Below are positions 1 to 64,000 of a DNA stretch of 64,000 nucleotides, piece by piece. The notes under the pieces are model-generated. The model ran no database searches. It was not told where the DNA came from and saw only the letters and a list, made by a program, of their open reading frames with translations. Origin of the DNA: Ruditapes philippinarum (taxonomy: Eukaryota); contig NW_026866343.1 in the NCBI RefSeq assembly GCF_026571515.1, positions 1-64,000 on the forward strand, in the 5' to 3' direction. Both the position numbers and the translations under genes were made by a program. Position 1 is the first letter of the stretch. Each line of letters opens with the position of its first letter.

Positions 1-985
1 TACCCACAAGATAAAAGTTGGAATGCATTTAACAACAGTTATGACCGTAGTGCTTACGAAGAATATGTAAAGAGTTTAATGTAGACCCCTCATTCAGATT
101 GGAGACAAAAAAATGTATAAAAGTGGAAATGGTTTAGGATTAGTTCACACAACTAGTCACTCTGCATGGAAACGAACTGATTTTAGACATGATTATTCTT
201 CAAAACATATTTCTAGCAGCACATCATCGGATTTAGATTTATCTAAAATGACATTCGGGCCTGAAGTTCCAGGTGGAAGAAAATGTGGTATTTCATCATG
301 TGAATATCTTCCACCTAAAAAGTTCACATTGATTATATTCTACAAGAAGATGATGTTAAGGATGTTTGGACAACATTTATTCTCGATACTTCAGAAGGTT
401 TTACGAGAGCAGGTGTTCAACGGATTAACGAATCAATAAGAACCTATTGTTGGGCTATTCTTGGTTCACAATCTCAAACTAGAACGGATATACTCGGAAC
501 AGGAACAGCTTTTGATGCGCAGAAACAATTTCTTGCAAATGTTGAAGATGCTATCAATAGCCCTGTAGATTTACCGAGTCAAATTAAAAGATATCAAAAT
601 ACATTAAAATATGCAAGAAGTAAAGTTGATTATGTTTTTGGAATTGGATTATATATGGCACCCAGTGATATGGAATTAAGAATTGGAGAAATACAAAATT
701 ATAATAATAAAATTATAGTAGCAACTGATTATCAAAAGCTCGGATTGAATAATGATGTTAATATTCAACCAATTAAACCAATTCTACATACAGAAATTAA
801 AGGAACGCCAACAAAGAAATCTTTACCAGAACCTAAAGAAATAGCAAAATCTTTAGTTAAAGTGTCAGATGTAATTAAAAAAAAAGAAAAAAATATATCA
901 ATAGAACACGAAGATAAAAAAAACAGCATTAATCGTCGGTAGTATAGTAATAGGTATTATTACATTTTACTTTTTACGAATATAA
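1..985 (+). CDS. Partial ORF with a C-terminal transmembrane segment, probably an uncharacterised Polinton/Maverick-associated gene; three frameshifts
   Basis: Joining frames at ~60, ~320 and ~920 (the latter two in A-runs) gives one intronless reading: YPQDKSWNAFNNSYDRSAYE-RICKEFNVDPHSDWRQK...VWTTFILDTSEGFTRAGVQRINESIRTYCWAILGSQSQTRTDILGTGTAFDAQKQFLANVEDAINSPVDLPSQIKRYQNTLKYARSKVDYVFGIGLYMAPSDMELRIG...HEDKKTALIVGSIVIGIITFYFLRI*, stop at 983-985. The family assignment is from my recollection of marine-invertebrate Polinton ORFs. Confidence 0.55.
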
Positions 986-1277
986 TTTTTCGGGTTTAGG
1001 TGGTGTGGGTCCGAGTCCCGCCGGGGATAAAAAAATATTTTTTTCTCGTGTCAAATCATTCTTCATTCAGAAAATAAGAAGAAAAAAAAATTTTTTTAAA
1101 GGTGCCATTATGTGCGGTGTCTATTAGTTTTTTTATTTTTCCGGGTCGCGGGTTCGAGTCCCGCCGGGGGATAAATTTTTTTTTTTAAAAAAAGTAGGTT
1201 ATAAAAAAAGGGGGTATAACTGGAAATTATTTTTTTATTTTTTTAGGTGGGGGAGAAGCTCAATAACCTATATTACT
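1..1277. mobile_element. Probable right end of a Polinton/Maverick (adintovirus-like) element
   Basis: The intronless ORF is followed by a homopolymer-rich region with internal repeats ending ...AATAACCTATATTACT at 1277, which fits Polinton AGT...ACT termini. Unrelated sequence follows. The left TIR and TSD are outside the window. Confidence 0.5.
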
Positions 1278-1537
1278 GATCAGAGGTTATGAAGCCTGCA
1301 TATAACAGATAGGCGGTCAAAAGACCAATTTAAAAAGCAGGCCACATATCCTAAGGGTGAATATACAGTATTCAAGTATGGAATACTGGAACCACCCAAG
1401 CAAAAAAAGAGAGCCAAATTCAAAGAATTTAAATACAATGTACCACACCAATGATGTCGTGTTGAACGATCTTTAAGGATCGGAAATATAACACCCCTGA
1501 TTGTATGTGCGGGGCGCGACTTTTTACGTCCTGTACA

Positions 1538-2294
1538 CGTTTAGGTTCTGCATGCACTACACAGATAGGCGTATTAGAGTCTGGAGAAGACGAGGTGAAC
1601 GGTTTCAGGCTGCAAATGTTGCTGAGCATGGCGGCTACGGAGGTGGGTCAGTTATGGTGTGGGGAGGCATCAGTTTGGATGGACGAACCGACCTGGTTGT
1701 GCTAAATGGAGGCAAATTGACAGGTCAGCGATACATAGACGACATCTTAGACAACCATGCTGGAGCAGTCAGCGATCAATTCATTCTAATGGACGATAAT
1801 GCTCGCCCATATAGGGCAATGGTGGCTCAAGGACTACCTAGAGACCAGCTAGCTTACATAACTTAAATCCAATATCACACATGTGCAATGAGCTTTTGGT
1901 TAAAATTACAGCACATCTGCTTGAACCCAGAACAATCTAGGAGCTTGAAGCTATGTTTTTTCAAGAATGGGCAGCCATACTCATTAGAACTATCAGAAAC
2001 CTAATAGGGAGTATGAGAAGGCGCTGCCAAGCTGTCATTGATAGTCACGGGTCACATCTAAAACTGTTAAAAATGAAGAAAACATTTTTTTTTTGGAAAA
2101 CACGATGCATGTTCTGAAATCTTCTATTCTAGCACAAAATCAGTTTAAACCTCATTAATTGAGTTAAATTCGTGCTGCAGCTAACTTCATACAACAGTAA
2201 ATTAACATTTAAAACCTTACGCACGGCGTTAATAAAATTATCCCCAAAAATATTCACACTCAAACATATGGTGCTTAGCAAATGTTGAGTAGTT
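1538..2294 (+). mobile_element. 5'-truncated Tc1/mariner transposon (DD34E transposase remnant and right TIR)
   Basis: RIRVWRRRGERF...GGGSVMVWGGISLDGRTDLV...FILMDDNARP, then a frameshifted LNPI..., and SMRRRCQAVIDSHGSH. It ends CATATGGTGCTTAGCAAATGTTGAGTAGTT-TA, an end shared with the copy at 52607-53957. Confidence 0.9.
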
Positions 2295-2418
2295 TACCAA
2301 CGAATTTGTACAATCAGTTCAAAAATTTATTACTGTCTAAGTAAGTACATGTATTGCCATTCACTTATGCCCTTTATATCACTTCCGCCATATGATCTCT
2401 TCACTGTGAACAACAAAA

Positions 2419-2637
2419 TCTGGAAGCAAAGTGATCCCTCGGAAGCATCACAACAAAATTGCAAGAGAATTGCAGAATCGGTTTGATTGAGTCTGTACAT
2501 GAGGGATAATGAATAAGTGCAATATCCCTCACGCCCCTAGCACCGGCTTGAGCGGTACTCAATTCTCAACACTTAATAGTGCTGGCATCAATGATCCCGA
2601 AGGACTAGAAAAATAATAAAACAACACTGAAGTGAAG
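2419..2637 (-). repeat. Partial copy of the ~284-bp structured dispersed repeat
   Basis: Near-identical to 9129-9350 and 52082-52291. It abuts and truncates the Merlin transposase. Confidence 0.9.
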
Positions 2638-3411
2638 CCTTTGTCCCTGACATACGCCGGAAGTGCAGTGCTTCCACGCACCTTCTATTAGATTGGTGTT
2701 TACCGTTACCTCTACTATGGGTTTTAAATATTTTTAAAGCATACTTGTGTAGTACATGTACTGTTAAATGTTCATATCTCATTTAATTTAAATACACGTA
2801 GGCACTCCGCCCATCACTATAAATCCTACACCCTTCCGCAACTGACGATTTATTAAGCGTTCTAAAGTGTCTGCTGGTGTGTCGTTTACGGAATACAGTA
2901 TGATTGTATTCGTGTGCCTCTCTACCATGCCAAAAGCCCGTACGTTGAAACCTTTGTATGGATTTACCTGTTGGTATTTAAGCTTTCTACTCAATAAAGA
3001 TTCATCAATTTCCACTTCTCCCGATATTACTCGATGACGCATACTCCTGTGGTAATGCCATTTAAACATCTCCCTCATATAGCTTGCCCAGTGCTTTTGT
3101 AACATACTTTGGTTTGCTTGTTCTACACGATCAAATATAAAAAGAAGAACGTAAATATGATGTCCATTGACCTTTTACATTAGATTGTATAGAGTCGTAT
3201 TGACTAAATCGTTTATCCATTGCGTCTGTATTATCATTGAAAACATGTTCATTTGTTGCGAACTGTTCACTGAAGACTGTGCATATTGTGGCGGTGTCAA
3301 AAACTGCGTATGAGGGTGTAGGAATAGTCCTTGATATCCCGTTTTATGTGATGCTTAGCTTTAAGGCGGGGATGTTGGACTCTGGGCTGACATGGTGTTT
3401 CGTTTACCATG
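2638..3411 (-). pseudogene. Merlin/IS1016 (ISXO2-like) DDE transposase pseudogene
   Basis: Motifs EVEIDES..RKLKY and AFGMVERHTNTIILYSV..ADTLERLI, a frameshifted IYSDG.SAY, YEHLTV.H, and TNRIEGAWKH / HFRRMSGTK. Several frameshifts. Confidence 0.85.
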
Positions 3412-4015
3412 ATTTTTATCTAAATAATTAGGAGATGAGTGAGATTAAGTGCGTTTTTTCTACAAAATTCACAGTTCATATTTTACAAACCGGTCAGCAT
3501 TTCCGCCATTTTTATAGTATGAAATATGACATCAAAACCGCTATTTTTAACCAAAATATAAGACTTATCCCAGAAATACTGCAAAACAATTATTAGAACT
3601 CTAAATAAAGTTCCATTTTACTAATAAGTCCTTCTGTAAACCATTTTCACTAGCTACTAGAAAAATATGTCCTCCATATTATCACGAGATCACTCATTGT
3701 AAAACATCATAATGGACCTTTCTGGTTTTTCGTAGCGGAACATTTAGCCACACCTTTTCCATTCATTGCTAGGTCTACTGCTCACGAACAGTACAACAAA
3801 CAAAACCATGTGTTCTTTTGTGCAAACCAGGTCAACAAGTGACTATGTACTATCTCAGTGTAGCAATTGGATAACAAGTTAGCCAATTTACATAAATCTG
3901 TAAACACTGGAAAGGTCCATCCGGTGGTTTATCGCCACATATCGTAAAAGTCAATGATGCATAATCAAATTGGTTGACAGTAAACTACTGAATGATATGC
4001 AAATCAATTTGTAAA

Positions 4016-4310
4016 TTAGTAAGTAATCTGTTGTACTGCATGATTGCTATCTATAATATATATATATTCACCGGTTACGCAATCATGCCCCAATCGTACG
4101 TTGGCTAAACATAAAGAGGTGGCTTTACAGAGTTCTAACAGTTTTACACCACGTGCATTGCATACAAGGTCACTTGAGGTGCTGCACAGGCTTTCATCTC
4201 GGAAGAAGTCAATATCGTCAATTCTTGTAATATCTTTTGTCACATATGAGAAAATGTCGCTCGTTACCCATATGATTGTGTGCCAATCCCCTGCCACAAG
4301 AACGCTACCA
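4016..4310 (-). mobile_element. Non-LTR retrotransposon APE endonuclease fragment
   Basis: GD....SSDLVCNARGVKLLELCKATSLCLANVRLGHDCVTGEY.Y...DY matches the LINE endonuclease pattern N..G..LL.LC....L.I.NGR....G.YT....S.IDY. Confidence 0.8.
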
Positions 4311-4784
4311 ATAATGAAAATGATGATATGTTAAATCTATGTAACATAAAACTTGACAAAATTCCTTATGTTTATTTTTTTATCAGCAGATCCTATAAAA
4401 CGTTTAACTGGTCAGCAGTTTCTAGCATAATGTACAGTGCGATAAATCTGCTAACGATAAGAAAATCACGGAAAATATCACTTAACCGATTTCTTTTATA
4501 TTTCAATTGGTACGCAGTTGTTTCATTGATTTGCGAGATGTAGAATATGTTATATATTTATTTGATAACATTACAAAGTAAATGAAAATTTCACTAAAAA
4601 TATCATATATTGCTTTACATTGTTCGAGAAACTTCTGATCAGTATATTAGAATGTGCTGACCGGTTAAGTTGATAGTGAAAGTGATTACCAGTTACATAA
4701 AAAGAGAAATATATGCACTTGAAGCGTACGTGGAGCTTCTGACCAATGAAATAAACATAGATAAGCAGAAAGTCAGTAACCGTT

Positions 4785-4827
4785 TTATTATCATTATTAT
4801 TATTATTATTATTATTATGATGATGAT
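4785..4827. repeat. (ATT)n/(ATG)n microsatellite
   Basis: Read directly from the sequence. Confidence 0.95.
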
Positions 4828-5491
4828 TCATACATCACAACTTTACATGATCATTTATTTTTTCTGTTTCAAGATTCAATTAAATTGTTGTACAATTTGC
4901 ATTTGCGTGTCTTTTGTATGAGTAATTATATCAACATAACATCATTTCCATCTGAAATCTGGTTGAATCAGTATATTAAAGTTTTTAACAATTTATTAAT
5001 TTCCGTCTGTGTTACATACTTATTTATCTTTAAGCATTCCACCTATCGTTGATAAAATATAAATATATAAATAAATATAAATATTTCATATAAGATCTAT
5101 TTAGACTTTTTCAGTATGCAAAATAGATAAAAATAAAAATGATGACAACAAAATAAACGATTAATTAAAATAAAATTGATTTCCACTTGCTATGTTTTTC
5201 CTTCTTTATCTATATCTATATTTATTTAACATGTTAGCAGCTTCCTATATATTCTGTATCGTCAGCTAATACGTCAGCATTTTAGTGCGACGCGTTTTAG
5301 ACTGACAAATTGTTTTTTTAATTAAATTTCCTTAACTTTGGAAACATTGCGATTGGACGTGTAAAATCTTCCGCGTTGTGAAGTTTAAAATAATGATATC
5401 TATGTATCAAGTCTTCAGTAAGAAATAAAATTGTGTTCTTTAACACTAATGATTGCCGATTTTATTTGTTTAACGTCAGATATTTTCTAAG

Positions 5492-6478
5492 ATGCCGAGT
5501 TACAAAAGGATATTCTGTATTTTAATTTTAAATTTATTTCTCCTGACGGCCAATGCTTTGATCGAGCGGTTTAGATCAGTGGCACTTAGTGGACCGTTAC
5601 AGAATCTCCGTGTTTTCAATGACAAAATTTTCATTGGAGGCACCAATATGCTATACATTCTTAATAATGAGTTGAGTGTAAGTCAGTCAGCAAGAACATG
5701 CTTCAGTTCTTCGATTTTGTGCGGAAACATTAATAAAATCTTACTTGTGCTGGAAGAACGAAACGAAATTTTCGTATGCGGAACTGACAACGGATTGTGT
5801 GAAATACGAATGATTGATAAAATTGAAAATGTTGTTCGAACAAGTTCGAGTTCGGAATATCAATTGATTTTTGACACGAACTCAAGTGACCCTGTGCAAG
5901 GTATTGCAACAATGGATGGTCATGTTACGTTAGCCGTTTCTTTAGGTGTAACACAACCGGACGTTTACGATTGGTATTGGTACACTTATTTTATCAGTGT
6001 AATGGACGTTGTAAGCTTAAGGAACAAAAAATATATTGATGCTCCTACTATAAAAATTGCTTTTCCCGAATTCATCTCCTATTTCAAAGACGTGTTTCAA
6101 TTTAACTGGTACACCTATTTTGTAACAAACCAAAAGAAGAATCTTAACAGTACAAACTATGTTTCTAAATTGATTAGTATTTACCAAAATGATACTAAAT
6201 TTGATTCATATACAGACATAGTTCTTAGTTGTAGACATGATGGCATTGAGTATAATCTTATCCAAAAGGCAGTACTAATAGATGCCCCTAATTCCTTCGG
6301 ACTTTTGAGTAACGATAGTATTTTTGTGGGAGCGTTCACCAGAGGAAATGATCCTACCAATCCATCCGGGAACACAGCGATTTGTGTATCTAAAATAAGT
6401 GAAATGATTTTTGACATTTTGAATACTGAAGAGAACTTTGAGAGTTTGGCCAAAAAGGAAAGTTTCATCTGTGTTGAG
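5492..6478 (+). CDS. First coding exon of the plexin-like receptor: signal peptide and most of the Sema domain
   Basis: MPSYKRIFCILILNLFLLTANA signal peptide, 329 open codons, donor GAG|GTAATG. A large first Sema exon is typical of plexin and MET genes. Confidence 0.9.
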
Positions 6479-9400
6479 GTAATGACATTTTTTCATGATG
6501 TTCAAAGAGTATGATTATGAAATGTACTACAAGTAATCTGGGATGTATCAATAACCATTAAAGCTCAAATAAAAATGAATCAGAAAAAGTGGTTTTGACA
6601 ATGTTTAAAATGATATTAGTAATGGTGATGAGGAGGAAAAAAATAGTGATGATGTTGTTCGATTTTGTTGTAATTTTAATCACAATGTTTATGATAATGA
6701 TATTTATGAGTAGGAAGAGATGGACATTTTGTAGAAATGATAAGTAAAATGACGATGATTGGGTTTATCAAATTTTTATTTATATAAAGCTTAACCTATT
6801 TCGACCTGCACCAGTCAACATGCATTATGAAAACTATGGTAACGTATGTATTTCTTTTGCAGTTTGCAGGTTTATAAGAATGACGACAGCAACACTTTAA
6901 GACTTTAGTGCTTGTCAAGAATCTTATTATTAATGTTCTGATTATTTTTTAAACTTATACAAATTATATGTTGCATAAATGTTTATTATTTTTAATGCAT
7001 TTACCATGCATCCCATATGTAGAGGTAGAGGTAGAGGTAGTTTGTCCAAAGGTATTACTCATAGAGAAAGCATTGTGATGTTTTTAAAACCTCCACTCCA
7101 TATAATCAATCAATGACATTAATTCTTTAAATTTTCAGAATACATGTGTATATACATAATATGCAGTAAATTACACGAAATTATAATCAAACACAAATAT
7201 GATGAAATAACGTTATGTTTAAATTGCAAGTGTAATAAAACAATAATAATATCAATAAAAAGGAAGTAAAGTTCCGCCTATAGGGTATCCCATACATACA
7301 TGGTGATGAAGATCATGGCGTTTACGTTGTGGTTGTTTTTTGATGATGACGACGACGATGGTGTTGATGATGATTTAAGTAAAGTAGGTTCTGCTTCATT
7401 TTTTCCAGAAACTTTATTTTCCCTATTCGCCCAAGTTGCTTTGTGGGAGCGGAAATTATGCGCATAAAATGACAGCGACATATCTACATCAAACGAAGAC
7501 AGGTCACGTGACCGCGCTTGATGGTACTTCTATTGGCATAGATACTATCGTCCTTGTTGCCGGGCTATCGACTGGATCTTTAATACAGGTATTTCTTGTA
7601 TTATTTAGAGCTATGAAAAATAATTAAGTATTTAGAATAAATACTTGGTTTTCTTGTACACAGAAATCCCAGATATCTGGTACTGAAGTGTTCTCATGTT
7701 TCAGGAAGACCTCTCGGGCCAACGGTTAATGAGAAATTATATTTTGATTGAATTTAAAGATAATAGTTACTAGTACACAGAAATCTCAGATATCTGGTAC
7801 TAAGGATGCTATATATGTATAAAGCAAAAACAATGTTTTATGAATGTTTTGGAAATATAAGAGGTTGTTGGAATGAAAATGTTGGGGATAGGTTAAGCTT
7901 AATAATGATATTTGGTTGTGAATAGTTTTTGAGTAGATAAAATGTTTCTTTGAATTTATAGTTTTGAATGATTTTAGAAATAGATTAAGATTGGTATCAT
8001 GTATGGAATGATTTTTTTTGGTTATCTTCCAATCATAAGGATAAGTATCCCAAGAAAAATTATATGTATTTACGTTTGAGAATGTCAAGATTATTAAGAT
8101 TTTCTTTTGTAGCAATAGATTTAATAATCAACAGCTCGGTACACGATACAATATTACCATCATTTTATAACTCTAAACATCTTCCTTTCAGTTGTATTCT
8201 TATTACACTTACAGTCACTGCTTTCACAGAGTATATATGGTATGGAAAGAGAAAATAAATAAAAAAGATAAAGTTAAGGTTAAATTGATAAATGAAAGTG
8301 TGAAAAGACGAAAGTTAGCTGCATGAAAATCTTAAAAAATAAGACTAACCTTGAATATAAATAGTCTACGATTTAATAATCATTTTCCTAAGTTATTCAA
8401 AGAATTTTTAAGTTTATTCAATGCATCTAAAATGTATCTTATAATTAAGTGCACAGTATTTGAGTGAAAAGCTTCCAAGTATTATTTTACCAAAACCATC
8501 CAACATGAATACACAATCCAAATGACTTAAGTTTGACGTAACCGTCTATATGCCCTTTGAAATTGGGTATACGCACCGACGATGTACTTTCCGCAGATCT
8601 TCAACGCTCCAACGCTCTCATTATTTCCATGACATCGCCGCCACATTTTACAGTTACTTTTGGATTGTCGATTATTATATTATTATTATATTATAGATGT
8701 ATATTTGAAGTTTAAGCTTTTAGTATTCTATCCATCGGTCTCAGTGGCGTTATATTGACATGTTGTGTCAGTAAAATGCAACAATTTTATAAATCTTACT
8801 TTTCCTGCACGTATTCTACTGTGAACATTATTTATTTGTTTCATAGTTGTTGTTAGTAGATACCTCGGCAAAGTAGCTTATCAGTACCGGGCAGTATAAT
8901 ACGAAGGGCAAACAGAAAATAATCCAAGTTTTCATCTTAATATTTCAGTCGAGTTTATGAGTAAACATACATAAGTTTTAGATATTTTGGCGACACAACT
9001 CGAAACAGATGTGATGCCTACGAAACAAAACATTATTTATGTATTATATTTTGCAGATATCCATGAAAAGTGTGAAATCTCCCATGGAGCTGTTAAGTAC
9101 GACAGAAGTGAAAACACCAATACATAAATCTGGAAACAAAGTGATCCCTCGGAAGCATTAATCACAACAAAATAACATAAGAATTGCAGACTCGGTTTGA
9201 TTGAGTCTGTACATGAGGGATAATGAATAAGTGCAACATCCCTCACGCCCCCTAGCACCGGCTTGAGCGGTACTCAATTCTCAACACTTTATAGTGCTGG
9301 CATATCAATGATCCCGAAGGACCAGAAAATATAACAACACTGAAGTGAAGTACGGGGCAACTTTTTACGGCTGCCACACGGCACTTGACACCTGCTGTTG

Positions 9401-12400
9401 TGAAGTACAAAATTCTGGAAACAAAGTGATCCCTCGGAAGCATTAATCACAACAAAATAACATAAGAATTGCAGACTCGGTTTGATTGAGTCTGTACATG
9501 AGGGATAATGAATAAGTGCAACATCCCTCACGCCCCCTAGCACCGGCTTGAGCGGTACTCAATTCTCAACACTTTATAGTGCTGGCATCAATGATCCCGA
9601 AGGACCAGAAAATATAACAACACTGAAGTGAAGTACGGGGCAACTTTTTACGGCTGCCACACGGCACTTGACACCTGCTGTTGTGAAGTACAAAATTCTG
9701 GAAACAAAGTGATCCCTCGGAAGCATTAATCACAACAAAATAACATAAGAATTGCAGACTCGGTTTGATTGAGTCTGTACATGAGGGATAATGAATAAGT
9801 GCAACATCCCTCACGCCCCCTAGCACCGGCTTGAGCGGTACTCAATTCTCAACACTTTATAGTGCTGGCATCAATAAAGTTCATATACAGGATGAAGATA
9901 TCATTTATGTTTTGGGCTCTCAACATGTTAGATCAATATTTTATTTTTCTATATTCAGTTTAGATATGTCTTGTGGTGTTTTAATATCAATCAATAACTA
10001 ACGTTCGTAAGAAGTACTGTTTTCTTCTATGGAAGACCAATTATGGTATAAGTGCAATAGAAGCAAACGCTTTCATTAGCTTTCGACATTTGTTTTCTTC
10101 CGAAAAAAATGACTTAATTGTTTATAAAAGAAATGCTTATAACTTAACTTATAACAAAATATTATGCTTAACAACAGACGTTTGTTAAGCAACAAATGTG
10201 TATTCAATACCCAACTGCTATAAGGATTATTTTGGTCTTCACGACAAATAAAACTAACAGATCTAACATCGGTTTCACTATCGAATCCAACAATGTGCAT
10301 GGAGTTATTATCTTGTTTTCTTTGCGAAAATACCATATAATTTTATTTCTTAAAAGTAACTTTTAATTTTTATTTGGTTTCAACTGTTGTTGTTCTTATG
10401 GACAGGTGTATTCGTATTCACAGTCCGATTGCTCAGAGTTCAAGTCTGTTGCTGAAACAATGGCAGGCCGGAACCCACTATGTGGCTGGTGCGTTTTCAA
10501 ACAAAGGTAATTCATAGAAAAATAATGTCCTATTGCAAAGACAGGCACTAGACATAAAGTAATTATTTGGATAATTGAATTATAGGATCAATGATAATGA
10601 GATTCTTAAGACATACATTTTAAGGAGCCCCATTGTACCCTAGTAATGCATTTATTGTTTTATTTCTCAAAAGCTTTTTACTTTTGTTTTTTGTTATCCC
10701 GTTTTCAAGGAATTTTGCATTGGCCAGTAACCTAAACCATCTTTTGGTACTGTTAATGCAATTGAGTCTGTTATAAGGATTTAGTACTTTGTATGGTTGT
10801 TAACATTTTTTTTTTCATTTTGTGATTCAAATAAATTTAGTGTTATATTCTTTAAATGATGCGCAACTTCATGCTATAGACATAGAAATTAATATTTTTT
10901 CCTTTTTAAAGAAGAAAACACATCGTTTCTGAGGCATAATATTCTGACATCTAAAATGCTTCTTACAAGCTTTATTATCAAGTTTCCACATCGAACTGTA
11001 ATTGTAATTATAAATAAATGAATGCTTTTGTGTGGCGTAACCTTGTTTGCGCCGCTTGTAATTTATAACATTTACAAAACAAAATTGGTTTTTCACTAAT
11101 GTTCAATGATAAATTATCAAATTTTAACATTCTGGGGTATTTTTATGCTTTAACAAATAGTATGGGCGGCGGAGTCATGCTGATTTAACTGTCACAAATT
11201 ATTGCACAATATCATAAAACATGACATAATCATCTTATTTTATAGAGCAACATGGAAAACTAAATGCTCAGAAGCGCCCTTCCATTGGATATCGTCGTTA
11301 TATAAAATTCATATAACACCATCCAAAATACCTGTTAGTGTTTCAAAGATTACAAACGTGAAGGTAAATCTTATTTATTAATTTATTTATTTACTTATTT
11401 ATTTATTTTATTACATTATATAATATTATATTCATTCGTATTTCTTTTGTGTTCTTTATATTTTTTCTTTTTTCGTATAATGTGTGTGCGTGTGGTTTCG
11501 TTTTTTTTTACAATAACAGGAGGTTATTTGCCCTCTCTATGTTAAACAAAACCAGCTTCTTTTAATACCAAATAGAACCAAATGTAGAGTAGAATCAATA
11601 TATATTGGACATTAAACATGTTTGTGTTAAGTTCTTTTTATGTTATTTGGCTTATTATCTTTTGAATACTGCACTTCAGGTGACGATTACTTTGGAGCAC
11701 CATCCAACGCCGCAAACGGAGGACGGGGTTTTTAAATGCAGACTTGTGGATAATAAGAACGACATCATTGCCTCGGATATACAAGCAGAAAATAAAAATA
11801 ACGGAAGTGCGATTTCTTGTGCATTGCCTTTCGTTAAAGGTTTTGTTACATTTGTTACATGTTTATTATCAAAGATGTGTTTAACGTTGCTTGCTTTGTA
11901 CGCCATCTCATCGTTTGCCTGTTTCCTTTGGAAGAAAATTATTTCAATTTTTGCACGTGCTTAAATATTGAATACAATATAAATCAGTACAAGAAGGATT
12001 GTGTGGTGTTACACTGTAAAAACACAATCATGCAAACTGTCCTGACCCTTTACCTTAAGCTAATCAATTTATCACTTTGATATTGAAAATGAAATTCAAA
12101 AATATTTAAATCTGAAGCAGAAAGGAACAAATATATTATGTATTATGTATTTCTATCTATGCCAGTGTAAACTTCAAATTTTTTATCATCATCTATTGCG
12201 TATACATGTCTTAACTTCAGAACATGGAAAGTTAAAACTTGAGGTGTCAGTGCAGGCTTACGTAAATGAGAGTATCCTTATTGCAGAAGCGGTCATTTCA
12301 TTTTACGAGTGTGGTAACCTGACAAGGTACTTAATATTATTAAAAGTCACGTACAATACATGGTGTTGATACTTACATAGATATTTTTTTAACAACCAAC

Positions 12401-15400
12401 ATGTACGGATTATTTCAACATGAAAGTGATATTTTTATCGCTAGATGTTTGTTAATAAAAAAAAATACGTATTAGAATATGACTATTTGCATTCCTTTTA
12501 GGTCCTGCTTAATTTATAATTATCCGAACTGTTAAATTTCTAACTGAAATATATCTCAGTTGTACATTAGCGGAGTGGGAAAAAGATCGAGCATCGTTTG
12601 TAAGTTTTTAATATTCTTGACTTTAGGGCGCTGTGCAAAAATAGCTGACTGCAATGACGGTCTAGAAAGATATTTCATTATCAAAATAAAAACGTCAAAT
12701 CACATCGCCTCCGCACGAAAAAGGCATGACAAAACCGAAACCGAAAACATAACGAAACGCAGATAGTGTACTTTCCACTGAGGTATCTATTATTCATATT
12801 GCTATTGTTATAACATGTATTTATAATAATGTTACATATTTCGGTTGTTCATCATTCGATTTCGCTTCCGTCGAACGCCAATCTTCTTTGCTTTCATTAT
12901 TTAAAGATCAAAAAGGTTTCTATCTTAATCATCTTTTAATTGAAAGTTATTGAAGAATAACTTACTGTATTTCCTAAAAGGAAACTTTGTGGTGATATAT
13001 ACTTTCAGTTTTAATTAATATGAGAGTGTAGGTCATCAAGGACCAACATATATGAAACGCAGTCGTTTATTATTCATACTACAGAAATATAAAACAACAA
13101 GTGTGAAATAACTCCGGAAGATAAAACGACGAGTGGAGGCAGAGAGAACGAATAAATTACTCATTCCAAATAATGAAAAACTGGAAAATAAAGTTAAAAT
13201 ACGAAGACATACAAAATAGAAGGAGGGAAAGAAATAATTCTACATAAACAGGAAGAAATTAATGATAAAAAACGCGATACACACGACACGAACTAGCATA
13301 CACACGCCATATAAAAAGAAAATTAAACAAAACATGTATTTAATTATTATGCCATTTCGTGTCCCTCAGAAGTCGAAGACGAAGACATGAATACACGATA
13401 ATATGCTTCGACCTTTGAGAGCACCGTCAGGAAGACACGATATTTTTCACGCGAAATAACGGTATGTTTAATAGTAAGTTGACTACACGATATCTTTTTC
13501 AGCAGAGTTATCGTGTTGGCGGGTAGAAATCTTTGTATCGGCGCCTTATACTCAAATTTCAAAGGGCGAAGACACATTAATTGGCCAATTATCATGTCTT
13601 CGACTTTCGAGCGAAGACTTTCTTCAATTTTCAAATTTTCAAAAACTAAAATATATAATATAACTACAATGTACGTTTGATGAAGCGTAAATATTAATTC
13701 ACTGCAATAGAATGTTCAATATAGTGCTAAACTTATGAAGAATGAAGCACGTCATTTCTTGACAACATTGTCGCCATTTGGTAACGCGCTTAAACGATGG
13801 GTGTTGCCTTTAACAGTATATATATAAATATACATAAGCCGCATTTCTACTCTAACATATCAAAATAATTGATCATTGATTACTTTCTCTTATCGTTTTA
13901 AGTAATTTTTATTAATTTATATTGTCATTACAGTATTGAAAATCATTGTCTTGAAAAACAAATACGTATCACATAAATATTTATTGTTTCGATATTTTAT
14001 TCAATAGCTGTGTTGACTGTACAGAAAGATCAGACCCACAATGTTACTGGTGTAATGATGCAGCAATGTGTATGTCACCAAATTCTTTGTGTAAAAGTCA
14101 ATTGATAGATTCAGTAAGTTTTTATACATTGTTTATAATGAAACATAATTTGCAATGTGCTAGAAGATATTGGCATATCATGTAATACTTGTATGAAATA
14201 ATGATATGATGGAATCCAATAAGGTATAATGGCTTGCTGAGCTACGATAAGCTTATGCTGTAATGATGTACAATGATATATTGCAATTTCTAACACGCTT
14301 CACACTATTTCCCTATCAAACAGACAGGGAAATTAAATGCATTATCACACGATTTATGATCAGGCTAAAAAAGAAATGCTTACAGGTCATATAACGGCAT
14401 AATTATATGACGCCAATATTTCAAATGACGTCTGTGAAATAACTTTTTCACGCAATGTAGTTCAGCATTTCTTTTCAATTCTTTGTTTTATTAGCTTGTT
14501 AGAATAGAAATAGATATTAAGAGATTAATACACGACATAGTAGGACCGGAAGGTGATATTCGACCCGCAAAATGAATAATGGCCCCAAGGGCTTCAGCCC
14601 GAGGGCATTATTCATTTAAGGGCTGATTATCACCTTCAATGACCTTTATTAATTTTTTCACGTCTTTTAATGTTTTTAATACACTTGATATATCGAACAG
14701 AAGCAGTTCTGTAGATTTCAACTATACTGTAGGGTAAATCCCGATAAATATAGACATACATGTATTTTGAATGACGTTCGTTAGGAATAAAAGTTAAGCT
14801 ATCTGTTATTCGTCGATGTAACCATTTGTAAAATATATTCCTCGGTCATTATCGTTTTGAACCGACCAAAACGTTGATGTATTAATATGTTTATGCTTCA
14901 TATAAAAACTGGTAAATACGGTCAGGTGGCCCGTAAAATAGGGCCATATTAATTAATGATAAGGAACATACAGATACTCTTGTCGTTTTTTTTTTTTTTA
15001 CAAAAATAGGAAACAGAAAAAGAACACATCTGCATATATTCACAAGATATATGATTTCATTGACAATAGAAAATTTCATAGGGCATTACAAAATATGTGC
15101 AATTAAACATCATTTCTCTAATATTAACATCTAGATCTAGTTTAAATTTTCCAACTAATTTGTTCGTTAAGTACAAGTATTACTATAGGGAAAGTAATTC
15201 ATTTGTCTTTTAAACTTGAATATCAAATACACAAATATCGGATCAATCACTGGCTGATTCTTTCATAAACTTCAAGAGCCTGGTTGTACAGTAATATTAA
15301 AACCTCTTTGTCAGTTTATTTCTATAGATTTATCAGTTCTTAATTCATTCAGTATTAATCTGTTTACAAAATTCAGTTATTTTCCCTTTTTTTCAGAACA

Positions 15401-18400
15401 CGGCCTCTTTTTCTTTTCTTTTCTGCTCCAAAACCTTTATGCTTGTAAGCAAGTTATGACTTGTCTGCTAAGAGCGACGCTTTGCTACAGAATGTTTTTC
15501 AATTTGTTGTGGCAGAAAAAGAGCGTCTTTGTTGCTGTTTACAGAAATTTCCTCTCCTCCAGGAATAATATCCATAACATCGGCATCACCGCTAGCAAGC
15601 AGACTCATTAACTGACCAGGTTTACTTATGTCTAAACTTGAAGCAGGTGGGTTATCAACTTGTTCCCAGAAGAAGACAGATCGTCTCAGTCGAATGAGAC
15701 GAGACATGAGTGAAATAGGCAGCGCGGTTACATCAAAGGGCTCATTGATTGGAGCTAGCAGATTCACTTTCTCTATGGAGATATTGCCTAGTCTTAAAGC
15801 AGGCTCTGCTGGTAGGACAATTGGTACGTAAAACTATTCCGAAACGATTACAGTCTTGAGCGAAGTTATAACTTATTTAAATGACATATTTTCCGATGCA
15901 TTTATAGGCTCGGGCTCGTACAGCGTTTTCAGAGGAGATATTTGCTGAAGCTAAATCAGGTCGAGTTACCGGCAGATCAGTAAGCTAACTTGGACAGAAA
16001 GCCCTTGCGGGCACTGTACGCCTATTTAGAGGTACAATACCACAGACTCTAAAAGCATTATGGACATTCGTTAATGATACAGCTTTCTCCAAAGCAAGTG
16101 AGAATGGAAATGTCCATTTATCAACTACATGAAGAACATTTTCCTAGCAAAAAAGAAAAACATGTATCATTATATACCTTTTCAACAGTCGAAAGAATGT
16201 GCGGTCTAAGGGTTGTAGAAAATTAGTACAATTGGTAGTAAACTCAGGAGGACAATATTCTCTTCAGTAGCCTGCTGTATTACAGCGAAACTCTCACGCA
16301 AGCCATGACTGGGTTATGTTTAATGTTAAGTCACGAACATTTTCCTAGCAAAAAAGAAAAACATGTATCATTATATACCTTTTTAACAGTCGAAAGAATG
16401 TGCGGTGTAAGGGTTGTAGAAAAATAGTACAATTGGCAGTAAACTCAGGAGGACAATATTCTCTTCAGTAGCCTGCTCTATTACAGCTAAACTCTCACGC
16501 AAGCCATGACTGGGTTATGTTTAATGTTAAGTCACGATTCATCACTTTGACTCAACTGTGTCAGAGTAGTTTTCCAGAACTTTATTAATAACATGCGTGC
16601 CATGACAATTCTTCGGGCTTTCTCAAAACTATCCCGTAAATCGGCTCTTCAAACCTTCGACTCATGTTTTTCCAGCTTTCAAATCATTATGACCGGACTT
16701 GATCTTACGTCGGTCGCACAATACATGTGTTCCTCTCAATATCTGTTTACGGCCAAGGCCAACTCTAAGTTAACCAGTTGCCATTATGCTACTTACACAT
16801 TTTCCTTCTACAGCAGCAGGTAACGCTGGTGGTCTGCCATGACTTGTATTCAAACCATGCACCAATCGTCGACCCCGGAACATTAAACAGTTTTGCCGCA
16901 TTTTGTACGAACATGCCGGCTTCAACAGCTCTGAGGGCGTTTTCAAGGGATGCTTGATCATATCTCATAGTTACCTCTATTATATAAGTATACTTTTTCG
17001 GCATACTGAAAAAGAATAAATGGTTAGAGATGTTGGTTATGCAATTAAATTTGTCAAAAGGCATAGGGAAAAATGGCGTACTTTTGACAGGCTAAGATAT
17101 AATGACAATGTAATATGTTTTATTGAAATGGGTTTGATTAATTCGTTTATTACACATTAAAAAGGAACTGACTAAGATGTGATAAAATTTACATCTACAT
17201 GAAGTAGCCATGTTGTTATAGACCATGTTTAGGATACTGTTTCAAATCTAAATAGCGTGTGCAGTTATTATAAAATATAAATACATTTATTTTTAAAGAA
17301 TAGTTAATTGTTTTTAATTAAAGTTAGTTCTATGCATCTGGAGAGAACGTCTTCATTTTTCTTTTACATTTGAATATCGTAACTGCTCGCCAATCAAGTG
17401 GTCCATATTTTAGTACTGAAGAAAAATGCGTAGGGAAAATACGGACGATTTATTTTTGTAAATAAATATTCATTTAATCTAGACATTGTACAAGTTCATT
17501 TTTCTAAAGAATATATGTCATTTAAGAAAAACCTATTAGTCTAAATAGTTAGATAATGCATTTAAATTAACTAAAGGTTTAGACCTCAATACCAAGGTGA
17601 CTGCTATATCTTCGATTTGAATGTTGAAAAAATAATATGGAATCAAAGATGATTCTTTCAGAGAAAGAATATGACGTCATACATACCTTATGATACCATC
17701 ACTAACATGAATATTAAAAGAAGCGACACATGAGGATATGTGTAGCGCTGACAATGATGATATGCAGGTTAATCGCGTTTGTATTAACCGGGATTTTCCC
17801 TACAGTATCTTATACAGATTTGCTTTTCTTATTTGTATCCAACAGAATTTAGAAACACGATTTTATTTTCTCGGAATGAAATTAAGCAAGTATTTTGTTT
17901 CTTTATATTTCATTAAAGCTGTGTTTGTAGAAATTTCGCCTATGTTCTTATTATAAAATCATGCTTTTTATTTTTACAGCTAGCTGATATTTTGACGTAA
18001 AATGTGTTCACCGGGCCGATTATGATTATCAGTATTCGGCCCCGGGCTGCAAAAACATAATCTGTCACGTGACACTCATAATCAGTTGAAATCAAATCAT
18101 AGGCAATTTTGTTTCTATTTATAGTAACAAGTGTATTAATTATTTTTCTTGCATTATACTTTCGGCGTTTGTGATGATATTCCTGCGCATTTGAACTCGA
18201 ACCGTATATTGCATATACTTGGACATTAGAACCTTTTGAAAATATCTGTAAAATACACTCAACTTAACCTTCATCAATATATGGCAGACATTTTTGATAA
18301 ATTATTATGAATAATTGAATTTTTCAAAATTGCTACAAATTTTCATTTTGATCTAAAAAAAGAAAAAGACTTAGATTCATAAAAACCTGACATTTAAATA

Positions 18401-21400
18401 ATTTAAGTACGACATTGATCTTTAAGTGGCCTTGACAGTCAGAGAAAATAATTATTTTCTTAAACTGCCATTACTTTGTTATTTATTTTTGTACATATGT
18501 AATTGATATATGAACATAACTATAACACTTTCAAACGGATTTATTATATATTATTATATGAAAGACCTTGCTTAAACATTTGTGAGTGATGGCTCCTGTG
18601 TTTGAAATTAAAGCTGTATGCAAGAATATAATTATGTTACCTTCAGTGATATCTTAGGTCATTGTGATTTCATAATAGCAGTTTGTTGTGCATTGCAATT
18701 ATTATGTTGTATCATCTTCCAGAAAAGGTTTTGTCCACAATTGATAGATTCACGCGGGCGCATTTTTGTTCATACTGGCACGTTGACCCCTGTGCTCTTT
18801 CAAGGAAAACATCTGCCAAAGGTAGGATTATTGTTTTAAAAATGAAAACATTAAGTACCATGTATAATGTAGGTTATTATCTATTTAATGATATTGTATA
18901 ACATTAAAGACAACTAAGAACAATGATATAACATGTTTGAATAGTTTTATAAAGAATTAACAATTAAAAGTAAGGAAACAATTTCTTTTAATAATGGAAA
19001 TTAATGTATACTCTAGGCAGGGAGAATGCTTCCTAGTTTAGCCATATATTTTGACAAAAGCTGATCAACTATTATAAGAATCATCATACTTTGAAACAAA
19101 GTAAAAAAACAAACACAAAAAACATCAAAACATTGATTGCATGAATTCACTTGTGCTTATTCATCAGAACTTGGGTGATATGCTTGTAATTAGATTCGAT
19201 GAAATATGATTGCATGATTGTTTTATGATTATTCGAATTCTATGTTTATTTCTTTGAACAAAAGAAGTCCAGTGTAGCTTTAGCATTTTTTAAAACTCAT
19301 TAAACGCCCTTACTGAGTCGGTCCAATTCACAAAATATCAGTAAAGTAACTACCCTTATAATACAAATTAACACCACATTCTTCATCAACAGTAAGTTGT
19401 TATCGTCTGATAACATATTTCCATGAACATGTACTCATTTGTGTTACAAAATGTGTATGTGTTTTCACGGGCGTCCGTGGCAGAGCGGTTAAGGTCGTTG
19501 ACTTCAAACCACTTGCCTTTCATCGGTATAGATTCGAGCTGCGCCATCGCCTTGCAATTCTGTTGGAAAGCAATCTTGCTAGCCTTCAGGCTAATAAAGA
19601 TCAGCTAACGGGTATTATGATTTTCTCATTATTCGATAGTCCTAAAACCTAATAGGTTTCACAGCAACAAGTACAATCACACTATTAAAAGAATAAAACA
19701 TTAACATCTGTCACAGAGGTCAATGGCCTCCTACTGTTCAACTGTGTGTGTGTGTGTGTGTGTGTGTGAATGATCGCCTGATCTAGTGACTGCAACCTAA
19801 TTGTTTAGTTAGCAGAAAGACATTTCACATTTTGTAGCAAAATACGATCGATCTGTGCAATAATTCCGGCACTGTTCCTAGATATTAAAACTAATCATAA
19901 ATCTATTTACATTCAGGCTAGGTAGATAGAAACAGTCTGCATTTAACTACACTTATACTTCATTTCTGTCATTCATTTTCACACTGAATTGAAATGAATT
20001 TTCTTTTTAGCATTTTAATATATGCAGGCTTTAGTTATTAATGATAACTTTAATGTTATATTAGTCTGATTTCCTTAATGATATTGATCGTATTTTAGGT
20101 CTCCATCGCGAAGTTTTGCTTCTAAAAAATTAATAATCACAGGACAGGCACAATTCAAAATACACAGTCAGAATGTATCTAACAACAGTTGTTGAAAAAA
20201 AGCTCAGTCGTTAGCATAGAGCGGAATGGAGAAAAAAGAAATCCCTAAAGATCCCCCAAAACGGCAAAATGAAAAATGTTACAGACTCGGTTTGATTGGT
20301 CCGGTCGATAAATAGTACTAGAAAGTGCAAGGTACTGCCCAAGACCCCAGCACTGGCTTATGCAGAATACAACATTTTACTTGAAAATAATAAACTTTTG
20401 AATTTAGAAATATCTGTAGATGTGTCCGTATACGGTCCTAATCATAGAACCTACAATGGGGCAATCTAGTGCTTTCCATGAAATGTTGCGAATGGTCCCC
20501 AATGTGTTCCCTGAATGAGTAAACAACATCACAAAATACAAATTCAAAAAGCAGGCAGCATATCCTTAAGGTGATTATACATGCCTTTCTTATCTATACA
20601 GCGTATTCGTTTTTTATTTAAAGTTGGAAAATACTAGCAAGTTCTACTACACTTGTAAGATGTTTACAAAGGCCTTCAGAGCGTTTGCAGTCAACGACTC
20701 AGTCTTCTGCATTATAAATGTAAGCTTTCTCAATTTCATTAAAACGAACTTCCAAAGAATTCCACAAGTTATAGCTTAATCAACGATCCAATCTTCTGCA
20801 TTATAAATGAAAGCTTTCTCGATTTGATCACAACGAACTTCCAAAGAATTCCACAAGTTATAGCTTAATCGCGACATTTCTGAAATCATTTAACATCTGG
20901 TCAAAGTTTGATTGTCATATTAAGTTCACATTTTGCTTTAGTAACGTAGATAAACCTTTAAATAACTTAAATTATAGTTTTTCTATGTGACATTTTCATA
21001 TTTTCGTGATCATGTAAAGGCATTGTTGTAGGAAAGTTATATTTTACAAACAAATAACTGAGAATTTATTGTTTTGCAGGCACCTCATTTGTTGAATAAA
21101 CCGCTTCAAAATGAATCAACTGAAATTTACTATGGTTCATCTGGTAAAGCAACTTTCAAATTAGAGGATCAATACAAACATTATGGTATTTTCATGCTTT
21201 TGACTTCTATAAAATTGAAGTGAAATTATAAAAAGAGAATAAGATTTAAGTAACAAAAAGAATTTATTATATTGTGTAAACTGTTAGGTCGCGTTTCCTT
21301 GGGTTTGTAATGGTTTATGTACCTATCAAGCAGTAACAGCTGTGTGGAGTTTGATTGCGAAAGTTTCCATTTCTTATCTATTATCATGATGTATTAACGG

Positions 21401-24400
21401 GTAAGGATGGACTATCGGTTAACTGCATTGTATTAAAAGAAATATTCAATACCCCCGAAAAATGGTTGGCATATAATGTTTTGCCCTTGGTGTTTCGGCT
21501 GTTCGTCTTTTGAGCAATTAAAGAAAATTTAAAGTACTTGGTAGAAATAACAACCATGATTAAAAAGAAAAAAAAAACATGTACAATTTTGGCAGAAGAA
21601 AAACACAAGTAAACCATACAAGTCTCATACATATATGCAGCTCTCCAAATTTTAAATTATATAGGAGAAACTTAATCTCGTCTCCTTTGTGTACATGTGG
21701 CGCTACTGACACTGACTCTCACTTTCTGCTTATTTGTCCTTAATTGGTATCACTCCATACGTCAGCAAAGTACGAACATAAAATCAGATTCTGCACTTGT
21801 CCATGCTTCATTGAAGCATTAAAGCGTTTCGATTCATAATTTCCGACATAGCATTTTTCAACTTCTTATTCCGGTGGCAAACTGTGTGACACAACTGTTT
21901 TATTATCATTACATTCATTTTTATACAGTTAAACTTTTGCACATTTCACTTATTTCACCAGTGTTATTTAAGACGGCAAATAACCAGTATTATCATAACA
22001 AACAAAACGGTTACAAAACACCTCTAATTTTATGTCTATTAACCTTAATTGCCTTTATTACGATCAAGGTGTTAAAAACATGTGTCGCCTACTGTCACAT
22101 TCAGAACATGTCAGCCCGCAACTTTTGTTGTCTTTTTGTGTTCGACCGAGAAGGTGTGATTTTCACTATATTTCTGCCGAAGGGACCAGAGATCAGGTTA
22201 GAGAGATGTTCCAGAGAAATTTTGCCGATACTGCGCGATGAGTTCGAGCGAAGGGATGTATTCGAGCGATCCGAGTTCGAGCGCAGGAAGTTTAACTGTA
22301 TTTGGCAGAAAATTTACCTCGAAGAATTGATGCCCATAGTGATGGTTTGAACTTTCTCAGGACAAAGTCACAATTTCCTGTTTAAACCGTCGAAAGGAAC
22401 TTTAAACTAACGACGGAAGTATAATTAGTAATAAGACGTCATCCAGAACACATGTTTGGGACTGCTGCTATATTAAATTGCTTCGCCAAGCGGATCACTT
22501 AGTTTACATAGACTTATATAGTCAAACACATTTATTCTAATTCTATGCAATTATTTAAAATGAGCTAAGCTATTTGGCATGTCTTGAGGACTACTACCAA
22601 AATGGATAAAAACATTCTCCTCGGATCAATATTGTCCCACCCCACGGGCCACTTATCTTATAAAGACTTATATAGAAAATATATTTTAAATCTTAAATGT
22701 CCAGAGCCAAATTGACAACTAATCTTAGATAATTGGCATGTTTCACCACCTGGCATACCTTTCTATTAAGTGACAAAAATCGTTAGCCTGGTGTTAAAAT
22801 TAGCTCTGACTGGGAACTGAATCTTAAACTACAGCAATTTATGTAGAAAATTTCTCTTAAAAGTCTATCTAAGTTTTCCTTTATAAAATATCACGTTTAT
22901 TTTGGAAACGACTTTGCTTTCTGGTGCATATTGCCCTACATTCGCGGTGCTCTGGTTTGAACTTAGAAATAAGGGTTTTTCGAGTCGATTTGAAATATAA
23001 TATTACAATTTTCCTTAATTGCATTTTTATTCCAAAAGACAAAATCTTAAACATATAATTTGCCTTCATAATGACTTTTCTTTCCGTTGTAAATGTTCAT
23101 ATCCGATATTTCTGAGAAAACATGCATAAAAAAGATATTGTTTCGATTGGGAAGTTTACCAAAGTATATACATGTACATGTATTATAAAACGTGACTGTA
23201 TATGAAGTATATTTAGAAATCTTACAATTTTAGTGACGGTTTACAATTGTACAATGTTGGCCACAGATTGTACGCAATGTAAAGCACTTAACAAAACACG
23301 ATTTCTTTGTGACTGGTGCACCAACACCAACAGATGTGGCTATAAAGATCAAAATTGTTCATCGGTAAAATGTCCGGCTCCTTCTATAACAGACGTAAGT
23401 GTCTAGACATTTTAAAAAACAAATCGGTACGTTATCGTTTAGTATATTACTTGCTGTTATTACAGTGTTATTTTAGTTAGTTGGATATTTATTCGGGGGT
23501 GAAAGAACATCATCTGGATTTGTTATGAATGTTTTGTTGTTGTTTTTGAATTAATATTGAAAAATTAAATATTTATATATAATCTAAATTGTATATTTAG
23601 AAATGGACCAATTTTATTTTGCCGTCCGTATTTATCAAAAAGAGCATTATATAGTTTCATCTTGAAAAATCTACCATTTCAAATAATTCCAGAATGTGTA
23701 TCTAGTTTACAGATATTTAAGCCATGACCGACTTATTAGTTAAGATGTAGTATTTAGTTATGATTGATAGTTATTAACTATTTTACAAAATGCACTAATA
23801 TTATCAAAGGTCATTCCAATGGACGGTCCTGTAGATGGAGGAACAATAGTTACTATTTACGGATTAAATCTGGGCTCAAGCCTGTTGGATATCAACAGCG
23901 TCGAAATTGCAAACATTCCTTGCAAAATAAACTACGATATGTCGCAAACAAATGACACACCCAACGGAATTTTTGAATCAAAAATTCCAAATCGGTAAGA
24001 TAACTATTATATGACTCTCTTATTATATTGGACCAGGTCTGTGCATTTCTGATTACCCCACTTGTCCTCTTTAAGCTTAATCAGTTTTAAACTTGACAAA
24101 AATGATAAAAAATATACTTTACTCAAATTATTTCACTTAAGATAAGATTGATATAAAATGCTGTTGATATTTTACACTCTTTTTCAAGGATAATATGTTT
24201 GACTGGATCTTCCAAGAACGAGACATCAGGACCTGTCATACTGTCAGTAAATAGTCGAATGTCTAGCTCTACTGTCACATTCTACTATCGAGTATGTATA
24301 TATGTGATATTTTTCCATATTAATATAGCTTAAAATACCCTTGCTCTCATTTATCAAACTTTCCCTGTCAATATACTGTTATATCTCAAAGCCGTAACAT

Positions 24401-27400
24401 CTGGTTAACATCTCTTTAATTCAAAGGTCAGCTTGTTTAAAATGAAAGATAGAGATTCGCCTTTAAACTAACTGTTTATGACATTGATACCTTTTGAAAG
24501 ATTTTGTTGTGTAGTATGGTGTAGTGGATATCTCTGGATGTCTAAAATGAGTTGCCCCACTTGTATTATACTTTCTACTTTTACATTCACTCGGGGGAAC
24601 TGCTTGGGTCTATTGGGACCTCGTACTTGTTTATTTTAATTGATGAATAACATTATTATTACTTTAAATTGGAAATGACTGACTATAAACTGTATACGTT
24701 GTACACGAGTCAATACGCTACGCATTTCCCGCTTAATTTTGTACATGTTACTTTGACCAGTGATGTAGAATTTTATTATGAAAAATGTGGTCATTTAATG
24801 GACGGGGGGATATCTGATAAGTATAGCAAAAACATCTGCGAACGTGTTAAAAATCAGATCTGGACTAGTTTGAGTTTCAAGTTCGCTATAACTTTTGTTT
24901 ACATGATAGTTTTGTTTGAAGCATGTACCAGATAAAGCGGGGGGAAACTGGATTGTCTGTTTTCATATATATATTTCATTAGCAGTCATTTACATGTATA
25001 ACAATAAAGAAAATAGATAAAACATAACTTTTTCGAGTAAGGATTGTTATTAAAAGAATACCTTTGCAAACTGATATAACGTAATCAAGTTATTTTATAC
25101 ACTTTTTATGAAATGTCACTCCGTAGGTTCCAATTGTGACGGACATTTTACCACATTACGGACCGGAAGCAGGTGGGACCCACTTAACTATATTCGGCAA
25201 GAATCTAGGAATTGGAAATAGAAATGTAAATGTAAAACTTGGCAATTTCCCATGCTTAAGACCTGAAGTGAGGCCAGAAGTTCCATTAGAAAATATGTAA
25301 GTTAAATGTTTTAGAACATTAAAGCAGGAAATAATTTTTTTTCTCATGTATCAAACGATTTTAAGATACAGAAAAAGAAATGCAATTATTCGTCAATCCA
25401 TTTGGTAATTTTACAAATAGTCTACTTACTCATAGTGTAAGCCATACCTTTCCAGGTGCTATTCTTTCTGTCAAAAATATAGATTGCTGTCTTTGACATA
25501 CTACTCTGTCGTTTGAGACAAATCGCGATTTTGACATTCCCTTGTTTTCTAAGGTACGGCGAGCACTAAAGTTTCTTTGCACTCATTTATCGCACAAGCT
25601 ACAATATTCTTTTCGCTTGGCCACAAAATGTAAATTCATTAACCATACACCACGCCAGAAAACACCAATCATTTTATCGCGCACTAAAGGTTCAATGTAT
25701 TTAATAAACCTGCCATAAAAACATCAAGCAACACAAAAGGCACTAAAAGGTCTAGTGTATTTAATAAACCCCGCCTAAAGACATTAATCAAGTCATCGCA
25801 TCATGAAAGGGATACTGTATTTACAACGCACTATTATACATTTGTCAATACATCAAACTCTTTCTTCACACTGCAAAGTCAGCATTTACTGTTTATATAT
25901 GTCTTGTTATTTTTTTCAGGGCATCAATAAACTCTACAATTGTTTGCACGGTTGGTAAAAGGGGAAATAACACAGCGAGCAAGAAAACAGTTTATGTCGG
26001 AATGGATCGCCGCATTCTTATTATACCCGATTCATTTACATATGTCCACGATCCGACTCTACAGCCTTCAGTTCCCAAAAAAGCATTTCTAAGGTATGTT
26101 TAGCTTCTAAGTACACAAAACTTAATATTATAATGTTGGATATATGCAACTTAATTTGTCAATCGCAAAGAGATGGAAAGCGCTTATCTTCTGAAAAGTT
26201 AATCATTTGCAGCTCAGATTAGAGTGTTTTATTGTACAAATTCAAATTGATTTGTCTTTAACTGCTTTACTGAATATGCTGCAACTATAACAATCTTTTT
26301 ATTGCTTTTTAGAATGAATTAGTATCATTTAGTTTTAATATAAAACATCTTGTTTTTTATTGTTTAGATTTTCTTTGGTAATTTAACATTTTGATGACTA
26401 ACATTTTCGGTTATGACTGTAGTCCTAATCAAATTCAGATTGAAGATAATTAGTATAACTAGATTGCGTTAAATGTCACTGTTTGGTCTTTCTTAGTGGA
26501 GGAACTAAAATTACAATTGAAGGAACACATTTAGACAACGCCAATAGTGCAAGATTAACAATAAGTTTCATGCAAGACATTGAGGTAATTTTATTTACTA
26601 TTTTACACTAGACTTATTGAAATTAACTTTAATTAGTATTTTAATTCTTTGCCCAAGTTGGTTAATGCAAAAAGTAGCCTCTTGATGCTCATATCACACA
26701 GCCCGACGGAAAATGTAGCTGATGTTATATTTGTACTTATGTATACCTTGAATCATATTGTGGGTGTGTGGTTTACCGAGTCTGCAATTTTCATATCATT
26801 TTGTTGTGATTAATAGTTCCCTTTTCCTTAATCGCCCTTTTTCTAGATTTTTATAATTTACAACAGCAGGTGTCAAGTACCGTGTGGCAAGTGTAAAGAT
26901 TTGTCACTTTTTTGCTCCTTCGGAATCATTGATTCCATCACTGAAAAAGTTGAAAATCGAGTAATTGCTCAAGTCGTTCTGGGCATGAGGGATGTTGTAC
27001 TTTCTCATTATCCCTCATGAACAGACCCAATCAAACCGAGTCTGCAATATTCATGTTATTTTGTTGTGATAAATGCAAAAAGAATCACCCTTTTCACTAT
27101 AATCAAAGAAATTCAATACAAAATTTCATTTCTTTTTCAAATTTTAAACTTACTTAGGACTGCTGTTTATTTATTCGCCTCAACTGCTAATGATGAAACC
27201 AATCCTGTGAGGCGTTTAACATCATAATGGTACAGTTCTTTACGTGCAAAATCCACGACAAAATCGTCATTTTGAATAGGCTAACAGTTTTTTGAAATAT
27301 GTAAACAAAAAGGTTAAACTATTCAGAATTTATAGTCTGTTGTTTCAATAAATCATAATCATTCATGTTCCTTTTTGTTTATTTTTAAAATTTTTTTTTT

Positions 27401-30400
27401 GGCATTTGTGAATTTGTAACTGTTAGATAATAATTATTTAGTTTTGCATAAAGTTTTAAACATTGTCAGTTATACATCAAATACCTTTATACTCAACATG
27501 CTGTTTATATTACAGACTGGCGACTGCATTATACTGTCAGAAAATTTGGCATCATGTGAAACTCCAAAAGCGCCAAAAACTCTTGAAGAAGAATTATTTA
27601 AATTCGAAAATTCAACTGATCGTTTTTTAAAACATGTTACAGTAGTGTGTTCTATTTTTCTGGATAACGTTGAAGGCAATATTGAAATAAAATACTATCA
27701 AGATCCAATTATCAATCAGCTAGCTGAAAGTGACCATGTCGTAAAGTTTGAAGCCGATGAAAGGCTTCTGAATATTACTGTACGTTTTGATCAATAAATA
27801 AATATCACTATCATCTTTCAGCGTTCGATTTAAAAAAAAAAATTTGTTCAATTTTCATACGTTTGAAGATAAATCAAATTCAGAGAAAATTGATATAAAT
27901 GCTTTGAATATATATGTTTAAATAGATTTTATCTTAATGTCTTTCTCACAGTTGCCTTAATTGAAATCTAATTTTCATTGAATCATTGCTGTTATTATTA
28001 TGTTAATTAAATTGTACATTCCCTGAACATTATTGCAAGAATTATGTTTGGTCATATATTGCCGCTAATATAGCTACATTATAGCTTTTAATTGTGAGTT
28101 TAAAAGGCAGGCTTTCCATTCCTTTTGCATTTCAGGGTAATATGCTGAACCTTGTTGCGACAAAATGTGATATAATTGTAACAGTCGGCGTAGAATTATG
28201 TGTTGTAGTGGAGCTAAATCTAACGTGTATAACATGCATTGCTCCTATAATCGAACCAAGGAGTAGAATACCAAATGCAACACGACCGGAGGTTAATGTA
28301 AGGAAAATTCTTTACCTGATAACGTTTTGGCTTTTTAAATTATAAATCAAACAATCAATTACCGGGAGCTGTTTTAATTTAATTTCTGAAATTAAAAAAA
28401 ATATTTAAATAAACTTGTCAGTGTTTAAATTATTTGTAAGTGCGTATGTAGCTTTATATTCTTGACAGTTCATCGTGTAAAACTGTTGTATTCATTTCCC
28501 GTGTATCACTGACTGTGTAGAGCTTGACATACTGAATTAAATATCTAACGTGATGAGAATATATATCTGTGTAAGTCCCGAACGTATTAGCTGGAAAAAA
28601 ACTGAATTTTGTTCTGTATATTGTCAGTTCAATAGGAGTGTACACTGAAATATGAGAAACAGCCACATCCTTTTATAGTTGAGCATATAAACGCAGTAAA
28701 AACGCCACTACTACAAATGTGACAGTGCTAACGTAATAGAAAACGAAAATCGTGTGCCTATAAAACTACCGACACGTTTACCTTCTTGTCTCCTGGTGCT
28801 CTGTGATGCTTTATGTAACCATAACGTATTTGCTACTATAAACTTGGCACGCTTGTAAAAAAAATATGTGCGTAACCGTTTACTTCTAGGTAACAATAGG
28901 AAACATACACAAGATGATTGGATATGTTGAGTATATAAAAAAGTCGCCGGACACGATCAGAAACTATTCAAGTACTCCTATTACTTCCGTTGTACTGTCG
29001 GCGACTGGAGCGGGTGCTGCGCTCATTTTTATCAGTGCAACAGGTAAAATTATCGCATATACGTGTACATAATTTCCTTCTTCGTTGATTTTTTTGTGTA
29101 TATGTAAATTGAATTTAGCTATGTTTTGAAATCCATCGAGATTTTTACGAAATAGTAAAAAAAAACACGGAATCCCTAAAGGATGCCCAAAACGGCAAAT
29201 TTGAAAAGGCTGCAGACCCGGTATGATTGAGCCGAGCATTAACGTCATTTATGTGTAACTGTTTATTTACTGTCGCCACTTGGAAAAATGTTAGTCAAAA
29301 TACTCCCGTGAACAAAATGTTTTTAATTACACGTACATTTCTTTTCTTATTTAGCACATGTTTATTTCATGTTTGCAATCGATTACTGTAAGATATACTT
29401 AAACCGATGTGTTCGCTGCTTATTTCAGAGAATACATAAACGATTTTAAATCAATTTTGCATTCTATAAAGTGAGATGCATTAACGATTTAGAGTAAATA
29501 TTCAATGGAATACAAACAATTTCTAGGTAGTTTGGCACTCTCTTCATAATCTTTATAACGGCGGGAAAAGACAGTGGGTTGTTGGTTATGCAGCATTTGT
29601 ACGGGCGTTAAAGATTTCAGGTAAACGAAAGGATTGCATTATAGGCAATACCGAAAGAAAGTCATATATAATGTCACGTTATTCTGTCAAATTATCTCAA
29701 TAAATTACATATATTTCATTTTTACAGCTGTAGTTTTGATATGTCGACAATACAGAAAAACAAAGTCAAAATTAAGAAATATTGTAAAACAGAACAGTAC
29801 GAAAGAAGAAATTCCTTGTGAGTTACGTTTGAGCAGGTACATTAATTCAATACAATTCAATATTTTCAGTTTATGTTTTTGTTAAGGCTGTAATGGATTT
29901 TATAACTCCGCATCATCTTGTTATTTATAATTGATACAATTATGAAACTACGTGTGTTGCATTAAAAGTGGTTATGAATTCTTCAGGGAGTAAATTAAGT
30001 AGTGAAGTTCATATTTGGTATCCTTTAATTAGTGTCTGTTTTTCCCTCTACCAAAGTACGATTAATCCAAATTAATCCGTATCGTAGTTTTATATTTCTA
30101 GATATAAACTCTAAATTGAATACCAAAGTGATAAAGTCACTCTGCATTATTGTCAGTTATTGTGTATTTGTCGTTATTGATTACCGGTTAGGCCGCCGGT
30201 GGGGGGGGGATGGGCAGCATGAGAGATGTCGTATATTACATTGCCTCATGAGCATACTCAACTAAACTTTTGTTTAGGTACATTCCTCCAAAAGTATAAA
30301 AAATATCCAATTTACATGTAAACTTGGAGTACTTGTTTAGTATCAACTTTACAATGCATTTCGGTGTGTGTGTGTGTTGGGGGGGGGGGGAGTGGTAGTT

Positions 30401-31008
30401 CATCCTGAAAGCCATTTTTGTTAAGTTATTTCTCTTTTTATACTTAGTATACTAGCTTATATTTAAAATTGATTGTCCGCTTTTACACTCCGAAACCTAG
30501 AACTTAACTATCAAGATCATTGTCTTTTATATCTTATTAGCAAAACAGATTTTAGGGGAAAAGCAATACACCAAAGCATGTGAACATTCAAATAACATGG
30601 TCCTGGTATTCAAAGTTATACTGTTCTCTATTTGTGTCCATTTCACCGCTATTTATATCCTTATACATGTAATTTTATCTTGTTTATAACAGAATTGCGG
30701 GTTCGTCGTGTGAGATGAACTACTCCGAGGTCTACAATGACCAATATGAATCTGACCACTATGACACTATCGCATCAGACAACATTCAAATGGATAGATG
30801 CGAAACTAATGATAATTCTCTAAATTGTCCGCGCGAGAGCGTTTTGGAGGCAAGAACTTCAACCAGTGAACAATCCCAAACGACTAACCATATTACTGTA
30901 GAAGTTCAGCTAGAAGAGGCAATAGCAACGAATGTTAAATCCGAACCCGAACTAGCTGGCGATCAGTTGTATTTACATGTTATTAACATTAGTGACCTTT
31001 CGGACTAG
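5492..31008 (+). CDS. Plexin/MET-like single-pass receptor (Sema-PSI-IPT ectodomain, TM, short Tyr-motif tail, no GAP or kinase domain); exon 3 disrupted in this haplotype
   Basis: Exons: 5492-6478, 7409-7588, 9057-9128+9879-9926, 10406-10506, 11246-11363, 11680-11839, 12221-12326, 14008-14113, 18723-18821, 21080-21185, 23234-23394, 23810-23994, 24189-24291, 25127-25296, 25920-26093, 26497-26584, 27516-27779, 28136-28297, 28890-29043, 29728-29836, 30693-31008. All junctions are GT-AG and phase-compatible, totalling 3969 nt (1322 aa plus stop). Sema motifs: IFIGGTNMLYIL, NINKILLV, VCGT..GLCEIR, FDSYTDIVLSC, YNLIQKA, TAICV. PSI motifs: NPLCGWCV, SCVDC..DPQCYWC, YNC..LATDCTQC..CDWC. IPT motifs: P..GPVDGGTIVTIYGLNLG, GPEAGGTHLTIFGKNLG, SGGTKITIEGTHL. 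Confidence 0.85.
9129..9873 (-). mobile_element. 2.6 tandem copies (285+283+177 bp) of the structured repeat, inserted in coding exon 3 with a 5-bp TSD ATAAA
   Basis: Units start at 9129, 9414 and 9697 and differ only by a 2-bp indel as far as I can see. ATAAA lies at 9124-9128 and 9874-9878. Removing the insert and one TSD copy restores ...TEVKTPIHK-VHIQDEDIIYVLGSQH. Confidence 0.9.
13345..13625. repeat. Degenerate TE-like segment with a recurring (C)GAAGACA(C)GA motif in both orientations
   Basis: cgaagacgaagacatga, ggaagacacga, gcgaagacac, tgtcttcg and gcgaagact. No termini identified. Confidence 0.35.
14727..17805 (-). mobile_element. pogo/Tigger/Fot1-like DNA transposon with a decayed transposase
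   Basis: TIRs CTGTAGGG(T/A)AAATCCCG..., each flanked by TA (14725-26 and 17806-07). On the minus strand: HTH-psq MRYDQASLENALRAVEAGMFVQNAAKLFNVPGSTI (~16968-16865), DDE_1 motif ENIVLLSLLP.CTNFLQPLDRTFFRLLK, and NAFRVCGIVPLNR. Confidence 0.9.
16133..16537. repeat. ~202-bp tandem duplication inside the pogo transposase
   Basis: Two near-identical copies beginning GAACATTTTCCTAGCAAAAAAG. Confidence 0.9.
19468..19590 (+). mobile_element. Degenerate tRNA-derived SINE head (same family as 36975-37200)
   Basis: GTGGCAGAGCGGTTAAGGTCGTTGACTTCAAACCACTTGCC...GATTCGAGC, with an A box and a decayed B box. Confidence 0.75.
19744..19768. repeat. (TG)n microsatellite
   Basis: Read directly from the sequence. 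Confidence 0.95.
20240..20360 (-). repeat. Diverged relative of the structured repeat
   Basis: Collinear shared motifs ATCCCT, CAGACTCGGTTTGATTG, AAGTGCAA and CCCCAGCACTGGCTT. Confidence 0.7.
20693..20870. repeat. ~88-bp tandem duplication
   Basis: Two copies of TCTTCTGCATTATAAATG.AAGCTTTCTC...AACGAACTTCCAAAGAATTCCACAAGTTATAGCTTAATC. Confidence 0.9.
21926..22298. mobile_element. Internally deleted Tc1/mariner-pogo-type MITE
   Basis: TA-CAGTTAAACTT ... AAGTTTAACTG-TA termini, with three subterminal TTCGAGCG repeats at the right end only. Confidence 0.7.
22480..22870. repeat. Old degenerate ~155-165-bp tandem repeat, HINE-core-like
   Basis: Recurring AGACTTATATAG and TTGGCATG motifs at roughly one-unit spacing. 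Confidence 0.4.
26775..27076 (+). repeat. Diverged, oppositely oriented ~1.15-unit permuted copy of the structured repeat
   Basis: Starts and ends with ACCGAGTCTGCAAT...TTTTGTTGTGAT (period 260 bp). It includes the ACAACAGCAGGTGTCAAGT spacer and retains CCTTCGG. Confidence 0.85.
30693..31008 (+). CDS. Last exon of the plexin-like receptor: Tyr-motif cytoplasmic tail
   Basis: IAGSSCEMNYSEVYNDQYESDHYDTI...DQLYLHVINISDLSD*. The frame and stop position are conserved in the paralog at 56457-56769. Confidence 0.85.
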
Positions 31009-34000
31009 CTTCTTGTTTTAGAAAGTTTCCGACAATCCGTTCACAGACAAAATGCTGGAATACGAAACGCAAGCTTAAATTGTTTTTTTTAATTGTTTTT
31101 TTATCATTGCTGTTTTTCGCGACTTTACTAGTTTAAGATACACTCAAATTTGATATTTGAAAATACTGACAATTTCTATGAAAACTCTTTTTAAATGTAA
31201 AATAAACATCTTCGAGTACACACAGAGAAAAAAATATTGTAATGCGTTTTTAACTCTACACACTATAGTTAAACATAATATGGATACCTGTCGTCATCAA
31301 AAACACGCACGTGCACACACACACAACAACAACAAGAACAATCATTTTTATTAGAAGCCACGTCACAATAGTAACAATGTGACTAATTAACATAAAATAA
31401 AGAGTGGGTTACATGATCATACTTTAAATGTTATTTTTATGTTATTTTCAATTCATGGGGACAGAAATGATATTGTCAACAAATCCTGCAATGCTGTTTT
31501 TTTTTTAATTATATATATTTAGGACTTATTGTAAGTTCAAACATGCACATGTACAATATATTGCATTCTCCTATTCTGATTACACATATTCAGTAAAAAT
31601 TTCCTAGATTTCAATAATTTTTTTCAGTAACGTACAGTATTTTATATTGATAGGTATAGATATATCTATATAGTATATCTAACAGAAACAGGCAAGAAAC
31701 ATTTTTTTATATCGAGTAATGTTCCAATATTTATATGACGTAGTATATGTATGTATATTCAATATGTAAACAGTTTGTAAAGAAAACATTTGTGTTTGAA
31801 TTATACTCTTTCAAGAACATAAAAGGATATTAACTTTTGATGGAATATTTATACATGTATAACGGTGTAAATACTTCTTTTCTTTTCTGTTATAATCATC
31901 TGTGTTTATTTTCAATCATTAGGGGACTATAAGAGTTGTAATTTGCCCGATATTTCTTTTCCAATTATGACAATAATTATCACTGTTTATTAATCAAAAC
32001 AAAAGCTTCTCAATCATTATGTCCACCCAAAAACCAATGATTCATAGGCAAATAAACAAAATGCTTGTCATAGGTATGTGTCCTACGAAAGACGTAATCA
32101 AATGTTATATTTAAAGGAATCAACCAGGAAGTCTTGGATGCGTAAAACACATAGGTCTACAATATTCTGATTTTAAGTAAAAAGAATCTTAAAATGATTT
32201 ATTATTGAATTTGATAGAGATTGATTTAAATTTCAATAAATTATCGTACAGGTGCCTATTTCTTTATCATCATTTTGTCGCAAATATAAGTTACTTTCAT
32301 TTGGAGGGTTTTGAAGCCACAATATTGATAAGGCGATTTCCAGCTTTACTGATGGAAAAAGACTTCAGATGCTCTTCCGTATAATACCCAATTAAGTCAC
32401 GTCTGTGTAACTGCCATCTTTCTGTGTGCCATCTTTGGAAGCCACAGCGACTTAAACACCTTGGCCATGGAATGCAGGACTTTGAAAAAGTCTACTTGTG
32501 TGGCGTATTTGTATAAAATTTACAAATCAAATTGATACTGACATTGCAGTTGCAGATAATGATAATTATGTCACCTGATAAAATGATACAATAAACATTC
32601 TGTGTTTGCATCATGTTATGTTCCAGTTGAAATCATTATCAGATCCATTCTTATCAATTAAGGTTCATTATCATTTTCACGATGGAAAAAAGTCAATGCC
32701 AAACTTGTATTGTACTGTTTTCATTTTTCGAGTCCAAAAATCCATATCAAATTCATATGTTACTCCGATTATTCTTTTTATTATGCTTTCATTTTATAAG
32801 GTATGAAATATTATGTCAAACCTATGTAAAATTCTTTACCTAATCTTCGTTTACAACAAAAACTTAAAAAAGAAAGAAAATAATAAAATAAATCGATATG
32901 TTGATGAATAAGTATGAAATATTTACACACGAGTATATATAACTGACATATAGGTCAATAAAGTTAGGTAGGGATATTCCTACGTCATCAGTAAAAAGGG
33001 TGTTGGAAATTACCGATTGCGTTACAAGAAAAAAAATTCTTAACTAATTATTTGTGGTTTTGGTGGTTGGCCTGTCCGTGCCCTTGTGCCCTGTCCTGTT
33101 TTTGTTTGGGGTCCTCCTGGGCTCCTTGCCACTGGCTATTGTTGCTGGGTCGGGTGGGGGTTGCGTTCATTGAACGCCGCCTTTCCTTGTTGATCTTGTT
33201 TATCATATTTTCTAAAAAATTTTCCCGGCCGAAGACAGTCTGTTTTTAGTTTGATTTCCTGTACAGGGAAGAACTGATTATAAGAAGAGTTTTATTGGTC
33301 GTTTTAAAGTTTAAGAAATTAAATGAAATCTAGGAATCTCATTGGCCATTCTAAAATAAAATGCCAAAAAAAAGTTTTAAGCTAAAATGCAAAGAATGAA
33401 ATGATAGTGCTTGCCATTATGTAATAAAATGTAAAGGATAGTTCTAAAATAAAATGTACATGACAGTTCTTTAATTAACTTTCTAGTTAAATTGCTCAGA
33501 TGTTTAATTTCTGTTTAACCATATCTCTTGCATTCAGATCTCATTACATTTTCTAGGGAACAGTTTATTTTACGTATGAAGTTACTGAGTATATTCATGG
33601 AGTTAAATACATGTATATGTCTGTGGTATATTTTACCCAACAACTAACCCAATTCAAGTCAAGTCAAATAAATTTTATTTATAAGTATTTACGATACATC
33701 AACAATAAACATAAGATCTGGTGAGCTTTTTACACCGACTAGCTTAAAATTTTGTTCAAAATAATGAACTTAACAGGTACGGGTCCTTAGTTTACGATGT
33801 TCAATAGGTGTCTATATATAAATATAAATATGATTATTGATGTGTTCAATTGATATAATGTTTATAATTTTTTTATATATTTTTGCATATTAAACAAGTA
33901 TTTATAAAAATAATTGCCTTACCGACTTCGTATATGTTGGTGTTCACTTACCAAAACACGACAGGTTTGTTTCAAACACCATGGAGCTAAATATAAGATT

Positions 34001-34038
34001 GTTTATATATCTGTGGAAACACATACGGTACATCTTAA

Positions 34039-34386
34039 CACAGGTGGCAGTATCAGTGTTTGGACACCCCACCCCTATCTGCCCCTGGACCCCTACTACA
34101 ACCCTGAAAATAAAAATAATTGAACACTCTAAGGCTTACTATAAGGTACCAAATACAAAACCACCGATGAAATTATATAAAAAAAAATTGTCCACTATCA
34201 AAATTATAGTTTTAGAAAATAACTATAATTTTGATAGTGGATTTTTTTTTATATTATTTCATCGGTGGTTTTGTATTTGGTACCTTATAGTAAGCCTTAG
34301 AGTGATGAATTTTTTTTTCAGGGTTGTAGTAGGGGTCCAGGGGCAGATAGGGGTGGGGTGTCCAAACACTGATACTGCCACCTGTG
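34039..34386. mobile_element. Foldback MITE (near-perfect 348-bp palindrome) with an 8-bp TSD; P/Galileo- or hAT-like
   Basis: Arms of ~170 bp, CACAGGTGGCAGTATCAGTG... and ...CACTGATACTGCCACCTGTG, meet near 34215. Flanks are CATCTTAA (34031-38) and CATTTTAA (34387-94). Confidence 0.9.
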
Positions 34387-34789
34387 CATTTTAATAGAGT
34401 ATTCCATTTTTCAAGATTACTAACCCTACAAGTATGTCATTGAACATTATGCAAGCTATGCTAACACTTCTATATTACTTTGCATGGAAAAATAAGAACT
34501 ACCAATATGAAAGTTAACCAGTTTTATTTCGGCCGAGATACCTCTTGTTTCATATCAGCACAGTTTGCCAGAGATGCATATAATAAATATTTAGTGTCCC
34601 ATAACCTTTTCTTCGGGGGGGGGTGGGGGGCAAAATTTAATAATATATCGCGGAAAGTAAACTTTTTATTATATTAAATGTGAAAAATATTCAATTTTTT
34701 AAAATTTGTGACAACATAATTAATGGCATCATCATTTTGTTTACATTTACGACAACAAATTGCTTTTTGGCAGTCACCTTGTCAAAACA

Positions 34790-37700
34790 ATGGAAAATTC
34801 ACAACTTTCTTCCCACGATAAAGACGTTTTAACGAGGATTTTCAATCCAAGTTTGCCTTATGGTGATAACGTTGAAACAGATGTTCCACTTGAAGAAATT
34901 CCAGGTGATGACAACGCTTACAATATGTGAAATACGTTCGCCAAATTCGGAGAAAAATGCCCATTGCTCTATGCATGAACAGGCACTTGGAGTGTAGACC
35001 CCCTGAATATTAAAAACGAAAAGTATTATTTATAACAAGAACTAGTTTTTTTAATTTTTTGCTGGTATTAGTATAAGACGGTTTAGTGTCTAACACTGAA
35101 CAAATATGAACAGAATTTCATAACAACACTGTAACAATATTTTACCCCGACTCTAATTTCCTGAAGATACCAAGCTTTGAAATGTAAACATGAATTTCAA
35201 GCATTTATGTTATCGCATGTCATTTCTTTCTGGTGTCAACCAATCGAGGTATATATTCTTCTAATAAATAAATTTATGTATTGATCGTACATTATAATAC
35301 CTTAATTTCTTCCAAGTTTTGCACATTTAATTTGATTTCTCTAAATGTGAAACATGTTTGTATGCAAATTCAGTGGAAAATCATAAGAAAACAGAAAATT
35401 TCATATAAAATTGAAATGAATAAAAATGCACGTTGTAATCATCACTGATTATCTCACGCATCTGCGCATGACCAATATTTATGCAAGTGAAAATACAAAG
35501 GTAAACAATTAACAATATATAACAATTCTATTTCTGTTTACTTTACTTTTACATTTAGTGTTTAAATATCAGTTTTACTTGATTATGATTCTTAATAATT
35601 TCACAGTATTCACATGGTTTGGATGTGATGAATCCGTGATAAAAAGAGTGCGCATGTTTTATTCATTACAGAATTTTTTCAGGATCTCAGCATAAAATGA
35701 AAGCGCAACAGTCAGTGCCAAAAAACCAATCTGGTCGTCTCACATCAGACATGGTGTTTACAAGTGCGGATCAACATGGGGATCCATGCACATCACCCAA
35801 AGTGTCTGTGTGCTTAATTACTCAAGATGAGCTTTCGTAGTTATTGTTTAAGTGCCAATTGCCCCTTGATTTTGCATTTGATACTGATTTTAAAATGCTA
35901 CCTTTTTTTCAAATCTCATTAAGTAATGTTGGTACATAAAGAATCGTGAGAGCCTTGTTCTCTAAACATGTATTAGACGTTTCACCCTTATTATTAAAGT
36001 AAGCTCGTGGAACTGGCCCAAAGGGTAGGTTCTCGTTTCACGATATCCTTTTCCCAAAATGGAATTATTAACCCGAAAATTGGATTGAAGTGAATTATGT
36101 TCTCTGACAGGTTGATTCAATTTAGGTATCATATAAAACATGAAATGGCTGTAATGCGAAAGTTGAAAAATAGTGTGTGGTTGTGTTGTGTGAATTGTGT
36201 ACCCAAAAGTGTGCAGTTCTAAGTGTATTGTACTCAAAAAGAGCTCACTTTTTGGCTTTGCCTTATTCATATTGCAAATAAATAGTTTATGATGGTCAAG
36301 CCCAATTTTAATAGATTATGCTCATCAACACTTTGGCATGTCTGATTCAATGTGTACATATTCTTGTACATGCTAGAAATTACTTCAATACAGTACAGAA
36401 AATAACTCTTTATGTACAAATACAATTTGTCAATATCACTTAATATTTAAAAAAATAGATGTCTGGTAATTGAGCCTGTCAAAAGTCTGCTGTTAAAAAT
36501 GGATTTCTTTTGCAACTCATTCTGGGACTCGTTGATTTTGCTATGGGAAATATTGTTTTCTAACGTGTATCTTCATACTCAGTATGACAACTTTAAGTAA
36601 ACATCATTTAATCAATGTGGACAAATGAGTGTAATATGTGGAAAATTTCAATAATATGAATGAATATTAATTTATTATATTGTGTTTTATTTAAAAAAAA
36701 AAGGAATTGTAGACAGAATTATGATAAATCTTTCCAAATATAAGTACCCATGACATCAGATTGTTAACAAGCGAAATGCCATTATGAATTGTTTTTCAAG
36801 TATAGTACAAAAATTTCAAAGTTTTATTCTGAAAAAAAAGCCTAGTTTGTGTATTTATACCACTGCAAAAATGAGAGACAGATGTTATGATGTGATTCTC
36901 ATGCACTGACTCTGCTTGTTGGTTTTTTACATGCCAATAAAATACTATGGATAGGCATGACTTGAAGGTAGTTAGCAGGATGGGACGTTCCAGCGTTACT
37001 GGTGGAGGAAGACCTCAGGTGCCCTATTGTGCATTATTTCAGGCACGAACAGGCACCTGAGAAGAACCACCGACGTTCCGTAAGCTAGGTGGATACCTTC
37101 CTGACATGAAATAATCCAAAGTCCCTGTCGTAATTCGAACCCACAGCGGTAAGGGGCAAGTGGTTTGAAGTCAACGCTTAACCACTCAGCCACAGACCCC
37201 ACTTACATTGTAATCATGCTGAAATAAACATGTTTATAAAAACTAACCATAATATGCTTGTTTGTTTCAGAGGTAGAGACAGATGAAGTTAAGGAAGCTA
37301 AAAGACTTGAGATTGAAGGTGTCAAAGCAGCAGAATCAGGAAATATTGACAAGGCACTTGAGTTGTTGAATCAAGCTGTAACCATAGCACCAGACCATGC
37401 TTCAAGTTATAATAACAGAGCTCAAGCTCTAAGGTTACATGGTGATGTGTCAGGTATATAATGGTGTTCTTTTTTCTTCAGTCTTTGCCTGTGGTCTATA
37501 ATAGATGTTTTCCTGAACCTGGGCCTTCCCCAGCTATTTTGGGAAAAGGCCTCTGGCTTAAAGTGGCATTATGCCCATCCAAGGGTATATAGTGAGTGAA
37601 CAGGTGAAAGTAAAAATAAGATTTCATTTTGCCACAATTCCTATTAATCTAATGATCAAGTTTGCATAAAAAATAAATAACTCCAAACGAAATTTCTGTA

Positions 37701-39982
37701 AATATCTATTAGGATTTACCTATAACCCTTAGTTTATAAAAAAGAGTTGGGCAGTCTTTTTAAATTTTAGACAGATTTATTATTTTATCCTAAACCTTTT
37801 TCCAATATCAACTGTTGGTCAAACACCATTTTGACAGCCAATCTTTTCAAATATAAAGTCAATTCAGCTCAATTTGACCATGAAAATATGAGTATAGTGT
37901 GGGAAAAATTATAATGCATTTAAAGAAATTTTGAAATTAAAAAAACTCTTTTATACATGCCTTTACATTTTGGTCATGTGTATGATCATATACCGGTAAT
38001 CTGTCACTTCTTTTGAAGAAACAAATCAAAACAGTTCAATTGTTGTCAAAAGTTGAAACAGTTTAATTTTTTTGCTGCTGTTCACAGTTTGGCAAAATAA
38101 TATGTGTTTTTTCCATCTAATCGAGGGTTCAAAAAAACTTGTACTGTATAGCTTCATGGTGAACTACTGTTCACAATACAGAGGTCAATGCCTTGCTATT
38201 ATGATCAATATACTTCCCAAGTTTTATCTGTAGAAGTTTGTTTGTACCTCAGAATATGATAGAAAAAAACCCATATTTGCTGAGTTCTGAAGTATCTCTA
38301 TTTCTATTATTCCTGTTGATTTTATTTGAAAATATCAAGATGTGTTGTTTTTCCCAAAAATTGAGTTTTCATGCATATAAAGAAAGTTTGTAGTTTCAAG
38401 TCTGCTTCCTGTTATATACTTATATATAATATACGCTTGTTATTTTAGAAGACTGATTTTAACAATTTATATATTTTCAGGGGCTTTACAGGATCTAAAT
38501 AAAGCCATAGAGTTGAGTGGGGGACACAGGAAGGTAGCTTGCCAGGCGTATACTCAGAGGGGAATTATTAAACGTCTTGAAGGTAAAAATCATTAAAACA
38601 TTCTCATCATTAAAAATACATGTCACATCTTTGTTTTGACTATTCTTTTCTGGTAATGTTTGCATTGAGTTGTAGTAAGTGGTCTGCATGCCTCTCGTGA
38701 GAGTTATTTTCAGCTCACCCAATAGCTTTTACAAACAAACACATGCAAATGTTGTTGAAGGGAAAACATTTATAACAGACGAGCTGTAATACTGTGAATA
38801 GTTATGTTGACAGTGTTAAGTATCCTACATAAACACCAAAGATAAAATTGAACACAACTTGTGATTGTATGCCCTTTATTTATCTCCCTTTTTAAAAAAA
38901 AAAAAACATTTATAAACAACAGTTGATATCTTAAAACACACATGCTGTGTATTAAGCTTCAATGGCATGCATACATGTAATTATGAAATACCTATTTTTA
39001 GCATCATAGCTACATGTATATATTAGACATATGTACAACGTAAAATGTGGGTCAAATTGACTATCATTTGAATGATTAATATTTGTGACAAGGGAGACAA
39101 CTTTAGAATTATGAATACCATTTGTGTCATGGTAGACAACTGTCATTTGTGACAAGGGAGGCAACTTAAGAATTATAAATGTGATTTGTGACAAGGGAGA
39201 CAACCTTAGAATTATGAATACCATTTGTGTCATGGTAGACAACTGTCATTTGTGACAAGGGAGACAACTTAAGAATTATAAATGTGATTTGTGACGAGGG
39301 AGATAACTTTAGAATTATAAATGCCATTTGTGACTTTACAATTATAAACGCCATTTTAGACAAGGGAGACAACTTTAGAATGTAAATGCTATTTTAGACA
39401 AGGAAGACAACTTTAGAATTATAAATGCCATTTTAGACAAGGGAGACAACTTTAGAATGTAAATGCTATTTTAGACAAGGAAGACAACTTTACAATTATA
39501 AACGCCATTTTAGACAAGGGAGACAACTTTAGAATGTAAATGCTATTTTAGACAAGGAAGACAACTTTAGAATTATAAATGCCATTTGATACAAGGGAGA
39601 CAACTGTACAATGTAATAAGATTTTTCTATAAATTGATATTAATAAACGGTCCTAGAACAAGATATTATCATTTTTATTACAAACAAAGTTATCAAATAA
39701 TACGGAATGGCATATTTTCTTTAGGGGTTATTTAATAGGAATATCTGAAAGATATATTTTACAAGTTTTACATTGAAAGTAAATGGTATCATGTGATACA
39801 AATTTATTGTAGGTGATGATGATGGCTGTAAAGAAGATCTGAGGAATGCTGCAAATCTTGGTGGACAGTTCGCTAAACAGCTTCTTGTAACCATGAATCC
39901 GTATGCTGCTCTGTGTAACCAGATGCTTGGTGAAGTTATCGGAAAATTACGGAGTGGAGAAGGGGATTTGCCGATGGAATAG
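34790..39982 (+). CDS. TTC36: Tetratricopeptide repeat protein 36 homolog (189 aa)
   Basis: Exons 34790-34904, 37271-37453, 38481-38582 and 39813-39982 (570 nt, in phase). HDKDVLTRIFNPSLPYGD, LEIEGVKAAESG, ASSYNNRAQALRLHGD, QAYTQRG and AANLGGQFAKQLLVTMNPYAALCNQML match TTC36 motifs. Confidence 0.95.
36975..37200 (-). mobile_element. tRNA-derived SINE, probably Meta-SINE type
   Basis: Minus strand A box TGGCTGAGTGG and B box GGTTCGAAT, with a body ending GGCACCTGAGGTCTTCCTCCACCAG..GCTGGAA. Decayed relatives lie at 19468, ~32330-32375 (-) and ~51640-51785 (+). Confidence 0.85.
39080..39610. repeat. Minisatellite, ~38-39-bp unit containing GACAAGGGAGACAACTTTAGAATT (TTC36 intron 3)
   Basis: About 12 copies, with a higher-order ~114-bp repeat at the left. 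A related short array lies at 42945-43055. Confidence 0.95.
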
Positions 39983-41623
39983 ATTTCATGATCGTAATAA
40001 TTGTTTATGATTTGGTTGATATTAAATCCAACAATGAACAAAATAGTTCAGACTATGATGTGGAAAATGAAATAAAATTTTATGAACTGATATTTACAAC
40101 AACTGTTTAAGGTTTGCTCATTTATTTAGAACTGAACTTATTATTGTGCTTAGTTTTATTATGAGAATGGTCAGTATTAAGCGTATAAAGAGATGATAAA
40201 ATTTAAAACCAAATCTTTATAAAAGGTGCTGCTATTATCAACAGTTGTATATTGTAAGTGTACATTGAATCTCAAGATTTGTTTATTTTATTTGTACATG
40301 TATTAATTTTTTATATTCTTAAAAACCCTCTGTGCATTAACACATCGTAATAACACTTCAAATTAAGACATCGGAAAGAAAATGCATTAATTTTAATGTC
40401 AATGTGATACTATAAAGTCGAGTGGATGTGGGCAGATTAGGATGGAAGGTAGAAAGACTGTCTTATTTTAAGGTTTCATTAGCTCACAGAATTGATTCTT
40501 CTAAGTTAAACAATATTATATAATTTTAATCATTTTCAACCTAATTAAGTCATTAAGTCAGTTATATTTTAAGATTTTATGACACCTTCTTAGGGGATCA
40601 AAAATATTTTCTAAATCATTTATATTTTGTATGGGAAGCAACTGGCTGGCTCATTTTCCTACTCCTTATACTGTATATTTTCTCAAATTTTACTTATTGA
40701 TATGAACTGACATCTGGAATTTTCTTTCCTGGAGAGTGTAGTGTTTATGTAATATTAACTTACTTGTTTGATTTTGTTTTAACTGGGAACAGTTACTGTT
40801 GTTTTAATTGTCAAAAGGAATCTCATTTTCAAATTACTAATTTTATACATGTACATGTATATTGAAGTCATTGATAACATAAAACTGGGAGATTTTCATT
40901 TTAACATATATAACCTTTGTTTTGAAAATCTTTATTATTCTGTAAATGTGACTAATTTTGTTATTTTTTTAAACCAGTATGAAATGGTGTTATGAACACA
41001 TTGATAATTTAAGGTCTTGGTGCATAATGGTTGTAATTCCTTTTTTATGTTCTATGAAATTACAATTTTTTCATGCCAAGCTCTTTGTTATATTTGACCT
41101 GGGACACAATATGATTGGACAAATGGCCACAGACTTTATAAGAGCGTTTATAAATTTTCCTGTTTATTATTTGTATGCATACTGAGATAATCAAATGAAC
41201 TTGGAAACTTGGCTTAAAAATATCGCAAAGAAAGAGGTCTTATGCTGGTGTCAAATTGACACCTGATTGATTTGATTGATAATGCTATTGTTAACTTGCC
41301 TTTATTAAAAAAAATTAAATTGAACAATTTTCATAATGTCGATTTAGATTCATAATGATTGTTAGAATTTTCTGCCAGTTTGCTTATTTTGCTCTTATTT
41401 AAACTGTTTACTTAGGACAAAAAAAGATATTTCACAAAAATCAACATGTTTTCAGCTGAGTGCAATAGCTGATTAACTGCTATTGAATTTAGAAGGACTT
41501 ATTTCCATTATTGCACTAAGGCCTGATTGGACAAAAATAACAATACAGGACTGATCTGCAGTTGCTTGTTATATTTTATCGCAGGTTTGACATGTCTTCC
41601 ATTCCATTTGACACTTTGTGTCC

Positions 41624-42391
41624 TTATTAGCTCGACTATTCGATAAGAATAAGTAGAGCTATTGCAGTCACCCGAGCGTCGGCGTCCGCGTCGGCGTCCG
41701 CGTAACCACTTATGTTAAAGTTTTTGTAATAGTTCAAATATTTTCAAAGTCCATAGACATATGGCTTTGAAACTTTGCACACTTGTTCACCATCATGACC
41801 CCAACCTGTAGACAGGAGAAGGTAACTCTATCAAGCATTTTGACAGAATTATGCCCCTTTTTCGACTTAGAATTTACGTTAAAGTTTTTGTAATAGTTCA
41901 AATATTTTCAAAGTCCATAGACATATGGCTTTGAAACTTTGCACACTTGTTCACCATCATGACCCCAACCTGTAGACAGGAGGAGGTAACTCTATCAAGC
42001 ATTTTGACAGAATTATGCCCCTTTTTCGACTTAGAATTTATGTTAAAGTTTTTGTAATAGTTCAAATATTTTCAAAGTCCATTGACATATGGCTTTGAAA
42101 CTTTGCACACTTGTTCAACATCATGACCCCAACCTGTAAACAGGAGGAGGTAACTCTATCATGCATTTTGACAGAATTATGCCCCTTTTTCGTCTTAGAA
42201 TTTATGTTAAAGTTTTTGTAATAGTTCAAATATTTTCAAAGTCCATTGACATTTGGCTTTGAAACTTTGCACACTTGTTCACCATCATGACCCCCAACCT
42301 GTAAACAGGAGGAGGTAACTGTATCAAGCATTTTGTTTCCTATCAAGCACTAAGAATAGTCGAGCGTTGCTGTCCTACTGACAGCTCTTGT
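41624..42391 (+). mobile_element. HINE/Helentron-like non-autonomous element with ~3.8 internal 164-bp tandem repeats
   Basis: Subterminal inverted repeats GCTCGACTATTC (41630-41) and GAATAGTCGAGC (42354-65), a (GCGTCG/C)n microsatellite, units at 41714, 41878, 42042 and 42206, and a 3' hairpin GCTGTC-CTACT-GACAGC followed by TCTTGT. Confidence 0.9.
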
Positions 42392-42574
42392 GAATTACAT
42401 GTATTTATGTATGTCTTTCTTTTATTTTAGTTTTTGCTTCTTGTAAGCTACATATCCATACATCTAAGAACATTTTTTCTCATGCTGAAAATTGTTTTTC
42501 TTTATGATCTTTATATTTTTGGCTACTTAGTATAGTAAGAAGGTAGAATTGCAAACAAATCAACACATAATTTA

Positions 42575-42742
42575 TGATATTGATCCAATAACATAACCAT
42601 TACATTGTTAGTAGTAACGGATAATTTCAAATGATCCAATAAAATAACCATTACTGTGTTTGTAGTAATGGATAGTTTTAAATGATCCAATAACATAACA
42701 CTTATAGTACTAGTGTTAGTAGTAATGGATAGTTTCAAATTC
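42575..42742. repeat. ~51-60-bp tandem repeat, about 3 copies
   Basis: TGATCCAATAA...GTAGTAA(T/C)GGATA is repeated. Confidence 0.85.
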
Positions 42743-43094
42743 AAACGGTTAATTCGAGTATATATTATAGAATTTTTTCAACATTCCTAGTCATAAGGTG
42801 AAAGAGGTTTATTATGTATCATTTATGTTTGTTTTTTGACATCTAAGTCTTATTCATGTTCATTGTTATGTGCTGCATTTAGTTTGTTATTTAGACGCAA
42901 GAAAGACTGTTTAGTATGAAATTGAAATTTGAATCAAGGGAAACAATTTAGTGAAGAATTGTCTCTTGAAACAAGGGACACAATTTAAATAAAGAATTGC
43001 ATTTTGAAACAAGGGAGACAATTCAAGTAAAGAATTGCCTTTTGAAACAAGGCAGGAAGGCAGTTTAAGTACATGTGTAAATAACAAAGGGGAT

Positions 43095-43266
43095 ATCCGC
43101 GCAGTCTGATCAGGATCCATGCTGTTAGCTAACAAATCCTATAACAAGTAGAGAAACTGATATCGAACAGCATGGATCCTGATCAGACTGTGCGGATGCG
43201 CAGGCTGGTCTGGATCCATGCTGGTCGCAAACGCATTATGTTGGTTTTGTCATAACGCGGCTCAAA
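43095..43266. mobile_element. 5'-truncated copy of the palindromic MITE at 43604-43848
   Basis: Shares GCAGTCTGATCAGGATCCATGCTG...GTTGGTTTTGTCAT.ACGCGGCTCA. Confidence 0.9.
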
Positions 43267-43603
43267 TGGAATATTGATTTTTTGTGCAGTTCATAGCCTG
43301 ATTTAAGCACTGCAACGCTTTTCATTTTTTGTGTCATTTTGTACAATATAAATGATTATTTTGGAAAAATAGGGTGAGAGATTGATTTATTTCCGAAAAA
43401 TAGGGTGAGAGATTGATTTGAAATTTTTTTACACATGTAACTGGTTCAGACTACACAAATCTTGGGAAAAAATTTCCAGTCCCCTCATGTCAAAAACCTC
43501 AGTGGATTCTCTTTAACTCTATTTATTATCCCATCTACAAGTTTTTAATTAAACTCTAAAATTAAATTTAAGCCTCCTATGAATAATTATGCACATGAAA
43601 CTG

Positions 43604-43848
43604 TATATGAGCCGCATCATGACAAAACCAACATAATGGGTTTGCGACCAGCATGGATCCAGACCAGCCTGCACATCCACGCAGTCTGATCAGGATCCAT
43701 GCTGTTCGCTTACAAACCCTATTACAAGTAGAGAAACTGATAGGGAACAGCATGGATCCAGATCAGACTGCGGGGATGCACAGGCTGGTCTGGATCCATG
43801 CTGGTCGCAAACGCACTATGTTGGTTTTGTCATGACGCGGCTCATATA
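43604..43848. mobile_element. Palindromic MITE with ~100-bp TIRs, TA-flanked
   Basis: TATATGAGCCGCATCATGACAAAACCAACATA... and ...TATGTTGGTTTTGTCATGACGCGGCTCATATA. Confidence 0.9.
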
Positions 43849-44884
43849 TCTATACTTATTATATACATGTATATGTTTGTTACTGAGTATGAAAAAATAT
43901 TTTGTAAAATAAAATTAAAACAAACTTGTTGTTCTTAGGTTATATTTTACATATGTCATGTGGAGAACTGAAATAATGATTTTCTACATACATACAAGAG
44001 AGTCAAGTTGAGCCCTTGATACTCACCTGAACATCATCTCAAAATGATTATAAAAATGGGATGTTAACTTGGACATAACATTATACATATTGATGAAAGT
44101 GTTCTGTTTTCATTGGTTTAGTATGGAGCTATAAGGTTGTAAAAGAAGCAATAAAATTCAAGTTACACAATATGATGATGTTTTATTAAATAAATAACAA
44201 CAGCACAACAACATATAAACAACTGAGCAACAATGTTCATGATGGAAAATTCATTGATCATAGAAGCTTAGAAATATATTCGTTTCTTTTATATGTAAAA
44301 ATGTTTATTCAGAATACCTGGGTTAAATTAAAGCTATGAAGCCGATTTCTCAGCTTTGAGACAAGACTAGGTTATTTCAGACATTAGCAGGCACATTGGT
44401 GTTCACCAAATTTACGAAATATAGCCGGACAGCTTCAACCGGTTAAAGAATTGTGGATGGCTGGATAATATTGAGACTGAATGTCGCTGTCATTTTGTGA
44501 TCGTCGTAGGCATAATTGAAAGTGGAATAAGGGGCTTATAAGTGAATTGTACAGTGGCAAAGAGGGGGCATCGGATTTTTTTTCTCACTTGCGCCTACAA
44601 TACAGTTCTTAAAATCAGAGATATATTATGAAAATTAATATCCCTGATAAAAATCGAAAAACCTAAAAAGAACTGAATGCAGAGGCCATTGAGAAATTAG
44701 TCTCTTGCTGTAAACATGGTGTGTACCTATAACTCATAAACAATTCAATGCAAAATATTCTTTTTACCGTATTTCAAATTGGCTGATACATATGCAGTAC
44801 GTTACTAACATTTACACTTCTCCAATCTGTGTGTAATAATCTGTGTGTGGTTAACGTTGTTCGGAAATTAAACTTTACGGTTTA

Positions 44885-45090
44885 AACTTTTAATGCTTAA
44901 AGTGCAACTAAATATCATACTTCTAATGCTTACTGGGTAACTTTTAATGTTGACTGGGTAACTAAAAATTCAAAATTTTAATGCTTACTTAGTAATATTT
45001 ATTGCTTAGTGTTCAAGCTTTTAATACTTACTGGGTAACTTTTATTGCTAACTGGGTAACTAAAATTCAGTCTTAATGCTGACTGGATTA
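44885..45090. repeat. Degenerate ~20-bp tandem repeat (TTTTAATGCTTACTGGGTAAC)
   Basis: Read directly from the sequence. Confidence 0.8.
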
Positions 45091-45901
45091 GCTCCTGACC
45101 TTATACATAAAATAAAAGAAATTCGAAAAGTAATGTGCAAGATCAGTCATTAATTTTGATGAAATGAATTTCTGTTTTGATATCTTTTATTAGCTACTAC
45201 AGCAACTCAATTCTCATAAAAATAAAACGAAATAATTCTTCCCTAATTACGAAAAATCAAGGGTAGAGATGGATTTGAGATTTAAGTGTAAGAGTAGTTA
45301 TAATTTCACCTTTCTGTTTTAGTGGTTTCATATCCATGTGCCTACTAGTACCTTGAAAAATAATGTCTGGTCATCTTTACCCATTGCACAAGACTGTTAA
45401 TACAGACAGTCAGGCAAGTTACCACATGACCGTAATAGTTCCAGTGTACGGTGAAACATAACCAAAATAAGGTCAAAGGTCAAGGTGATAACCTGACTTA
45501 ACTGCATTATTTGGTTAACCTTTAACCTCCTGAATTTATGTAATAGATTTGTCCTGCAGTCCATTGAAAGTTTTAAGCATTTCATTTTCAATATACATAA
45601 AATTGAGCTTCCAACAGTGTATAACCCAAACAGCAAAGATATCAAAGGGTAAACAGTTTAGAAAAGAAGGTCACGACTCTGAAGTCTGTGTCATTAAATT
45701 ATCTCCCTTTTTGAGAAACAGCTATTAAGCACAAAGAATTCTCAAATATATGAGAACGGGTAAAGTATATATAAACATAACCATTTGATGAAGTCCATTT
45801 CCTAGAATCTATGTTCACAAATGTACATATGTTCACACATATTCACATATATTCACGTATGTTCACATATATTCACGTATGTTCACAGGTTAAAGTAAAA
45901 T

Positions 45902-48503
45902 CTACGTCCAGGAACTTTTAGTTTCTGGGGGTCTTGGAGTTGTAAAATTCTTTACTTGATTGCCACCACCGCAACATAAAAAGCGGTACCATCTGAAAAT
46001 AAATGAAATATTCAATATTCTTAAAATGTGTAACAGTTAAAGCAAAATGTGACCGAAGTTTTGAAAAGGATTACTCTTTAATTAGTTTCAAACTATTTTC
46101 GCTTGTAGAAAACAATGTTATAGGCAAACTGATATATAAAGAAGAGGTGGTCTTATGGTAATGGCGTTTTCCTCTCTGAAAAAAAATAATTAAGGGATGA
46201 CATAGTATAATTTAGAGAGAATAGAGTTCTAACTCAATCGAAATCCTTGCAGAGTTATGAGTCTTGTATAATGACATAAACTTATGACCTGGAAGACATG
46301 TGTTATGTTTACAGTAAATATATGCATTGGTTGTTGTGAAATAAAGGTACTTCAAAAATCATTGCAAAATGTTGCATCAACCCCAATGTCCAAAGTAAGA
46401 TGTGTCCACAATGTCCCCATACTATAAGAAGCCTCACTTACAGTTGTGTTTGTCTTTTATTCTGCTTTATGCTTTCTTCCTTCAATTCATCCTCTTTTGT
46501 TCTATTTTTGCGAGAATATTTTGGAGTTGGCAGCTCCTTGTCTGACTGGGCTCTGGACAATGCCTGCATCCATAATCTGTTGATACAAATATTCAAGATT
46601 TTAGAAACGTTTAAATATAGTAACTATGATTAGTATTTGTCCGAGTGAGGTAATATGATCTTATACCTGTAAAATAAAGACAGAGTGAGGTAATATGATC
46701 TTATATTTGTAAATTAAACACCGAGTGAGCTAATATGATCTTATATTTTTAAATTAAACACCGTGTGAGCTAATATGATCTTATATTTGTAAATTAAACA
46801 CCGTGTGAGCTAATATGATCTTATATTTGCAAATTAAACACCGAGTGAGCTGATATGGTCTTAAATTTGTACATGAAGTACCGAGTGAATGGTATGGTGT
46901 TATACTTGTAAATTAAGCACCGAATGAACCTATATAATCCCATACTTGTAAATCAAGTACCTACTGAGCTGATATGGTCTTATACTCGTAAATTAAGCAC
47001 CGAGTGAGCTGATATGGTCTTATATTTGTAAATTAAGCACCGAATAATCTGATATGGTCTTATATCTGTAAATCTAGCACCGAGTGAGCTGACATGGTCT
47101 TATATTTGTAAATTAAGCAACGAGTGGGCTGATATGGTCTTATATTTGTAAATTAAGCACGGATGAGCTTATATGGTCTTATATTTGTAAATTTAGCACC
47201 ATGTGAGCTGATATGGTCTTATATTTGTAAATTAAGCGGGGATAAGCTGATATGGTCTTATATTTGTAAATTAAGCACAGATGAGCTGATATGGTCTTAT
47301 ATTTGTAAATTAAGCACCGAGTGAGCTGATATGGCCTTATATTTGTAAATTAAGCGGGGATGAGCTGATATGGTCTTATATTTGTAAATTAAGCACGGAT
47401 GAGCTGATATGGTCTTATATTTGTAAATTAAGCACGGATGAGTTGATATGGTAAATTAAGCACCATGTGAGCTGATATGGTTTAATATTTGTAAATTTAG
47501 CACCGAGTGAGCTGATATATTCTTATATTTGTAAGTTAAGCACCGAGTGAGCTGATATGGTCTTATATCTGTAAATTAAGCACGGATGAGCTGATATGGT
47601 CTTATACTTGTAAATTAAGCACCGAGTGAGCTGATATGGTCGAAACAGGAGACGATAAACAGGAAATTAAGACAGAATTAATTATATCCCGTGCTTAACT
47701 TATAAATCCAAATTATTATATCATGATTTTAACATAAAATTACTTTGCACTATCAATATCTTTAGCACACAGGCTCAGTTTCCTCCCTCCAGTGAAATGT
47801 AGCTCAAATAAACAGTTCGTATCAACATCTGCTGGGGGTAACAATGTCCGGCACTGAAAAATACATGGGTTACAATGTCCGTCACGTTATAATACAGTAT
47901 ATAGTTAACATTAAGTTTTGTGTGTAGTATTAGATGTCAATGCAAAATCCTTACGTGTATAATTTAAAAAATCAAGTCACTTAAATAGTGAGACATTTAA
48001 TGTAAATCAAACATCTAATTGTATATGAAAATTTCCTGACATCTTAAAAATATGAATTTATAAATCATAGAATATGATAACTGTTTGAAAATATTTTGTA
48101 TTTTTTTCAGCTGTCAAAAGATAATATGAAAAAGGTTAATTGGTAAGAATTCTTTTCTTATTTTTCTTTTCTTTGGTGGTGCAAAGATCATTCGATATTT
48201 TATCATTATTAATGGGTACGCTAGTTTACCAGCACAGAGTACTAGACAGAAAATTTTATTTTAGATCAGTGTTCTGTATAGATATTACTGATCTAAAATC
48301 TTTACCTGTTTCCCAAATTTGATGACGACCAGATCCGTTTTTAAATTCCATGTTTTCTGTGGTCTCGAACTTCTTTTACTGCTAAAATATTTCAGGTTTC
48401 CCCCCAGACTGACAACTAGCCAGGTCTTCTTCCAACGTTTAAACAACGGTTCTTAAACATAAATAGATAAACAGATAATTAGATTAAAACAAAAGAAAAC
48501 AAA

Positions 48504-48536
<33 letters not shown>

Positions 48537-49071
48537 AACAACGAAACAAACAACGATCAACGAAACGAACTATCATAAAACTATTTGCAAAACTCGGCAA
48601 CTTGATGGGACAATTATTATCAAATAATCGATAAAAAATCCTAGAGAACTGTTGTATGAATTGCTTTAGTCTATTTTACTAAATATATTTATATGCATAT
48701 AAACACAACAAAAAACGAAGAAAAATAGAACAACATAATAATAATTTATCAAAAAAACCCACTGTATTCTAATCAAAGAAAGACATTGATACTTAATTTC
48801 GACTAAAATATTAAATTTTTCGTCAAGAACGGTTGTTTAAAGCAATCGAATATTTGTTTTGATTTCATAAAAATTAATCAGTTTAAAAAGAAATGCATGA
48901 ATCGCTCATTCTGCTCGTTCGATGTTTCATGCTCAGTTCGACACCCAATATTATTAAAAACTCTTAAACAATGAGAGAAAAACACCTATAAAACATGTAC
49001 TCACTTTGTCTAAATGTCCATCCCGCTTTAAGAAGCACCACATCCTTTTCTCCTGTCACTAGAGACGCCAT
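45902..49071 (-). CDS. Small PH-domain protein, PLEKHB/evectin-like N-terminus (182 aa)
   Basis: Exons 49071-49005, 48451-48306, 47853-47744, 46576-46442 and 45992-45902 (549 nt, GT-AG, in phase). Translation: MASLVTGEKDVVLLKAGWTFRQKPLFKRWKKTWLVVSLGGNLKYF...IKFGKQCRTLLPPADVDTNCLFELHFTGGRKLSLCAKDIDSAKLWMQALSRA...LWYRFLCCGGGNQVKNFTTPRPPETKSSWT*. It is absent from the ORF track because the exons are short. Confidence 0.9.
46640..47640. repeat. Minisatellite, ~40-bp unit, about 25 copies (GCACCGAGTGAGCTGATATGGTCTTATATTTGTAAATTAA), in PH-gene intron 3
   Basis: Read directly from the sequence. Confidence 0.97.
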
Positions 49072-51039
49072 AATTGTCACATTTCACGTGCACAACATTT
49101 TAAAATTAATCACCACATGTGCAAGTCTAGCTGTTTGAATTATACATCAGAGATATCCAAAATCCACTACAATAAGTATAACTAGTTGCTTTGGTATTTA
49201 TATCAACCACTGCAATAGAAATTTCTATTTTTGCATTCTCGTTTAGTTGAATATATAATTTATCTTCATATCTTTTCTTAATATGAAAAAAAAAAACAAC
49301 AAAAAACAAAAACAACAACAACCACACAAAAACACGATAATTGGAAGTATTGCACAATGTTTACGCAGTTACTCTAAACGCAATAACAATAAATTATCTG
49401 GCTAGAACAAATTAAAACTTGACTTGTAAAGCAAAATCGAACGTTCGTTGTAAGAAATCCCTTTCATTCATTTAATAATTTAATAAAAACTTCTCATAAG
49501 CCGATATAAGAATATTTGTTTTTTAACACGTTCTGATTCCGATAAGTCGAATTTATTTAACATAGAGAACACATTCTGATATCTAATAAAAACATAGCTT
49601 TTCAGACTTTAAATGTTCGATTTGTATAGTAGCCAGCATTTATCCAATATTAACAACCATTGGCTAAGAATTCTACAAAGCATATATTATTTTACAAAGT
49701 AATTATATCAGTTTACATTTGTATAAGCTATTTTCTATATTGTAGTTTATATGACATGTCAAATTCAATATTATACATTTTTTTATAAAGTCAACCTTTA
49801 ACCTGCCGTATATGTATTTGCCCTGTATTGAATGTTGCCTTGCTTTAAATCCAAAATTCAAAATCAAACTACAAGCTTCATAGATCCCGGTCAGAGTGCA
49901 TGGATGTGCAGACTGGCCTGGCATCATACTAGCGGCAAAGGCTGATCATTTCGGTTCCAACAGGGTGAAAGAAAAAGTAACACCTTTAAAGCATTTTGAG
50001 TATCTCCAAATTTTACAAAAATACAAACTTACATTTGCATATATAACACTTTTAGCACAGATGGCGTATTTTAGTTACATTCCCAGTACATAATAAAAAA
50101 GTTCATGTTTAAAATGAGAAGGGGAAATCAATAATTACTTAAAATTGTTACAAATGTTAATCCATGTGTGGATTAACCTCAAACCAAATATAATCAGCTT
50201 AATTTAAATATACAGCTTTCTTTATAACTCTGATACACTAAAATATCGAACTTAGCTAATAAATACTATTAAATAATCTAAATCTAATTCTAGATCGGTC
50301 AAGATTTAGCCCGCCTTCAGGTATAATAGGTGGTTAATATCGGTGGTTCTAAATCACCCTGATACCAATACCAGCAGAGGCTTTGTATTGTTTGATGTGG
50401 TAGTGCTGTCCAGCTGTCGTACGGTAGGTAGGCTGGTTCCTCGTGGGTACTTATGCTATAAAAATCGCACACATCACACGCAACATACCGAACGTTAACA
50501 AATTAATTAATAACACATTTTCGTTTTAGCATCACTCCATCGCCATTCACCCGTTATCCATGGTATACATTTGTTTAAATACATCCAGATACTAATACTC
50601 ATTCATTTGCATAGTCATTCTATAACATTAAACATTATGGAAACTGTACAGTTTATGTGTAATAATTTATGCTTGGTCCATATTTGATTTGATTGTATCT
50701 ACAGCAGAGCTTATAGACTATTCCATGCTTCACAGTGTTTGTGGTCCTAAATATGTAATAGTAGCCCGTAGTTCTTTTCGACAGCAGTTCCATTTTAATA
50801 TGATTAAACAACGTTTGCAAATGCCTTATATCAATAGAAGATCTCATTTCATTTTTGGAGTCAGGTCTTCAGAAGAAGTGTTAAACTTTTCTTAAATCCA
50901 CAGTAGTCAATATTTTTTTTTTTCATGAAGTTTTCATTTTTATCCATATATGACTTTTAGCAATCACTTTTATTTGCAGGTCATAAGTAAGAAATACAAC
51001 ATGGTCTTGAGGGCGATATACAAGTTTACGGACTGATTG

Positions 51040-51322
51040 GTCAGACTGAGGAAGATATATGGCGAAGCGCAGCTGAGGGACTCCTGTAAGGTTTGGTGGA
51101 AATCCCACTACTAGTTTGACCTGTGAAAGCCGGACAAGATTTTTCTTCGTGGCCATTTTGTGCAGCGAAGCGGAACGTCCCGGCGATATCCACAAGTAGG
51201 GATGGTACTGATCACTACTGTAAAGTTTGGTTGAAATCCCACCTGTAGTTTGACCTGTGAAAGCCAGACAAGATATTTCAATTTTATACCTCTGGCGGCC
51301 ATTTTGTGCAGCGAAGCGGAAA
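51040..51322. repeat. Two ~135-145-bp tandem units, probably a HINE-type internal repeat remnant
   Basis: Repeated GTTTGG..GAAATCCCAC...TAGTTTGACCTGTGAAAGCC.GACAAGAT...GGCCATTTTGTGCAGCGAAGCGGAA. Confidence 0.7.
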
Positions 51323-52081
51323 TTTTGCTGTGTTGGACGTACTTTATAGATTCTGTTTGTCTTTACTTTTTGACATGGTGTTGTTGGGGTTTGATTTTTT
51401 TTTGCAATCAGGAAATTATAACGAATCTAAATTGATACTATTGGATCTAATAATGTTTTCAATTGGCACATAACATTTTGCAATCACGGAATGTTTATTG
51501 TAATATTTTATAAGGTGACATAACTATCATTATCTATAACTGCAATATCAGTATAAACTTCATTTGTAAATTTTATACACATTTTATACACACAAAAAAC
51601 CACACACAAGTAATTTTTCAAAGTATTGCAATACAAGAGTCGCTGTGGGTTCCAAACCCCTAAAGGAATCAGGATTCATTCAATTGAGGTGTTCAGAAAG
51701 GTGGTAGTTCTATTGACGTGCCTGAAGTCATACACGGAGGAACTGAAGTATTTTTCCACCAACAAAGCTGGAAAATCGCCATGTCGTTATCAGGGCTATA
51801 GCTGCCAAAATAATGATAAAGAAGAAAAAGACATCTATAATATACTATAAGATTTATTCAAATCTAAATCCATTTCAATAAAATTTAATGATAAATAACT
51901 TAAAATCAGAAATCAGTTTTGTTTATTGTAGTCCCAAGGGTTTTAAACATCTTATACTTCATGGCTATTTCTTTTAAAGATGGCATTTGATTATGTCTTT
52001 CGTAAGACAGATGCCTATGATATGCCTTTTTTTTAAAAACAATAAATATCTTTAAAAAGATGCTCGGCCGAAGTAAACAAA

Positions 52082-52291
52082 TCTGGAAACAAAGTGATCC
52101 CTCGGAAGCATTAATCACAACAAAATTACAAGAGAATTGCAGACTCAGTTTGATCGAGTATGTACATGAGAGATAATGATTACGTGCAACATCCCTCACG
52201 CCCCCTAGCACCGGCTTGAGCGGTACTCAATTCTCAACACTTAATAGTGTTGGCATCAATGATCCTTAAGGACCAGAAAAATATAACAACA
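52082..52291 (-). repeat. Partial copy of the ~284-bp structured repeat
   Basis: Highly similar to 9129-9340. Confidence 0.9.
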
Positions 52292-52606
52292 TAAGACTGC
52301 TTAACTTGCATATGTTATTTCTAAGTTTTCGAAACATATAGAAATGTAACAATGACATAGGAATTTCTTGTAGCTAAGAAAATAAAACATTTTGTGAACA
52401 GAAATTAAATTATAAGCATATTGATATCAATTGTTGTCTCTTCAGAGTATGACAGCTTCTATTTTGCAGTCTTTATTTAGATGTCGCTATTACTTGCTTT
52501 TACATGTGACTATTCAAATTTTGTTATCATTTAATATTGACTGTATTATTTAAAGACTCACATATAAAACATTGCAAATAGAAATTGAAAAATAATGGAA
52601 ACTATA

Positions 52607-53957
52607 TACTACCCAACTTTTGCTTAAATAAGCACTATGAGTTAATCTTTATTTTATCACAAGTATAAAACAGATTTCTAAATTCTGATTCAGCAATGTT
52701 TTGAGATAGTCCACTGACATGAATCCGTGTTGACTAATCCTTTATAATTCGTCTAGGTAGAATGGAAATCATGCATCCCAATATTTTCATGTTTTTGATT
52801 TGGTGTACAATCACATGTCTTTTGTTATACCGGCGACATTACCGGCTTATTGTCATTCAGTGGCTTAGAATTCTTACACCTGTCACTTCGATATGGCGAA
52901 TGCTAACATTAGGCGGCATTTGAGAGAAGCAGAGTAATAGAAGGCTGTAGGGATGGTGCAGCAGGGTGCCACCTTCCGCCAGGTTTACGCGGCGCTAGGT
53001 GTACACCACACCGTCATCACCAGAGCCTGGGAGAGATACCGGCCACATGGTATGAGAAGGCGCTGCCAACCTGTCATAGATAGTCACGGGTCACACACAC
53101 GTATTAAGTCTAAAGCCGTAAACAAAAATACCAATTTAACAAATTTGAAAAACACGCTGAATGTTCTGAAATCTTCAAAGAGGGGGTCATCATCTTCTTT
53201 AGCACGAAATTAGTGTAAAACACATTTATAGGATTAAAGTCGTCCTTCAGTTGAAGTGATAAAACATTTAATCAACATTTGAAACCTTTCGCACGGCGTT
53301 AATAAAAAAGACGTATACATTTTTTGAATACCAGGTCATTTCATCCTCTCAGTAGTCAGAAATTATTACACGGTATTGATGGACGTGCAGAAGCCGAAAA
53401 CATAGGACTTTTTCAAGAAGTGCACAATTTCATCAAAAGTAGTAGAAGATTTACCTAATTTTGTTTACACATATACTATATTTATTTTCATATTAAGTTT
53501 ATTAAAATACTGCTGCAAATCAAGGTTTGGTGCGTTTATTATAGTGGCAAATTGTTAATGGCATATATTTTTTTCCATTTTACCTCATTAAGTCATTTTG
53601 TAATTTTCTTTGTTTTTTTTAGGTTAAGCGATTCTTTTCTACCAGTTAAAATACATGAAATTAATATCGCTTATCATATAAATAAATATCTCAGATTTTC
53701 TAAAAACCACATTTACTTACTATGTTACCATTAAGCCAACAAGATAGACCTTCAGGGGAGGACCCTAGATAATGTTGGTTTAACTTTTGGTCCAACCTTT
53801 TTGTATGTACATTATATTCATGCTTAAGATATCGATGTTAGATTGTGTAAATTAATCATGTACAAAATATGCAATAAATTATTATTTAACTAAAAATAAA
53901 ATTATCCCCAAAAATATTCACACTTAAACATATGGTGCTTAGCAGAAGTTGAGTATA
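52607..53957 (+). mobile_element. Internally deleted Tc1 element (same family as 1538-2294), interrupted by a LINE tail
   Basis: Left end TA-TACTACCCAACTTTTGCT, right end AGCAGAAGTTGAGTA-TA. The transposase N-terminal HTH (MVQQGATFRQV.AALGVHHTVITRAWERYR) is fused directly to the C-terminal MRRRCQPVIDSHGSHTR. Confidence 0.85.
53308..53894 (+). mobile_element. 5'-truncated CR1(Zenon)-type LINE with a 7-bp TSD AATAAAA
   Basis: ORF2 end ...KLLHGIDGRAEAENIGLFQEVHNFIKSSRRFT*, then a 3' UTR with AATAAA and an AT-rich tail. AATAAAA lies at 53301-07 and 53895-901. The uninterrupted Tc1 sequence is visible at 2221-2250. Confidence 0.85.
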
Positions 53958-55845
53958 TATATATAATCAACAAACTACTTATTAAACGTTTAAAGATGTC
54001 TGTTATTTAATGCAAACAGCTATGATAAAATAGGAAAATATAAAACTTTGTAAAACTTTTGTTAACCGGCCTTGTTTTACAAACAAAAATAATTTTGATA
54101 ACTTGATATAAACTTAAAAGTGGTTCATAACTCCATCCACCACATTAATTACTTTTGTGAGACAAATTTAAACTCCACATACAAATATAATTCAATTTGT
54201 ACTCAATAATTTTAATACACTTCATTTTACCCTCAATGTATATTGTTTATTATTTATATACTGAATGTCATTTTACTTAAACATAAAAAGTTTAATCAAA
54301 ACGGAATTTGAAAAGGATGTTTAGACCTATAAATGAGAACGTTTTGTTGGTGTAATAAATCCACGTATTTGCAAAAACGTACAGAGGGAAATACTAAAAA
54401 ACATTGAAAAAAAAAACAAAAACAAAAAACAACAACAAAAAACAACGAAATTAACCTTTTTTATGTACAATAGACAGAATAATCAATGGGATTATTAACT
54501 TTGAAAAATGGAACACTGTTAGATGTATGTGTTCTAAAACCTATCTTGCCAAATTCTACGCAGTCGGTAGGCAATTGTATTTGTAAATTCTTGATTAAAG
54601 CAGTTGACCTCCAGAAGATAGCAGAAAACTGCCGGCTTGCTAATATTTCAAAATCCCCCCTCAAAAACATTATATAGTTTTAAGAAATCGAAATGACACT
54701 TTAAAATGTTAATATTTTAACATTATTGCTCTGAAAACAAACAGTTCGATTTCCACCTCTTTTATTCTTTCATCCGGGTTTTTTTCTAGTATCACGTGAT
54801 CGTACAGGACAATATCGCGACCTGTGCTCCGGATCGCACGAAATCCGGGATTTTATCAAACATATAGGGATACGAATAACTGCTTTTGTTTTTATATTTG
54901 TAGTAATTCGTGGCACTAAAAATTATCATTGTTTAATTATTTCATATATATTATGACCAATTTATCGATTTAACCTTTAGCTTGAAATGTGATAGGGGCC
55001 TACTTATGACGAAAATTGATAAACGATCCCGGGCATAACGGATACCGGGATTTTTCCGGATCACTGTTGTGACACGTGACCGCGTTAAATGAATTATCTT
55101 CTCCTATTTATATTGGCTACTGCGTTATGAACGCAGTAGATTATGGAAAAGAAAACCCGATATATTAACGCTTTTGTCAACATTCTTTCTTGAATTAAGG
55201 TGTCAGTAATGATGGATTTATACAATAAACCTAACCAGATCAGTATTTACCATTTACTTGAAATTTTATTTCATTTTTTTTTTCATTTTACCATCTGGAG
55301 GTCAGTGGCTTTAATGTACAAAAATATATGCAAATTATAAACATTATATCAATAGAACACATTAATGATCATATAATATATTGGACACTTATAGAACAAT
55401 TATAAACGGAGGGTACCGGATAAGTTCGGTTTTGTTTGGTTTCGATATTTTCATGTTCATGAGTACACTTACAAGATATTGAGCGTTATTGGTGGTCTCG
55501 TTGAGTTAAGGAATTATTCTGTGCATTTTATTTTATAACTATCCTTTATATTTTTTTATTATTTGCCTTATAACTTATTTGCCACTGAAGTGTGATAGAA
55601 AAGCTGTTATTTAAACAGTGACAATTATTGTCATAAATAGAAAGAAATATATCGGACAAATTACACCGATGATTAAAAATCAACGGTTGGAAACAATGAA
55701 ATAAACAAAACGGAAAAGGAAATAAATATTTACATTGTTATATACATGTATACATATTTAATAAAGTCCGATATCCTTTTATGTACAAAATCATGATTCA
55801 AGCACAAAGAATTTCTATACACACTATTTACAAACTGAATATACG

Positions 55846-55962
55846 TGCATATATTATGTCATATAAATATTGCAATATTATTACATGCATATATTATGTC
55901 ATATAAATATTGCAATATTATTTTATGCATATATTATGTCATATAAATATTACGACATTATT
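55846..55962. repeat. 39-bp tandem repeat, 3 copies (TGCATATATTATGTCATATAAATATT...)
   Basis: Read directly from the sequence. Confidence 0.9.
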
Positions 55963-56456
55963 TGTAATTAAACATTTCTTGCCTGTTTCTGTTAGATATA
56001 CTTCATAGATATATCTACGGGTAAAATACTGATATTGCAGAAATTTATTTAAATCTAGGTAATCTTTACTGAATATATCTAATCTGGATAACAGAAAAAA
56101 AACTATGTTTGGGAAGCTTCATTCTCTAGCTATTACTGGTCATATTGATTTTGTCTCTTCTTAAAAAACTGCTAGTATTTTCTAATGACAACATGTTTTT
56201 TCATACATTGTTTAACTAGTGTGTAGAGTTAAAACGCCCATTTAAAAACATCATAAATTTCAATTATCACATTTGATCGTATCTTAAACTAGAAATATCT
56301 TACACTAAAAGTCGCGAAAACAGCAAACAAATTATAAAAAGACAACAACAATAACAAAACATGAAACACGATAAAAACCCAAACAATTTAAGCTTGCGTT
56401 GCGTATTCGTATTCAATCATTTTGCCTGCTTGTCCGATACTTTTTAATTCAAGAAG

Positions 56457-59400
56457 CTAATCTGAATCGTCACTATCGTTAATAACATGTAAATATAACT
56501 GATCGTCAGTGAGTTCGGGTCCAGATTCAACAGTGGATGCTACTGGTTCTTGTAGCTGAACTTCTGCAGTACTATGGTAAGTCGGGTGCAGATAGTTTTG
56601 GGATTGGTCACTGTTTGAAGTGCTTGCCACAGAAACGCTCTCGCTCGGACAATTTAGAGAATTGTTATCAAGTTCCCATCTATATATTGAAATGTAGTCT
56701 GCTGCGATCGTGTCATAGTGGTCATTGTAGACCTCGGAGTAGTTCATCTCACACGGCAAACCCGCAATTCTTTGATAAACAAAATAAAATTATAAATAAT
56801 TAAATAATGAACAGTTTGATTAACAGGACCATGTTATTTGAATGTTGACATACTTTGATGTATATAGTCTTTTCCCCTAAAGTCTGTTTTTGCTAATAAG
56901 ACATAAAAGACAATGACTAGGTAATGAAGTTCTAGAATTCGGAGTAAAAGCGGACAATCAATTTCAATGTAATTATGGGAAATAAGTAAGCAAAAATGGC
57001 TTTCAGGATGATATATCACCCTAACCACCCCGAAATGCACTAAACAAGTACACCAAGTTTACATGTAAAGTGAATATTTTTGAAACTTTTGGAGAAATGT
57101 ACCAAAAGAGTTTGATTGAGAATGCTTATGAAAGGCAATATAATATGCAACATCTCTTACGCTCCCCATCCCCTAGCACCGGCCTTACCAGTAATTAAAT
57201 ACACACTAACTGACAATTATGCAGATTGACTTTATTACTTTGGTATTAAATTTGGAGTTTATATCTAGAAAAAAATACGATACGAATTAATTTGGATTAA
57301 TTGTTACATTGGTAGAGGGAAAAGAGACAATTATCTCTCAATTAAAGGATACTAAATATGAATATCACTACTGAAAATATTGCATAGAATTTATGTACCT
57401 GCTCAATCGTAACTCACAAGGGGTTTCTTCTTTCGTACTGTTCTGGTTTACTAGATTGCGTACTCTTGACTTCGCTTTACTGTATTGACGACATATCAAA
57501 ACTACAGCTGTAAATATGAAATAAATGTTATCAAATGAGACAATTCGACAGAGTAACACGAACCAATAAAAATGTCATTAACAATGATTTTTTACGGTAT
57601 GCCTAATGCAATCCAATTTTTACTGAAATATTGAACAAATACTACATACCCAACAACCCATTCTCTTTTCAAGATTATAAAGAGAGTGCAAAACTACCTA
57701 GAAATTGTTGTATTCCATTGAATATGTACGCTGGATCGTTAATACAAGTCAATTTATAGAATGCAAAATAACTTTAAAGTCATTTATGTATTCTCTGTAA
57801 TTAGCAGCACACACATCGGTTTAACTTAAATATTTTACAATTATCGATTGCAAACATGAAATATACTTGTGCTAAATAACTTGTATCCATTAAATAAAAA
57901 TAGAAAAGAAAAATACGTGTTATTTCAAAATTTCTGTCATGAGTGTATTTTGATAAACATTTATCCCAGTGGCAACAGTAAATCAACAGTTACACACAAA
58001 TGGCATTAATGCTTGGCTCAATCAAACCGGGCCTGCATCATTTTCAATTTTGCCGTTTTGGGCGTTCGTTAGGGATTCTGATTTTATAAAATCTCGATAG
58101 ATTTCAAAACATAGCTAAATTTAAATTCCAATGTACACACATGCGTCTACACAAACACCAAAATGAATAAATGAGAAATTATGTATATGTGGCAACTTTA
58201 CCTGTTGCAGTGATAAAAATGAGCGCAGCACCCGCCCCAGTCGCTGACAGAACAACGGAAGTAACAGAAGTACTTGCAGAGCTAGAAGAACTTCTGATCG
58301 TGTCCGGCGACTTTTTAATATACTCAACATATCCAATCATCTTGTGTATGTTTCCTATTGTTACCTAGAATTAAACGGTAACGGTCATAAATGTTAACGA
58401 GCCTGCCAATGTTATAGTTGCAAATACGATATGGTTACATAAAGCATGACAGAGCACCAGGAGACAAAAAGGTATATGTGTCGGTAGTTTATGGGCAGAG
58501 AAAGATTGTATATGATTTTAGGCTCCTGTGACGTTAGCACGTTCACATTTGTACCAGTGACTTCTTATTGCGTTAATACTCAACTATAAAAGATGTGGTT
58601 GTTTTTTGAGTCCTTTTGTTATATTACAATGTATATTCCTGTTGAACTGACAAAGTACAAAACAAAAATTCAGTTTTTTATAGCTAAAACGTTTGGGGGA
58701 AATTACACAGTGATATATGCTCATCACGTTAGGTATTTAATTCAGTCTGCGAGGCTCTACACAGTCAGCGCTACACGGGAAATGAATACAACAGTTTTAT
58801 ATGAAGAACCGTCCAGAATATAAATATTCATACGCACTTACACATACTTTAAATATTGACAAGTTTATTGAATTAATTGTGTTTTAACAAGTAAGGAATT
58901 AAATTAAAACCACTCCGATAATTGAGTACTTGATTTATAATTAAAAAAAGCCAAAACGTTTTCAGGTACAGAATTTTCCTTACATTAACCTCCGGTCTTG
59001 TTGCATTTGGTATTCCACTCCTTGGTTCAATTATAGGAGCAATGCATGTTATACACGTTAGATTTAGCCCCACTGTGACACATAATTCCACGCCGACTGT
59101 TACAATTATATCAAATTTTGTCGCAACAAGGTTCAGCATAAGACCCTGAAATTACAAATGAATGAAAGCATTTTCACTTTCTAAAATTTAAGCTATATTG
59201 TTAGCAATATATCTAAAATTCTTGCAATGACGTTTAATTTAATTGTCATAACAATAAAAACAATAATTCAATGAAAAATTAGATCTCAATTAAGCCAACT
59301 ATGAGAAAGGTATTAAGATAGTACAGGAATGAATTTAAACATGCTCATTCATAGCCATCATATTAATTTTCTCTGAATCTTAAAAGTTGTGACAATTGAA

Positions 59401-62400
59401 TTAAGCTCTCAATTCAAGTTTTTAAACCTGAAAGAAATATCAATTTATTGATAAAAACCTACAGTAATATTCAGATGCCTTTCATCAGCATTAAATTTGA
59501 CGACATGGTCACTTTCAGTCAGCTGATTGACAATTGGATCTTGATAGTATTTTATTTCAATATTGCCTTGAACGTTATCCAGATATATAGAACACACTGC
59601 TGACACATGTTTTGAAAATTGATCAGTTGAATTCTCCAATTTAAATAATTCCTCTTCAAGACTCTTTGGCGCTTTTGGGATTTCACAAGATGCCAAATTT
59701 TCTGACAGTATAATGCAGTTGCCAGTCTGTGATATAAACAGCATGTTGAGTATAAAGGTATTTGATGTAGATAACTGACACTGTTTAATATGTAATTTAA
59801 AACTTTATGATTATTATTCATTAATTATCATAGTCTTAACACAAATGCAAAATAAATTAATAATAATAATAAAAATAATAATAATAATAATAAATTAAAC
59901 AATAATAATACAAAGGTTTAAAATCTTGTTAGAGAAGTATTGAACATTTTTACATTTTTGTATCAGTTATATAGAACAACATCAACAAATATGTTTTCAT
60001 CAGTTAAAACAAACGTTTTACTTATTTCATCTTTACTTTACTTTAGAAGTAGAAAAAACAACCATAGCAGAAACGAAACTAAAAAAGCCTATTTTGAAAA
60101 AAAATGTTTACTTTTAAAAAACCACCCATAATTTTAAGATTTTTTACCATCCAATTTAAAAAAAAAAATTTTTTAGTTTTAAAAACCAAACCCTTTTTAC
60201 CAACCATTTAGCACTTTAAAATTTCTTACTATTGAAAAAATATTTATTTTTTGTTCAAGTTTTGGACTTTAAAACTAAAAAAAATGAATTTTTCCGTAAA
60301 GGAGGTTTATGAATTAGGCATCTAATACTTTTAAAAAGTGAGAATTTTTAAAAATTTAAGTATGTTTTCACTTTTAAAGTTTAACAGATACACGTCATGA
60401 ATTTTTTGAATATTTCCAAAATTTTTGTTTTAATTTCTTTTTGATTTTTTTTTTAATCGTTTATTTTTCGGGTGGAAAAAAAATAAATTACTATAAATTC
60501 TTAATACGTTTAACCTTTTTGTTTAAAATTTTAAAAAAAGTAAGCCTTTTTTAAAACACAAATTTTGGGCGGGTTTTTGTTTTTAAAAGGACGGGGGTTG
60601 TTTTTTGCGGGCGAAGGCCGGGACGCCTTTGAGTTAATCGGGCCCTACCGGGTTAAATTGACAAAAAGCGTTTGGGGCGGGGAAAAAAAACAGGGACCTA
60701 GTTTGTAAAAAAATTGAAATTTTTACAATCTCTTCAATTTCTAACAAACCAGGGTTTTTTTTTGCTTTGTCCTTTTGGGGTTTTTTATTTTAAAGGGGTC
60801 CTAAAAACAAAAAAGCAGGTTTGAAGCAAAATTTTAGGGGAAATTTAAATTTTTATAGGGAAACCCTTGGAATACATTTTTTAAAAAAAGGGCAATAATT
60901 GATTTTTGATGGATTTAAAAACTTGGAAATTTTCCCCAACACAGTCGGGTTGGTTTTCAAATCTTTAAATTTGGGGTTTAAAAAAAACGAAAAGTTTAAA
61001 AACCCCGGGAATAACTTAAAACCTTTTTCAGGGTTGGATACGGGGGGGTTTACACCCGCTGTTTTGGGGGGTTTTAAAAAATAGGGAAAAAGGGGGAAAC
61101 CCCTTTCCCAGTATTAAATTTTTAACCCAAAATAACATGGAAATTGCAACTGGGTAAAATACTCATTTCCAAAAATTTGATTCAAAAATAAATTTTATAA
61201 AAACAAAAAGTAAACTTCAACAAATTTCCCGGGGTTTTAAATGTGTGATTATTTAGCACCCCAAAAACTTTTGCTCAAAAAAATTTTGTTAAAAAATTAA
61301 AAGGCTTTTTTGGGGGAAAGTTTGTATTTCCAGAAAATATTTTTTAAAAAAAATTACCTCAAAGTTCGTATGTAAATTTTTTTAATTTTTGAAATATTTG
61401 CGTTTTCTAAATGGTTTTTTCAACTTGGGAAAAATTTTAGTTTTTGCATTTTTAAAAAGACAAAAACCGGGGAATTGGGGGGAAATTAATTATTTTTACT
61501 TTTTTTGTCTAATTTGTTTAGAAGCGCTTTATAAATTTAAAATGTTTTTTATCAAAATTTTAATTTCAAAAAATATTATTAATTTTATATCGGGGGAAAA
61601 AAAACCAAGGGTGGTTTAAAAACCAAGGCACCCTCTCTTTTGCGACGAAAAATTTTGGGGTATATTCCAAATTTTTCTGAAAGCGTTTAAAATTTCCTTA
61701 GAAAGCTTTTTTGGGGGTTGGGAAAAGGTGAGGAAATGGATCGGGACTACCCCTAATGAAACCGGGGGGGGTTTTAATTTAACATGCGGCGATCCACCCT
61801 TTACCTAAAATGTTTTCTTGCTTGCTGTGTTATTTTCCCCTTTTATTTAACGGGCAAAAATTGGGGGAAAATTTTGTTTTTATGCTTTTGAAAAAAGGGG
61901 GTAAAGAAACAAGAGGGATTATGAAACAGATTTAAACAGACCCTTGCATTGGAAGAAAAAGTTTAAAGTTTTTTAAATTAAAGTTTAAAGGGGGGGGTAG
62001 TTAAATTAAATTTTCCCTTCGAGTGCGATGACTTGAGGGTTTTTTTTAAAGGGGGGCCCGGCAAATTTTTTTTTCTTTAGTTTTGGAAATTTTTATTAAA
62101 TTTCTGTAAAAGCCCTAAATGAAAAAATATTAGGGCAGTCAAAGAACCCAAAAAGTTATAATTTGGGCAGGGGGGCAGGGGAAAAAAGCAAAAGGGGGCC
62201 GGGGTTTCCCTATAAAGAAAAAAAATTTTGATTTCCAACCTGGCCCCCTTTTTAGGGAGCGGTAAAATTTTACAAGGTTTGGGCAAAGGAACTCTGGAAA
62301 CGTTTAAAGGGAAAATGTCAAATGTAAAGCTTTGACTTGTTCAATTTATACCAAAATCCAAAATATTTTATTTAACTTAAAGGGTTGGGGTTTAAATACC

Positions 62401-63410
62401 TGAAATTGTATTAAAAACTATTTTTTGGGGATTTTATTTTCGTCTTTAAAATTTTTTTGGTTTAACCCTAAAAAATATTTTACGTTCAAACCCCAAAATA
62501 ATTTTAAAAAATTTACAAAATTTTATGGTTTACTTTAAAAAAATTTTTTTTAGCGGATTTGAAATACATAAAAATCATTTAAATTTTGTCATTATTTTTG
62601 CCCTGAATTTTCCCTTTTAAAAAGGGGGTTAAATTAAAATAATAAGGGGAATTTTAGGGGTTTGGGATGTCTTGGTTAAAGTTTTTTTGGGGGGAAAATT
62701 AAAAAAAATTTTTCCCTTCAGGGCTGGAAAGAACTAATTGGTATTTTTAAGGGAGGTGTATATGGGGTTTTAAAGGATTTACAAATTTTTGGCCCAAACG
62801 GGAAAAGGAAATTAGTTTTAAGGTTTATCCCTTATGGGGGCAAAAGAACTGTGTGGGTCGGCCAATTTCTTTTGAAATATAGATGTTTAAGGGTTTCCCA
62901 ATGGGCTCATGTAAATTCGGAATCCTTTAAAACCCTTAATATTTGGGTTTGGGGGGGTTTTTCAAAAAAAATGAGGGGGAAAATTAAATTTTTAAAATTG
63001 TGGGAAAGTAGAAAGGAATAACACCTTGGGTTAGGGTGGTTTCATTAAAAAAGTGATATTTTTAAAAAATGGACCATTAATTGGGTATCTTTTTAATTGG
63101 ATGGGGGAAAAGTTTGAAATTTGTTTTTTTTTTTTTATATTTTTTAAAATAGTTTTATTCTGAGAAGAAATAATTAAGTTGTCCTTGGTTTTATAAAAAC
63201 ATTTAACTTTTTCCAAAATTTTTTTTAATTGGGAAATTTTTGGCCTCATTTTTGGTCTTTTAAACAGGGAAATTTTTCAAATTTACATTGACATTTCCTA
63301 TTTCCCAATTTCCCAGATTTTTTTCCGAATTTTTAGGGGTTAGGGTTGGGGCCCCTGCTTCCCGGGGCCCTAATTTGGGGGGGGTAAAATGTTTCACAAA
63401 TGGGGAAACC
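56457..63410 (-). CDS. Inverted paralog of the plexin-like receptor (3' part; continues beyond the window)
   Basis: Intact exons 59726-59463, 59145-58984, 58364-58202, 57507-57399 and 56769-56457 correspond to exons 17-21 (exon 17: 74/88 aa identical; exon 18: 49/54). Corrupted but recognisable equivalents of exons 16, 15 and 14 lie at ~61358-61450, ~61697-61890 and ~63235-63410. Confidence 0.85.
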
Positions 63411-64000
63411 ACGGGGGTAAATTTCCCTAGTGTATTAAAAAAATTTAATTTAAATAAACTTTTCAAAAATATCCTTTTTGAAAACAATCCTTTTTCTCAA
63501 AAAAAAGTAAACATGTTTTTGGGGGCAAAATTTCATTTTTTTTTTTAAAAGTAAAAGACTTTTTTTATAAATATATATTTTAAAAAGACAATTTCAGAGT
63601 TTTTTTTTTTTTTTTTTTTGCACATGTTCAAGATATCCCCCAAAAAAAATGCCACATTTTTCTAATTAAAAAAAACATCACTTTGGGAAAAATAAATGTA
63701 CCAAATTAAAGGGAAATTTGGATTTCGAGTACTGTATAAAGCTTTTAGTAAAACATTTTCCAAATTTAAATAATAATAAATTAAATCATTTATATCACCC
63801 TTAAAAAAAAGACCAGGTCCCCCAAAAGACCACATTGTTTTAAATGTTTGAAAATTATACAAGTTGGGGGAACAAAAATAAATCAGGAGATTTTACAGGG
63901 CCATACCTTTTTAACAGATACCCCAAATTTTTCAAAAGATTTAATTCAAGGGAAAATTATTTTTTTAAACGGGGTTCTCTTTCTTTGTTTTAAAAAAGCC
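60050..64000. other. Low-accuracy (unpolished long-read-like) sequence
   Basis: Pervasive inflation of A, T, G and C homopolymers. Exons known from the paralog are recognisable but broken mainly by homopolymer indels. Confidence 0.85.

What the first reader, a model, noticed from the sequence alone, without database searches (positions are those of the whole stretch)
5492..31008. Plexin ectodomain joined to a short Tyr-motif tail instead of a GAP or kinase domain
Established: plexins carry a ~600-aa split Ras-GAP/RBD cytoplasmic region, and MET/RON carry a tyrosine kinase. Seen: this gene has a plexin-type ectodomain (Sema, 3 PSI, several IPT) but ends ~140 aa after the TM. The tail has YSEV-x9-YDTI (ITAM-like spacing) and a C-terminal QLYLHV. 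The same stop position and these motifs are kept in the paralog while the spacer diverges, which argues against a truncation artefact. Inference: a lineage-specific family of SH2-recruiting semaphorin-fold receptors, plausibly immune or self/non-self receptors or decoy co-receptors.
Basis: partly seen in the sequence, partly recalled or inferred. Interest (0 to 1): 0.8.

Follow-up and report, generated by a model that had tools for sequence, protein, structure and literature searches.

The report
Short-tailed plexin-like receptors in clam
The Manila clam has a tandem family of genes that keep the whole outer part of a plexin (a cell-guidance and immune receptor) but replace its inner enzyme domain with a short tail carrying a few conserved tyrosines. 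The genes are real and at least one is transcribed, but the tail's job is untested and the copy in this window is cut by a recent mobile-element insertion.

Summary
Window 5492-31008 (+) holds a 22-exon gene of Ruditapes philippinarum. It encodes a signal peptide, a Sema domain, three PSI and six IPT domains in the plexin order, one membrane span and a 135-aa tail that ends at TAG 31006-31008.

No RasGAP or kinase coding sequence lies in 271 kb around five family genes. True GAP plexins sit on other contigs.

RNA contigs confirm the splices E17>E18>E19>E20>E21. The last two exons, E22 and E23, have no read support. They rest on conserved splice sites, a shared stop, in-frame indels and Ka/Ks of about 0.4-0.6.

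At least 12 copies exist in the genome. The motifs YDTI/YNTI and YLHVI/YLHAI are invariant. The ITAM-like pairing is not: the spacer is 4, 9 or 12 residues, and the first motif is lost in two copies.

Caveats:
- Gene A carries a 750-bp insertion with a stop in exon 3.
- Paralog B runs into garbled assembly.
- Paralog C has a stop in exon 1.
- Paralogs D and E look intact.

Short-tailed plexins are already reported in a sponge, so this is a new variant of a known kind. Recruitment of SH2 proteins and an immune role remain inference.

The scan had noted the exon-3 insertion and the paralog on this same window before.

The parts
5492..6478 (+). E1: signal peptide plus the first ~5 blades of the Sema propeller. 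The donor is at 6478, or at 6508 as in the RefSeq model of paralog C.
   Evidence: phmmer to plexins and MET; PDB Plexin-A 1.2e-13; AlphaFold model pLDDT 88.7, Foldseek TM 0.72-0.74 to Plexin-A2 Sema; Ka/Ks 0.35-0.73
7436..7588 (+). E2: Sema blade (an alternative acceptor lies at 7409)
   Evidence: Phase-consistent sites. RefSeq model XP_060591006.1 of paralog C starts this exon at the 7436-type acceptor. 73-92% aa identity in B-E.
9057..9926 (+). E3: end of the Sema domain. Its coding parts are 9057-9123 and 9874-9926.
   Evidence: The exon is contiguous in paralogs C, D and E.
9124..9873 (.). 750-bp insertion inside coding exon 3: 2.7 tandem copies of a 283-bp unit, 99% alike, flanked by a short ATAAA-type duplication. 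It brings an in-frame stop.
   Evidence: Alignment to paralog C; Tandem Repeats Finder; translation
10406..10506 (+). E5: PSI1
   Evidence: Cysteine pattern CSEF..CGWC; tblastn to the PSI of P0137; phases
11246..11363 (+). E6: end of PSI1 and start of IPT1
   Evidence: 76-90% identity in B-E; third-position periodicity of substitutions; phases
11680..11839 (+). E7: IPT1, first part (the choice of donor is inferred)
   Evidence: Periodicity; phases; conserved in B-E
12221..12326 (+). E8: IPT1, second part
   Evidence: Phases; conserved in B-E
14008..14113 (+). E9: PSI2
   Evidence: Pfam PSI 4.9e-5; own PSI2-IPT2-PSI3 profile 4e-5
18723..18821 (+). E10: IPT2, first part
   Evidence: Own plexin IPT2 profile, E 0.026, positions 61-96; phases 0/0; 82-91% identity in B-E
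20624..20719 (+). E11: IPT2, middle (inferred)
   Evidence: Phases 0/0; conserved collinearly in B-E
21080..21185 (+). E12: IPT2, end (donor at 21143 or 21185, both phase 1; inferred)
   Evidence: Phases; conserved in B-E
23234..23394 (+). E13: PSI3
   Evidence: Pfam PSI_Plexin-B 6.6e-5 and PSI 7.8e-4; own profile 3e-9; strong periodicity
23810..23994 (+). E14: IPT3, first part
   Evidence: Pfam TIG 7.8e-8
24189..24291 (+). E15: IPT3, second part
   Evidence: Pfam TIG 0.027, profile positions 47-84; phases
25127..25296 (+). E16: IPT4, first part
   Evidence: Pfam TIG 2.9e-9
25920..26093 (+). E17: IPT4, second part
   Evidence: Phases. An RNA contig carries the end of this exon joined to E18 (loose end at 26489).
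26497..26584 (+). E18: IPT5, first part
   Evidence: Pfam TIG 0.0027; RNA joint 26584>27516, GT..AG
27516..27779 (+). E19: IPT5, second part
   Evidence: RNA joints on both sides; contig 98.9% identical
28136..28297 (+). E20: IPT6
   Evidence: Pfam TIG 0.0037; RNA joints 27779>28136 and 28297>28890
28890..29043 (+). E21: stalk and first half of the membrane span
   Evidence: RNA joint into 28890; sequence; splice sites conserved in A-E
29728..29836 (+). E22: second half of the membrane span plus a basic juxtamembrane stretch (RQYRKTKSKLR)
   Evidence: Phases 1+2 and 2+1 fit E21 and E23. Splice sites are conserved in A-E and indels are in whole codons. No read support.
30693..31008 (+). E23: 104-aa tail exon with YSEV (30727-30738), YDTI (30766-30777) and YLHV (30970-30981); stop TAG at 31006-31008
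   Evidence: Acceptor AG and stop are conserved in nine close copies. Ka/Ks has a mean of 0.6, and 0.4-0.47 against subfamily J/K. No Pfam hit. No read support.
56460..59804 (-). Paralog B, exons E19-E23 (tail exon 56460-56768 plus stop). Its 5' part continues beyond the window, to C14830:89847.
   Evidence: E15-E18 were not found; they would fall in the garbled stretch 60000-64450.

Best explanation
Shown: this is one member of a tandemly duplicated family in the Manila clam, with at least 12 loci on C14830, C4744 and other contigs. Its members are plexin-derived single-pass membrane proteins.
- They keep the complete plexin ectodomain: a Sema propeller, then PSI-IPT three times, then three more IPT domains.
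- They lack the plexin RasGAP/RBD region and any kinase.
- Instead, two short exons complete the membrane span and encode a ~135-aa low-complexity tail.
- The family turns over by birth and death. D and E are intact. A has a fresh insertion, C a stop, H a frameshift.
- Gene A is transcribed and spliced at least as far as the membrane-span exon.

Inferred: the ectodomain binds a semaphorin-like or other protein ligand through the Sema domain, as plexins do. The signal is passed on through the invariant tail tyrosines (EVY, YDTI/YNTI, YLHVI/YLHAI). Once phosphorylated by a Src-type kinase, these would dock SH2 proteins such as Syk/Shark, SHP2/Csw or Src. The receptor would then carry, in one chain, the kind of output that vertebrate Plexin-A1 obtains through TREM2-DAP12. 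The nearest catalytic relative in the genome is a ~130-kb GAP-bearing plexin on C11739, so the short tail most likely replaced a GAP domain.
For: Architecture.

No GAP or kinase:
- tblastn with plexin cytoplasmic and MET kinase domains finds nothing at E<=1 in C14830:1-91000 plus C4744:90500-270342 or in the window.
- Plexin_cytopl exons occur only on C1764, C5038, C8068, C2048 and C11739.
- None of 103 kinase matches lies on a family contig.

The tail is real coding sequence:
- Acceptor, donor and stop are conserved in A-E and in four more copies, and indels are in whole codons.
- Ka/Ks is 0.3-0.97, mean 0.6. Against the distant J/K copies Ks is about 1 and Ka/Ks is 0.4-0.47, with the three tyrosines still invariant.
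- E22 is needed to finish the membrane helix begun in E21.

Transcription: GT..AG joints E17>E18>E19>E20>E21 in run X1, on contigs 98-99% identical to gene A. The RefSeq fragment model of paralog C confirms E1>E2>E3.

Origin: tree, and collinear Sema, IPT and GAP hits on C11739.

Downstream machinery in bivalves: ITAM-Syk signalling is reported in oyster (PMC6994640, abstract only). Plexin-A1-TREM2-DAP12 is described in PMC5328970.
Against: - No read joins E21 to E22 or E22 to E23. Depth over E22 and E23 is 0 in X1 and about 1 in X23. A tail-less isoform that ends in the intron after E21 (stop at 29070) cannot be excluded.
- No phosphorylation or binding data exist.
- The motifs fit no strict ITAM or ITIM across the family. 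They all also fit YxxPhi sorting signals, except YLHA in J/K.
- The tail is the fastest-evolving part (Ka/Ks up to 0.97 for pairs with A).
- Gene A as assembled has an in-frame stop in exon 3. Several other copies are broken.
- The ligand is unknown. Exon 1 is only 25-33% identical to canonical plexins.
Confidence: 0.5

Rival explanations
1. Non-signalling decoy or co-receptor. The family soaks up semaphorin-type ligands, or pairs in cis with canonical plexins through the ring-shaped ectodomain. The tail tyrosines are YxxPhi sorting or endocytosis signals that control surface level, not SH2 docking sites.
For: YSEV, YDTI and YLHV all fit YxxPhi. No strict ITAM or ITIM is conserved. The tail is acidic and Ser-rich and evolves fast. 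Sponge plexins with short, domain-less intracellular parts show that tail loss recurs (PMC6374515).
Against: In the distant J/K copies the last motif is YLHA, which is a poor YxxPhi, yet its tyrosine and the +4 Ile stay invariant. J/K/M carry a pattern that fits [DE]xxYxxL-x12-YxxI. A mere decoy needs no 135-aa tail kept at Ka/Ks 0.4 across Ks of about 1.
Confidence: 0.25
2. A decaying family. Recent duplicates of a once-functional gene are drifting to pseudogenes, and the conserved tail only reflects their youth.
For: A has an insertion with a stop. C has a TAG in exon 1. Two further exon-1 copies have single stops. H has a tail frameshift. Introns are still alignable, at 10-15% divergence. 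Tail Ka/Ks for pairs with A is 0.53-0.97.
Against: All 22 exons are open in D and E. Ectodomain Ka/Ks is 0.2-0.7. Parts of exon 1 have 80-90% of substitutions at third positions. The tail keeps Ka/Ks 0.4-0.47 against a subfamily at Ks of about 1. Spliced RNA exists.
Confidence: 0.12
3. Gene-model artefact. The true transcript skips E22 or E23 and continues into a catalytic domain elsewhere, or the short tail belongs to another gene.
For: No reads cover E22 or E23.
Against: No GAP or kinase coding sequence lies within 271 kb that hold five copies. The next gene downstream is an unrelated TPR gene. E22 completes the membrane helix with matching phases in all copies.
Confidence: 0.03

Closest known systems
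Class A plexins (Drosophila PlexA, vertebrate Plexin-A1 to A4)
   Same: Sema propeller, with the best sequence and fold matches. [quoted passage not shown] Single membrane span.
   Different: No RasGAP or Rho-GTPase-binding cytoplasmic region; a 135-aa tyrosine-bearing tail instead. Only 25-33% identity in the Sema domain. Tandem multi-copy family rather than one or two conserved genes.
[quoted passage not shown]
   Same: Plexin ectodomain joined to a short, domain-less intracellular part. This shows that the GAP domain has been lost before.
   Different: A different phylum, and presumably an independent loss. No tyrosine motifs are described there. Homology of the tails was not tested, as the sequences were not on hand.
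Met-LP receptor tyrosine kinases of Lophotrochozoa and echinoderms (PMC6374515); example P0082
   Same: A complete plexin ectodomain whose GAP domain has been exchanged for another output module. Found in molluscs.
   Different: Met-LP carries a tyrosine kinase; this family has none. In the exon-1 tree the family is not next to P0082 or the Met clade.
Plexin-A1-TREM2-DAP12 complex of vertebrate myeloid cells (Takegahara 2006, as cited in PMC5328970)
   Same: A plexin ectodomain coupled to tyrosine-motif (ITAM) signalling.
   Different: There the motif sits on a separate adaptor chain and the plexin keeps its GAP domain. Here the motifs would be in the same chain, and their function is untested.
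Other tandem clusters of tyrosine-tail receptors noted by this scan in the same clam genome (WSC/lectin, Ig, CUB and EGF heads)
   Same: Single-pass receptors in tandem arrays, with short tails that carry conserved tyrosines.
   Different: A different ectodomain. The tail sequence is family-specific: the own-genome search with the tail found only this family.

Membership tests
Plexin | N-terminal Sema domain (seven-bladed beta-propeller) | tested here: met
   phmmer to GAP plexins; PDB Plexin-A 1.2e-13; model pLDDT 88.7, TM 0.72-0.74 to Plexin-A2 Sema. Only exon 1 (about five blades) was folded. E2 and E3 were not joined to it.
Plexin | [quoted passage not shown] | tested here: met
   Two PSI exons and five TIG exons by Pfam. 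PSI1 by cysteine pattern and tblastn. IPT2 by own profile, E 0.026, plus phases. IPT1 and part of IPT2 are inferred from position, phase and conservation.
Plexin | Cytoplasmic split RasGAP domain with Rho-GTPase-binding insert (Plexin_cytopl, Plexin_RBD) | tested here: not met
   No tblastn hit at E<=1 in 271 kb. PF08337 hits fall on other contigs only. The tail has no Pfam hit.
MET/RON and Met-LP receptor tyrosine kinases | Cytoplasmic tyrosine kinase domain | tested here: not met
   No hit in the window or cluster. None of 103 own-genome kinase matches lies on a family contig.
MET/RON | Truncated ectodomain (Sema, one PSI, four IPT) | tested here: not met
   Three PSI and six IPT blocks. Exon 1 matches Plexin-A better than MET.
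ITAM-bearing receptors | [DE]xxYxx[LI]-x(6-12)-Yxx[LI], conserved | tested here: inconclusive
   A/C/G/H: YSEV or YSGV, then 9 residues, then YDTI (V at +3). B/D/I: spacer of 4. E/F: first motif absent. J/K/M: EVGYSDL, then 12 residues, then YNTI, which fits. The pattern is not a family-wide feature.
ITIM-bearing receptors | [SIVL]xYxx[IVL] | tested here: not met
   Position -2 is M, D or Q at the three motifs of the close copies, and A or Q in J/K.
SH2-recruiting phosphotyrosine receptors (functional class) | Tail tyrosines are phosphorylated and bind SH2 domains | not testable with these tools
   Only the conservation of three tyrosines is shown.

The most novel reading that the evidence does not exclude
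A bivalve immune-type receptor family in which a full plexin ectodomain is wired in one chain to an activating, ITAM- or hemITAM-like phosphotyrosine tail. This would be an independent, single-chain counterpart of the vertebrate Plexin-A1-TREM2-DAP12 module. The family would evolve by birth and death, be expressed in haemocytes, and correspond to the 'several plexins' in the chromosome-16 Perkinsus-resistance QTL of the Manila clam (PMC13504780) and to the tandem 'plexin-A2-like' genes enriched in oyster granulocytes (PMC13070813).
Probability: 0.15. Interest if true: 0.8.

Novelty: new variant of a known kind. Interest (0 to 1): 0.5.

Why it matters
Plexins are textbook receptors whose output is a RasGAP domain. 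The only described exchanges of that module are the kinase in Met and Met-LP and the short tails in a sponge.

A multi-copy mollusc family that keeps the whole ten-domain ectodomain but carries a short tyrosine tail shows that the module was exchanged again. It would also offer a natural test of what a plexin ectodomain can do without GAP activity.

If the tail is a phosphotyrosine docking site in haemocytes, the family joins the growing list of clam-specific tyrosine-tail receptor arrays. It would then be a candidate for pathogen or self/non-self sensing in a farmed species that suffers from Perkinsus.

If the tail is only a sorting signal, the family is a set of natural decoy plexins.

Tried and rejected
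- Pfam on exon 1, E2 and the tail gave no hit. For exon 1 this is explained by the reach of the Pfam Sema model.
Three raw RNA runs of the species hardly cover the gene.
- The word search with the tail found only three ORFs of this species' own DNA in JGI data. With exon 1 it found one RefSeq fragment, which named the organism.
- Full-length RefSeq models could not be reached.
The tails of the 40%-identical C5034 subfamily therefore remain unknown.
- Aligning homopolymer-compressed sequence did not recover exons E15-E18 of paralog B from the garbled stretch.
- The substitution periodicity scan separates exons from introns only in part, because the introns of the paralogs are still about 88% alike.
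- The supplements of the clam QTL paper are not held.
- A direct splice from PSI2 to PSI3, without an IPT2, was rejected on phase.
Full report
Organism and setting. The window is G000:C14830:1-64000 of a 1.41-Gb assembly with 32% G+C. A word search with exon 1 returned XP_060591006.1, 'uncharacterized protein LOC132745989 [Ruditapes philippinarum]'. It sits on a contig of 270,342 bases, the exact length of contig C4744 of this genome. Earlier notes of the scan also call the genome Manila clam. No N runs occur in the window.

Exon 1 gives no Pfam Sema hit. The 182-position Pfam model lies in the C-terminal part of the domain: it matches residues 312-468 of plexin P0031. In this gene that part is spread over the end of E1, E2 and E3. 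Other evidence places exon 1 in the Sema domain:
- A full HMMER scan of 1.8 billion representatives gave 323 hits. They include bona fide plexins with Plexin_cytopl and Plexin_RBD (P0031, P0034, P0042 and others), MET-type kinases (P0103-P0105, P0145) and one Met-LP, P0082, which has a full plexin ectodomain plus a kinase.
- Against solved structures the best matches are the Plexin-A Sema domains: Drosophila PlexA 6fkm at 1.2e-13 and Plexin-A4 and A2 at about 2e-11. They come ahead of MET at 7e-6.
- An AlphaFold model of exon 1, built on 42 homologues, has pLDDT 88.7. It superposes on Plexin-A2 Sema at TM 0.72-0.74 and on MET at 0.65-0.68.

Pfam finds PSI in 13955-14182 and 23206-23403. It finds TIG in 23771-23995, 24157-24330, 25127-25297, 26459-26608 and 28085-28342.

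Gene model. I did not build or submit a joined protein; lengths were summed from coordinates only.

A chain of 22 exons is consistent in phase throughout, using reasonable GT/AG sites. Their coordinates are listed under 'parts'.
- PSI2 (donor 14113, phase 0) cannot splice directly to PSI3 (acceptors in phase 1 or 2). An IPT2 must therefore lie between them.
- A profile built from the PSI2-IPT2-PSI3 region of 13 plexins finds the start of IPT2 at 18714-18821 (E 0.026).
- Two further small exons (20624-20719 and 21080-21143/21185) close the phase. They are conserved and collinear in all paralogs.
[quoted passage not shown] This is the full plexin ectodomain described in PMC6374515, not the truncated MET type.
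- Without the exon-3 insertion the exons sum to 4,023 bases, or 1,340 codons.

The end of the gene. E21 (28890-29043) ends one base into a codon, within ...VVLSATGAGAALIFISAT. E22 (29728-29836) continues with AVVLIC, then RQYRKTKSKLR..., so the membrane helix is split over two exons. E23 (30693-31008) adds 104 residues and the stop. The tail is 135 residues long.

No hidden catalytic domain.
- tblastn with a plexin cytoplasmic region and two MET kinase domains finds nothing at E<=1 in C14830:1-91000 plus C4744:90500-270342. These 271 kb hold five family genes.
- Pfam Plexin_cytopl matches the clam genome only on C1764, C5038, C8068, C2048 and C11739.
- None of 103 matches to a Met-LP kinase domain lies on a contig that carries a family member. 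Only 145 of 316 candidates were scored there, so this count is a lower bound.
- Downstream of the stop, the next recognisable gene is an unrelated TPR gene at 37240-39979.

Transcription. No run is on record as an RNA holder. Run X1 has only 205 million letters yet holds 38% of the sampled words of the stretch 26400-32000. Its contigs skip 26584>27516, 27779>28136 and 28297>28890, each bounded by GT..AG.
- One contig carries the last 22 bases of E17 in front of E18. The aligner placed this loose end at 26489, because TTTCTAAG of E17 resembles TTTCTTAG just before the acceptor at 26497.
- These contigs differ from the window at 1-2% of positions. They therefore come from this gene and not from a paralog, since paralogs differ by 10% or more.
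- So E17 to E21 are transcribed and spliced as modelled.
- E22 and E23 have depth 0 in X1 and about 1 in the raw RNA run X23, and no joint was reported there. X1 also holds intronic contigs, for example 29069-29578.
- A tail-less isoform that reads into the intron after E21 (stop at 29070) therefore cannot be excluded.
- Read laying allows one call, so this could not be pursued.
- The RefSeq fragment XP_060591006.1 maps to paralog C. It shows E1 joined to E2 (the 7436-type acceptor) and E2 to E3.

Why the tail is nevertheless credible.
- The own-genome search finds 12 tail exons and 17 exon-1 matches.
- In nine close copies the acceptor AG and the reading frame are kept. Eight of them end at the same TAG. 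The ninth, H, has a frameshift.
- In A-E the E21 acceptor and donor, the E22 acceptor and donor, the E23 acceptor and the stop are all conserved. Length differences are whole codons.
- Ka/Ks of the tail exon averages 0.6 among close copies (range 0.30-1.25).
- Against the distant copies J and K, where Ks is about 1, Ka/Ks is 0.38-0.47.
- Positions invariant across both subfamilies include the Tyr of EVY/DLY, Y[DN]TI followed by ADD, NNS..CP, the block IT.E.QLE, and DDQ.YLH.I near the end.

What is not conserved is the ITAM-like pair.
- The first motif is YSEV or YSGV (Val at +3) in seven copies and YSDL in J/K/M. It is missing in E and F.
- The spacer to YDTI is 9 residues (A, C, G, H), 4 residues (B, D, I) or 12 residues (J, K, M).
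- Only J/K/M fit [DE]xxYxx[LI]-x(6-12)-Yxx[LI].
- No motif has the -2 residue of an ITIM.
- All motifs except YLHA in J/K also fit YxxPhi sorting signals.

State of the copies.
- Gene A carries, inside coding exon 3, 2.7 tandem copies of a 283-bp unit at 9124-9873. The copies are 99% alike and flanked by an ATAAA-type duplication. The exon is contiguous in C, D and E. Reading through the insertion gives a stop after ten codons. The assembled allele is therefore probably null unless the insert is spliced out.
- This confirms the scan's earlier notes s1-804363 and s1-803944 on this window.
- Paralog B lacks recognisable E15-E18. They would lie in 60000-64450, where 61% of bases sit in homopolymer runs of three or more, against 25% elsewhere. 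This is a garbled piece of assembly, so B cannot be judged.
- C has a TAG in exon 1.
- D (C4744:140925-180101) and E (C4744:191203-249805) have all 22 exons open.

Selection. Ka/Ks by domain for pairs with A is 0.38-0.64 for Sema, 0.21-0.71 for the PSI and IPT blocks, 0.30-0.64 for the membrane span and juxtamembrane part, and 0.53-0.97 for the tail. In parts of exon 1, 80-90% of substitutions fall on third codon positions. This is moderate purifying selection in a young family that turns over by birth and death. It is neither neutral decay nor overall positive selection. Site-level tests were not done.

Relatives and origin.
- In a quick maximum-likelihood tree of the exon-1 region, the five close copies form one group with 100% SH-aLRT support.
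- Joining them in turn are an ENA ORF (P0001, 55% identity), further single-exon ORFs from public assemblies, the three C5034 copies (40% identity) and the C11739 copy.
- The whole 30-row clade also contains two long-branch GAP plexins (P0034, P0055). It is separate from the clade that holds Met, the Met-LP P0082 and plexin P0031.
- On C11739 an exon-1-like block (309.8 kb), IPT3 (376.7 kb), IPT5 (405.3 kb) and two Plexin_cytopl exons (427.1 and 439.8 kb) lie collinear on the plus strand. This is a ~130-kb GAP-bearing plexin that branches near the family.
- The short tail therefore most likely replaced a GAP domain in a plexin, not a kinase in a Met-LP.
- The C5034 subfamily has no GAP, kinase or tail hit on its contig. 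Its 3' ends could not be fetched.

Comparison with what is known.
[quoted passage not shown] It also describes Met-LP kinases with a complete plexin ectodomain in annelids and molluscs. In the mollusc Aplysia it found only two plexins, a Met and a Met-LP. Loss or exchange of the plexin output module is thus a known theme.
- I found no description of a mollusc multi-copy family with a conserved tyrosine tail. NCBI calls the one model I could reach 'uncharacterized'.
- Two papers give leads that I could not tie to this family. One is the 'several plexins (A1, A2, B2, B3)' in the chromosome-16 Perkinsus olseni resistance QTL of this very species (PMC13504780). The other is runs of neighbouring 'plexin-A2-like' and 'plexin-A3-like' LOC genes enriched in oyster granulocytes (PMC13070813).
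- In vertebrates, Plexin-A1 signals through ITAMs by joining TREM2-DAP12 (PMC5328970).
- The scan's notes list several other tandem arrays of tyrosine-tail receptors with other heads in this genome. I did not test those notes.

Verdict.
- The family fails the defining cytoplasmic feature of plexins and of MET-type kinases. It should be called plexin-like or plexin-derived, not a plexin.
- How it works is open. I put 0.5 on ligand binding by the Sema head with output through phosphorylated tail tyrosines, 0.25 on a decoy or co-receptor whose tyrosines are sorting signals, 0.12 on a family in decay and 0.03 on a model artefact.
- I rate it a new variant of a known kind, of moderate interest.

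Noticed in passing
window 9124-9873: A very recent insertion of 2.7 head-to-tail copies of a 283-bp unit, 99% alike, sits inside coding exon 3 with a short ATAAA-type target duplication. Related copies lie in introns, for example at 26847-27070.
   Followed up: partly
window 26961-27147: This intronic repeat has by far the highest RNA depth of the stretch: 1350 in X1 and about 50 per strand in X23. The reads lie only partly on it. It is an abundantly transcribed dispersed repeat, apparently of the same family as the exon-3 insert.
   Followed up: no
window 60000-64000 (continues to C14830:64450): In this stretch 61% of bases lie in homopolymer runs of three or more, against 25% elsewhere. It looks like an uncorrected long-read patch in the assembly. 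It covers the place where exons E15-E18 of paralog B should be.
   Followed up: partly
window 37240-39979 (+): A small multi-exon TPR-repeat gene (Pfam TPR_11, TPR_2 and TPR_1 on the first exon) lies between the two convergent receptor genes.
   Followed up: partly
G000:C11739:309766-439916 (+): Collinear exon-1-like, IPT3, IPT5 and Plexin_cytopl matches mark a ~130-kb GAP-bearing plexin. It is the nearest catalytic relative of the short-tailed family.
   Followed up: partly
G000:C5034:104781-157994: Three compact genes (about 15-20 kb each) form a second subfamily, 40% identical in exon 1. No GAP, kinase or family tail matched on this contig. Their 3' ends could not be fetched.
   Followed up: partly
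G000:C4744:91798-105252 (paralog C; loci L028-L029): RefSeq protein XP_060591006.1 (340 aa, 'uncharacterized') is a fragment model of paralog C. It starts at an internal Met after the in-frame TAG of exon 1 and ends by reading into the intron after E3.
   Followed up: yes
window 1501-1863 (+) and 2791-3174 (-): Open frames that look like transposase remnants lie upstream of the gene. The only Pfam match is a weak DDE_Tnp_IS1595 hit on the second.
   Followed up: no
P0031 and P0082 (public proteins): A GAP plexin and a Met-LP kinase from public data share 73% identity over the PSI2-IPT2-PSI3 region. They are sisters in the exon-1 tree. This points to a recent exchange of the cytoplasmic module on one ectodomain in some other organism.
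   Followed up: no
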